A stretch of 64,000 nucleotides of DNA, taken from Euglena gracilis (lineage: Eukaryota). The translations under genes were made by a program, and so were the position numbers. The notes beneath the pieces were generated by a model. That model did not search any database and was not told the DNA's origin. It saw only the letters and a program-made list of their open reading frames with translations. Where the stretch lies: positions 17,638,589 to 17,702,588 of the forward strand of contig CP154954.1 of NCBI GenBank assembly GCA_039621445.1, in the 5' to 3' direction. Shown one piece after another: positions 1-64,000 of this stretch. Positions within the stretch are counted from its first letter, which is position 1. Every line of letters starts with the position of its first letter.

Positions 1-1497
1 GAGAGGCGTGAAAGAAGGGCAGAGGTCAGAGGTGTTTGCAGAGTGACAGAGTGACTGAGTGCTGGATGACTCGGCTTCGTCACTCGCAAAGCACTCAAGT
101 GAGTTCCAGGTCTCTATTTTCCATGTTCCCTTGCATGGTGGAAAATAAAGGTCTTTGCTTCATGTACTCACACCTCAGTCAAAACAAGAACACCTCCTTT
201 TTGTTTTCTTTTTTTCATTGTTGCCCACGTGCTGCGTGCTTTGTTTTGAACTTTTTTGTCCTCACTGCGGTGCCTCAAGACGGATCCTGCCGGCAGACAG
301 AATTTGCACACAGCGTCATGTCCGCAAAAATCAGGGGTTATATTGCAGGGCCAGTGAGGGGTGGGGTGCCGGTAAATCTAAAAAGTGAGGTGCCTGAAAT
401 TTGAAACATGCTGCTGAACTGTTGAGAATGTCAGCCATGCCACTCTCTTTGACAATTTCCACTTTCCTGAAGTGCTTTTCAATGGCGATGTGTCTGGCAA
501 AGGGCAAGTGCTTGAAATCCCCGCATCCCCATCCCCGTATTCCACATCGGGAACCATTTTCTGAGTTGTTTCCCTTCGAAGAAATACAGGCACAATTAAA
601 CCAACTGCTACGTTCTGACGTTCCCATCACAGGCATTTTATACCATCTTACATATCGTCCATCCGTCCGTCAAAGATGAAAAGAGTTCCGCTGTCTCGCA
701 GCCTGACAAAGAAGGGTTGTTGCACCCACTTCGTCAAACATCTCATTTACATGCCTGACCAACAACAGAAAGCGACCACATATTTTGGTGAACCAACACA
801 CCTTTTTTGTGCAAAAAACCCCTGGTAATTCTGACGTCCTTCCGTCACCTGCTGGAACAATCTAATTGTTGTTCAAATGCTGTATGGGGGCGTAGGCCGT
901 ACCAAAACATGAAACATGCTTATTGAAGGCTGTCTTGGACACATAAAACCTATTCTGGAAAAGGGGGCAGAAAAAACCGGTCCACATCTTCGGCAACGGA
1001 AGGCGTGTTGTGCCAGCAGTGATCACAAATTTGAAACTAACCACCACAAAACATTTTTTTTGTACTTCCAGACCTACCCCTGTTTCTCACAGCCTTCTTT
1101 TGTTGACGCATTGGGAGTCATCCACCACAACAAACTCGATGTTTTGGACTAACTTAGGTTCAAAAATCCCTGAAAGCGACCCCTAAAACCGCCTTTTCTT
1201 CCTGTTAGTTGCACAATTGCGTACACAAGGTCCAATTTTACGCGTGAAGTGCGAAGGTGACTGCCTGAGAGTATGAGTGCATCCCTTTTCAGAGAATGCG
1301 GGCTCTGAGGCCGATGTTGAGGTTTCGACCCACCTTCTTTACCCTCTCGGTTGTAGGTTTGCTCGCCAGTTTCTGGTGTTCGTAGCCTCATAATCCATCA
1401 CCAACCCCCAAAAGAAATCTAATGTGTGTTTCAAAGTGTGCAGCGCGAACCCCGTGTCAAATGGAGTTTTATTTTTGTTGCTGTTTACGTTGCACAG

Positions 1498-1623
1498 GCG
1501 GCTGCTGCAACCCGGCACCTGTTTGGGGATGCTGCTGCTGAGGACGTGCCTGCCGTGGAGGACGTGGTGCCAGATGTCTGGGTCCCCCACTGGAAGCCGA
1601 CGTTGTCCTTTGCCCTCGTAGAG
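1498..1623 (+). CDS. CLPTM1: CLPTM1-family protein, internal exon A
   Basis: CAG acceptor 1495-1497, GT donor 1624, phase 0. Encodes AAATRHLFG...VWVPHWKPTLSFALVE, similar to the CLPTM1 'SHWHPNITINIV' block. Splices in frame to the next two exons. Confidence 0.8.
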
Positions 1624-1759
1624 GTGCCCCTTCCCTGTGCTGGAATCCCAGCCCCAGGAACAACCGGCCTCTTGCCTCAAACTTCATTTTCCTTCCATAA
1701 TTTGTGCACCTCATTCTCCATAATCAGGAATGCAATCCATGTGCACAGACACGAAATTT

Positions 1760-2003
<244 letters not shown>

Positions 2004-2413
2004 CATACCATTGCTTAGCACCTGTCCCACCTCACCCCCCGGGGCGAGGTCAGCGCCGGCCATAAATAGACAAGAAGCCTTAGTGCAACTAAGGGGGGGT
2101 GACTGACTGTTTTTTTCAGAGTGACTGACTGGTTTTTTGGCCCAGAGCCCCCCGCCCCCCGGGGGTGGGGTAGGCCCGAAAATGGAAAAAGTGGCCAGTC
2201 TGGCGCCGAAGGCGCCGGAATTTTTTTTGGATTTTTGAGACTTTTTGCCCATTTTTTGTTGCCTCCTGAAGAGTGGCCGATCCCCCGGGGGGGGGGGGGT
2301 AAAGTGACTGACTGGTTTTTTCGGAAAAAGTGACCGACTGGTTTTTTCGGAGTGGAAAGTGACCCCCCCCCGGGGGTCGCTAAGCAATGGTATGGTCGCT
2401 AAGCAATGGTATG
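2004..2413. mobile_element. MITE, hAT-like
   Basis: TIRs CATACCATTGCTTAGC...GCTAAGCAATGGTATG (3' end locally duplicated). 8-bp TSD ACACTCAC on both sides. Confidence 0.85.
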
Positions 2414-2468
2414 ACACTCACACTCAGGCATGCCCATGCACACAGTGTTCTCCCATCCTTTGTTGCAG

Positions 2469-2588
2469 GACTTCAATTTCTACCGGCCGGCTTACCTACC
2501 TCCACAACTTATGGAGTTCATCCACTTTGACTTTGAAGCTGGGCACTGGTACCCAGTTCTGTACATCAACGAGTTCTGGCAGTTGAAT
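2469..2588 (+). CDS. CLPTM1: CLPTM1-family protein, internal exon B
   Basis: CAG acceptor 2466-2468, GT donor 2589, phase 0. Encodes DFNFYRPAYLPPQLMEFIHFDFEAGHWYPVLYINEFWQLN, containing the CLPTM1 'YYPILYFNDYWNL'-type motif. Confidence 0.88.
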
Positions 2589-2627
2589 GTGTGTTTTGAA
2601 TTTGTGCAATTGAATGTTTGTCATGTC

Positions 2628-2909
2628 CAGGTTTTTTTTTTTTTTTTCTTGGACACCGGGGGGGGGTAGGGTGGGTGTGTCCGGCCGAGGCCCCCCCTTA
2701 GTTGCACTAAGGCTTCTTGTCTGTTTATGGCCGGCGCTAACTTCGCTTCTGGCCCAGCTTGCTCTGTGGTGAGTGGCCGACCCCCCCCCCCCCCCCCCCC
2801 GGGGCCCCCCCGGGGGGGGGGGATATCCTTTTTGAAAATACGCCATTTTTAGCATTCTTCGCTTTTTTGGTCATTTTCGGGGAAACGTGGGTGGGTCCCC
2901 CGGGACACC

Positions 2910-2948
<39 letters not shown>

Positions 2949-2974
2949 GACCCCCGGTCTTAAAGAAACCCCTG
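2628..2974. mobile_element. MITE, hAT-like
   Basis: CAGG...CCTG termini and 8-bp TSD GTCATGTC on both sides. G/C homopolymer-rich interior. Confidence 0.85.
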
Positions 2975-3864
2975 GTCATGTCTGAATGCGTTGAGTTTGC
3001 CTGCCTCTAACTCCAGAGACAGTCGAAACCTGCGCCCCCTAATAAAAGCATGCTGTTAGAAGCGCAGGGTCCAAAAAAGCGCACCCCCTGCTTCAATTGG
3101 GGGGGGTTATGATGCTTCGTTTGCTCCACAACTGCCATAATTGCGACATGTTCCATATGGCGGTATCACTTTGGTACCATAAAATTTTTGTAGTGCACAC
3201 AGCAAAATCAGTAAGCTGTTTCTGGGAAAGTGAGTCGTCAGGGAGGGTGTGATGAGAGAGATCGGAAGGTTTGTTGTTTGACGTCACTGGCTGAGGGTCT
3301 GCAAAAAAAATAGTTTAGCATCGTGTCTTTGGTGCTGGCTCTTGGCGAATTGTTAATTTTTTTTCGCGAGCCTGGAGTAAAGACAGGGTTCGGCCTTTAA
3401 CCCTCCCAAAATTATCCCCTTTCAAGGCATTTGGCTTTGCAGCTTGTTGGTCCCCCGGCCCGTTGGGGCCAACAGGGCCTGCACAGTAAGTTGGCGGGGG
3501 ATTAAGAATTCGGAGTGAGTGGTTGAGAAGTAATTAATGGCCACAATGTGTAAAAATTGTATTTTGTGTAATGTGCAATGTGTATATTGATTTGTTTCCA
3601 TTATTGGCGGCCGCCTCTGGCAAACCCTGCCACCACGCCTTTCAGAAAAGCGGGGACGGCTGTTCTAGCTGTACTGTTCTGTTTCCAAAACCATATTGGG
3701 CTCCCAGGTGGGGGTTGGACCCCCCCCCCACCGGGCCCTCCCGGACAGCCCTGGGTTAGCCTCAAGTCAGACAGTCCTGTCTGCCACTTGGGGATGTCCC
3801 CGCTTCGTGCTGGCCCTCCCCTGCAGCGTTTCCGGCCTGGCTAGGCCTTTCTTTCCCCCGGCAG

Positions 3865-3960
3865 GAGCACCTCGTGGAGGTCAACGCCAGCCTGCTGGGC
3901 CAGCTGCTGCCGCTCAACATTTCGTACGACCCCCTCGGCCTGGTGAAGTGGCAGATGCTG
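3865..3960 (+). CDS. CLPTM1: CLPTM1-family protein, internal exon C
   Basis: Pyrimidine tract plus CAG acceptor, GT donor 3961, phase 0. Encodes EHLVEVNASLLGQLLPLNISYDPLGLVKWQML, matching the CLPTM1 'LPLxISxxPLSLWRWQL' block. Confidence 0.85.
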
Positions 3961-4415
3961 GTGGCCCTGGGGCCGACCCGGCCCTGCCGGGGGTGGCGGA
4001 GGTGCGGGGCCGAATGGGAATCCCCGACCCCCCCTTCGGACCCCCACGATCCCCCCCCCCACCTCCCAGGCCAACCCCCAATCAAGCCTTCCCGGACAGC
4101 TGCGGGGGTGGGGAGGGGAAACCAAGTCCTCGACCGTTCAGCGGTGGCCATCGCTGTAGGTTCTTCCTGCGGGGTCCTCACAGACTTGTTGGAACGGCTT
4201 TGAACCCCCCCACCCACCCCACCCAGACACTGCACACTGCACCCTCGTTCAGCCTTTTCCACTTCGGAGGGCTCAATTTCAACGGGAGAGCCCCCGGCTG
4301 CTTCTATGGCTTGGATGATGCTGTTGATAAACGGTGTGACAAAGGAGCTGTGAGTGGGCAGTCCAAGGCCGTCCAGTTGATGAGTTTTATCTCACTGTTT
4401 GTCAACGGCGCAAGC

Positions 4416-6130
4416 TGATGGGCGCAAATGCGCGCATCAAACACAAAACATGTTTATGTGCGCATTTGTGCAAATGCGCGCATCAAAAGTCTTTTGTGTT
4501 TGATGCGCGCATTTGCGCCCATAAACTCAAAGAAGAAAGGTGTGATGTAAACACAGCAGTCAAACAGCGACAGCTGAAGTGGTTTATTTGCGCATTTGCG
4601 CACGCATCACGTTGTTTGTGGGCGCAAATGCGCAAATAACACAGATGTAAATTGTTCAGTTTACATCTGTTTTATTCGCCCATTTGCGCCCCTAAACAAC
4701 GTGATGCGCGCAAATGCGCAAATAAACCACTAATGAAGGAGTAGAAAACGATTGCATTTGCCTCTCCTGTAACTACCCTTAGTGGCTTCTGAATGGGTTC
4801 AACCCAAACGACCACACCGTCCCCTCCGGCATATGGTGTTATTGTGCCGTTTTTGGACCATTGACAGGTCCGGCAAAAGATGGAGACATAGCATCTTTTG
4901 AAGGTGGGTGCACAGCCACCCAGTAACGGTGCACCTCCACCGGCACCAATTTTTGGGTCCCAAGGGCCCTGCAGCTGACCTGTGGCTTCGGCTCCGCTGC
5001 TGCAGCCCCATCAGCTGCTGATGCTTCAGCACCCAACAGGCCGGCATTGACCTCCCCGGTGCAACGACACCCACCACAGCGGCCACGTTATACCCCGCAA
5101 CCGGGGTGTAAGACTGGGGGGACGACGTGGTGCCAGTGCATGGCAACCAGCAGCCGAAGAGAGGTGGCCCTCAAACACCCGTTACTTTGGGTACAAGGAA
5201 GTGTTGAAGCTTTACCCCTGGATTGGACGCATCAAAGCGGTGGGACCCACTCCCCCAAATTATGCAGAAAAACCGGCGTTTTTTACATATTTCAAGGGAG
5301 AAATGGCAAAGAAAACCGTAAAACGGACTCTGGCCGGACACATCCCGGGTGTTTCAGGTGCCAAATTTTGTCTTCCTGTGACGCAGTCCTGTTGCACAAA
5401 AGGTGTCAAACAGTCACCGGTCGTTTGCACGTCATCAATTCATTACGTTTAACTGCCAAACACATGACGTCAAAACAACAGGCCGTTCGGGCCGGGGAAC
5501 AGCAGTGCACATGTACACACCCAAGGCAGGCAAGTTTTGGCCAGTCACATGCCGTGTTCCAGTGAACACTCCACACTGCCTCTCACCACCAATTTCATCG
5601 CCACGTAACCTTGGAGCAAATCAATGGTTGGCGTGAGGAATTGTGTTCGCCAGCCGTCACGAAGCAGCAGATGGTATCCCACAACTGATGTGTTTTGATG
5701 CGCGCATTTGCGCAAATCAACAAACTTTGTTTGTGTGCTCTAAGGGCCCTACAAACACATTATTTTGAAGCGGTTTATTAACATGTTAATGCGCGCATTT
5801 GCGCAAATGCGCGCATCAACAAAATTATGTTTATTTGCGCAATTGCGCGCATCAACACGTCCACCACGGTTTTAAACCTTCTAAGTCATGGTCCTCATTG
5901 GTGTCTTTTAACATGGAAGGTAAACGTACGTGTTTATGGGCGCAAATGCGCGCATCAACAAATTTGTTTATGCGCGCATTTGCGCAAATGCGCACACCAC
6001 CAAACGTGTTGGTGCGCGCACTGGCGCCCATAAACAGGTCATTTTATCATCAACAGTTTACGTTTTATTTGCGCAAATGCGCCCATCAAACACAATTGTT
6101 TTTATTTGCGCAATTGCGCGCATAAACACA
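4416..6130. repeat. clusters of TTTGCGCAAATGCGCGCAT-type palindromic motifs, probable subterminal repeats of a degenerate DNA transposon
   Basis: Dense motif clusters at ~4416-4725 and ~5695-6125 bracket a non-coding core. No clear TIR or TSD found. Confidence 0.5.
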
Positions 6131-6805
6131 CATCAGTTGCGTGGCGGCTGCCTCACGTAGTCTGTGTGTCTGTGGTGGCGTTATCTAGTAAGACTCAGTT
6201 CTCACCGGTGGCGGCAGTGTCCAAGCCAGTTCAGCCAGCAGTTGAGCACCGTTTCCAAGTGTCATCACAAGGGGTGTGTGCCTCTCTCCCGTTTGATGTA
6301 CAACAGCACAAGTCTCACCCCCAGCCCTATTAACGTCACCCGGTAAGCAGCATGCACACCAGACCACTGGGAGTTAATCCCCTCCAGTGGAGGGGTGTCA
6401 TAGCTCATAAATCGTGTTCCGGCTGTCAGGGTACAGGGTCCCAGGGGTTACAAAAAAATCGTGGATTTGCGCAATTGCGCAAATCAAAAGGAAAAAAGCT
6501 TAAGTGCGAATTAGGCCGCCTAAGATCCACACCCACAAACACTGTGTGGTTGTGGGTTGGTGTGGGGGGGAGGGGTTGGCAGCCTTAATATCCTCCAGCA
6601 CGCCAATCCGATGGTGCTGCTGACCGGAAAATGGGGCGAGATTGTGACGTGGATGTTTACAGGAATGCAGAACAGCAATGGTGTCAACAAAGGGTGTCTA
6701 CACGGGCCAAACTGGGTTTGGAGGGAGCCCAACCTGGGACGAAGGGTTGGGGGATGGGCAGTTGCTGAATTGGTGTTGGCAGGGGCGGACGGATGGTGTC
6801 CTCCT

Positions 6806-6881
6806 GGCAGCGGTGATGACCCCCAAGTCCCCAGAGTCATCGCATGATGGATGGTCAAACCTCAGAGAAGTCTGAGCTGCC
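6806..6881 (+). ncRNA. box C/D snoRNA-like gene 1 (first of ~23 copies)
   Basis: Terminal stem GGCAGC/GCTGCC. Box C GTGATGA 6813-6819, D' CAGA 6832-6835, C' ATGATGG 6844-6850, box D CTGA 6872-6875 directly followed by the stem. Canonical k-turn geometry, ~76 nt. Confidence 0.82.
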
Positions 6882-6949
6882 CCCTGGAGGATTGTTCCCG
6901 GTTGGGTGGGGTGTGGGCTGGGCCGGGGTCGGCATTGGTTTCGCTTTTA

Positions 6950-7003
6950 GCGCACACGAAATCGCACAGCACAACAGGTGCGCACGCACACGGGCTCAGA
7001 GAC
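6950..7003 (+). ncRNA. single-hairpin AGA-box guide candidate 2 (one per unit)
   Basis: Lower stem GCGCAC/GGGCGC (perfect GTGCGC in several copies, e.g. ~12393), pocket ACGAAAT // CACGCACAC, upper stem CGCAC/GTGCG. AGA lies 15 nt from the pocket top. Target not recognised. Confidence 0.4.
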
Positions 7004-7064
7004 GCAGACCCAGACCCAGGCGGGAAGGGGGGTTGGGGAGGAGGTGTGGTAACCAACCCGCATG

Positions 7065-7141
7065 GGGGCTCGATGATGCCAACCCACAAGTCTTCTGCTC
7101 TGTGATGCACATCTCAACTTGGTCGATGCTACTGAGGCCCC
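7065..7141 (+). ncRNA. box C/D snoRNA-like gene 2 (first of ~22 copies)
   Basis: Terminal stem GGGGCT/GGCCCC. Box C ATGATGC 7073-7079, internal CTGC...GTGATGC as D'/C' (one copy near 18764 has CTGA), box D CTGA 7132-7135. ~77 nt. Confidence 0.75.
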
Positions 7142-7434
7142 TGGAACACCTGTTTGGTCGTGTTCCCGCACGACAGGTGATTTTTTTTTCAAGGCTGATT
7201 GGGGCCCATCCTTTTCTGTTACAGCCTGCGCATTGGACGGGTGACGTTGCTGGCTGGAAAATGGGGGTTGAGAGGGCTGGCCGTGGGGTGTGGCTGCGTG
7301 GAATGGCGGCTGTTTTGGCCGCAGTCACTCCAGCGAGCAGGAGGCAGGGCCATGGGTGGTTGGCTCACCACCAACTGCGTGTTGGTGGTGAGATTTTTTC
7401 ACACAAAAAAAAGCATATTCATCCACACCCACAA

Positions 7435-8351
7435 CAGGGATCCTCATACGTCCTGAAAAGGAAATTCACGGAAATTCACGGAGGATCACGGAAATGGGCA
7501 GAAGACCATTTTCACGGAAATCACGGAAATTCACGGATGAGGCGGAGGGTTCGGAAAATTTTTCGCTCTTTTTGGAATGTGCTTTTTTTGTGCAGATGCA
7601 TTTTTGATGGGATGTTCTGCACATTCTCTGCCTTTCCAAACAGACAATCGCGCAAGCAAAACCTCATTCAGACAATCACAGATGATTTTGTGGCCGCTTT
7701 CCTCCATTCTGGTCTCCCGGTCACAAAACTGGACCACAAAAGCATCAGAGGTGTTCTCCAGAAATACACACAAATTGAGGGTGTGTGGGTTTTTTGCTTA
7801 TTCGGAAAATGACCTCCCACCTTTCCGCCCAGGCTGCATCCAGAAGGGTCAATCGCTACATCGGTCCGCTGACAGGGTTTTGGCAACCCATTTTGGGACA
7901 ATCAAGAAAAAAAATTCAATTTTTCCCAAATTTTTTTCTCAGTTTTTCAAAACAAAAATCAATTTTTCCCCCTCCTGTACGTTTTTTATTTTCATATCCA
8001 GGTGTGGACAGGAACTGATGAATGTATTAAGAGTTCGGGGCATGCGATCATAAACATTTTGTTGGGTATGCGGGAAGGTCTACGTTGTAGCATGCGTTCA
8101 GTTGGGTTGCAAAGGGCCAAACTTGGGTCGGAATTGGCTTCAGCTGTCCTGGAGCCCTGGAGGATCTCCAGGACTATAATTTGGAGAAACAATCTTTGCT
8201 GCCACAACTGCCCAAATATGGCTCCGGTGCAGAATGGAATGTGGCTCTTGACCTTTTCTGGAAACAGGAAATTCACGGAAAATCACGGAAAATCACGGAA
8301 AATCACGGATACATTTTGGCCTCGGCCAGCACGGACATGTGAGGATCCCTG
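7435..8351 (+). mobile_element. non-autonomous hAT element with transposase remnant, inserted in array unit
   Basis: TIR CAGGGATCCTCA...TGAGGATCCCTG. TSD CCCACAA (7 bp as assembled, probably 8). Subterminal CACGGAAA repeats. The peptide ITDDFVAAFLHSGLPVTKLDHKSIRGVLQKY (~7670-7770) resembles hAT/CGGBP1-type transposase segments. Confidence 0.85.
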
Positions 8352-8401
8352 CCCACAAACACTGTGTGGTTGTGGGTTGGTGTGGGGGGGGGGGGGTGGC
8401 A

Positions 8402-8464
8402 GCCTTAATATCCTCCAGCACGCCAATCCGATGGTGCTGCTGGCCGGAAAATGGGGCGAGATTG
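8402..8464 (+). ncRNA. single-hairpin AGA-box (H/ACA-like) pseudouridylation guide candidate 1 (consensus copy; one per unit, first at 6582-6644)
   Basis: Lower stem GCCTTA/TGGGGC, pocket ATATCCT // CCGGAAAA, upper stem CCAGCA/TGCTGG, then G-AGA-NNN. AGA lies 15 nt from the top of the pocket. Confidence 0.68.
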
Positions 8465-11400
8465 TGACGTGGATGTTTACAGGAATGCAGAAGAGCAATG
8501 GTGTCAACAAAGGGTGTCTACACGGGCCAAACTGGGTTTGGAGGGAGCCCAACCTGGGACGAAGGGTTGGGGGATGGGCAGTTGCTGAATTGGTGTTGGC
8601 GGGGGCGGACGGATGGTGTCCTCCTGGCAGCGGTGATGACCCCCAAGTCCCCAGAGTCATCGCATGATGGATGGTCAAACCTCAGAGAAGTCTGAGCTGC
8701 CCCCTGGAGGATTGTTCCCGGTTGGGTGGGGTGTGGGCTGGGCCGGGGTCGGCATTGGTTTCGCTTTTAGCGCACGCAAAATCGCACAGCACAACAGGTG
8801 CGCACGCACACGGGCGCAGAGACACAGACCCAGACCCAGGCGGGAAGGGGGGTTGGGGAGGAGGTGTGGTAACCAACCCGCATGGGGGCTCGATGATGCC
8901 AACCCACAAGTCTTCTGCTCTGTGATGCACATCTCAACTTGGTCGATGCTACTGAGGCCCCTGGAACACCTGTTTGGTCGTGTTCCCGCACGACAGGTGA
9001 TTTTTTTTTTCAAGGCTGATTGGGGCCCATCCTTTTCTGTTACAGCCTGCGCATTGGACGGGTGACGTTGCTGGCTGGAAAATGGGGGTTGAGAGGGCTG
9101 GCCGCGGGGTGTGGCTGCGTGGAATGGCGGCTGTTTTGGCCGCAGTCACTCCAGCGAGCAGGAGGCAGGGCCATGGGTGGTTGGCTCACCACCAACTGCG
9201 TGTTGGTGGTGAGATTTTTTCACGCAAAAAAAGCATATTCATCCACACCCACAAACACTGTGTGGTTGTGGGTTGGTGTGGGGGGGGGGGGGGTGGCAGC
9301 CTTAATATCCTCCAGCACGCCAATCCGATGGTGCTGCTGGCCGGAAAATGGGGCGAGATTGTGACGTGGATGTTTACAGGAATGCAGAACAGCAATGGTG
9401 TCAACAAAGGGTGTCTACACGGGCCAAACTGGGTTTGGAGGGAGCCCAACCTGGGACGAAGAGTTGGGGGACGGGCAGTTGCTGAAGAGGTGTTGGCGGG
9501 GGCGGACGGATGGTGTCCTCCTGGCAGCGGTGATGACCCCCAAGTCCCCAGAGTCATCGCATGATGGATGGTCAAACCTCAGAGAAGTCTGAGCTGCCCC
9601 CTGGAAGATTGTTCCCGGTTGGGCGGGGTGTGGGCTGGGCCGGGGTCGGCATTGGTTTCGCTTTTAGCGCAAACCAAATCGCACAGCACAACAGGTGCGC
9701 ACGCACACGGGCGCAGAGACACAGACCCAGACCCAGGCGGGAAGGGGGGTTGGGGAGGAGGTGTGGTGACCAACCCGCATGGGGGCTCGATGATGCCAAC
9801 CCACAAGTCTTCTGCTCTGTGATGCACATCTCAACTTGGTCGATGCTACTGAGGCCCCTGGAACACCTGTTTGGTCGTGTTCCTGCACGACAGGTGATTT
9901 TTCTTTTCAAGGCTGATTGGGGCCCATCCTTTTCTGTTACAGCCTGCGCATTGGACGGGTGACGTTGCTGGCTGGAAAATGGGGGTTGAGAGGGCTGGCC
10001 GCGGGGTGTGGCTGCGTGGAATGGCGGCTGTTTTGGCCGCAGTCACTCCAGCGAGCAGGAGGCAGGGCCATGGGTGGTTGGCTCACCACCAACTGCGTGT
10101 TGGTGGTGAGATTTTTTCACGCAAAAAAAAGCATATTCATCCACACCCACAAACACTGTGTGGTTGTGGGTTGGTGTGGGGGGGGGTGGCAGCCTTAATA
10201 TCCTCCAGCACGCCAATCCGATGGTGCTGCTGGCCGGAAAATGGGGCGAGATTGTGACGTGGATGTTTACAGGAATGCAGAACAGCAATGGTGTCAACAA
10301 AGGGTGTCTACACGGGCCAAACTGGGTTTGGAGGGAGCCCAACCTGGGACGAAGGGTTGGGGGACGGGCAGTTGCTGAAGAGGTGTTGGCGGGGGCGGAC
10401 GGATGGTGTCCTCCTGGCAGCGGTGATGACCCCCAAGTCCCCAGAGTCATCGCATGATGGATGGTTAAACCTCAGAGAAGTCTGAGCTGCCCCCTGGAGG
10501 ATTGTTCCCGGTTGGGCGGGGTGTGGGCTGGGCCGGGGTCGGCATTGGTTTCGCTTTTAGCGCACACGAAATCGCACAGCACAACAGGTGCGCACGCACA
10601 CGGGCGCAGAGACACAGACCCAGACCCAGGCGGGAAGGGGGGTTGGGGAGGAGGTGTGGTGACCAACCCGCATGGGGGCTCGATGATGCCAACCCACAAG
10701 TCTTCTGCTCTGCGATGCACATCTCAACTTGGTCGATGCTACTGAGGCCCCTGGAACACCTGTTTGGTCGTGTTCCTGCACGACAGGTGATTTTTCTTTT
10801 CAAGGCTGATTGGGGCCCATCCTTTTCTGTTACAGCCTGCGCATTGGACGGGTGACGTTGCTGGCTGGAAAATGGGGGTTGAGAGGGCTGGCCGCGGGGT
10901 GTGGCTGCGTGGAATGGCGGCTGTTTTGGCCGCAGTCACTCCAGCGAGCAGGAGGCAGGGCCATGGGTGGTTGGCTCACCACCAACTGCGTGTTGGTGGT
11001 GAGATTTTTTCACGCAAAAAAAGCATATTCATCCACACCCACAAACACTGTGTGGTTGTGGGTTGGTGTGGGGGGGAGGGGTTGGCAGCCTTAATATCCT
11101 CCAGCACGCCAATCCGATGGTGCTGCTGGCCGGAAAATGGGGCGAGATTGTGACGTGGATGTTTACAGGAATGCAGAACAGCAATGGTGTCAACAAAGGG
11201 TGTCTACACGGGCCAAACTGGGTTTGGAGGGAGCCCAACCTGGGACGAAGGGTTGGGGGACGGGCAGTTGCTGAAGAGGTGTTGGCGGGGGCGGACGGAT
11301 GGTGTCCTCCTGGCAGCGGTGATGACCCCCAAGTCCCCAGAGTCATCGCATGATGGATGGTTAAACCTCAGAGAAGTCTGAGCTGCCCCCTGGAGGATTG

Positions 11401-14400
11401 TTCCCGGTTGGGCGGGGTGTGGGCTGGGCCGGGGTCGGCATTGGTTTCGCTTTTAGCGCACACGAAATCGCACAGCACAACAGGTGCGCACGCACACGGG
11501 CGCAGAGACACAGACCCAGACCCAGGCGGGAAGGGGGGTTGGGGAGGAGGTGTGGTGACCAACCCGCATGGGGGCTCGATGATGCCAACCCACAAGTCTT
11601 CTGCTCTGTGATGCACATCTCAACTTGGTCGATGCTACTGAGGCCCCTGGAACACCTGTTTGGTCGTGTTCCCGCACGACAGGTGATTTTTCTTTTCAAG
11701 GCTGATTGGGGCCCATCCTTTTCTGTTACAGCCTGCGCATTGGACGGGTGACGTTGCTGGCTGGAAAATGGGGGTTGAGAGGGCTGGCCGTGGGGTGTGG
11801 CTGCGTGGAATGGCGGCTGTTTTGGCCGCAGTCACTCCAGCGAGCAGGAGGCAGGGCCATGGGTGGTTGGCTCACCACCAACTGCGTGTTGGTGGTGAGA
11901 TTTTTTCACGCAAAAAAAAGCATATTCATCCACACCCACAAACACTGTGTGGTTGTGGGTTGGTGTGGGGGGGGGGGTGGCAGCCTTAATATCCTCCAGC
12001 ACGCCAATCCGATGGTGCTGCTGGCCGGAAAATGGGGCGAGATTGTGACGTGGATGTTTACAGGAATGCAGAACAGCAATGGTGTCAACAAAGGGTGTCT
12101 ACACGGGTCAAACTGGGTTTGGAGGGAGCCCAACCTGGGACGAAGGGTTGGGGGACGGGCAGTTGCTGAAGTGGTGTTGGCGGGGGCGGACGGATGGTGT
12201 CCTCCTGGCAGCGGTGATGACCCCCAAGTCCCCAGAGTCATCGCATGATGGATGGTCAAACCTCAGAGAAGTCTGAGCTGCCCCCTGGAGGATTGTTCCC
12301 GGTTGGGCGGGGTGTGGGCTGGGCCGGGGTCGGCATTGGTTTCGCTTTTAGCGCACACGAAATCGCACAGCACAACAGGTGCGCACGCACACGTGCGCAG
12401 AGACACAGACCCAGACCCAGGCGGGAAGGGGGGTTGGGGAGGAGGTGTGGTAACCAACCCGCATGGGGGCTCGATGATGCCAACCCACAAGTCTTCTGCT
12501 CTGTGATGCACATCTCAACTTGGTCGATGCTACTGAGGCCCCTGGAACACCTGTTTGGTCGTGTTCCCGCACGACAGGTGATTTTTTTTTCAAGGCTGAT
12601 TGGGGCCCATCCTTTTCTGTTACAGCCTGCGCATTGGACGGGTGACGTTGCTGGCTGGAAAATGGGGGTTGAGAGGGCTGGCCGCGGGGTGTGGCTGCGT
12701 GGAATGGCGGCTGTTTTGGCCGCAGTCACTCCAGCGAGCAGGAGGCAGGGCCATGGGTGGTTGGCTCACCACCAACTGCGTGTTGGTGGTGAGATTTTTT
12801 CACGCAAAAAAAGCATATTCATCCACACCCACAAACACTGTGTGGTTGTGGGTTGGTGTGGGGGGGAGGGGTTGGCAGCCTTAATATCCTCCAGCACGCC
12901 AATCCGATGGTGCTGCTGGCCGGAAAATGGGGCGAGATTGTGACGTGGATGTTTACAGGAATGCAGAACAGCAATGGTGTCAACAAAGGGTGTCTACACG
13001 GGCCAAACTGGGTTTGGAGGGAGCCCAACCTGGGACGAAGGGTTGGGGGATGGGCAGTTGCTGAAGAGGTGTTGGCGGGGGCGGACGGATGGTGTCCTCC
13101 TGGCAGCGGTGATGACCCCCAAGTCCCCAGAGTCATCGCATGATGGATGGTTAAACCTCAGAGAAGTCTGAGCTGCCCCCTGGAGGATTGTTCCCGGTTG
13201 GGCGGGGTGTGGGCTGGGCCGGGGTCGGCATTGGTTTCGCTTTTAGCGCACACGAAATCGCACAGCACAACAGGTGCGCACGCACACGGGCGCAGAGACA
13301 CAGACCCAGACCCAGGCGGGAAGGGGGGTTGGGGAGGAGGTGTGGTGACCAACCCGCATGGGGGCTCGATGATGCCAACCCACAAGTCTTCTGCTCTGTG
13401 ATGCACATCTCAACTTGGTCGATGCTACTGAGGCCCCTGGAACACCTGTTTGGTCGTGTTCCTGCACGACAGGTGATTTTTCTTTTCAAGGCTGATTGGG
13501 GCCCATCCTTTCTGTTACAGCCTGCGCATTGGACGGGTGACGTTGCTGGCTGGAAAATGGGGGTTGAGAGGGCTGGCCGTGGGGTGTGGCTGCGTGGAAT
13601 GGCGGCTGTTTTGGCCGCAGTCACTCCAGCGAGCAGGAGGCAGGGCCATGGGTGGTTGGCTCACCACCAACTGCGTGTTGGTGGTGAGATTTTTTCACGC
13701 AAAAAAAAGCATATTCATCCACACCCACAAACACTGTGTGGTTGTGGGTTGGTGTGGGGGGGGGGGTGGCAGCCTTAATATCCTCCAGCACGCCAATCCG
13801 ATGGTGCTGCTGGCCGGAAAATGGGGCGAGATTGTGACGTGGATGTTTACAGGAATGCAGAACAGCAATGGTGTCAACAAAGGGTGTCTACACGGGTCAA
13901 ACTGGGTTTGGAGGGAGCCCAACCTGGGACGAAGGGTTGGGGGACGGGCAGTTGCTGAAGTGGTGTTGGCGGGGGCGGACGGATGGTGTCCTCCTGGCAG
14001 CGGTGATGACCCCCAAGTCCCCAGAGTCATCGCATGATGGATGGTCAAACCTCAGAGAAGTCTGAGCTGCCCCCTGGAGGATTGTTCCCGGTTGGGCGGG
14101 GTGTGGGCTGGGCCGGGGTCGGCATTGGTTTCGCTTTTAGCGCACACGAAATCGCACAGCACAACAGGTGCGCACGCACACGTGCGCAGAGACACAGACC
14201 CAGACCCAGGCGGGAAGGGGGGTTGGGGAGCAGTTGTGATAACCATCCCAAATGGGGGCTCGATGATGCCAACCCACAAGTCTTCTGCTCTGTGATGCAC
14301 ATCTCAACTTGGTCGATGCTACTGAGGCCCCTGGAACACCTGTTTGGTCGTGTTCCCGCACGACAGGTGATTTTTTTTTCAAGGCTGATTGGGGCCCATC

Positions 14401-17400
14401 CTTTTCTGTTACAGCCTGCGCATTGGACGGGTGACGTTGCTGGCTGGAAAATGGGGGTTGAGAGGGCTGGCCGCGGGGTGTGGCTGCGTGGAATGGCGGC
14501 TGTTTTGGCCGCAGTCACTCCAGCGAGCAGGAGGCAGGGCCATGGGTGGTTGGCTCACCACCAACTGCGTGTTGGTGGTGAGATTTTTTCACGCAAAAAA
14601 AGCATATTCATCCACACCCACAAACACTGTGTGGTTGTGGGTTGGTGTGGGGGGGAGGGGTTGGCAGCCTTAATATCCTCCAGCACGCCAATCCGATGGT
14701 GCTGCTGGCCGGAAAATGGGGCGAGATTGTGACGTGGATGTTTACAGGAATGCAGAACAGCAATGGTGTCAACAAAGGGTGTCTACACGGGCCAAACTGG
14801 GTTTGGAGGGAGCCCAACCTGGGACGAAGGGTTGGGGGACGGGCAGTTGCTGAAGAGGTGTTGGCAGGGGCGGACGGATGGTGTCCTCCTGGCAGCGGTG
14901 ATGACCCCCAAGTCCCCAGAGTCATCGCATGATGGATGGTCAAACCTCAGAGAAGTCTGAGCTGCCCCCTGGAAGATTGTTCCCGGTTGGGCGGGGTGTG
15001 GGCTGGGCCGGGGTCGGCATTGGTTTCGCTTTTAGCGCACGCGAAATCGCACAGCACAACAGGTGCGCACGCACACGGGCGCAGAGACACAGACCCAGAC
15101 CCAGGCGGGAAGGGGGGTTGGGGAGGAGGTGTGGTAACCAACCCGCATGGGGGCTCGATGATGCCAACCCACAAGTCTTCTGCTCTGTGATGCACATCTC
15201 AACTTGGTCGATGCTACTGAGGCCCCTGGAACACCTGTTTGGTCGTGTTCCCGCACGACAGGTGATTTTTTTTTTCAAGGCTGATTGGGGCCCATCCTTT
15301 TCTGTTACAGCCTGCGCATTGGACGGGTGACGTTGCTGGCTGGAAAATGGGGGTTGAGAGGGCTGGCCGCGGGGTGTGGCTGCGTGGAATGGCGGCTGTT
15401 TTGGCCGCAGTCACTCCAGCGAGCAGGAGGCAGGGCCATGGGTGGTTGGCTCACCACCAACTGCGTGTTGGTGGTGAGATTTTTTCACGCAAAAAAAGCA
15501 TATTCATCCACCCCACAAACACTGTGTGGTTGTGGGTTGGTGTGGGGGGGAGGGGTTGGCAGCCTTAATATCCTCCAGCACGCCAATCCGATGGTGCTGC
15601 TGGCCGGAAAATGGGGCGAGATTGTGACGTGGATGTTTACAGGAATGCAGAACAGCAATGGTGTCAACAAAGGGTGTCTACACGGGCCAAACTGGGTTTG
15701 GAGGGAGCCCAACCTGGGACGAAGGGTTGGGGGATGGGCAGTTGCTGAAGAGGTGTTGGCGGGGGCGGACGGATGGTGTCCTCCTGGCAGCGGTGATGAC
15801 CCCCAAGTCCCCAGAGTCATCGCATGATGGATGGTTAAACCTCAGAGAAGTCTGAGCTGCCCCCTGGAGGATTGTTCCCGGTTGGGCGGGGTGTGGGCTG
15901 GGCCGGGGTCGGCATTGGTTTCGCTTTTAGCGCACACGAAATCGCACAGCACAACAGGTGCGCACGCACACGGGCGCAGAGACACAGACCCAGACCCAGG
16001 CGGGAAGGGGGGTTGGGGAGGAGGTGTGGTGACCAACCCGCATGGGGGCTCGATGATGCCAACCCACAAGTCTTCTGCTCTGTGATGCACATCTCAACTT
16101 GGTCGATGCTACTGAGGCCCCTGGAACACCTGTTTGGTCGTGTTCCTGCACGACAGGTGATTTTTCTTTTCAAGGCTGATTGGGGCCCATCCTTTTCTGT
16201 TACAGCCTGCGCATTGGACGGGTGACGTTGCTGGCTGGAAAATGGGGGTTGAGAGGGCTGGCCGTGGGGTGTGGCTGCGTGGAATGGCGGCTGTTTTGGC
16301 CGCAGTCACTCCAGCGAGCAGGAGGCAGGGCCATGGGTGGTTGGCTCACCACCAACTGCGTGTTGGTGGTGAGATTTTTTCACGCAAAAAAAAGCATATT
16401 CATCCACACCCACAAACACTGTGTGGTTGTGGGTTGGTGTGGGGGGGGGGGTGGCAGCCTTAATATCCTCCAGCACGCCAATCCGATGGTGCTGCTGGCC
16501 GGAAAATGGGGCGAGATTGTGACGTGGATGTTTACAGGAATGCAGAACAGCAATGGTGTCAACAAAGGGTGTCTACACGGGTCAAACTGGGTTTGGAGGG
16601 AGCCCAACCTGGGACGAAGGGTTGGGGGACGGGCAGTTGCTGAAGTGGTGTTGGCGGGGGCGGACGGATGGTGTCCTCCTGGCAGCGGTGATGACCCCCA
16701 AGTCCCCAGAGTCATCGCATGATGGATGGTCAAACCTCAGAGAAGTCTGAGCTGCCCCCTGGAGGATTGTTCCCGGTTGGGCGGGGTGTGGGCTGGGCCG
16801 GGGTCGGCATTGGTTTCGCTTTTAGCGCACACGAAATCGCACAGCACAACAGGTGCGCACGCACACGTGCGCAGAGACACAGACCCAGACCCAGGCGGGA
16901 AGGGGGGTTTGGGGACGAGGTGTGGTAACCAACCCGCATGGGGGCTCGATGATGCCAACCCACAAGTCTTCTGCTCTGTGATGCACATCTCAACTTGGTC
17001 GATGCTACTGAGGCCCCTGGAACACCTGTTTGGTCGTGTTCCCGCACGACAGGTGATTTTTTTTTCAAGGCTGATTGGGGCCCATCCTTTTCTGTTACTA
17101 CAGCCTGCGCATTGGACGGGTGACGTTGCTGGCTGGAAAATGGGGGTTGAGAGGGCTGGCCGCGGGGTGTGGCTGCGTGGAATGGCGGCTGTTTTGGCCG
17201 CAGTCACTCCAGCGAGCAGGAGGCAGGGCCATGGGTGGTTGGCTCACCACCAACTGCGTGTTGGTGGTGAGATTTTTTCACGCAAAAAAAGCATATTCAT
17301 CCACACCCACAAACACTGTGTGGTTGTGGGTTGGTGTGGGGGGGAGGGGTTGGCAGCCTTAATATCCTCCAGCACGCCAATCCGATGGTGCTGCTGGCCG

Positions 17401-20400
17401 GAAAATGGGGCGAGATTGTGACGTGGATGTTTACAGGAATGCAGAACAGCAATGGTGTCAACAAAGGGTGTCTACACGGGCCAAACTGGGTTTGGAGGGA
17501 GCCCAACCTGGGACGAAGGGTTGGGGGACGGGCAGTTGCTGAAGAGGTGTTGGCAGGGGCGGACGGATGGTGTCCTCCTGGCAGCGGTGATGACCCCCAA
17601 GTCCCCAGAGTCATCGCATGATGGATGCTGCAACCTCCGAGAACTCCGCGCTGCCCCTTGGCGGCTTGTTCCCGGTTGGGCGGGGTGTGGGCTGGGCCGG
17701 GGTCGGCATTGGTTTCGCTTTTAGCGCACGCGAAATCGCACAGCACAACAGGTGCGCACGCACACGGGCGCAGAGACACAGACCCAGACCCAGGCGGGAA
17801 GGGGGGTTGGGGAGGAGGTGTGGTAACCAACCCGCATGGGGGCTCGATGATGCCAACCCACAAGTCTTCTGCTCTGTGATGCACATCTCAACTTGGTCGA
17901 TGCTACTGAGGCCCCTGGAACACCTGTTTGGTCGTGTTCCCGCACGACAGGTGATTTTTTTTTTCAAGGCTGATTGGGGCCCATCCTTTTCTGTTACAGC
18001 CTGCGCATTGGACGGGTGACGTTGCTGGCTGGAAAATGGGGGTTGAGAGGGCTGGCCGCGGGGTGTGGCTGCGTGGAATGGCGGCTGTTTTGGCCGCAGT
18101 CACTCCAGCGAGCAGGAGGCAGGGCCATGGGTGGTTGGCTCACCACCAACTGCGTGTTGGTGGTGAGATTTTTTCACGCAAAAAAAAGCATATTCATCCA
18201 CCCCACAAACACTGTGTGGTTGTGGGTTGGTGTGGGGGGGAGGGGTTGGCAGCCTTAATATCCTCCAGCACGCCAATCCGATGGTGCTGCTGGCCGGAAA
18301 ATGGGGCGAGATTGTGACGTGGATGTTTACAGGAATGCAGAACAGCAATGGTGTCAACAAAGGGTGTCTACACGGGCCAAACTGGGTTTGGAGGGAGCCC
18401 AACCTGGGACGAAGGGTTGGGGGACGGGCAGTTGCTGAAGAGGTGTTGGCAGGGGCGGACGGATGGTGTCCTCCTGGCAGCGGTGATGACCCCCAAGTCC
18501 CCAGAGTCATCGCATGATGGATGGTCAAACCTCAGAGAAGTCTGAGCTGCCCCCTGGAAGATTGTTCCCGGTTGGGCGGGGTGTGGGCTGGGCCGGGGTC
18601 GGCATTGGTTTCGCTTTTAGCGCACACGAAATCGCACAGCACAACAGGTGCGCACGCACACGGGCGCAGAGACACAGACCCAGACCCAGGCGGGAAGGGG
18701 GGTTGGGGAGGAGGTGTGGTAACCAACCCGCATGGGGGCTCGATGATGCCAACCCACAAGTCTTCTGATCTGTGATGCACATCTCAACTTGGTCGATGCT
18801 ACTGAGGCCCCTGGAACACCTGTTTGGTCGTGTTCCCGCACGACAGGTGCTTTTTTTTTTCAAGGCTGATTGGGGCCCATCCTTTTCTGTTACAGCCTGC
18901 GCATTGGACGGGTGACGTTGCTGGCTGGAAAATGGGGGTTGAGAGGGCTGGCCGCGGGGTGTGGCTGCGTGGAATGGCGGCTGTTTTGGCCGCAGTCACT
19001 CCAGCGAGCAGGAGGCAGGGCCATGGGTGGTTGGCTCACCACCAACTGCGTGTTGGTGGTGAGATTTTTTCACGCAAAAAAAAGCATATTCATCCACCCC
19101 ACAAACACTGTGTGGTTGTGGGTTGGTGTGGGGGGGAGGGGTTGGCAGCCTTAATATCCTCCAGCACGCCAATCCGATGGTGCTGCTGGCCGGAAAATGG
19201 GGCGAGATTGTGACGTGGATGTTTACAGGAATGCAGAACAGCAATGGTGTCAACAAAGGGTGTCTACACGGGCCAAACTGGGTTTGGAGGGAGCCCAACC
19301 TGGGACGAAGGGTTGGGGGACGGGCAGTTGCTGAAGAGGTGTTGGCAGGGGCGGACGGATGGTGTCCTCCTGGCAGCGGTGATGACCCCCAAGTCCCCAG
19401 AGTCATCGCATGATGGATGGTCAAACCTCAGAGAAGTCTGAGCTGCCCCCTGGAAGATTGTTCCCGGTTGGGCGGGGTGTGGGCTGGGCCGGGGTCGGCA
19501 TTGGTTTCGCTTTTAGCGCACACGAAATCGCACAGCACAACAGGTGCGCACGCACACGGGCGCAGAGACACAGACCCAGACCCAGGCGGGAAGGGGGGTT
19601 GGGGAGGAGGTGTGGTAACCAACCCGCATGGGGGCTCGATGATGCCAACCCACAAGTCTTCTGCTCTGTGATGCACATCTCAACTTGGTCGATGCTACTG
19701 AGGCCCCTGGAACACCTGTTTGGTCGTGTTCCCGCACGACAGGTGCTTTTTTTTTCAAGGCTGATTGGGGCCCATCCTTTTCTGTTACAGCCTGCGCATT
19801 GGACGGGTGACGTTGCTGGCTGGAAAATGGGGGTTGAGAGGGCTGGCCGCGGGGTGTGGCTGCGTGGAATGGCGGCTGTTTTGGCCGCAGTCACTCCAGC
19901 GAGCAGGAGGCAGGGCCATGGGTGGTTGGCTCACCACCAACTGCGTGTTGGTGGTGAGATTTTTTCACGCAAAAAAAGCATATTCATCCACCCCACAAAC
20001 ACTGTGTGGTTGTGGGTTGGTGTGGGGGGGAGGGGTTGGCAGCCTTAATATCCTCCAGCACGCCAATCCGATGGTGCTGCTGGCCGGAAAATGGGGCGAG
20101 ATTGTGACGTGGATGTTTACAGGAATGCAGAACAGCAATGGTGTCAACAAAGGGTGTCTACACGGGCCAAACTGGGTTTGGAGGGAGCCCAACCTGGGAC
20201 GAAGGGTTGGGGGACGGGCAGTTGCTGAAGAGGTGTTGGCAGGGGCGGACGGATGGTGTCCTCCTGGCAGCGGTGATGACCCCCAAGTCCCCAGAGTCAT
20301 CGCATGATGGATGGTCAAACCTCAGAGAAGTCTGAGCTGCCCCCTGGAAGATTGTTCCCGGTTGGGCGGGGTGTGGGCTGGGCCGGGGTCGGCATTGGTT

Positions 20401-23400
20401 TCGCTTTTAGCGCACACGAAATCGCACAGCACAACAGGTGCGCACGCACACGGGCGCAGAGACACAGACCCAGACCCAGGCGGGAAGGGGGGTTGGGGAG
20501 GAGGTGTGGTAACCAACCCGCATGGGGGCTCGATGATGCCAACCCACAAGTCTTCTGCTCTGTGATGCACATCTCAACTTGGTCGATGCTACTGAGGCCC
20601 CTGGAACACCTGTTTGGTCGTGTTCCCGCACGACAGGTGCTTTTTTTTTTCAAGGCTGATTGGGGCCCATCCTTTTCTGTTACAGCCTGCGCATTGGACG
20701 GGTGACGTTGCTGGCTGGAAAATGGGGGTTGAGAGGGCTGGCCGCGGGGTGTGGCTGCGTGGAATGGCGGCTGTTTTGGCCGCAGTCACTCCAGCGAGCA
20801 GGAGGCAGGGCCATGGGTGGTTGGCTCACCACCAACTGCGTGTTGGTGGTGAGATTTTTTCACGCAAAAAAAAGCATATTCATCCACCCCACAAACACTG
20901 TGTGGTTGTGGGTTGGTGTGGGGGGGAGGGGTTGGCAGCCTTAATATCCTCCAGCACGCCAATCCGATGGTGCTGCTGGCCGGAAAATGGGGCGAGATTG
21001 TGACGTGGATGTTTACAGGAATGCAGAACAGCAATGGTGTCAACAAAGGGTGTCTACACGGGCCAAACTGGGTTTGGAGGGAGCCCAACCTGGGACGAAG
21101 GGTTGGGGGACGGGCAGTTGCTGAAGAGGTGTTGGCAGGGGCGGACGGATGGTGTCCTCCTGGCAGCGGTGATGACCCCCAAGTCCCCAGAGTCATCGCA
21201 TGATGGATGGTCAAACCTCAGAGAAGTCTGAGCTGCCCCCTGGAAGATTGTTCCCGGTTGGGCGGGTGTTGGGCTGGGCCGGGGTCGGCATTGGTTTCGC
21301 TTTTAGCGCACACGAAATCGCACAGCACAACAGGTGCGCACGCACACGGGCGCAGAGACACAGACCCAGACCCAGGCGGGAAGGGGGGTTGGGGAGGAGG
21401 TGTGGTAACCAACCCGCATGGGGGCTCGATGATGCCAACCCACAAGTCTTCTGCTCTGTGATGCACATCTCAACTTGGTCGATGCTACTGAGGCCCCTGG
21501 AACACCTGTTTGGTCGTGTTCCCGCACGACAGGTGATTTTTTTTTTCAAGGCTGATTGGGGCCCATCCTTTTCTGTTACAGCCTGCGCATTGGACGGGTG
21601 ACGTTGCTGGCTGGAAAATGGGGGTTGAGAGGGCTGGCCGCGGGGTGTGGCTGCGTGGAATGGCGGCTGTTTTGGCCGCAGTCACTCCAGCGAGCAGGAG
21701 GCAGGGCCATGGGTGGTTGGCTCACCACCAACTGCGTGTTGGTGGTGAGATTTTTTCACGCAAAAAAAGCATATTCATCCACACCCACAAACACTGTGTG
21801 GTTGGGGGTTGGGGGGGGGGGGGGGGGGGAGCAGCCTTAATATCCTCCAGCACGCCAATCCGATGGTGCTGCTGGCCGGAAAATGGGGCGAGATTGTGAC
21901 GTGGATGTTTACAGGAATGCAGAACAGCAATGGTGTCAACAAAGGGTGTCTACACGGGCCAAACTGGGTTTGGAGGGAGCCCAACCTGGGACGAAGGGTT
22001 GGGGGACGGGCAGTTGCTGAAGAGGTGTTGGCGGGGGCGGACGGATGGTGTCCTCCTGGCAGCGGTGATGACCCCCAAGTCCCCAGAGTCATCGCATGAT
22101 GGATGGTCAAACCTCAGAGAAGTCTGAGCTGCCCCCTGGAAGATTGTTCCCGGTTGGGCGGGGTGTGGGCTGGGCCGGGGTCGGCATTGGTTTCGCTTTT
22201 AGCGCACACGAAATCGCACAGCACAACAGGTGCGCACGCACACAGGCGCAGAGACACAGACCCAGACCCAGGCGGGAAGGGGGGTTGGGGAGGAGGTGTG
22301 GTAACCAACCCGCATGGGGGCTCGATGATGCCAACCCACAAGTCTTCTGCTCTGTGATGCACATCTCAACTTGGTCGATGCTACTGAGGCCCCTGGAACA
22401 CCTGTTTGGTCGTGTTCCCGCACGACAGGTGATTTTTTTTTTTAAGGTTGATTGGGGCCCATCTTTTTTTGTTACAGCCTGCGCATTGGATGGGTGAGGT
22501 TGGTGGGTGGAAAGTGGGGGTTGGGAGGGCTGGCCGCGGGGTGTGGCTGCGTGGAATGGCGGCTGTTTTGGCCGCAGTCACTCCAGCGAGCAGGAGGCAG
22601 GGCCATGGGTGGTTGGCTCACCACCAACTGCGTGTTGGTGGTGAGATTTTTTCACGCAAAAAAAGCATATTCATCCACACCCACAAACACTGTGTGGTTG
22701 TGGGTTGGTGTGGGGGGGGGGGGGTGGCAGCCTTAATATCCTCCAGCACGCCAATCCGATGGTGCTGCTGGCCGGAAAATGGGGCGAGATTGTGACGTGG
22801 ATGTTTACAGGAATGCAGAACAGCAATGGTGCCAACAAAGGGTGTCTACACGGGCCAAACTGGGTTTGGAGGGAGCCCAACCTGGGACGAAGGGTTGGGG
22901 GACGGGCAGTTGCTGAAGAGGTGTTGGCGGGGGCGGACGGATGGTGTCCTCCTGGCAGCGGTGATGACCCCCAAGTCCCCAGAGTCATCGCATGATGGAT
23001 GGTCAAACCTCAGAGAAGTCTGAGCTGCCCCCTGGAAGATTGTTCCCGGTTGGGCGGGGTGTGGGCTGGGCCGGGGTCGGCATTGGTTTCGCTTTTAGCG
23101 CACACGAAATCGCACAGCACAACAGGTGCGCACGCACACGGGCGCAGAGACACAGACCCAGACCCAGGCGGGAAGGGGGGTTGGGGAGGAGGTGTGGTAA
23201 CCAACCCGCATGGGGGCTCGATGATGCCAACCCACAAGTCTTCTGCTCTGTGATGCACATCTCAACTTGGTCGATGCTACTGAGGCCCCTGGAACACCTG
23301 TTTGGTCGTGTTCCCGCACGACAGGTGATTTTTTTTTCAAGGCTGATTGGGGCCCATCCTTTTCTGTTACAGCCTGCGCATTGGACGGGTGACGTTGCTG

Positions 23401-25384
23401 GCTGGAAAATGGGGGTTGAGAGGGCTGGCCGCGGGGTGTGGCTGCGTGGAATGGCGGCTGTTTTGGCCGCAGTCACTCCAGCGAGCAGGAGGCAGGGCCA
23501 TGGGTGGTTGGCTCACCACCAACTGCGTGTTGGTGGTGAGATTTTTTCACGCAAAAAAAAGCATATTCATCCACACCCACAAACACTGTGTGGTTGTGGG
23601 TTGGTGTGGGGGGGAGGGGTTGGCAGCCTTAATATCCTCCAGCACGCCAATCCGATGGTGCTGCTGGCCGGAAAATGGGGCGAGATTGTGACGTGGATGT
23701 TTACAGGAATGCAGAACAGCAATGGTGTCAACAAAGGGTGTCTACACGGGCCAAACTGGGTTTGGAGGGAGCCCAACCTGGGACGAAGGGTTGGGGGACG
23801 GGCAGTTGCTGAAGAGGTGTTGGCGGGGCGGACGGCTGGTGTCCTCCTGGCAGCGGTGATGACCCCCAAGTCCCCAGAGTCATCGCATGATGGATGGTCA
23901 AACCTCAGAGAAGTCTGAGCTGCCCCCTGGAAGATTGTTCCCGGTTGGGCGGGGTGTGGGCTGGGCCGGGGTCGGCATTGGTTTCGCTTTTAGCGCACAC
24001 GAAATCGCACAGCACAACAGGTGCGCACGCACACGGGCGCAGAGACACAGACCCAGACCCAGGCGGGAAGGGGGGTTGGGGAGGAGGTGTGGTAACCAAC
24101 CCGCATGGGGGCTCGATGATGCCAACCCACAAGTCTTCTGCTCTGTGATGCACATCTCAACTTGGTCGATGCTACTGAGGCCCCTGGAACACCTGTTTGG
24201 TCGTGTTCCCGCACGACAGGTGATTTTTTTTTCAAGGCTGATTGGGGCCCATCCTTTTCTGTTACAGCCTGCGCATTGGACGGGTGACGTTGCTGGCTGG
24301 AAAATGGGGGTTGAGAGGGCTGGCCGCGGGGTGTGGCTGCGTGGAATGGCGGCTGTTTTGGCCGCAGTCACTCCAGCGAGCAGGAGGCAGGGCCATGGGT
24401 GGTTGGCTCACCACCAACTGCGTGTTGGTGGTGAGATTTTTTCACGCAAAAAAAGCATATTCACCCACCCCCACAAACCCTGTGTGGTTGTGGGTTGGGG
24501 GGGGGGGGGGGGGTGGCAGCCTTAATATCCTCCAGCACGCCAATCCGATGGTGCTGCTGGCCGGAAAATGGGGCGAGATTGTGACGTGGATGTTTACAGG
24601 AATGCAGAACAGCAATGGTGTCAACAAAGGGTGTCTACACGGGCCAAACTGGGTTTGGAGGGAGCCCAACCTGGGACGAAGGGTTGGGGGACGGGCAGTT
24701 GCTGAGAGGTGTTGGCAGGGGCGGACGGATGGTGTCCTCCTGGCAGCGGTGATGACCCCCAAGTCCCCAGAGTCATCGCATGATGGATGGTCAAACCTCA
24801 GAGAAGTCTGAGCTGCCCCCTGGAAGATTGTTCCCGGTTGGGCGGGGTGTGGGCTGGGCCGGGGTCGGCATTGGTTTCGCTTTTAGCGCACACGAAATCG
24901 CACAGCACAACAGGTGCGCACGCACACGGGCGCAGAGACACAGACCCAGACCCAGGCGGGAAGGGGGGTTGGGGAGGAGGTGTGGTAACCAACCCGCATG
25001 GGGGCTCGATGATGCCAACCCACAAGTCTTCTGCTCTGTGATGCACATCTCAACTTGGTCGATGCTACTGAGGCCCCTGGAACACCTGTTTGGTCGTGTT
25101 CCCGCACGACAGGTTTTTTTTTCAGGCTGGATTGGGGCCCATCCTTGTTCTGATGGGGGGACTGGGGGTTGGTGGTTTGGGGGTGGGTGCTGGCGCTGGT
25201 CCGCCGCATCACGGGTGGGCACGGTGGTTGTGGGTGTTGGGGAGATCAGAGGCCATTACATGGTTGTGGCAGTGGGGGTTGGGGGTGGGGGGGGGGGGGT
25301 GGCGGCTGTTTTGGCCGCAGTCACTCCAGCGAGCAGGAGGCAGGGCCATGGGTGGTTGGTTCACCACCAACTGCGTGTTGGTGG

Positions 25385-25856
25385 CAGGGAATTTCTTAAG
25401 CCGGAGGGTACCCTACCCCCCGGGGGGGGGGGGGTCCAGCCAGCCAGCAGCTCAAATCCAGCCAGCAGCCCAAATTGGGCTGACCCCCCCCCCCCCCCCC
25501 GGAGGAAATAAAGTCGGGCCAGCCCGGCCGGAGGCCGGGGGGAAGGCCGGCCCAGCCGGCCGCAGGCCGGCGCAGGGCTGTCCAGCTCACTTATCCCTGC
25601 ATTTTTCCCCTCACACAGCTCGCATCACAGCCCCCCAGCCTTGATCTAGCTCCACCCATCAAAATGTCGAAAATGGCCAAAATGTGTGAAATTTTGTTTT
25701 CCTCGACCCAGCCCAGCCCAGCGGGGCTCCAGACCCCCCCCATGTTACAGCCTGCGCAGGGGGGGGGGTCCAGCCAGCAGCTCAAATCCAGCCAGCAGCC
25801 TTTTTGCCAGCCGGAGGCTGGACCCCCCCCCCCGGGGGTCCTTAAGAAATTCCCTG
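25385..25856. mobile_element. hAT MITE inserted in array unit
   Basis: TIR CAGGGAATTTCTTAAG...CTTAAGAAATTCCCTG and 8-bp TSD GTTGGTGG. Confidence 0.92.
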
Positions 25857-26215
25857 GTTGGTGGTGAGATTTTTTCACGCAAAAAAAAGCATATTCATCC
25901 ACACCCACAAACACTGTGTGGTTGTGGGTTGGTGTGGGGGGGAGGGGTTGGCAGCCTTAATATCCTCCAGCACGCCAATCCGATGGTGCTGCTGGCCGGA
26001 AAATGGGGCGAGATTGTGACGTGGATGTTTACAGGAATGCAGAACAGCAATGGTGTCAACAAAGGGTGTCTACACGGGCCAAACTGGGTTTGGAGGGAGC
26101 CCAACCTGGGACGAAGGGTTGGGGGACGGGCAGTTGCTGAAGTGGTGTTGGCGGGGGCGGACGGATGGTGTCCTCCTGGCAGCGGTGATGACCCCCAAGT
26201 CCCCAGAGTCATTGC

Positions 26216-27672
26216 CAGACCTCCATTTAGTATGTATGACCAAAAAATTTTTTTACGTATCACATGTATCACAGCCTAAAAATTAATGTATCACATATGT
26301 ATCACCAAAAAATTTTTAATGTATTCCATATGTATCACCAAAAAAATTTTAATGTATCACATATGTATCACCAAATTTTTTGAAAATTTTTTACATTTTT
26401 ACATTTTTACATCGAAATGTTTTTTCAGCTTCCTGTTCCACTTTTTCTTGTTTCTTTGCCTCTCTGCCTCTGCAGACAAATGGAATATGCGCAGGGGGAC
26501 CTCGAATCCTCTGCAGAATCATCTTCTGTGGCATCAGTCGGGGTTGAGGAAGTTCCGAAAGAGATGTTGTCATTGGAGGTCGTTTCAACACAGAAGGAAG
26601 AAAGTGATTACTCTTGTCCATGGTTTGAGGAATTGTTGTCTCGGAATCCTGTATTCCGTCGTTTTGAAGGTTCCCTTCGGAACGAGGGCTTTGACAGCAA
26701 GGAAACTTTTGGATTCATCACAATTGAGGACATGGCACGCATGGCAATTCCTCCGGGGGTGACTTTTGGCCACTTTTGGCCACTTTTGGCCATTTTAGGT
26801 TGCTTTTGTCTCCTTTTGGCCCATTTGTCACCATAATTCATCAATTTTGACCTATGTTGACCATTTTTGGCCACTTTTTGCCCACTTTTTGTAATTTTGG
26901 GCCATTTTGTCCTGCTCTTGGGGCATTTAGGGCCATTTTTGACCATTTAAAGCCATTTTCGACCTTTTTTTTTTGAGATTTTTGCCATTTTTTTGGTCTC
27001 TTTTTTGGTCCAATTTGACCATTTTTGAGCATTTTGTGCCAGTTTGTTGCCAAAAGAACAAAAAAAGCTTCTAAAGTGACCAAAATTGGCCAAAAGCAAG
27101 GCCATTTTGGGCCATTCTTGGCTTTTTTTGGACCATTTTGGGCATTTTTTTTTGTTATTTTTTGCCTGCTTTTGGTAACTTTTTGGTCCATTTTGATCAT
27201 TTTTGACCATTTTGCACCAGGTGCAGCTTCTGGAGTCTCAAAAACAGTGTCCAAAACAGCTTTTCTTTGGCCTCTTTTGCCCACTTTTGGCCATTTTAAC
27301 CATTTTTACCCCCCCACCTACGGCCGACCACTGCCAACCGCAGCCGACCGCGGGCTAAAATTTGGAATCTGTCATAGGTCCTTGGTCAGCACCACGGAAG
27401 TGGGGATGGAGCAGCCATGGGACCTGAGTTCCTGAAGCCCGGGTGAGCGCCATCATACGTGCGTCTGTGAATTTTTCATCTTAAAATTTTGTGTTTCACA
27501 ATTTTATTATATGTTTCACCAAGGAGAATTTGTGTATCACACATGTATCACCAAAATTTTTTTAATGTATCACATATGTATCACCAAAAAAATTTAATGT
27601 ATCATATACGTATCACCAAAAAAAAATTAATGTATCACAGATACGTTGTGATACGCACTAAATGGAGGTCTG
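26216..27672. mobile_element. non-autonomous hAT element inserted inside C/D snoRNA-like gene 1
   Basis: TIR CAGACCTCCATTTAGT...ACTAAATGGAGGTCTG. 8-bp TSD GTCAT(T/C)GC. Subterminal ATGTATCAC repeats at both ends and a low-complexity TTTTGGCCA core. Confidence 0.9.
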
Positions 27673-28797
27673 GTCATCGCATGATGGATGGTCAAACCTC
27701 TGAGAAGTCTGAGCTGCCCCCCGGAGGATTGTTCCCGGTTGGGTGGGGTGTGGGCTGGGCCGGGGTCGGCATTGGTTTCGCTTTTAGCGCACACGAAATC
27801 GCACAGCACAACAGGTGCGCACGCACACGGGCGCAGAGACACAGACCCAGACCCAGGCGGGAAGGGGGGTTGGGGAGGAGGTGTGGTGACTAACCCGCAT
27901 GGGGGCTCGATGATGCCAACCCACAAGTCTTCTGCTCTGTGATGCACATCTCAACTTGGTCGATGCTACTGAGGCCCCTGGAACACCTGTTTGGTCGTGT
28001 TCCTGCACAACAGGTGATTTTTTTTTTCAAGGCTGTTTGGGGCCCATCCATTTCTGTTACAGCCTGCGCATTGGACGGGTGACGTTGCTGGCTGGAAAAT
28101 GGGGGTTGAGAGGGCTGGCCGCGGGGTGTGGCTGCGTGGAATGGCGGCTGTTTTGGCCGCAGTCACTCCAGCGAGCAGGAGGCAGGGCCATGGGTGGTTG
28201 GCTCACCACCAACTGCGTGTTGGTGGTGAGATTTTTTCACGCAAAAAAAAGCATATTCATCCACACCCACAAACACTGTGTGGTTGTGGGTTGGTGTGGG
28301 GGGGGGTGGCAGCCTTAATATCCTCCAGCACGCCAATCCGATGGTGCTGCTGGCCGGAAAATGGGGCGAGATTGTGACGTGGATGTTTACAGGAATGCAG
28401 AACAGCAATGGTGTCAACAAAGGGTGTCTACACGGGCCAAACTGGGTTTGGAGGGAGCCCAACCTGGGACGAAGGGTTGGGGGATGTGCAGTTGCTGAAG
28501 TGGTGTTGGCGGGGGCGGACGGATGGTGTCCTCCTGGCAGCGGTGATGACCCCCAAGTCCCCAGAGTCATCGCATGATGGATGGTTAAACCTCAGAGAAG
28601 TCTGAGCTGCCCCCTGGAAGATTGTTCCCGGTTGGGTGGGGTGTGGGCTGGGCCGGGGTCGGCATTGGTTTCGCTTTTAGCACACGAAATCGCACAGCAC
28701 AACAGGTGCGCACGCACACGTGCGCAGAGACACAGACCCAGACCCAGGCGGGAAGGGGGGTTGGGGAGGAGGTGTGGTAACCAACCCGCATGGGGGC

Positions 28798-29843
28798 CAG
28801 ACATTCATTCAGTGTGGTACACCAAGGTTGTCATTTTGTGGTTCACTGTGGACACCACAAAAATTTTTGTGGTTCACCTGTGGACACCCAAAATTTTTTT
28901 GTGGTTCACTTGTGGACACCAAAAAAATTTTTGTGGTTCACCTGTGGACACCAAAGTAATATTTGTGGTTCACATGTGGACACCAAAAAAAATTTCCCAC
29001 CGCCTGCTGACATTTGCATCATTTTCTTTCTCATCAACAGCAATGAAGCAATCTTCTTTGAACATCATCAACAGCAATGAAGCAATCTTCTTTGAACATG
29101 TTTGACTCAGGCGGCGTAAGTTGGCAAAAATTCTGGTGCTCTAAAAACAGAAGAGGAAGTGGAAAACCACTTCCAAAAAAGGGTCATATTTTTTTTGAAG
29201 AGGTTCTGATTTTGGCCAATTCTGGTGGACGTTTGGCTCGCAGTAAAGAGACCTACACAGTCGAAAAGAGACCGGCTCCTACCTCAAAACAAAGCACATG
29301 GCATTGTCGATTTTTCAGGCACTTTTTCAGGCACTGAGGCACTCAACTGACATCCCACAATGCCCCAGAACGCTCCCAATGTCCGCAGCCATGCCAGAGC
29401 CCCACGATAATGTCGCGTGTTTCTGCTTCCATGAAGCGGAATTCCGCTCTATCGACGCCAGTATTTAACTTTTTGATGGTATCCTTGTTGGGTAAGTTGT
29501 CTATACAGCATGTCTGCTTGAGAACTCTCGATAGCAATCTGTCCAATTTCAACTGCCACGCTTCATGGATTGAGCCGGGGCCAAGGCTCACAATGTGGCT
29601 GAGGTGTCTAAAGATCAATCCGCCTTTAGGTGTAATTGTTTTTTTCGCTCCTCAATCAATTTTTGTGGACCACAAAAATTTTTGTGGACCCCACAAAAAT
29701 TTTTGTGGTTCACCTGTGGACACCAAAATTTTTTTTGTGGTTCACCTGTGGACACCAAAAAATATATTGTGGTTCACCTGTGGACACCAGAAAAAAATTT
29801 GTGGTTCACACGTCTTTTGTGAACCACACTAAATGAATGTCTG
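28798..29843. mobile_element. non-autonomous hAT element inserted at the 5' stem of C/D snoRNA-like gene 2
   Basis: TIR CAGACATTCATT(C/T)AGTGTGG. 8-bp TSD ATGGGGGC. Subterminal TGTGGTTCACCTGTGGACACC repeats. TIR resembles that of 26216-27672. Confidence 0.9.
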
Positions 29844-31022
29844 ATGGGGGCTCGATGATGCCAACCCACAAGTCTTCTGCTCTGTGATGCACATCTCAAC
29901 TTGGTCGATGCTACTGAGGCCCCTGGAACACCTGTTTGGTCGTGTTCCTGCACGACAGGTGATTTTTCTTTTCAAGGCTGATTGGGGCCCATCCTTTTCT
30001 GTTACAGCCTGCGCATTGGACGGGTGACGTTGCTGGCTGGAAAATGGGGGTTGAGAGGGCTGGCCGCGGGGTGTGGCTGCGTGGAATGGCGGCTGTTTTG
30101 GCCGCAGTCACTCCAGCGAGCAGGAGGCAGGGCCATGGGTGGTTGGCTCACCACCAACTGCGTGTTGGTGGTGAGATTTTTTCACGCAAAAAAAAGCATA
30201 TTCATCCACACCCACAAACACTGTGTGGTTGTGGGTTGGTGTGGGGGGGGGTTGGCAGCCTTAATATCCTCCAGCACGCCAATCCGATGGTGCTGCTGGC
30301 CGGAAAATGGGGCGAGATTGTGACGTGGATGGAATGCAGGACAGCAATGGTGTCAACAAAGGGTGTCTACACGGGCCAAACTGGGTTTGGAGGGAGCCCA
30401 ACCTGGGACGAAGGGTTGGGGGACGGGCAGTTGCTGAAGAGGTGTTGGCAGGGGCGGACGGATGGTGTCCTCCTGGCAGCGGTGATGACCCCCAAGTCCC
30501 CAGAGTCATCGCATGATGGATGGTCAAACCTCAGAGAAGTCTGAGCTGCCCCCTGGAGGATTGTTCCCGGTTGGGTGGGGGTGGGCTGGGCCGGGGTCGG
30601 CATTGGCTTCGCTTTTAGCACACGAAATCGCACAGCACAACAGGTGCGCACGCACACGGGCGCAGAGACACAGACCTGGAGGTGTTGGAGGAGGAGATGG
30701 TGACCGTGTTGCCAGCACGCTTGTTCCCTTGGAACACCTGTCCGTTTATGTCCCCAGACATGAAGTTTATTGCCAATTTTTTGTGATCCACCCATTTCTA
30801 TTGAAGCCTGCGCATTGGACGTTATGCTTGATGAACCTTTGTGCTGTCATTATTATTCCTTTTGGGGGTTAGCTTTGGTTGCTTTGGTTGTATTCGGTTG
30901 CTTTTGGTTCATATGGAATTGGGTGGTCCAGTTTTCGACCCCCATTTCAGTCAGCATTAATTATTTTATACTTCGCACCCCGCTTGGTGCGGGTCATGCA
31001 TCTCTGCCATGGGTGGCCGCAG

Positions 31023-31162
31023 GTGGTGGACCGGTGCATCCTGGCCATGGTCAACGAGGCGGCCCGCATCTTGGAGGAGAAGATCGCGGAGTGCCCCGAG
31101 GACGTGGACCTGGGGATGGTGTTTGGCACCGGCTTCGCCCCGTTCCGGGGAGGCCTCCTGAG
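31023..31162 (+). CDS. fatty-acid oxidation multifunctional enzyme (FadJ/HADHA type), 3-hydroxyacyl-CoA dehydrogenase C-terminal domain exon
   Basis: CAG acceptor, GT donor 31163. Encodes VVDRCILAMVNEAARILEEKIAECPEDVDLGMVFGTGFAPFRGGLL, carrying the 3HCDH C-terminal NEA...D.D.G...G.GF..F.GG signature. Confidence 0.9.
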
Positions 31163-31575
31163 GTGGCCCCCATCCATTCTCTGTGACCCCTTACATCGAA
31201 CCCTGCCCACAACTCACGTCATCTTGCAAAAAAAACCTGCCAATTTTTTCCGGGCCGTTTTCAGATTTGGCAATTTTTCGGTTTCCAATTTTGTCGGTTC
31301 TAATTTTATCTATCCGCAATTCCCCCCCCCCCAGTAAAAGGTCAGCAAGCACATTTTTTGAGTTTTGGGAGGATGGGCGATGGTCAGAAATCATTTTCCC
31401 CCATTTTTGCCAAAATATGCCAATTTGCGGCCGTTTTGCTTGTGGATTTTGCATTTATTATGTTGGGACGGAATTTTTTTCCCACTGAGGACCAACCTGG
31501 TGGGGGGGATCCCCACCCTAAAAAAAATCTCTGATGGAGAAGCCTGGGGGTGAGAGCATGCACCGCCCCTCACAG

Positions 31576-31675
31576 CTATGCAGACAACCGGGGAATCCCG
31601 GAGATCGTTTCAGCGCTTCGAAAGCTGACTGAGAAGCATGGCGACCGCTTTACGCCGGCCCCGTTGCTGGTGCAG
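31576..31675 (+). CDS. FadJ/HADHA-type enzyme, next exon
   Basis: CAG acceptor, phase 2 matching the previous exon. Encodes (S)YADNRGIPEIVSALRKLTEKHGDRFTPAPLLVQ. GT donor 31676. Confidence 0.88.
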
Positions 31676-31888
31676 GTGTCTGTGATGTGGAGAACAAGAT
31701 CCTTTTTATCATAATTTGAAGTGTAATGAAATTTTTTAGGGTAAAAAAAAAACTTGCCTCCAAAGTCAATCAGGTTCGGTCGACAAGTTTTCACAGGTAT
31801 CTTCACCCCCCCCCCCGGCCGGCCGGCTCCCGAATGGAAATTTTCACTGTTAGGTTTCAAGGTCAGGGGGTGAGGGCTGTGCGGGAAT

Positions 31889-32285
31889 CAGGCATTTGCT
31901 CAAGGGATTGCAGTACCCCCCGGGGGGGGGGGGGTTGGACTGCAGCTAGTCCAAATTTGGCTAGTGGGATTTCTAGCAGACCCCCCCGGGGGGGTCTGCT
32001 AGCAGGCTAGCTAGTGGAAAAAAAATTTTCAGTGACCGGCGCAAAGCGCTGAAATTTTTTTGGGGACCCCCAAAAATGGCCAAAAATGCCCGTTTTTGGC
32101 CATTTTTTGTGAATTTTTGGAACAAAATCAGCCAAAAACCTATTAAAAGCCTCATTTTTCCAGTTCGGGGGGACCCCCGACCCCCCCCCCCCGGGGAGGG
32201 GGGTCTAGCTAGTCCACTTTTTCCAGTGTCTAGCCGATTGGCTAGCCAGTACCCCCCCCCCCGGGGGTCCTTAAGCAAAAGCCTG
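31889..32285. mobile_element. hAT MITE (intronic)
   Basis: TIR CAGGC(A/T)TTTGCT(C/T)AAGG and 8-bp TSD GCGGGAAT. Confidence 0.9.
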
Positions 32286-32945
32286 GCGGGAATCCCCGAA
32301 CCCTATGGGTGGTGGGGGGGGTCTGACCCCCCCACCAGGCTTTCCCATGCAGCCCTGGGTGAGGGAGCCGACCCCCCCCGGTATTTTTGGAGTATTGTCT
32401 GGTGGATCAATTAGCCAGTGATATTTCCCAATTCAAAATTTTCCCAAAATTTTGTTTCCCCTATTTTTTGTTCGTCGCAATTTTTGTCAGCATTTAAGAA
32501 CTACAATTGACCAATTGATGTGAAATTGGTCCAAAAATGCGAAGTATGTAGCCGGAAAAACGAAAGGCAAAATGTGCAAAAAAAAAAGCGAAGAATACGA
32601 CGTTCACAAATTTTTCATTATGAGAAAAATGCAAATTATGCAAGAAAGCAAAGCAAAGCTAAAAATTGTTGGATTATTCAAATAAATGCAAATTATTCAT
32701 ACCCTCCCCCCTGTTGAACAGGTGACAGAAAGAAGAGGCATCAACTGACTAGGTCTGTAGGTGGTTAACTGACCAGTTTTCATTTCTTTGTACGCAACAA
32801 TAACAACATTTTGCTTTGAAAATTGTTTTGTTGTGACCAGTGAATGCTGTCTATGTATGTATGGGTAAGCACCATCAATTATATTGTGCTGATTTTGGGG
32901 TCGGTCGAAAAAGCAGTTGCCTATTGGGTCGGTTTGCTTTCTCAG

Positions 32946-33074
32946 ATGGCGGAGAACAAGAAGGTCTTCTTCCCACACCGGCCTCGTATCCAGGCCTTTG
33001 CTTCCAGAGTGTACAACACCCCCCCTCCGACGAAGGCTGGTTTCTGTTGCCAAGACCCAGATCCACTACCCTGA
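32946..33074 (+). CDS. FadJ/HADHA-type enzyme, probable last or penultimate exon
   Basis: Pyrimidine tract plus CAG, phase 0. MAENKKVFFPHRP... continues the typical '..LL.QMA..GK.F' end. The 3' boundary is uncertain: stop at 33074 or a donor near 33040. Confidence 0.62.
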   Translation: MAENKKVFFPHRPRIQAFASRVYNTPPPTKAGFCCQDPDPLP

Positions 33075-34356
33075 TTGCGAGATTATTGCAACAGGTCAAA
33101 AAGGGTTTTTCCAGCTTCGTGGGAGGGTGGTCCAGAGCTGGAAAATTGCTTGTGGCTGGCTGGAACCCCCAGGGGTGGTGGAGTCAAAATTTATTTAGGC
33201 CAGTCAGGGCAAATTTGGGGTCAAAGAAAATCGATTTGTTGCATATTTGGCAGTTTTTTTGACATTTTTTTTTGCAGTTTCAGTTTATTGGCACCGGGGT
33301 CCAGGGGGGGGGGGGTCAGCCAGCAGCTTTTTTCCAGCCAACCCAAAGTTTCCAGCCTCTGAGCTGGGAAATTTGGACCGCAGGAGGTCGTTAAAAAGCG
33401 CCCTGATTGAAATATAATGGCCAGGAAATGGAATTTTTTTAAGACAGTAATTTGCAGGCACCAAATCCCAGCCAGTTTCCCCAAAGCAGATCCTGCGAAG
33501 GCGTGCTCCTGTCCCAATGACAGAGTCCAAGCCAAAGCCGAAGGTCTCTTACTTCTAAGTCTTCTTACTTCTTTACCACTTTTCATTGGCTGACGTAGCC
33601 AAAATGCAGGTGACAGGAGATGCATTGCCGATGCTGAACCTGTATTGGGCACGCATTGGAAATCCAATTTGAGGAAAGGGCACCAAAATCATGTGATGAT
33701 GCCATTTTGCCACAGGGGAAGAGTGGTTGGGACAGAGGGGTAGTGTGAAGCCTGGTCTGGGCTAGGCATCTGTGTCACCGAGATGGTACCGTAAAACAAC
33801 CTTGTTTTGTTTGCATTTAATTTATTTCATTTCACTTTTTTTGGTCGAAGTATTGGGCCGAAATGAACAAACGCTCTGCTGTCGCAGCTCTTGTGACAGG
33901 GTCAAACCATTTGTTGCTGCCCAAAGATTTCAGATTTTTGGTAGAAAGTACGTTGACCTGAAGAGAATCGGATTTTTCCGCAAATTGACCCCACCAGCAC
34001 CATCATTGATATTGTGGCAATATGGTCGGGCATCCAGGCTTCTGCTCAAGGGTTCGCAGTACCCCCCTGGGGGTGGTCGACTGCAGCTAGTTCAAATTTG
34101 GCCAGCAGAAATCTGAGCGATTGGAATCAAAATCCGAGTGATTATTGCGGCATGTGCTGAGGTGGAAATGAGGTTTTTAATGTGTTCTTTTGGTTGATTG
34201 TTCCAAAACTGGCCAAACAAATGGGCAATTCGGCCAGTTTGGGGGTGCATGATTTTTGGCGCTGTTCCCCTCCCCTCCCCTAGATCAAAAGTATCTTCCA
34301 GTCCTGGTCTAGCTAATGGTTATTTTTCCAGAGTCGAGCAAATGGCCAGTCAGCAG

Positions 34357-34777
34357 CAGGCTTTTGCTTAAGGGATTGCAGTACCCCCGGGGGGGGGGGG
34401 GGCTGGACTGCAGCTAGTCCAAATTTGGCTAGTGGGTTTTCTAGCAGACCCCCCCCAGGGGGGGTCTGCTAGCAGGGCTAGCTAGTGGAAAATTTTTTTC
34501 CAGTGACTGGCGCGAAGCGCCGAAATTTTTTTTGGGACCCCCCAAAATGGCCAAAAATGCCCTTTTTTGGCCATTTTTGGGAATTTTTGGAACAAAATCA
34601 GCCAAAAACCTGTCATTTTTCCTCCGGCGCATAGCGCCGGAGGAAAAAATTTTTTCCAGTCTGGGGGACCCCCGGACCCCCCCCGGGGGGGAGGGGGGGT
34701 CTAGCTAGTTCACTTTTTCCAGTGTCTAGCCGATTGGCTAGCCAGTACCCCCCCCCGGGGTCCTTAAGCAAAAGCCT
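34357..34777. mobile_element. hAT MITE of the same family as 31889-32285, nested in an older copy (~34034-34822)
   Basis: TIR CAGGCTTTTGCTTAAGG and TSD GTCAG(C/T)AG. Degenerate CAGGCTTCTGCTCAAGGG...AAAAGCCTG ends lie outside it. Confidence 0.85.
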
Positions 34778-37700
34778 GGTCAGTAGACCCCCACTCCTCT
34801 GGGGCTTTAAGCAAAAAAGCCTGATATTTGCTCTCTTGGCATTAGGTCACTTGTCCCACTTTGAAGGAAAAAAAGACCCGTCCACAGTTTATTCAGGCTG
34901 ACAGGATGTCTTGCACATATTTTTCTGCTCAGATTTATTTTGCTCTTTCTTGAAGTGTTGCAGCCACACATGCAATCAATGCAAAAGTGTATGCATTTAG
35001 TTTATTTCAATTTGGCCAAAGCTCAATTTGTGTAGCACATTTGGATCCAAGGTGCGTCGAAGTACAATCTTTAATTCGGCCAACGTCTTATAAAGTGGAT
35101 TGATTGGCCGTGACCCTTTTTTGGGCCAACGGATTTTTTCCCGGAAATTTCTGAGAACAGATATGTCCCCACCACCTTTCAACGGCAGATTCCCGCAAGT
35201 CACCATGTGATTTTACCATTTTTTTGATTCCGCAAGATCCTCTCCCACCACGACAATCTTATTGCGTTCGGGAACGGGGAAATGAGAAGAAAGAGGGAGA
35301 CCCAGTTTGTTTGTTTTTTGTGGTATTTTGTGTGTTTTTGGTTTGGCAATTGACATGAAAAATCCCCAATTTGGTTTCCACGAGATTTTTATGCCCATTT
35401 TTTTCAGTGGTCATTTTTGAATCTTTCTGATTTTAATTTGAGTTTTTCTGCTTCATTTGGTGGTCCCCCCCCGCGCTTTCGTCCCTCATGACAAATTGGT
35501 AGTGTTCTGTGTTTGGGCAATGCATTTCTGGCTCTCATCTTGCATTTCCGTTCCATTCTCTGAATGGAGAAATGGCAATTCAAAGCGAAACGCACCGCAA
35601 CTCCTTTGGACCCCATTGCTGTTGCCGTCTTTCGTTATTTGACCTTTTGAAAAGTTTTCAGAGTGGGCTTTCACAGGCCCCTCCAAAGGCTCCGCTCATT
35701 GGGTACGTTGGCTCAGTGCCCACTCTGAGGGTCCAAAAATTGGCGGAAATGTCAACACTGGGGGGAGGGATTGCACAGGAATTCCCGGCATTTTTTTTGG
35801 GTGGCGCGTGGGGGGGGGCAGTGGCCAGAGTTCTTTCACCACCACTGGGCCCAACCCAACCACTTTGGGCCAGAACACCCCCAAAGACCCTCCTGACAAG
35901 CACCTCCGTTGCTGGGCGAGGGAGGGTTTTTTTTGGGGGACCAAACTCCGCAAATAACCGACGGGTGAAGAAGAACGCCTTCCGGGGCCACCCGTCTTCC
36001 TTCGTCTCCGACTTTTATGACCTTTTTTTAAGAGGCCGAAAACGGCCCAGCAGGGAAGTCAAAATCGTACTCCCTCGAGGCTAGACGAAAAGGGAGGAAC
36101 GGACACCGAGGGCGAAGCACAAAGACACTGTGAGGCCATGCCTTGCTCGCCGGCGGTTTGCTGTGCGATTGTTCGCTGCGCTGGGTTAGGAGGTCACGCT
36201 TAGTGCCGCCTCGCCGGAGTTGGCTGCTTTGTCTCCGACGTGGCGACCATGGTGCTGTCTTTTTCCCTGGGGGTGTCCCCCCCCACCTTCCCCCCCTTGG
36301 CCCCCATCTTCTGACCGAGGGCGTTTGAAGACAAATTTTCTTAAATGCGTGGGGGGGTCGGGCTCACAATGTCTTTGTGCTTCGCCCTCGGTGTCCCTTC
36401 CTCCCTGGTCGGCTTGCCTCGAGGGAGTACGAGACACCTCGGGCTCCGCACTTTGCCATTGTGAGGCCAGATTGTGCACTGAAATTAGGGGGGCCAGGGC
36501 ATTCTCCAAAGAACCTTGGGCACCAAGTCTTTTATAATGGGCTGTGAAAGCCTCCACCCCCTTCCATTGACCAATTTCACAAACTTCTTGGGCAGAAAGG
36601 CCCAGTTTTTTGAGTAAACCAACTCCTGCTCCTCTGGTGGAGTGGGGTCCCCAAACCTGGGGGGGGGTACCCCATGCTGGGCCAAAAAGTTTTTGGTTAT
36701 AGAAGCAATGGTATCTGCCTTTATGGCTTTATAGGGGGGTTTTAACGCAATTAAAAGGGGGCCCCCAGGTTTCACAAAGAAACGTGTTGCTGCCACATAA
36801 GACATCATCAAATGAAAGGGACTGGACCATTCGGGCTCCGCACTGCGAGATGGTGAGGTCCTGCTTTCCTTGCCGGCTGTTCTGTTCTGGTGTGTTTGTG
36901 CGTGCGCGGGGGGTGCTTCTTACTGCTTTTTGTTGCCGGAGTTGGCTGATTCCTAATTCTGCCCTTCGACCTCAAGGAGAAAGAATTTTACTGCTACGAG
37001 TTCACTTGGAAAATATTTACAAGGAGCATTACATTCACCGAAGAACGGCGAATTATCAACTGGTGAATCAAAAGTTTTTGCTGACCTTCGACTTCCAGGA
37101 GGAAGAATTCAACTCTTCGAGTTCAACTGGAATTATCCCAGAAATATTTCAATTAAGAAGACAGCATCACACTGGACTTCCATGAAGAATGATCTGCAAA
37201 GAAATTCAGACTGCCAAGAAGAACTCCAACGAACTTCCAAGAAAACAGCTGGGGAAGGTGGACACACAGCAGCAGCTGCAGAAGGTGATGAGGCGGCAGC
37301 AGCACGTCAGTCCGTGGCCATCGCAACCCCCCCACCCCCCAGCAATTCAAAGTTTTCAGGATCCCCCACTCAAAATGATGGCCATGGACCATGGACAGCA
37401 GTGGTCAGGAAGAGAAGACAGAGGGGGACTACCATCACAGGTCCAACAGACTCCACCCCTTTTTCCCAATTCCTCCCCCTCCAGGGGAAAAAGCAAAGGC
37501 TATGGCAGCCTCTCTGGAGATATCAGAACTCCAAAGGATTCAAATCAAACTCAAGGCTATGGCAGCCATCATTTAACAGGGCCTGGGGCCCAGAATCAAG
37601 GCTATGGCAGCCAGCATTCAAGAGGGCAGTGGGCCCAGTTGCAAGGCTATGGCAGCCTGTATCCCAACCTGGGAAGATCCCACTGGGGGAAGGTATGTTC

Positions 37701-38199
37701 AACTTACCCCACAGCTCCCTCAATCAAAAACCCCTCAGGAGCTGCCCATCCAAGCAAGCAGCCCCCCCTTCAGGGGCAGGCCAATGGAGGCCATTATATC
37801 CAAGAGGCCAATGGAGGCCAGAGGGAAAATATCAAGGCCAATGGAGGCCATTTCAATCAAAATCAGGTGGCCATGGGAGGCCAATGCATTCAAGACCACA
37901 GCCCTTGGGGGGGAGGCCCAAGATTGGCTACACCAGGGCCCCCCCAGAGAAGATAATCAGCCCACACCCCCCAGCTGTATATGTACCTCCCCACTGCAGA
38001 AACAGACCTTCCCCCATCTTTCAAAAACAGGGGGAAAGCCTGTCTTTGAGCAGCCCTATGGCAGGGCCAGAGGTGACCCCAGTGATGGGGCAGCCAGAGA
38101 GGACCCCAGTGATGGGGCAGCCAGGGGGAAGGACCCCAGTGATGGGGCCTGTGGAATCCCCAGACACATTACATCCAGGGGTGCCCCCTTACAAAGCCC

Positions 38200-39626
38200 T
38201 GCAGGCCAGTATCCCCCATTGGGAAAAGGCAGGTGCCAGCAGAGAGGTATTAAACCTGATAAGGGAAGGGGTCATGGCAGATCTTCCCCTCCCCCCTCTA
38301 ATGTCCTTAAAAGTTCCCTTCAAAGCCCCCCAGGAAGTAATGACTGCCCAAAAAATTCTGAGAGAATACGAATGTGCAGGGGCAACCAGGCAAATCCCCC
38401 CAGAGGAGGCAAAACATTTTGTCCCTTACTTCATAATTTCCAAAAAAGAAGGGGAAAAGACCAAGGAAAGACTAATTTCAGATTGTCGACAGTTAAATCA
38501 CTATTTCACCCCCCAGAAGTTCAGACTGGAACACATGGGAAACATTTTCCCATATCTCAGAAAGGGTTGGTTCTGTGGAAAAATAGATCTGAAAGATGCT
38601 TATTTCCATTTAAAGCTGCACAGCAGCCTGGAAAAGCATGTCTGCATGCAAGTGGGGGGGAAACGTGGCAATTTCAAGCTGCATGCTTTGGTATAAGCAG
38701 CCTGCAACAAAAATTTATGACTCTCATGAGAGTCTGGGAAAGGAAATGGAGAAAGGAAGGAAAGGTAGTTTTCATCTACCTAGACGACATTTTGCTGTTA
38801 GCCCCCAGCAAAAAGACAGCAGCCCAGCATTTGGCAGAAATGAAAAAAGATCTTTTACTGGCAGGTTTCAGAATAAACCTCCCCAAATCATGTCTGGAAC
38901 CAACACAAGAAATAAAGCATTTGGGCCAGTGGATCAATTTGAAAAAAGGCCAGCTGGAAATTCCACAGGAAAAATTAAAATCCCTAAGAAAGGAATTAGG
39001 AAAGGTGCTGACAGCACAAAAGATGAGCTGCAGAAAACTCAGCTCTATTGTAGGGCAAGTCAGAAGCTATTTAGTTTCAATGCCTTTTCTCAGAATTCTG
39101 ACAGATCAACTTTGCAAAATGGTGGATTTGCACACAAAGTGGGGTTGGGACCACACCCTGACCATTCCCCAGGGGGTCAAAGATCAAATTGTGGAGTTAA
39201 AAACGTTTTTGCAGCCAGGTGTGGGCAGAGCCTTTCAATCCCAGGCCTCTCAGGAACTGTTCTCAGACAGCAGCACCTGGCAATGGGGGGGCTGGACAAA
39301 AAGTCTGGTCAAAAGGTCCAGGATTTCTGGAGGGACCTGCATGTCCTTCACATCAATCAAAAAGAATTGATGTCTGCGGTGGAAACTGTAAAGGCTTTGG
39401 CAAAACCAAAACAAACCATTGTTCTTCATGTGGACAGCCAGGTGGCAGTCAGTTATTTGACAAAATGGGGAGGCAAAAAGCCCTTCTGTACCATTGCCAA
39501 GAAAGGCAAATCAACTTGCAGGTGGTTTGGGTTCCCACAAAAGAACAATTGGCAGACTCCCTGACCAGGGAGCAAAAAGATCCAGGGGATTATACCCTGA
39601 ATCTGACCATTTTCACCAGATTCTGA
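38200..39626 (+). pseudogene. DIRS A reverse transcriptase / RNase H (frameshifted)
   Basis: RLISDCRQLN, KIDLKDAYFH, FQAACFGISS, FIYLDDILL, IKHLGQ; RNase H LFSDSS, HINQKELMSA, LHVDSQVA, LADSLTR. Frameshifts at G-runs ~38655 and ~39290 and near 39485. Confidence 0.92.
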
Positions 39627-40072
39627 AGTTTTTCAAAAACCACATCACCCCAGAGGTGGACATGTTTTGCACACCCAGCAACAAAAAATTCCCCAAGTTC
39701 ATTTGTCGATACCCCCACCAAGGGGCTTTGTTGGTGGATGCTCTGAAGGCAGATTTAAGGGGTCTCCCCCCAGTTTATGCCAACCCTCCCTGGAGCATCA
39801 TTCCCCAAAGGGTTCAGAGATTAATGTTAAACCCAGACCTAACATGTCTGTTGATCGTACGCCACTGGGCTTCGACATCATGGTGGCGCCAATTAATGTC
39901 AATCAGGCAGCCAGGCAGCAAGGTTTTGCTAGTACCCCCCCAGTGGGGTCTGTTCACCAACTGCTGGGGGGAGGAGATGCCCCCCCCAAGGTGGAATTTG
40001 GCCTGCTTGATTGCGTCAGGCAAATATTACAATCCCAGGAAGTTTCGATGTCCAGTATCGACACTTACATAA
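39627..40072 (+). CDS. DIRS A Dam-like N6-adenine DNA methyltransferase domain
   Basis: EVDMFCTPSNKK...VDAL...VYANPPWSII: the D-x-F SAM-binding motif plus the NPPW catalytic motif typical of the DIRS MT domain. Confidence 0.85.
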
Positions 40073-40920
40073 AAAATCTGGGAAATGTCAAAAGATATGA
40101 CTCAGCCTTCAGGGCATTGGTGAGACAATTATTGCACAAAGGGGTGCGTCTGCAGCAGTGCACAGTCCCAAAGATGGCTGAAGCCATCCTTGATCTTGCT
40201 GTTCATAGCATCAATACTGCACGAAATGCATATGCAGCAGCCTTACTACTCCCAGGGTTTGGGTCTTTGAGATTTTCACCCCTTCTGGCTCCATTGAAAA
40301 GGAAGTGGAATGCCAATGTCTGCAAGTATGCCCACTTTTGGGACCCCACTGATTTCCTAGAAAACATCATGAGGAATTCCACACCCCTCTCAGACCTATC
40401 TGTGAAAGAGCTCAGAAACAGACTCATCATCTGTTGGAGGCTTTTGGCCCTCCACAGGGGGGTTGATTTAGCCAGGACACAGCGAAAAATCAGTTTCGTG
40501 GGAGAAACAATTTTCATTTTCTTGCAAAGGAAAGGGTGGCAATTCCCAAAATGGGAAGAGATTTTGAATTTGCCACACACCCCCCTCATAAGCCCATGGC
40601 ATTTATTGAAAGAGTATGTGGAAAGGACAGCCCACATGGTTGGGCACAAAAATAATTTGTTGTGGTCTTTGGATGGTAAAAGACCTTTGACATCAGAAAG
40701 GGTGAATTCCCTAACCAAAGACGTTCTGCAGGAGGGGGGGGTGGACACCACCCACTGGAAACCCCACAGCACCAGAGGGGCTGGGGTCTTATGGTGGAAA
40801 AATGCTGGTTTGCAAGTGGAAGAAGTCCAGCAGCTGGGTCAGTGGAAAAATTTTTGGTGCCTTCCAAGCTCATTATTTGAGGCTGGGAGTCGTGTCAAAA
40901 ATTCAAAATATTATGGCCCA
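40000..40920 (+). CDS. DIRS A tyrosine recombinase (frameshift near 40850)
   Basis: LLALHRGVDL (catalytic R), QRKG (K), HSTRGAG (HxxR), LGQW, then AFQAHYLR (catalytic Y) after a frameshift in an A/T run. Confidence 0.9.
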
Positions 40921-43900
40921 AAGGGGGGTGCACAGTACCTCACCATCTCGCAGTGCGGAGCCCGAATGGTCTCGGACTCCCACGACACAGGAAGGGGGAG
41001 GAAGGGACCAAGAGGGCGAAGCACAAGAAGATGGTGAGCCCAACCCTCCCACCCAAAAAACCAGCAGAAAAACATCCCAACCAGAAAAGGGACCCCCAAC
41101 CAAGCAGCCCCAACCACCCACCCAGAAACACAGAAAGAGACCACCATCCCCATCAGGGGGGGGGGGCCACCAAGCGACCATGGGAGAGGGGGGGGGCGGG
41201 GCCACAACGGTTCAGCTTCGCCAAGGTGTCGGAGGAGGCCTCATCATCGCCAACTCCGGCAACAAAGGCGCAGTAAGAAGCACCCCCCGCGCACGCACAA
41301 ACACACCAGAACAGAACAGCCGGCAAGGAAAGCAGGACCTCACCATCTTCTTGTGCTTCGCCCTCTTGGTCCCTTCCTCCCCCTTCCTGTGTCGTGGGAG
41401 TCCGAATTTGGGGGCTCTGGGGAATAGAGACAACTCTCTCCCACTTATGGAGTTTTTGCCCTTTACGTTTAATTTTGATGTAGGGTGCCCCCCCCAACAC
41501 ACTGGTGGTTCTTTGGACCTGTGCCAAATCAGAACTTCTGTATAAACAGAGGATACGTGAACAGAAAATGAGTTGTGTATGTAATGTACACATATCAGAG
41601 GGCAGGTGGGACTGTGCCAGCCCCAGTAGGATTGGGAGGGGATCCCAGATTGGTTCCAAAGCCTTTTATAAGGTGCCAACATGGCATGGAACTTCAGGTC
41701 TCCAAAGCCAGGGATCAAAAGCATAGCACTGTATGCATTGCGTGCCTGGGCCTTTGAAAATTGAAACAGTTGAACTAAAGCGTCAACCACTTGGTCAGTG
41801 GTGGCTTCAGGGGGGGGTACCCCCATTTTGTCCAAACTTACCCATAAAAGCGTAAAAGCGCTTTGATAACGCTTTAAACTGGGATTTCTTCCCAGGAAAT
41901 CGTTAATAGTCGAATTTTGTACTTGCTTCCCCTCCAAAATTTGCCTGAGCAAATCATGCAAAGGAGGGGCCACCTGGGGGTGGCGTTTTTTCCCCCCTGC
42001 AGTTGGTGAACATACCCTTGTAGGGGGTGATTTTCAGGCAGGGGGTCCCTGGAACTTTCATTTTTATTAACTGGGGCCACCATGTGGCTGAATCCCAGTA
42101 GGGGGTGACCATCAAAACTTTGGCCTGTGGAAACATTTTTCATCTGGGGAGAAACTTTCGAGTAACAGACCAGGGGGGGGTTGCATAAAGTCCCCCCATG
42201 TTGTCCAGTGGGAATTGCAATGCGTCCACTGCTGTGGCATCCCAATGGGGCCACCTGGCCACAAATTGTGGTAGTTTTTTGTTGCCTGGTGAGGCAAAAA
42301 GGTCTGTTTTTAGGCTGATGTAATTTTTGAACTGCTGCCTCAGCCACTGAAAAATTTGGGGGTCCAGGGAGTAATCCCCCCTGTCCATTTCCCACCTGTT
42401 TATGGGGTCTGCCAGGCATTCCTTTGAAGGCACCCACTTTACTTGCAGGTTTATGTTGTGTTCCATGCACCATTTGAAAAAGGGTCTTAGCATGGAATTG
42501 AAGGGGTCTTTTCTGCCCCCCCCCTTTGTTAAGTAATAGTAAATTACTTGATTGTCCACTGACAGGGACACAGTTTCTCCTGGTTTGCTTAGGCTTTGTA
42601 CGTTGCTTATTGCTGCACTTAATTCTTTGACATTTATGTGCAAAATGGAGCTTTCCCTCCAAAATTCTTGCACAATTTCGCCTGTTCGAATGTCCAGCCC
42701 CCCCCATGCATGGGTACTGCTGTCTGAGTGCAACTGGGTCTGCCCCCCCAGGAGTCCAGTAGATTTTTTATTTCTCTTAATTGGTCTTTTATTCTTTGGG
42801 AAATGGCGTGTTTTGAGTCCAGGAGGCTGTGGAATATTCCACCAAAAAAATTGCCAGGGCATCCGTAAAGGCCCTTAGAAAGGGCAGGGCCATTAGATTG
42901 CATCTTATTTGGCCCAAAATGGCAGCCAACTGCCTTTTTGACATGTCATCTTTCTTCACCATTTTCCCCAGCTCCTTTTTTACTTTTTTTTTCTGGGGGG
43001 GCACCTGCAATTTTCCCTCTTGGAAGTTTAATTGAAACCCAAGATGATTTACGATTTGGGTTGGCTGCAGGGTGGACTTTTTTACATTGATTTTGAATCC
43101 TGATTTGATTAAATCCCTGACCACTGTGTTCAGGTGATTTTGTAAGAGATTGTGTGTTGGGGCTACCAGTAAAATGTCGTCCAGGTAAATAAGTACCTGG
43201 ATGCCCCTTTTTCTCCACAGCTTTTCGAATGTCTTCATTACTGACAAAAAAAATTTGGGGCATTACATTCAGGCCAAAACAGCCTGCCTGGAATTCCCAG
43301 GTCTGCCCGCCCACCTGATGTCTTAGAAATGGCCTTAGGGCCTGGCTCACTGGTATGTGGAGGTAGGCATCCTTTGCTGCCCAGTGGCCTTTTTCCAACA
43401 CAGGGAAAATGTGCTGGATGTGATCCAGCTTGAAAGGTTTCACTGGGAACAGTTGATTTATTTCCCTGCAATCGCTTATTAACCTCCACTTGGTCTGTCC
43501 CCCCTCTGGTTTTGAAATCAAAAACCAGGGGATGAGGTGCTGGGTGGTTGAATCCCTCACCCTCTTTACGGGTCCAGATTTTTCGTAATCCAGCAGTATT
43601 TTTTTCTGCTTGGGGTAGGTTCAAATTTGCTCTGGGTTTTGGGTGGGTGGACACTTTTGGTGGGTTTACCCAGGGGGGTTGAATGCCATCCCTGATGAGT
43701 TGACATGTTGTTGGGGGGGCATTTTTTGCCCACCATTTCAGGCTTTTTTGCAGCCTTTGATGGAGGGGGGGTGTCTCCCCATTTCTCCTCCATGGAATTT
43801 ATTTCCTGGATAAGATTGTTTTGGGAGGGCTGGGCTGGGGGTGATGGACATTTTTGGCTTTTTTGCAACCTTTGATGGAGGGGGGTGTCTCCCTTTATTT

Positions 43901-45486
43901 CCTCCATTGAAGTTGTTTTCTGGATAAGAAGATTTTGGGGGGGCTGGGCTGGGGGTGTTGGACATTGCACCCCTAGGTCCCCTAGGGCTTGGGCCTTTGG
44001 AAAAGGAAATTTTTTCTGGGGTGATGTGCATGCATTCTCTCCCTCTCTGATCACCAGTCTGGAGGATCTTGTTGTTGGATGACATACCATAGGGCTTAAT
44101 GCCCCTGTTTTGCCTGTCTGGTCTTGTCCATGATGATCTGGTTGGTTGACATACCATAGGGGGGCCTCTGTGGGTCCCCCCGTTGACTGAACAATCGGGA
44201 CTTGAGAAATAAATGTTGGAGGGGCTCCTGCCCGTCCCTTCAAAAGGGCCACTGTGGGTCCCTTTTCCTGCTGAGGCTGAGTCATTAAAAGGGCCACTGT
44301 GGGTCCCTTTTTCCCCCCTTTTTGGCAGAGGGCCTCTGTGGGTCCCTCGGGGGAGTTCTCCAGCAGCTTTCTTAGCTTCTTGGTGGCCACCGTGGGTCCA
44401 TCCTGCTGGTTGGGGATGATGTCCCATAGCTTCTTGGTGGCCTCTGTGGGTCCACCCTGCTGGCCTCCAAGGCTTCCATGTATAAATCTTTTTCCATTAT
44501 CCATCTGTTGGTCTTCCAGGCCTTGATTGCTTCTTGGCCTCCAACCCCACTGGAAATCTGGGGGGGCTGCTGTGGCCCCCCCTTTTCCCCTTGGGAGGGG
44601 TTGTTGTGTAAGATGAATTGTGGGGGTTTGACAGACCTTTTCTGCCGCTTCCTGAGGGTATTTGCTTGTAAAATTGGCCCCCATGGCCCCTGTAACGTTG
44701 ACCTCCTTGGCCTTGATTCCATCTCCCCAGCCTTTGTGTACAGGCTTGGGGGAAAAGCCCCTGATTTGTGGGCTTTGGATGTCCAATGCTGAAGTATTTT
44801 GGGCCTCCGTGGCCCATCCTTTGCCCACTGAGGGCTTGGGCTGACTTCTGTTTTCTGGGCCTTCTGGCCACAGTGGTCCAAGGACCGTGGCCGTCACTGG
44901 GGGGGATTTGTGGGAAATTTCTGGGGTGGGGGTCTGGGTGGGAAGAACGGCCACGGTTTGCCACGTGTCGACCGCATCTCCAAGTTCTCCAGCTGCTGCT
45001 GCGGCCTCTGCTCCAAGACGTCCCCGGCGATGAAATCCCAATTTCTTCTCGATTGCATTGCTCATTGAAGTCAAACTTGAAATTTGATAATTTACTTTTG
45101 AGTTGATATTCGTCTGGTTCGTGTCCTTCTGGATATTGAATTGATATTGACTTCTTTTCTTGGTTCTTCTTCGTTTGTTGTCTCTGTTCCTTTCTTCTGG
45201 GTGTCGAAGGGCAAGTTAACAATCAGCCAAATACGGCGAAAAAAGGCACTAAGCGGGACCTCCTAACCCAGCGCAGCGAACAATCACACAACAAACCGCC
45301 GGCGAGCAAGGCATGGCCTCACAATGGCAAAGTGCGGAGCCCAAGGTGTCAATACCCTTCGAACTGCCTTCGCGACCCAGATATTTAGAGAGATCTTCTT
45401 TGGGCAACGCAAACACCCCAGTGACCGCAGAAATTCTACTCCCCCGAGGAAGCCCGCAAGGGTGGAAGGGACACCTAGGGAAACCT

Positions 45487-46008
45487 TGTGAGGCCACGCC
45501 TTGCCCTGTGCTACTACCCGGGCTCCGAAATTTGCCCTGGTGGGGCCATACCTTGCTCGCCGGCGGTGTGCTGTGGATCTTTTTTGGTTTGCTGGGTTAG
45601 GCTGTCCCGTGCAGTGCCTTTTTCGCCGGAGATGGCCGTTTCCCATTTTGCCCTTCGACAGCCAACAAAAAGGGACCTGAAAACCTTATCCACTGGAAGA
45701 AGAAGAACTCCACTCAACTAAGTTCAAATATCCGGGGAGGCACGCTCGTGAAGAACAAAAAAGAAGAAACTGTTGAGTTTTTTTTGAAAGAGGTTCAAGG
45801 AAAGATGCCTTTTCAAAGAAGCACAGCGCTGGAGAACTTCAAGAGGGAGAAGCCGAAGCAGCTGGACAACCTGACGACGTGGACCGACCGTTGAGAACCG
45901 TGGCTGCTCCTTACCCATCAGAAAATTAAAAATACAAAAAAACACCCGAAGTAACAACCACGTACCATGGCAGACAGTGGCCAGAAGACCCCGGAGGGAG
46001 CAGAAGAA
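45487..46008 (+). mobile_element. 5' fragment of a B-related DIRS element
   Basis: TGTGAGGCCA...CCTTGCTCGCCGGCGGT...GCTGGGTTAGG ITR-like sequence followed by a gag-start-like region. Ends at the terminus of DIRS C. Confidence 0.55.
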
Positions 46009-47700
46009 TCGCACTCCTCGAGGCAAGCGGACCAGGGAGTAAGGGACACCGAGGGCGAGGCACAAAGACATTGTGAGGCCATGCCTCGCTCGCCGGCGGT
46101 TTGTTGTGATTGTTTTGTGCGCTGGGTTAGGAGGTCACGCTTAGTGCCGTCTCTCCGGAGTTGGCTGCTGATGCTTCTCAGACGTGACGACGTGGCTTCT
46201 GTCCCTTGGGGGTCCCCCACCCACCTCCCCCCCCCCTGGCCCGCGTCTTCTGAACGAGGGTGTTCGAACACAAATTTCCGGACATTGGCGGGGGGGTTCG
46301 GGCTCACAACGTCTTTTTGCTTCGCCCTCGGTGTCCCTTCCTCCCTGGTCGGCTTGCCGCGAGGGAGTACGAGACACCTCGGGCTCCGCACTTTGCCATT
46401 GTGAGGCCAGATTGTGCACTGAAATTAGGGGGGCCAGGGCATTCTCTAAAGCACCTTGGGCACCAAGTCTTTGGTAATGGGCTGTGAAAGCCTCCACCCC
46501 CTTCCACTGACCAATTTCACAAACTTCTTGGGCACAAAGGCCCAGTTTTTTGAGCAAACCAGCCCCTGCTCCTCTGGTGGAGTGGGGTCCCCAAACTTGG
46601 GGGGTCCCCATGTTGGGATAAAAATGTTTTTGTAATGGAAGCAACTGTATCAGCACTTATGGCTTTATAGGGTGGTTTTAACGAAATTAAAATGGGACCC
46701 TCAGGTTTCACAAAGAAACGTGTTGCTGCCACCTAGGACATCATCAAATGAAAGGGACTGATTTAGGGACAGTGAGGAATTGCAACAACTCTCTCCCACT
46801 TGTGGAACTTCTGGCCTTTACGCTTAATTTTGATCTAGGCAGCCCCACCCAGCACACTGGTGGTTCTTTGGACCTGTGCCAAATCCGAACTTCTGTATAA
46901 ACAGAGAATTCTGCAGCAAAAAATGAGTTGTGTACGTAATATACAAATATCAGTGGGCAGGGGGGACTGTGCCAGCCCCAGGAGGATTGGGAGGGGATCC
47001 CCAAAAGCACCATACTTCTCCATATTTTTGTTCCAAAGCCTTTTGTAAGGGGCTAACATGCCATGGAACTTCAGACCACCAAGGCCTGAAGTTCAAAGCA
47101 AGAGATTAAAAGCATAGCACAGTATGCATTACGGGCCTGTGCCTTTGAAAATTGAAAAAGTTGTATTAAAGCGTCAACCACTTGGTCAGTGCTGGCTGTA
47201 GGGGGGGGGGTACCCCCCTTTTCCAGAATGACCCATAGAAGCGTAAAGGGGTTTTGGTAACGCCCTATACTGGGGTTTCTTCCCAGGAAATTGTTAGTGG
47301 ACTTAGTTTGTATTTGTTTCCCTTCCAAAAGAACTTCCAAAGAACGGGCCACCCGGGGGGTGGCATTTTTTCTCCCCTGCAATTGGTGAAAATACCCTTG
47401 TAGGGGGTGATTTTCAGGCAGGGGGTCCCTGGCACTTTTCTTTTTTTTTTAACTGGGGCCACCAGGTGGCTGAATCCCAGTAGGGGGTTACCATCAAATC
47501 TTTTGTCTGCAGAAAATTTTTTCAATCTGGGGAGGAATTTTTTGAATTACTGACCGGGGGTGGGGGTGTTTCATAAAGGTGCCCCAGATTGTCCAGGGGA
47601 AATTGCAGTGCATCCACTGCTGAGGCCTCCCAGTGGGGGCCTCAGCAGTGAACAGGATTTTTTCTGCCTGGTTCAGGTCCAGGTTGGTTCTGGTTTTTGA
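46009..47700 (-). mobile_element. DIRS C, 3' portion (MT remnant, YR, ICR, ITR), same family as B
   Basis: 46009-46760 parallels 36065-36824. Uninterrupted YR region (LYRSSDL, HSTRGAG, GQW, AHYQRL). Truncated near 47640-47700. Confidence 0.9.
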
Positions 47701-47721
47701 TGAGGGGACAATTTTTGGGGC

Positions 47722-48055
47722 ATACAATTGCTTACCGACCCCGGGGTGTGGAGGGGGTCACTCACTTTTTGAAAAACCAGTCAGTCACTCATTTTCAAAA
47801 AACCAGCCAGTCACCACCCCCCGGGGGTGGGGGGGTCGGCCACTCAGAAAAACGGCCACTTTCCAGTCACTTTAAGCCATTTTAAGTCCAAAAAAAATTC
47901 TGGCGCCTTCGGCACCGGAGTCACTCAAGCCACTTTTGCCCACTCCTGGCCGACCCCCTCCCCGGGGCCAAAAACCAGTCAGTCACTCTGAAAAAAACCA
48001 GTCACCCACCCCCCCCCCCGGGGGGTGGGGTTGGTCAGTGCTTAAGCAACTGCCT
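47722..48055. mobile_element. MITE related to 2004-2413
   Basis: AAAAAACCAGTCAGTCAC subterminal motifs and GCTTA-type ends. TSD not confirmed. Confidence 0.55.
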
Positions 48056-49240
48056 GTTGGGGGGCTGACCCAAGGCGGTTGAATGCCATCTTTAATAATT
48101 TGGCAGGTTGCTGGGGGGGGGGGGCATTTTTCTGCCACCATTTTAGACTTTTTTGCAGTCTCTGGTGTAGGGGAGGGAATTTCCCCATTTTTCCTCCATC
48201 GAATTTATACCCCAACCAGTTGATATACTGGGGGTTGGGTTGGGGGTGTTGGACATTTGTGAGTGGTCCAGGTGCATTTGTATAGTCACCATGAAATCAC
48301 AGGCTGAAGTCTAATTCAAACAGGCAGATCCTAATTCACAGCAAAAATGATGGTGCTGTCCGTAGGTGGCTGTCAACCATCGAGATGTACAGCCATATTT
48401 GGTGAGATGTCGTTCTGTTGCCTGCCAGACAGATTCTCTGAGACTGGAATCGGTGGCTTGCAAGACATCTGGCAAAAGGCGAACAAGGGCCAGACGGCTA
48501 CAGCGGAGATGGCTCGACCACCAAAAAAGATTGGAAGATTTGAATATTGATGGACCAAATTGCGGACCAGATTGGACATTGCAAAGACATTGTGATTGGT
48601 TATTACAATTTGCTGCCACTTTGATTGTGGTCGGCTGCTGGGTATTTGTCTTTGGCTGTGGCCTGACGCCGCGGTACTGTGTGTACACCTGTGGATCCGC
48701 TGCGAAAGAATTTATCCGATGTGGCCTGATGTCGCAGAAGCGTGCTGCAATTTGGCTGCTAATCCCTCATTGGCTGTAACATAGTCACTCAGATCGTGTC
48801 ACCCACCCCTGTGTGCTGTGTAGTGTGTCGGTGGCAGGTGTGAAGACAATCACCCAGGACAGTGCCATTAAAATTTCAAATGGACCACGTTTTTGCCTGG
48901 CCCCTCAAAAAATTTCGATGCACCTGGCCCAATTTGGAGTCAGGTCAGATTGCCGATGGCAATCTCCTGAGCAGGGGGGTGTGAGTGGTCCAGGTGCATT
49001 TTCATAGTCACCAGGAAATCACAGGCTGATCCCTACTTCAAACAGGCAGATCCTAATTCACAGAAAAAATGATTGTGCTGTCTGTAGGTGGCTGTCAACA
49101 TACACTGTGCACTCCGTTGTCTGGGATTACTTTCCTCAGATTGGATTTGTTTGATTTTGTCTGCGGCGCAAGTTTATTTCAAGTTTGGTCATTGCTGCTG
49201 CAAGTGGGATTTTGGGAAAGAGATTTTAGTGAAAGGGATG

Positions 49241-52200
49241 TCAAGTAAAGGAAGGGGCTCCAGAAGTCAGGTCCGTGGTGAGGGGACCTCGGACTTTCAC
49301 GGTGATCTGGCTGTGCCACCTCTTCACTCCTCCACTCCTCTCTCCTTCACTCCTCGCGTTGAACACCAGGAGGACGTCGCCCGCCAGCATGTTGCCGTTC
49401 ACGGTCCATAGCAACAGTGGTCCGTCGCTGCGGCGGAAACATCCGTTCGGGAACAAGCCCCGACGGATCAGCGATGTCTGCGCCCCCGTGTCGATGACGG
49501 CCTTCGCCTTCTCCTCCCGGCCGTCGATCTCGATGACCACATCCAGCATCAGCTGGTAGCTGCAGCCCCGCCTCTCCGTGCGGCCCACCTGGAAGGGCCG
49601 GCGGGGGCGGTACTGCCACGGCCAGACGGTGACCTTGTGGACCTTCCGCAGGGGGTGAGATCGTCGGCGGCGGTGGTGACAGACTCGGTGGGTGCATCGT
49701 TGGGCGGCTCGGCGGGGGTGCACGATGCTTGGCGGGTGCACGACGGTGGTCGTTGGCGCGGAGCTCGGGACAGCGCCGCTGCTTGCGGGGGCAGGGCCGT
49801 CCGGCTTGGTGGCGTGGGGCGGACGCGGGTGCGGGTGACGGCGACGGCGGTATCGCGCTGGGTGGCACGGCTGCTTGGTGGGTTGGTGGGGTGCGCTCAC
49901 ACAGGTATCGGGACGACACCTTCTGGAATGAGATCGGTCGCGCCGCAGACGGTTGCTCGGAACGACGGGACTTATTCTGTAGCGCGGACCAGTAGTTGTT
50001 TGTCGAAATCTGATGGGCCCCGCCTTGACCGTGACCTTCCGGGCACGGTCTCTCCCCTCCCTGGGATATTTGGGGCTTGCTGGGTCTGGGGGGCGTGCGT
50101 AGCTCTTTGGTGCTGGCCCGCACGCTCACGCTGGCATTGGGATTTTGACGGCCGGCCCAGAACCCCATCCCTGGCGCCTGGGCGGTCCCGTCACTCATGA
50201 TACTGCTCCTGGACGGCTGGGACGTTGCTCTTGCCGTCCTTGCCTTTGCCCTTGGATTTTAATTTTCCTTCATCTCCTTTGGCTCCACCTTTCGCCTTGC
50301 CTTTTCCTTTGCCTTCATATTGTCTTGGTGCATTCGATGTCCACTGCTCGCCTTGGTACCCACCACCCTTTCCTTTTCCTTCATTTCCTTGCCAGGCACT
50401 CGATGACCACTGCTCGGCTTGGTATCCACCCATTCCTTTTCCTTCTTCACTTGTCCATGGGCTCGATGACCACTGCTCCGGGTACCCACGTCCCCCTTGG
50501 CCTTGTCTTTTGCCTTGGGGCGCGGGCACCGGCGTTGTCGGCAGGCGTGGTTGCTGCGCTTGCTTCTCCTTCTTCGGCGGCACATTTGCCTTCTCCACCT
50601 CCTGGGTGTACGGCTCCTCGGTGGTATCGTCGACCTCCACGTCCCGCTGCCACTGTGGTACCGGCCGCTTCTCCTGGATCTCCTTCTCTTCTCGGGGGCC
50701 ATCTTCGCTTCCATCCGCAGCCATCTCACCATGAGGTTGTGGATGTCCTTCGCAGGTAGGTCGCACGAGTCGGCCGCAACCGTGACGATGCTGCCGCCCT
50801 CGAGCCGCTGGCGGTCCTACGCGGCCTTCAGCAGGGTGCGGTGCTCGTCGCCCACTGGCACCACCACGAAGCGGCGCCCCGCCTTCCGCACTGAGGCGGG
50901 GACCACCGTGGTCTCTTGCTTGAACACCTCCTTCACCTCCTCCACCTTCGTGTCCATCGGCAGGCCCTCCAGCACGATGGACCGGTGGTCCACCCGCTTG
51001 TCCTCCTCCTGCGCCACCATCGGGCGCCAGGGGTTGAGGGGCATGGCCTCCACGAGGAGCTTCCCCAGTTCCTCCTCCTCCATGCCCACCTGCCTCGCCA
51101 TGGACGCCATCTGCGCGTAATACTCCCTCCACGATATCTCAGTCAGCTTCCCGCTCATCTCCAGCTTCAGCTTCCTCATTCTTCGCTGCAGGACCTCCCT
51201 TCTCCACCACTCGCCAGGTCCACCTCCGCGAACAGCACGGCATACTCCACCTCTCCCTTGGTTTCGATCTCCTCGTCCAGCATCACCACCGTGGCCTCGT
51301 CCAAAGCCGCGCGGAAAATGGCGAGGCGCTGAGCTGGCGTGATGGACGGCCACGCCTGCCCCAGTTCCTGAAGAAACAGGAGCCACCGCCTCCGCCACTG
51401 CAAACAGTCCTCCGGATGCCCGGAGAACCGGCCCGGGTGGAGGCCGAGGAGGGAGTCCACCAGCGGCGCCGGGAGGAAGTGCAGGGCCGACGGGTGGGCC
51501 TGCACCGGGGCGATGCGGACCTATCGCACCGCGGACGCGCTGGCGACGGGGACGGCGGACGGCGTGGTCAGGCGGGCGATGGAGAGGGACGGCACCCCAC
51601 CCCCTCCCGCCGCGACCTGCTTCCGGACCAGACGGAGAGCTGGTCGGAGGATGGACGACGGCTTGGGCTTCTCCATCTGAACTGTCCTCACCCTTGGCAC
51701 TGGCCGCTTCCGGGCCACCGGAACCGGCTGCTGCTCAGCCGGGGGTTGCGGAGCTTTGGCGGGCATTGCCTGCACCGCATTGGCTTGGGAGGATACGATC
51801 TCCTTCCAGACGATCTGGTCCAGCCGCTGCACGGCCATCACCACTGCTTGCGTCCGGACATTCACCTTCTGCACTTCGGTCTCCACAACCCGGATTTTGT
51901 CACCGGGGCTGTCCGCGGCGAGCCGTTGCACGGCCACGGCCAGTCCTTGAGCTTGGGCTCCCACCTTGTGGATCTCTGTCTCCATCTTCTGAATCCTCCC
52001 CACCATCAGCGGCGGCAGCTCGGCGGCTTTTGGGTCCTTGGCCGCGGCTGCCGCCACCTCGCTTGTGAGGGTGGACACCTGCGCATCCAGGAACCTGACC
52101 TGCTCCTTCAGCCAGGCGTTCTCGGCCTGCTGATACTGCAGCTGCTCCACCAGGCGCGGCGTCACCTCCACCGCCTTGCCTTGCGCCACAGCGGTCGCCT

Positions 52201-54120
52201 CCACCTTGGCGGTGAAGGCGGCCATCTGCACCTCGACGGCGTTGATCTACCCCTGCAGCTGGACGTTCTCGGCCCGCCACCTCTCCTTCTCCTGCAGCAG
52301 CTCCTGCACGGCGGCCCTGAGGTGCGCCACCTTCACCAGCTCGGTGAGTCCACTCGTCGGCACACCGCTCTTCACCGCCAACACCGCGGCCGCGGCGTTG
52401 TCTTCCGCCACCTTCACCTTCGCCCGCATCCTTCTGAGATCTTCACCGAAGTCTCCGAGCACGTCGTGGGTGTACTTCTTCACTCTTGTCATCCGCTCCT
52501 CCGCCGTGGCCACCATGGGCATGAGCTTGTGGAGTTGTGATATTCCTTGATGTAGTCTGACGATTTCGTCCTTCACCTTCACCACATTCTGCATCAGGTC
52601 CACGTGGGCCCCTTCTTGGGCCGCCCTTCTTGGGCGCCTTTTCCTCAGCTCTTGCACCGCCACTCCTTGCTCGTCCACCTTGTCCTTCACGGCGGGAGCC
52701 ATTTGCACGGCCGCCCAGCTGTCCCACATCTCCTTCGCCTTGGAGCCGATGAAGTCGACGATGTTGCAGAGGCGGTCCATCCGCATCTGCAACGCAGCGC
52801 ATGCAGCATCCCACTCGGGGGGACCCTGCATGACCTCGTCCGGCTTCTCTTCGACGTCGTACATCTCGCTCTGGTCTCCGGCCGCCAGCCACACCTTGTC
52901 GTCATCACGAGGACCTTCTCCCTGGCGTTGTTGATCACTTTCTCCTTCTCCCTCACCTCCGTCATCTCCTTCGTCGTCGGAGAGGCCCAGCCCCGGCACC
53001 TTGTGCGGCCGGACCGATGATGGTGGGGTGCGGAAATGCGGGTGCACGGCGGTGGTGCTCGGGTGTTCGCTGGGGGACCGGTAGGGAGGCGGCACTCCCA
53101 CCGGTGCGGCGATGGCTTAGCTGGACGACGACGCCATCTGCGACGGCGAGGGCCCCGCCACCGGCACAGGTGGCAGAGCAGACAGCATGGACGGATGCAC
53201 GGATGGGATCAGACCAGCCACGGGGACAGGGATCCCGTCTCGGCCCTCGGACTCGCCAGGGCCCAGCTCGTGGGCGGGGTGATAAGTGACGGCCTGCATG
53301 CCCTCATCAGGGCTCCTCAGTGGCCCGAGGCTGGGCACGGTCACCGGCAGGCCTGCGAAGGCCCGCTCACTCTGCAGCTCCTGGACGCCCCACAGGTGGG
53401 GCACCTCGGACAGGAACGGGAACGGGAAGGGCAGAGAAAGGATCAGCTGGGGGAACGGTGGGGCCCCGGGGAAAATCTGAGAGGGTGGGGCCCCGGGTGG
53501 TAGCCAGGGGGTCGGGTCCCAGCTCCTGGGCTGGGCTGATTTCGGGAACAGGAGGGGGACTTGGGACGAGTCTCGAGGGCTATCGACTAGGGACACGGAT
53601 TGGAGGGGGATGAGTGGGAGTTGGGGTGGGGCTGGGAGCGCGGGAGACGGGGATTGTGGGGATGGATGGGATGGGAGTGGGGATGGGGCAAGGGATCGGG
53701 GGGTCCTTTTCGGGGTGTTTTCTTGCGCTTCCTGAGGGCTATCGGAAAGACTTGCGGTGGGGGCTACCACTTCAGAGTCCGCCGCAAGGGTTGGGATCTG
53801 TGTCCCAAGGGTCTGTGTCCCGGTGGGCTGTAGCCTCTTCATTTGTGGAAAATTCTGGGGAGGTGTGTACGCTTTGCATTTCAAAAAGAAGGCACTCGAG
53901 AAAATGGCCTTTAATGGAAAACGTAGAAGGAACAAGCTTCTGCTACCAGTTTTCCCCTCTCGCCGGTTCGGTGACCGTGCGCGGAATGGGCTCCCGGGCG
54001 GCCGAGCGGGGGAAAAACGTCACCCGACGCTCCGGTAAAAAATAGGCACACGCGCCCCAAAAATTCCCTTTTTTGTGTCTTTCGGTCCCTGAATTCAGCC
54101 AGAACCTGGGTTCCGGCAGC
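49241..54120 (-). mobile_element. truncated LTR-type (Ty3/gypsy-like) retroelement, copy 1: PBS-gag-protease, methyltransferase deleted, no RT
   Basis: PBS at 53939-53948. Frameshifted coiled-coil and capsid-like Gag (PGRFSGHPEDCLQWRRRW) ~50191-53101. Aspartic protease AVIDTGAQTSLI ~49340-49560. Confidence 0.8.
53939..53948 (-). promoter_or_regulatory. primer-binding site complementary to the tRNA-iMet 3' end (second copy 63817-63826)
   Basis: Minus strand reads TGGTAGCAGA, the complement of the ...UCUGCUACCA-3' end of initiator Met tRNA. It lies upstream of gag in both copies. Confidence 0.7.
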
Positions 54121-57100
54121 CAAGTAATTCAAAAAATGGGGGGGGGGCGGTATTTTTGGCCAACTCCTTGGGGGTGTCTCTAAAGCAGTAGGGGGGGGGG
54201 GTGAGGAAAAGCCTGGTTTGAATTTTAGAAACGGGTGGCGGGGGGGGGTAGCGGAAAAACACCTTCACCTTGCTTCCCAGCACTGCTTGCTCTTCCTTCT
54301 GTCGAAATTTATTTCCTGCCTTTTGTTTGACCTTCCGAAGTGACTTTTTGAAATTCTTGGACAATTGTTTTCTCAAATTCAGATTAATATTCTGATTCTT
54401 CTTGATTCAACACGCACAATTCTTTGAATAAACCACTCGGAAAAGAGAACCTGGGGGGGGGAAGTGCACAGGTAAAAAAAGTAGCGGAATGGGGCAGAAA
54501 ATTCGCTAATTCAGGTGCGCAAGCGCCAGGCCTCCTCCCGCCGCCCCACATGGCTGGCCCGTGCATAATTGGCTGGGACACTGCAATTTCTGGGCTTCTC
54601 TGACCCAAAAAATGCTGGCTGGTTGACTGAGCCGGCTCCTGTATGATGGGCTTGGCGAACCATACACTTGGCCCGTGTATGCTTCGCTGGGCTGGCCCTT
54701 GCAGGATTGGTTGTGGCTGGGCTAACTCCTGCCCAGCTGACTGAGCTGGTGCTACAGCTGGCTCGGGCTGGGCTGGCCCCCCGACTGTTGACTGGGGCTG
54801 GGCTGCCCCTCCGACGGCCGGCTGTTGCTGGGCTGGCCCTGCGTTTGGCTGGTGCTGGGCTGGCCCTGCGTTTGGCTGGTGCTGGGCTGGCCCTGCGTTT
54901 GGAAATGCAATTCTCAATTTAAATTGCAAACAGGCTTCAACTCCCAAAACTCTCGTGGGTAAAAACTTGCTGACTCATTTCTGCTGGCTGTGGCTGGCAC
55001 TGAACTGGCGTTGGGCTGGGCTGTGCAATTCCAATCATAAATTGCGACTCAGCCTGCCCAATTTCCAGACCCCCTTGGACTGGAAATTGTTAAACACCAG
55101 CGTCATACTTTGCCACTTCGTCGTCTTGCTTGCTGGGCTTCTGGTCCCGTCGGCCTTCCTCGTTCAATTGATAATATTTCGGTCCGTTGCCAATTGAACT
55201 TCTGGCCTCCACAGGGCCTCGGTCCTCTTGGCCCTCTCGCAGCACCTGAGGCATGGACGCCTGCAACAAACTGGAATTATTTTCAAATAGGTTGGGAGGC
55301 AACAGAAAACTTTCATGGTGACCCAGATTGTTGTAATCAACAAAAAACACCTGGGGTTCCGTCTGGAAACCCCCTTGGATCTCCCTGAATTGTAATGTCG
55401 GCGACATTACAAACCAACACATGGCTGCTGTCTTCAAGCCAATGATGACAATCATCACCAAAAAATCCAACCCATCACCGCAACCAGTTCCATAATTGTT
55501 GGTGTCTGAAAGTTTGCCTCTGCGAAACTGAGGGGAAAACAACTTACACAGACAAAATCATTCACTGACAATCCAACCAAAAACAGATTGCAGCTTTCTC
55601 CCCTCTGATTACCATGTTTACGCTGGGAAACATGTATTTTGAAATTTTGAAAAACACAAAAAAGCAACCGCAGCACAAACCTTCGCGACCATGTTAACGC
55701 GGGACGCCAACCCCGAGTCCGCCCCCCCCCCGAGGAGGAACCCGGCGACGTAGGGTCTTTATTCTCCACCTCAGTTTCAGGGATCCAACACCAACTCGAA
55801 TCCCTTCAGGATCTTCTCTGCGTTCCCTTTTGGATAAAACCAGGGTGGGCTGAGGTCCCTGATTCCTACCCAAACCCACTGTCATGTTCAGGGGGGGGGG
55901 GAAGAACTCCCAGCCATCTGGTCTCTTTATCAAACCCACACCAACACTCCCGCAAGAAACATTTCCAGACTGTTTCTGGATAAATCCAAGACCTGTGTTG
56001 GAAAACAAAACCCAAACAAACAGGCAAAACAACATGACTTCGCAGCCAACAAAACAAAGTTTCACGAGTGACCGTTCAGCCAATGAATGTTACCGCAGTT
56101 TCAACTTCTGGCAATGCCTTTTTTTGATTTGCTTGACTTCATTCAATGATGTTTCATAGTCCAAGAATCTCAACAACTTGCATCTTTGAGAAACTTGGAA
56201 AACTGGGAAACCCACTGTGGAAAGTGGAACATGAAAACAAATGTGCAGAACGCGGGCAACTCAATGAGACTACGCGACATACCAACCCCCACCTCCCAAT
56301 ACAGCCAACTGCCCTTTGCATGTGCTGGTTGGGTTATTGGAAGGTTACTGATTAGGCATGGCCACAGATTAGGATAGGAGCCTATGAAGGCACTCCCTAC
56401 CTTTGGCGTCATTCCCTCCTCTCTTCCTGCGCCCTGTCCCCCAGGTCCCACACTCTGGAAAATGACTCTGGCCATTGTTTCGTATGTGAGAACCCAACTT
56501 TCATCCTGGAAGAAAAATCCAAAGTGCAAAGATATTTCTCCCCTATCATTTCAGGTCACACTCCAGTTTAGCCAACCACAGGGCCACACACTGGCTCGCA
56601 CAAGCTTGCAAACAAACGGTCATTCACCTTTCTGGAGGCGCAGGGGCTACGTGCGGTCAAAGCGACTCCTCGCACACACACCCCCCTTAGCGCTCAGAAA
56701 GATCTTGAATCCCCCACCCCCCGTGGGGATGCTAAGAGGCACATTTCTCCCGCCTCGGCAGGAGGTGCCCAAGGACCTGCCCCCCCCCCAAACCTCAGGA
56801 GGTGCGGGACAATTTCTCCTCACTCTTCACACTGTTCGCCGGATGAACGGACATTACTACAGGAAGCCTCACCCCCCCTTCAGCGGAGTGGGTGTTCTTC
56901 AGGTGAGATTGCCGATGGCAATCTCTTGAGAATGGGGGTGTGAGTGGTCCAGGTGCATTTTCATAGTCACCAGGAAATCACAGGCTGAGCCCTAATTTAA
57001 ACAGGCAGATCCTAATTCACAGAAAAAATGATGGTGCTGTCTGTAGGTGGCTGTCAACATACACTGTGCACTCCGTTGTCTGGGATTACTTTCCTGAGAT

Positions 57101-57199
57101 TGGATTTGTTTGATTTTGTCTGCGGCGCAAGTTTATTTCAAGTTTGGTCATTGCTGCTGGAAGTGGGATTTTGGGAAAGAGATTTCAGTGAAAGGGATG

Positions 57200-57525
57200 T
57201 CAAGTAAAGGAAGGGGCTCCAGAAGTCAGGTCCGTAGTAAGGGGACCTCGGACTTTCACGGTGATCTGGCTGTGCCACCTCTTCACTCCTCCACTCCTCT
57301 CTCCTTCACTCCTCGCGTTGAACACCAGGAGGACGTCCGCCTCGTTGCTGCCGCCCGCCAGCATGTCGCCGTTCACGGTCCGTAGCAACAGTGGTCGCTC
57401 GCAGCGGCGGAAACATCCGTTCGGGAACAAGCCCCGACGGATCAGCGATGTCTGCGCCCCCGTGTCGATGAGGGCCTTCGCCTTCTCCTCCCGGCCGTCG
57501 ATCTCGATGACCACATCCAGCATCA
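57200..57525 (-). pseudogene. retroviral-like aspartic protease fragment (duplicate of 49241-49552)
   Basis: MLDVVIEIDGREEKAKALIDTGAQTSLIRRGLFP. Part of a direct duplication, ~48941-49552 vs ~56900-57525. Confidence 0.85.
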
Positions 57526-57699
57526 GAGCTGTTTTGCTCCTGCGTCTGGTTGGTGTGCGCGCAGGTGCTTGTAAGTGCACATTTGCTGCCGGAGATGGCG
57601 AAGATGAGGCCTCATACGACACCTGGACAACGCTGAACTATTGTGGACACGCCCTGTCCTGTCAAATTGTTTTTTGCGGGTGTCTCCCGCGCTGGCGGA

Positions 57700-58025
57700 G
57701 ACTGTTGTCTCTTTTTGCAGCCTTTCTGGTTGGAGGGTCTCGGGTTTTTGGCTGGGGTCACCCTTTCTGGCTGGGACGTCTTTCTTTTTCTGGTGTCTCT
57801 CTGGGAAGGGAGGAGTTGGGCTCACTCACCATCTTCTTTTGCTCTGCCATCCTGGCCCATTCCTCCCCCTTCCCGTGTCGTGGGAGTCCGAGGCAAGTCG
57901 GGCTCCGCATTGCAAGGAAATTCTGCAGAGGGGGGTTAACATCACCCATTGGAAACCTCACAGCTCCAGAGGGGCTGGGGCTTTATTATGGAAAAATACT
58001 TCCGTGCAAGTGGAGGTTCTGGGGC
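57700..58025. mobile_element. DIRS fragments (ICR/circle junction and YR piece) of a third family
   Basis: GGAGTCCGA-GGCAAG-TCGGGCTCC junction at ~57883-57906. HWKPHSSRGAGALLW YR motif at ~57920-58010. Confidence 0.75.
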
Positions 58026-58974
58026 TAATGAGTGGGTGTTTGTGGGAGATTAGCCACCTCCTCCTGTGGAGGGGGTCCGGGAAACCTGAAGAACACCCAC
58101 TCCGCTGAAGGGGGGGTGAGGCTTCCTGTAGTAATGTCTGTTCATCCCGCGAACAGTGTGAAGAGTGAGGAGAAATTGTCCCACACCTCCTGAGGTTTGG
58201 GGGGGGGGCAGGTCCTTGGGTACCTCCTGCCGAGGCGGGAGAAATGTGCCTCTTAGCATCCCCACGGGAGGTGGGGGATTCAAGATCTTTCTGAGCGCTA
58301 AGGGGGGTGTGTGTGCGAGGAGTCGCTTTGACCGCACGTAGCCCCTGCGCCTCCAGAAAGGTGAATGACCGTTTGTTTGCAAGCTTGTGCAAGCCAGTGT
58401 GTGGCCCTGTGGTTGGCTAAACTGGAGTGTGACCTGAAATGATAGGGGAGAAATATCTTTGCACTTTGGATTTTTCTTCCAGGATGAAAGTTGGGTTCTC
58501 ACATACGGAACAATGGCCAGAGTCATTTTCCAGAGTGTGGGAACTGGGGGACAGGGCGCAGGAAGAGAGGAGGAAATGACGCCAAAGGTAGGGAGTGCCT
58601 TCATAGGCTCCTATCCTAATCTGTGGCCATGCCTAATCAGTAACCTTCCAATAACCCAACCAGCACATGCAAAGGGCAGTTGGCTGTATTGGGAGGTGGG
58701 GGTTGGTATGTCGCATAGTCTCATTGAGTTGCCCGCGTTCTGCACATTTGTTTTCATGTTCCACTTTCCACAGTGGGTTTCCCAGTTTTCCAAGTTTCTC
58801 AAAGATGCAAGTTGTTGAGATTCTTGGACTATGAAACATCATTGAATGAAGTCAATCAAATCAAAAAAAGGCATTGTCAGAAGTTGAAACTGCGGTAACA
58901 TTCATTGGCTGAACGGTCACTCGTGAAACTTTGATTTTTTGTTATAAATAAAAAACAATATGCAAAAAAAACAC

Positions 58975-61900
58975 GTATCTCATTCTGAAATGAGATACGC
59001 CTGCTCTCGGGTGCCGCGCTGCTGGGATGTCCCACCCAGCTGCCGTCGGTGATATCTCCGTCCATCTTGCTCCTCCAGGATGTTCTAGCACTGGCCGTTT
59101 GCACACGATGTCCTGCATGTGGGCCATGGAGTCCGCGATCCAGAAGCGTGTGGGCTTGCGATAGCCCCACGCCTCGAACATGCAGTAGTCCACATCGACG
59201 TTCTGCATGTCCTCGACGACCTTGCGGTGGCGGAGTTTCCCATAGCAGGGATTCTCCAGCCGCCACAGGGACGGCCGCAGGTAGGCGATGATCTCCTTCA
59301 TCTTGCGGACCAGGAAGTCGGCCTTCCGCAGCCGCCGCCTCCTGGTCGTGATCCCGCTGGAGTACTCGGTGCACGGCGGCGAGGCGGCGACCAGCTCGAA
59401 GTCGCCGGACCAGTACTCCTCCCAGTACCGCCAGCGCCGCATGTACACCGTCTTGTCCGCCTTCCCCCGCGGGTCGGCGTCCACCGAGACGACGGAGTAG
59501 CCGAGCTTCTCCAGCGCCCGCTTCACCGAACCCGTTCCGGAGAACAGGTCCAGTTCCCACCTCTTCGGCGATCAGGTTGGCGGTGACGATGCGGCCGACT
59601 TCGGCGCCGCCCGTGAGGACGGTGCGCTCTGCGGGGGAACGGTGTGCTGGTTGCTGCGGGTGCGGGGCGTGGTGCCGCTGACGGCGCTGCTGATGGCGGG
59701 GGCAGCGTCGTCCGGCTTGGTGCGGACTGGCGTGGTGCTCGCTCCTGCTGCTGCCGGGCTGGGGGCGTCGCGGTGGCACGATGCTGCGTAGACGATGACA
59801 CGGACGCTGCTGGCTTGGCGGGGGGCGATGACTGCGCAGAAGAGACCGGTCGCGCCGCAGACGGTTGCTCGGAACGACGGGACTTATTCTGTAGCGCGGA
59901 CCAGTAGTTGTTTGTCGAAATCTGATGGCCCCCGCCTTGACCGTGACCTTCCGGGCGCGGTCTCTCCCCTCCCTGGGATTTTTGGGGCTTGCTGGGTCTG
60001 GGGGGCGCGCGGAGCTCTTTGGTGATGGCCCGCACGCTCACGCTGGCATTGGGATTTTGACGGCCGGCCCAGAACCCCATCCCTGGCGCCTGGGCGGCCC
60101 CGTCACTCATGATACTGCTCCTGGACGGATGAGACGTTGCTCTTGCCGTCCTTGCCTTTGCCCTTGGATTTTTATTTTCCTTGATCTCCTTTGGCTCCAC
60201 CTTTCGCCTTGCCTTTTCCTTTGCCTTCATCTTGTCTTGGTGCATTCGATGTCCACTGCTCGCCTTGGTACCCACCACCCTTTCCTTTTCCTTCATTTCC
60301 TTGCCATGCACTCGATGACCACTGCTCGGCTTGGTATCCACCCATTCCTTTTCCTTCTACTGCTCCGGGTACCCACGTCCCCCTTGGCCTTGTCTTTTGC
60401 CTTGGGGCGCGGGCACCGGCGTTGTCGGCGGGCGTGGTTGCTGCGCTTGCTTCTCCTTCTTCGGCGGCACATTTGTCTTCTCCAACTCCTGGGTGTACGG
60501 CTCCTCGGTGGTATCGTCGACCTCCACGTCCCGCTGCCACCGTGGTACCGGCCGCTTCTCCTGGATCTCCTTCTCTTCTCGGGGGCCATCTTCGCCTCCA
60601 TCCGCAGCCATCTCACCATGAGGTTGTGGATGTCCTTCGCAGGTAGGTCGCACGAGTCGGCCGTCACCGTGACGATGCTGCCGCCCTCGAGCCGCTGGCG
60701 GTCCTACACGGCCTTCAGCAGGGTGCGGTGCTCGTCGCCCACTGGCACCACCACGAAGCGGCGCCCCGCCTTCCGCACTGAGGCGGGGGCCACCGTGGTC
60801 TCTTGCTTGAACACCTCCTTCACCTCCTCCACCTTCGTGTCCATCGGCAGGCCCTCCAGCACGATGGACCGGTGGTCCACCCGCTTGTCCTCCTCCTGCG
60901 CCACCATCGGGTGCCAGGGGTTGAGGGGCATGGCCTCCACGAGGAGCTTCCCCAGTTCCTCCTCCTCCATGCCCACCTGCCTCGCCATGGACGCCATCTG
61001 CGCGTAATACTCCCTCCACGACTTCTCAGTCAGCTTCCCGCTTATCACCAGTTTCAGCTTCCTCATTCGTCGCTGCAGGACCTCCTTTCTCCACCACTCG
61101 CCAGGTCCACCTCCGCGAACAGCACGGCATACTCCACCTCTCCCTTGGTTTCGATCTCCTCGTCCAGCATCACCACCGTGGCCTCGTCCAAAGCCGCGCG
61201 GAACATGGCGAGGCGCTGAGCTGGCGTGATGGACGGCCACGCCTGCTCCAGTTCCTGAAGAAACAGGAGCCACCGCCTCCGCCACTGCAAACAGTCCTCC
61301 GGATGCCCGGAGAACCGGCCCGGGTGGAGGCCGATGAGGGAGTCCACCAGCGGCGCCGGGAGGAAGTGCAGGGCCGATGGCTGGGCCTGCACCGGGGCGA
61401 TGCGGACCTATCGCACCGCGGACGCGCTGGCGACGGGGACGGCGGACGGCGTGGTCAGGCGGGCGATGGAGAGGGACGGCACCCCACCCCCTCCCGCCGC
61501 GACCTGTTTCCCGACCCGACCAGACGGAGAGCTGGTCGGAGGATGGACGACGGCTTGGGCTTCTCCATCTGGACTGTCCTCACCCTTGGCACTGGCCTCT
61601 TCCGGGCCACCGGCACCGGCTGCTGCTCAGCCGGGGGTTGCGGAGCTTTGGCGGGCATTGCCTGCACCGCATTGGCTTGGGAGGATACGATCTCCTTCGA
61701 GACGATCTGGTCCAGCCGCTGCACGGCCATCACCACTGCTTGCGTCCGGACATTCACCTTCTGCACTTCGGTCTCCACAACCCGGATCTTTTCACCGAGG
61801 CTGTCCGCGGCGAGCCGTTGCACGGCCACGGCCAGTCCTTGAGCTTGGGCTCCCACCTTCTGGATCTCTGTCTCCATCGTCTGGATCCTCCCAACCATCA

Positions 61901-64000
61901 GCGGCGGCAGCTCGGCGGCTTTTGGGTCCTTGGCCGCGGCTGCCGCCACCTCGCTTGTGAGGGTGGACACCTGCGCCTCCAGGAACCTGACCTGCTCCTT
62001 CAGCCAGGCGTTCTCGGCCTGCTGATACTGCAGCTGCTCCACCAGGCGCGGCGTCACCTCCACCGCCTTGCCTTGCGCCACAGCGGTCGCCTCCACCTTG
62101 GCGGTGAAGGCGGCCATCTGCACCTCGACGGCGTTGATCTACCCCTGCAGCTGGACGTTCTCGGCCCGCCACCGCTCCTTCTCCTGCAGCAGCTCCTGCA
62201 CGGCGGCCCTGAGGTGCGCCACCTTCACCAGCTCGGTGAGTCCACTCGTCGGCACACCGCTCTTCACCGCCAACACCGCGGCCGCGGCGTTGTCTTCCGC
62301 CACCTTCACCTTCGCCCGCATCCTTCTGAGATCTTCACCGAAGTCTCCGAGCACGTCGTGGGTGTACTTCTTCACTCTTGTCATCCGCTCCTCCGCCGTG
62401 GCCACCATGGGCATGAGCTTGTGGAGTTGTGATATTCATTGATGTAGTCTGACGATTTCGTCCTTCACCTTCACCACATTCTGCATCAGGTCCACGTGGG
62501 CCCCTTCTTGGGCCGCCATTCTTGGGCGCCTTTTCCTCAGCTCTTGCACCGTCCTTGCTCGTCCACCTTGTCCTTCACGGCGGGAGCCATTTGCACGGCC
62601 GCCCAGCTGTCCCACATCCCCTTCGCCTTGGAGCCGATGAAGTCGACGCTGTTGCAGAGGCGGTCCATCCACATCTGCAACGCAGCGCATGCACCCTCCC
62701 ACTCGGGGGGACCCTGCATGACCTCGTCCGGCTTCTCTTCGACGTCGTACATCTCGCTCTGGTCTCCGGCCGCCAGCCACACCTCGTCGTCATCACGAGG
62801 ACCTTCTCCCTGGCGTTGTTGATCACTTTCTCCTTCTCCCTCACCTCCGTCATCTCCTTCGTCGTCGGAGAGGCCCAGCCCCGGCACCTTGTGCGGCCGG
62901 ACCGATGATTGTGGGGTGCGGAAATGCGGGTGCACGGCGGTGGTGCTCGGGTGTTCGCTGGGGGACCGGTAGGGAGGCGGCACTCCCACCGGTGCGGCGA
63001 TGGCTTAGCTGGACGACGACGCCATCTGCGACGGCGAGGGCCCCGCCACCGGCACAGGTGGCAGAGCAGACGGCATGGACGGATGCACGGATGGGATCAG
63101 ACCAGCCACGGGGACGGGGATCCCGTCTCGGCCCTCGGACTCGCCAGGGCCCAGCTCGTGGGCGGGGTGATAAGTGATGGCCCGCATGCCCTCATCAGGG
63201 CTCCTCGGTGGCCCGAGGCTGGGCACGGGCACCGGCAGGCCTGCGAAGGCCCGCTCACTCTGCAGCTCCTGGACGCCCCACAGGTAGGGCACCTCGGACA
63301 GGAACGGGAACGGGAAGGGCAGAAAAAGGATCAGCTGGGGGAACGGTGGGGCCCCGGGGAAATCTGAGAGGGTGGGGCCCCGGGTGGTCGCCAGGGGGTC
63401 GGGTCCCAGCTCCTGGGCTGGGCTGATTTCGGGAACAGGAGGGGGACTTGGGACGAGTCTCGAGGGCTATCGACTAGGGACACGGATTGGAGGGGGATGA
63501 GTGGGAGTTGGGGTGGGGCTGGGAGCGCGGGAAACGGGGATTGTGGGGATGGGAGTGGGGATGGGGCAAGGGATCGGGGGGTCCTTTTCGAGGTGTTTTC
63601 TTGCGCTTCCTGAGGGTTATCGGAAAGACTTGCGGTGGGGGCTACCACTTCGGAGTCCGCCGCAAGGGTTGGGATCTGTGTCCCAAGGGTCTGTGTCCCG
63701 GTGGGCTGTAGCCTCTTCATTTGTGGAAAATTCTGGGGAGGTGTGTACGCTTTGCATTTCAAAAAGAAGGCACTCGAGAAAATGGCCTTTAATGGAAAAC
63801 GTAGAAGGAACAAGCTTCTGCTACCAGTTTTCCCCTCTCGCCGGTTCGGTGACCGTGCGCGGAATGGGCTCCCGGGCGGCCGAGTGGGGGAAAAACGTCA
63901 CCCGACGCTCCGGTAAAAAATAGGCACACGCGCCCCAAAAATTCCCTTTCTTTGTGTCTTTCGGTCCCTGAATTAAGCCAGACCCTGGGTTCCGGCAGCC
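58975..64000 (-). mobile_element. truncated LTR-type retroelement, copy 2: PBS-gag-C5 DNA methyltransferase
   Basis: 59847-64000 is colinear and highly similar to 49936-54120. It contains the extra methyltransferase cassette and runs off the window end. Confidence 0.82.
59000..59568 (-). CDS. C5 cytosine DNA methyltransferase (compact, virus-like) within the retroelement
   Basis: Reading upstream of ORF 58942..59526 in frame gives PKRWELDLFSGTGSVK (motif I), then VVSVD (II), FELVAASPPCTEYS (IV, catalytic PC), LENP (VI), VDYC...WGYRKPTRFW (VIII-like). An in-frame TGA lies just upstream (~59572-59574), so this copy is probably disabled. Confidence 0.92.

What the first reader, a model, noticed from the sequence alone, without database searches (positions are those of the whole stretch)
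6523..30820. The ~895-bp 'satellite' is a tandemly amplified polycistronic snoRNA cassette
Seen: each unit has two ~76-nt elements with terminal stems and correctly placed C, D', C' and D boxes, plus one or two single hairpins ending in AGA at the canonical 15-nt spacing. All are on the + strand. Indels in homopolymers destroy every ORF, but the boxes are kept in nearly all ~23 copies. Known: Euglena encodes C/D and single-hairpin AGA-box snoRNAs in tandemly repeated polycistronic clusters. Inference: this is an unannotated cluster of roughly 70-90 guide RNA gene copies.
Basis: partly seen in the sequence, partly recalled or inferred. Interest (0 to 1): 0.85.

Follow-up and report, generated by a model that had tools for sequence, protein, structure and literature searches.

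The report
Tandem array of methylation-guide snoRNA genes
A 24-kb block of about 23 near-identical 895-bp repeats carries two small guide RNAs per repeat that match small-subunit ribosomal RNA of euglenid-type organisms, an ordinary gene layout for Euglena-like protists and not an inert satellite.

Summary
The repeat is real: 23 copies, period 893-899 bp, window 6523-30820, all on the + strand.

Each unit holds two canonical box C/D snoRNA genes, CD1 and CD2. The C-to-D span is 63 nt in both, and the terminal stems are 6 and 8 bp. A motif scan finds 43 intact instances in the array, 0 on the minus strand and 0.002 per shuffled unit.

The guide upstream of each D box pairs with the sense strand of SSU rRNA in euglenid-like metagenome rDNA:
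- CD1: 13 bp, at the site homologous to the human U61 target.
- CD2: 13-14 bp. This test is independent of how the rDNA was found, and it ranks 1 of 1752 windows of the unit.

Three runs that behave as cDNA hold the whole unit, spacers included, which fits a polycistronic precursor.

Not supported:
- The AGA-box hairpins. Only H1 folds convincingly, and none has an rRNA target.
- The argument from conserved boxes. Spacers are conserved equally well.
- The D' guides, which have no target.

Four hAT-like transposons interrupt the array. This layout is already described for Euglena, so interest is modest.

The parts
6523..30820 (+). Tandem array of about 23 units of 893-899 bp. Canonical homology ends at 30676. 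From 30677 to 30820 lies a diverged partial unit.
11040..11934 (+). Reference repeat unit (895 bp). Order of elements: H1, CD1, H3?, CD2, hairpin + T-run, H2?, hairpin + T-run.
11312..11387 (+). CD1, a box C/D snoRNA gene of 76 nt. It has a 6-bp terminal stem, C box GUGAUGA and D box CUGA. The D guide ACCUCAGAGAAGU pairs with euglenid-like SSU GCUUCUCUGAGGU. Two isoforms exist (T or C at position 51). There are 21 intact copies.
11568..11649 (+). CD2, a box C/D snoRNA gene. It has an 8-bp terminal stem including G-U pairs, C box AUGAUGC and D box CUGA. The D guide ACUUGGUCGAUGCU pairs with euglenid-like SSU AGCAUCGACC(A/G)AGU. There are 22 copies.
11088..11153 (+). H1, a candidate single-hairpin AGA-box RNA. 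Stem I is GCCUUA/UGGGGC, there are 15 nt from stem II to AGA, and the fold z-score is -2.74. No rRNA target was found. There are 23 copies.
11715..11786 (+). H2, a weak AGA hairpin whose 3' half resembles that of H1. Its fold is no better than shuffles (z +0.31) and it has no target. Probably not a gene, or a decayed duplicate.
11448..11512 (+). H3, a weak AGA hairpin (GCGCAC/GUGCGC stem, 14 nt to AGA). Fold z-score is -0.76 and it has no target.
11653..11690 (+). Hairpin followed by a T-run, directly downstream of CD2 (z -3.55). Role unknown; possibly a processing or termination signal.
11871..11905 (+). Perfect 12-bp hairpin followed by A-T6 (z -7.36, 0 of 200 shuffles fold as well). Role unknown.
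7435..8351 (.). Transposon insertion in a spacer. TIR CAGGGATCCTCA..., with a 7-8-bp target duplication (CCCACAA).
   Evidence: read
25385..25856 (.). Transposon insertion. TIR CAGGGAATTTCTTAAG, with an 8-bp duplication GTTGGTGG.
   Evidence: read
26216..27672 (.). Transposon inserted inside a CD1 copy. TIR CAGACCTCCATTTAGT, with an 8-bp duplication GTCATYGC. It splits the snoRNA between D' and C'.
   Evidence: read
28798..29843 (.). Transposon inserted in the 5' terminal stem of a CD2 copy. TIR CAGACATTCATT, with an 8-bp duplication ATGGGGGC.
   Evidence: read
17580..17655 (+). CD1 copy with 7 substitutions in its 3' half. The D guide and the D box are lost.

Best explanation
The block is a nuclear gene array of a euglenid-type protist. 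An 895-bp cassette is repeated head to tail about 23 times. [quoted passage not shown]

Inferred mechanism. The array is transcribed through genes and spacers as a long precursor. The ~76-82-nt RNAs are then cut out, protected by the C/D-box proteins bound at the kink-turn formed by the C and D boxes and the terminal stem. Each RNA uses the 13-14 nt upstream of its D box to pair with SSU rRNA. That pairing places fibrillarin on the nucleotide opposite the fifth guide position.
- CD1 would methylate a C in ...GCUU[C]UCUGAGG..., the helix that human U61 targets.
- CD2 would methylate an A in ...AAAGC[A]UCGACC..., in the central domain.

The many copies give dosage and isoforms.

Shown: the repeat, the box architecture, the guide-target complementarity with a relative's rRNA, and the presence of whole-unit RNA.

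Inferred: processing to discrete small RNAs, protein binding, the methylated positions, and the transcribed strand.
For: 1. Repeat. 23 copies with period 893-899 bp, all elements on +.

2. C/D architecture. 43 hits in the array, against 0 on the other strand, 1 elsewhere in the remaining ~40 kb of the window, and 0.002 per shuffled unit. The C-to-D span is the same 63 nt in both genes.

3. Similarity to a known family. CD1 resembles Rfam snoU61 over its full length, below threshold (22.8 bits, E = 0.028). The guide segment is what aligns.

4. Source of the rRNA. A metagenome scan for SSU genes carrying 8 nt of the CD1 target plus an 18S primer motif returned 76 loci. 17 of them form a euglenid-like SSU group with GCTTCTCTGAGGT. 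L057 carries 5.8S, LSU and a 2304-nt SSU on one strand.

5. CD1 D guide. 12 Watson-Crick pairs plus 1 G-U at L057 8326. Rfam aligns this site with the SSU consensus aagCuUCuuagaggGAc.

6. CD2 D guide. It was not used to find the loci. It gives 13 WC + 1 GU at L057 7522 and 14 WC in L024. Pairing starts at guide position 2, on the sense strand. It is the best of all 1752 20-nt windows of the unit (both strands) against L057 rRNA; the CD1 window is tied for second. The site is conserved in the 4 euglenid-like sequences aligned and differs in the kinetoplastid-like and other SSUs.

7. RNA. Runs X2, X7 and X16 behave as cDNA.
- Exon 31021-31162 has depth 97-991, with loose ends at both borders. 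One loose end matches the next exon at 31576.
- The unique flank 30678-30989 has depth 0, although DNA run X4 covers it at 58-132.
- The same three runs cover the whole unit at 18.6, up to 6.7 (one bin has none) and 28-41. One is a 905-nt contig that wraps round the unit.
- Relative to X4, the unit is 9-40 times more represented than the high-copy repeat at 31198-31353. DNA carry-over therefore does not explain it.

8. Literature. Passages in PMC7671301, PMC2784804 and PMC2613932 state two things. Euglena snoRNA genes lie in polycistronic, multi-copy clusters with isoforms. Euglenozoan clusters mix C/D and single-hairpin AGA RNAs.
Against: - The rRNA used belongs to unnamed metagenome relatives, not to the organism of the window. 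No genome is held for the window.
- The CD1 match is partly circular, because 8 of its 13 nt were in the search pattern.
- A 14-bp duplex with 2 G-U pairs also arose by chance in non-rRNA loci among 0.42 Mb scanned on both strands.
- Neither D' guide has a target above background.
- No Rfam family reaches its gathering score.
- The RNA evidence comes from assembled contigs of runs whose RNA label is a guess. It shows no strand, no ends and no discrete small RNAs.
- The genes are no better conserved among copies than the spacers.
- CD2 alone does not fold better than shuffles (z 0.02). That is usual for C/D RNAs but gives no support.
Confidence: 0.85

Rival explanations
1. The fuller cassette the first reader proposed. 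Besides the two C/D RNAs, each unit would also encode one to three single-hairpin AGA-box pseudouridylation guides (H1, perhaps H2 and H3). The spacers would then be short, as in dense snoRNA clusters.
For: - H1 meets the structural rules quoted for trypanosomatid H/ACA-like RNAs in PMC2613932: stem I of 5-8 bp, 1-3 nt before AGA, 13-16 nt from pocket top to AGA, a perfect stem above the pocket, and a loop of at least 5 nt.
- H1 has a 6-bp stem I, 1 nt before AGA, 15 nt to AGA and a 6-nt loop. It folds better than 197 of 200 shuffles.
- All 23 H1 copies are intact.
- With H1, H3 and H2 counted as genes, the gaps between genes would be roughly 55-160 nt.
- In DNA run X4 the summed contig depth peaks over H1 and CD1 (about 11,000 and 10,000, against about 1,900 for spacers). 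This could mean extra copies of just these segments elsewhere. It is only a weak hint, because contig depth cannot rank parts.
Against: - No bipartite target flanking a U exists in L057 5.8S, LSU or SSU for H1, H2 or H3. For H1 the best hit is matched or beaten by 32% of shuffled pockets. H2 and H3 have no hit at all.
- H2 and H3 fold no better than shuffles.
- The loose structural rule fires at 7 or more places in one unit.
- Stem I of H1 needs two G-U pairs.
Confidence: 0.35
2. The array is essentially a satellite. A snoRNA-bearing segment was amplified by unequal crossing-over, and most copies are silent or decaying passengers. The functional genes would lie elsewhere.
For: - Copies are 98-100% identical, genes and spacers alike, as expected from recent amplification or homogenisation rather than selection on the RNAs.
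- Four transposons have landed in the array, two of them inside snoRNA copies.
- One CD1 copy has lost its D box.
Against: - 43 of 45 C/D copies are intact.
- The whole unit is present in three cDNA-like runs, well above the level expected from DNA carry-over.
- Both D guides keep full complementarity to rRNA.
- Tandem multi-copy arrays are the normal form of these genes in Euglena (passages).
Confidence: 0.08
3. The array lies inside a very long intron of the neighbouring 3-hydroxyacyl-CoA dehydrogenase gene. It would be expressed from that host transcript and not from its own promoter.
For: - An expressed, spliced exon of a 3HCDH-domain protein starts 345 bp after the array, on the same strand.
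- Its upstream partner exon is not within the 31 kb to the left. The preceding intron, if it lies in this window, would therefore span the array.
Against: - No contig joins the array to the exon.
- The cDNA contigs covering the unit continue into further canonical units, not into the flank (loose ends at 30676).
- The upstream exon may simply belong to a paralogue or lie elsewhere.
Confidence: 0.12

Closest known systems
Euglena gracilis tandemly repeated, polycistronically transcribed modification-guide snoRNA gene clusters (Moore & Russell 2012; Russell, Schnare & Gray 2004 and 2006). I saw these only as citations and citing passages in PMC7671301, PMC2784804 and PMC6366073. Their details are recalled.
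   Same: - Several guide RNA genes lie on one strand in a short cassette.
- The cassette is repeated head to tail.
- Isoforms differ by single bases.
- RNA covers the spacers.
- The C/D RNAs are compact, with uniform box spacing.
- The guides fit euglenid-type rRNA.
   Different: - I could not compare sequences with the published Eg-m/Eg-p RNAs, so I cannot say whether CD1 and CD2 are catalogued species.
- The spacers here are long unless the AGA hairpins are genes.
- The array carries four transposon insertions.
Human/vertebrate SNORD61 (U61; Rfam RF01170)
   Same: - Full-length box C/D alignment.
- The D guide addresses the homologous SSU helix. The consensus there is CUUCUUAGAGGGAC; the euglenid form is CUUCUCUGAGGUGC.
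   Different: - Score is 22.8 bits against a gathering score of 55, so CD1 is not a member by Rfam's rule.
- The guide is one nucleotide shorter before the D box, so the predicted methylated residue is the neighbouring nucleotide.
- The genomic context also differs. By recall, U61 is intronic and single-copy.
Trypanosomatid snoRNA clusters with single-hairpin AGA-box H/ACA-like RNAs (PMC2613932, passages read)
   Same: - The clusters are reiterated and mix C/D genes with AGA-box hairpins.
- H1 fits the published structural rules.
   Different: - No pseudouridylation target was found for any hairpin here.
- That paper itself reports that such structural rules give very many false candidates.

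Membership tests
Box C/D snoRNA (2'-O-methylation guide) | C box RUGAUGA near the 5' end and D box CUGA near the 3' end | tested here: met
   CD1 has GUGAUGA and CUGA. CD2 has AUGAUGC (1 deviation) and CUGA. The motif scan finds 43 instances in the array and 0.002 per shuffled unit.
Box C/D snoRNA (2'-O-methylation guide) | Terminal stem that brings the C and D boxes together | tested here: met
   6 bp in CD1 (all Watson-Crick) and 8 bp in CD2 (with G-U pairs), within 0-2 nt of the boxes.
Box C/D snoRNA (2'-O-methylation guide) | Internal D' and C' boxes | tested here: inconclusive
   They are present at the expected places, but each is one base off consensus. CD1 has CAGA and UGAUGG. CD2 has CUGC and GUGAUGC. 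Read; no statistical test was made.
Box C/D snoRNA (2'-O-methylation guide) | At least 10 nt directly upstream of D or D' complementary to rRNA or snRNA, on the sense strand | tested here: met
   D guides: CD1 pairs over 13 bp and CD2 over 13-14 bp with the SSU of euglenid-like metagenome rDNA. CD2 ranks 1 of 1752 windows. D' guides: nothing above background. The rRNA is a relative's, not the organism's own.
Box C/D snoRNA (2'-O-methylation guide) | Discrete 60-100-nt RNA bound by fibrillarin/Nop56/Nop58, with the target nucleotide methylated | not testable with these tools
   Only assembled contigs of cDNA-like runs were available. No small-RNA run was listed. The modification maps are in papers or supplements that are not held.
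Rfam snoU61 (RF01170) | Score at or above the family's gathering threshold (55 bits) | tested here: not met
   22.8 bits, E = 0.028. No family reaches its gathering score anywhere in the window.
Single-hairpin AGA-box (H/ACA-like) pseudouridylation guide | Stem I, pocket, stem II and loop; AGA 1-3 nt after stem I; 13-16 nt below the pocket top | tested here: inconclusive
   H1 meets every rule and folds with z -2.74. H2 and H3 meet them only loosely (z +0.31 and -0.76). The rule fires at 7 or more sites per unit.
Single-hairpin AGA-box (H/ACA-like) pseudouridylation guide | Bipartite pocket complementarity flanking a target U in rRNA or snRNA | tested here: not met
   No target in L057 5.8S, LSU or SSU beats shuffled pockets. 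This was tested on a relative's rRNA only. snRNAs were not available.
Euglena-type tandem polycistronic snoRNA gene cluster | Several snoRNA genes on one strand within a cassette that is tandemly repeated | tested here: met
Euglena-type tandem polycistronic snoRNA gene cluster | Transcription across genes and spacers as one precursor | tested here: inconclusive
   Whole-unit contigs, one of which wraps round the unit, occur in 3 cDNA-like runs. A silent-flank control and a high-copy-repeat control are built in. The strand and the continuity of single molecules are not shown.
Euglena-type tandem polycistronic snoRNA gene cluster | The host is a euglenid | tested here: inconclusive
   The guides fit the SSU variant found only in the euglenid-like group of loci, not the kinetoplastid-like or other SSUs. 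Naming that group 'euglenid' rests on my recall of euglenozoan rRNA, on the 2304-nt SSU length and on the one-strand 5.8S-LSU-SSU contig. No tool named the organism.

The most novel reading that the evidence does not exclude
The cassette holds more than two methylation guides. H1 would be a real AGA-box RNA whose target is not ordinary rRNA, for example an snRNA, the spliced-leader RNA or a lineage-specific LSU piece. The two strong hairpin + U-run elements (11653-11690 and 11871-11905) would be the signals that punctuate or terminate the polycistronic snoRNA precursor. No such signal has been defined for euglenids, to my knowledge (recalled; my searches were not aimed at this).
Probability: 0.15. 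Interest if true: 0.5.

Novelty: new member of a known kind. Interest (0 to 1): 0.3.

Why it matters
The finding shows that a block which looks like a 24-kb satellite is a working gene array. It assigns two guide RNAs to two SSU rRNA sites, and this can be checked at once against the published Euglena modification map.

For genome annotation, it shows that such arrays can be recognised from sequence alone by box architecture plus guide-rRNA pairing.

The four hAT-like insertions, two of them inside snoRNA copies, give a dated record of array turnover.

It does not change what is known about snoRNA biology. Tandem polycistronic snoRNA clusters in Euglena are already described.

Tried and rejected
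- Protein-coding reading. ORFs differ from copy to copy. 4 of 4 long array ORFs tested have no Pfam family. Rejected.
- Rfam at gathering thresholds. 0 matches in the window.
- Whole genome. None is held, so I could not search the organism's own rRNA, paralogous arrays or snRNAs.
- Sequencing runs. No RNA holder is listed among the 24 runs. Three runs guessed as RNA were laid and behave as cDNA.
- RNA cover of the flank. There is none over 30678-30989 in those runs. I used this only as the silent-stretch control, not as evidence of termination.
- First metagenome scan, with the 12-nt CD1 target including the position next to box D. It gave 0 hits. The relatives have G, not A, opposite that U, which makes a G-U pair. 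The relaxed second scan worked.
- Rfam on 17 loci at once failed internally. I repeated it with 5 loci.
- Rfam on L057 7440-7640. No match, so the CD2 target site was placed by a MAFFT alignment of 8 SSU segments instead.
- D' guides. Best matches are 9-10 bp plus G-U pairs or mismatches, no better than in bacterial contigs.
- AGA-hairpin targets. None.
- Selection on the genes among copies. Not detectable.
- Upstream exon of the neighbouring gene. Not in the window.
- Earlier findings of this scan. Nothing by place, by sequence or by words.
- Primary Euglena snoRNA papers (PMC1370595, PMC6284569 and its DOI). Not held. A search for 'Eg-m' names found 0 papers. Supplements, for example the modification table of PMC7672448, are closed. 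They may list the two predicted sites.
- The C/D-like hit at 55442-55509. Weak 5-bp stem and no other support. Treated as chance.


Full report
**Observation.** The window holds a head-to-tail repeat with a period of 893-899 bp between about 6523 and 30820.
- The repeat finder lists 23 copies. Four longer intervals (1820, 1435, 2358 and 1939 bp) are discussed below.
- TRF did not report the repeat, because its longest period is 500.
- The 18 regular units align into 907 columns, of which 82 vary.
- G+C is about 0.58-0.59 with a strong G-over-C skew on the + strand.

**Anatomy of the unit (reference copy 11040-11934).** Two elements have the full box C/D layout.
- CD1 (11312-11387, 76 nt): GGCAGC, G, GUGAUGA, a 12-nt spacer, CAGA, 9 nt, UGAUGG, a 20-nt region, CUGA, GCUGCC.
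- CD2 (about 11568-11649): an 8-bp terminal stem with G-U pairs, AUGAUGC, 15 nt, CUGC, GUGAUGC, 23 nt, CUGA.
- I scanned for R-TGATG-A/C, then CTGA 45-95 nt later, with a terminal stem of at least 5 bp within 2 nt of the boxes.
  - The scan finds 43 instances on the + strand of the array and none on the - strand.
  - It finds one weak instance in the rest of the window.
  - Across 2000 shuffles of the unit it finds 0.002 per unit.
- The C-to-D span is 63 nt in both genes.
- By Hamming distance, 21 CD1 copies are intact. One carries 7 substitutions that remove the D guide and D box, and one is split by a transposon. There are 22 CD2 copies.
- CD1 has two isoforms, T or C at position 51.

**Are they guides?** No genome is held for the window, so I had to find rRNA elsewhere.
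- Rfam in E-value mode aligned CD1 end to end with snoU61 (22.8 bits, E = 0.028; below the gathering score of 55). The D-guide segments aligned with each other.
- I therefore scanned metagenome contigs for an 18S primer motif followed, 25-55 nt on, by the CD1 guide.
  - The 12-nt version found nothing.
  - An 8-nt version found 76 loci.
- In sense orientation these loci fall into three groups:
  - a kinetoplastid-like SSU group (CTTCTCTGCAGG);
  - 17 loci of a second SSU group (GCTTCTCTGAGGTGCTG);
  - chance hits in other contigs.
- Five loci of the second group were passed through Rfam. All are eukaryotic SSU rRNA. L057 (9220 nt) carries 5.8S, LSU and a 2304-nt SSU on one strand.
- I call this group euglenid-like. 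That name rests on my recall of euglenozoan rRNA and on the long SSU, not on a tool.

**Guide-target results.**
- CD1's D guide pairs with L057 8326-8338 over 13 bp (12 Watson-Crick and one G-U next to box D). Rfam aligns that stretch with the SSU consensus aagCuUCuuagaggGAc, the helix addressed by U61. This test is partly circular, because 8 of the 13 nt were in the search pattern.
- CD2's D guide was not used in the search.
  - It pairs with L057 7522-7535 over 14 bp (13 WC + 1 G-U), starting at guide position 2, on the sense strand of SSU.
  - In L024 the same site gives 14 Watson-Crick pairs.
  - I paired all 1752 20-nt windows of the unit (both strands) with L057 rRNA. The CD2 guide window ranks first, and the CD1 guide window is tied for second.
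  - Over all 76 loci (0.42 Mb, both strands), the three best CD2 matches are in the euglenid-like SSUs. The best non-rRNA match has 12 WC + 2 G-U, so chance is not negligible.
  - In an alignment of 8 SSU segments, the CD2 site is conserved in the four euglenid-like sequences and differs in the others.
- By the fifth-nucleotide rule, the predicted methylated residues are C in GCUU[C]UCUGAGG and A in AAAGC[A]UCGACC.
- Neither D' guide has a match above background.

**RNA.** No run is on record as RNA. I laid three small runs guessed as RNA, plus one DNA run, on 29846-31400. That stretch holds the last unit, the unique flank and a neighbouring exon.
- The three runs behave as cDNA.
  - Exon 31021-31162 (a 3HCDH domain) has depth 97-991, with loose ends at both borders. 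The downstream loose end matches the next exon at 31576.
  - The flank 30678-30989 has depth 0, while DNA run X4 covers it at 58-132.
- The same three runs cover the unit at 18.6, up to 6.7 (one bin has none) and 28-41. One run has a 905-nt contig that goes back 831 nt, which means it wraps round the repeat.
- In X4 the unit lies at about 1,880, some 30 times the flank. That agrees with about 23 copies. The repeat at 31198-31353 lies at 128,000-537,000.
- Relative to X4, the unit is 9-40 times more represented in the cDNA-like runs than that repeat, so DNA carry-over is an unlikely source.
- Contigs show neither the strand nor the ends, and they do not show mature small RNAs.

**The AGA hairpins.**
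- H1 (11088-11153) satisfies the rules given for trypanosomatid H/ACA-like RNAs (passages of PMC2613932). It has stem I GCCUUA/UGGGGC, 1 nt, then AGA, with 15 nt from stem II to AGA and a 6-nt loop. It folds with z -2.74.
- H2 (11715-11786) shares its 3' half with H1, but it has lost the upper stem (z +0.31). H3 (11448-11512) is also weak (z -0.76).
- The same loose rule fires at seven or more places per unit.
- No pocket has a bipartite target in L057 rRNA that beats shuffled pockets.
- I therefore treat H1 as a candidate, with about a one-in-three chance of being real, and H2 and H3 as unsupported.

**Conservation argument.** Among the 18 regular units, 5.9% of columns in CD1 and CD2 vary, against 9.7% elsewhere (Fisher p = 0.16). 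The uniformity belongs to the whole repeat, from homogenisation or recent amplification. It says nothing about the genes.

**Interruptions.** The four long intervals are transposon insertions with terminal inverted repeats starting CAG and 7-8-bp target duplications. By recall, these are features of hAT-type elements.
- 7435-8351.
- 25385-25856.
- 26216-27672, inside a CD1 copy.
- 28798-29843, in the 5' stem of a CD2 copy (for the last three).

At its right end the array fades into a diverged piece of a unit. In a two-sequence alignment this piece lacks a 63-nt block that corresponds to the C-to-D body of CD2. Identity there is low, and I draw no conclusion from it.

**Comparison with what is known.**
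- PMC7671301 and PMC2784804 (passages read) state that Euglena snoRNA genes are mainly in polycistronic clusters, multi-copy and with isoforms. They cite Moore & Russell 2012 and Russell et al. 2004.
- PMC6366073 and PMC7200641 cite Moore et al. 2018 for more than 200 Euglena snoRNAs.
- PMC7672448 reports 349 rRNA modifications in Euglena.
- The primary snoRNA papers are not held and supplements are closed. I could therefore not check whether CD1 and CD2 are catalogued species or whether the two predicted sites are mapped Nm residues.
- The layout found here is the known one.

**Verdict.** This is a real and well-supported tandem array of two SSU-targeting box C/D snoRNA genes, with 43 intact copies. 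It is probably transcribed as a long precursor, in a euglenid-type genome. The pseudouridine-guide part of the claim and the figure of 70-90 genes are not supported. The finding adds an annotation, not a new kind of system.

Noticed in passing
window 7435-8351, 25385-25856, 26216-27672, 28798-29843: Four non-autonomous DNA transposons with TIRs beginning CAG(G/A) and 7-8-bp target-site duplications. They carry subterminal 10-bp or 32-33-bp tandem repeats (GGAAATTCAC; ATGTATCACC...; TGTGGTTCACCTGTGGACACC...). Two pairs look related by their TIRs. Probably hAT-like MITEs.
   Followed up: partly
window 11871-11905 and 11653-11690 (every unit): Two very stable hairpins, each followed by a T-run on the + strand (z -7.36 and -3.55). 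One lies directly after CD2 and one lies near the unit junction. They look like terminator or processing signals, but no role is known.
   Followed up: partly
window 30677-30820: The array ends in a diverged partial unit. In the alignment it lacks a 63-nt block matching the C-to-D body of CD2. It could be a relic from before the gene was there, or a deletion. The alignment is weak.
   Followed up: partly
window 31021-31162 and 31576 onward, + strand: Expressed, GT-AG-spliced exons of a 3-hydroxyacyl-CoA dehydrogenase C-terminal domain protein, starting 345 bp after the array. The upstream exon seen in cDNA contigs is not in the window.
   Followed up: partly
window 31198-31353: A short T-rich repeat (CAATTTTGTCGGTTC-like) with enormous depth in the DNA run, about 2,000-9,000 times single copy. 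It is a very abundant dispersed or satellite element of this genome.
   Followed up: no
window 48940-54000 versus 56900-63850: A segmental duplication of at least 5 kb at 96-98% identity, offset by about 9.9 kb (7.96 kb at its left edge). It is G+C-rich (0.64).
   Followed up: no
window 25125-25300: In the unit 24470-25905, the stretch that normally holds H2 is replaced by unrelated G-rich sequence.
   Followed up: no
window 1760-2003 and 2912-2947: A 244-bp (CA)n microsatellite and a run of 36 G.
   Followed up: no
L057 (metagenome contig, 9220 nt): 5.8S, LSU and a 2304-nt SSU lie on one strand in the order 5.8S-LSU-spacer-SSU. This is what a permuted circular or tandem rDNA unit would give. 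It is reminiscent of the 11.3-kb extrachromosomal rDNA circle described for Euglena in PMC7672448.
   Followed up: no
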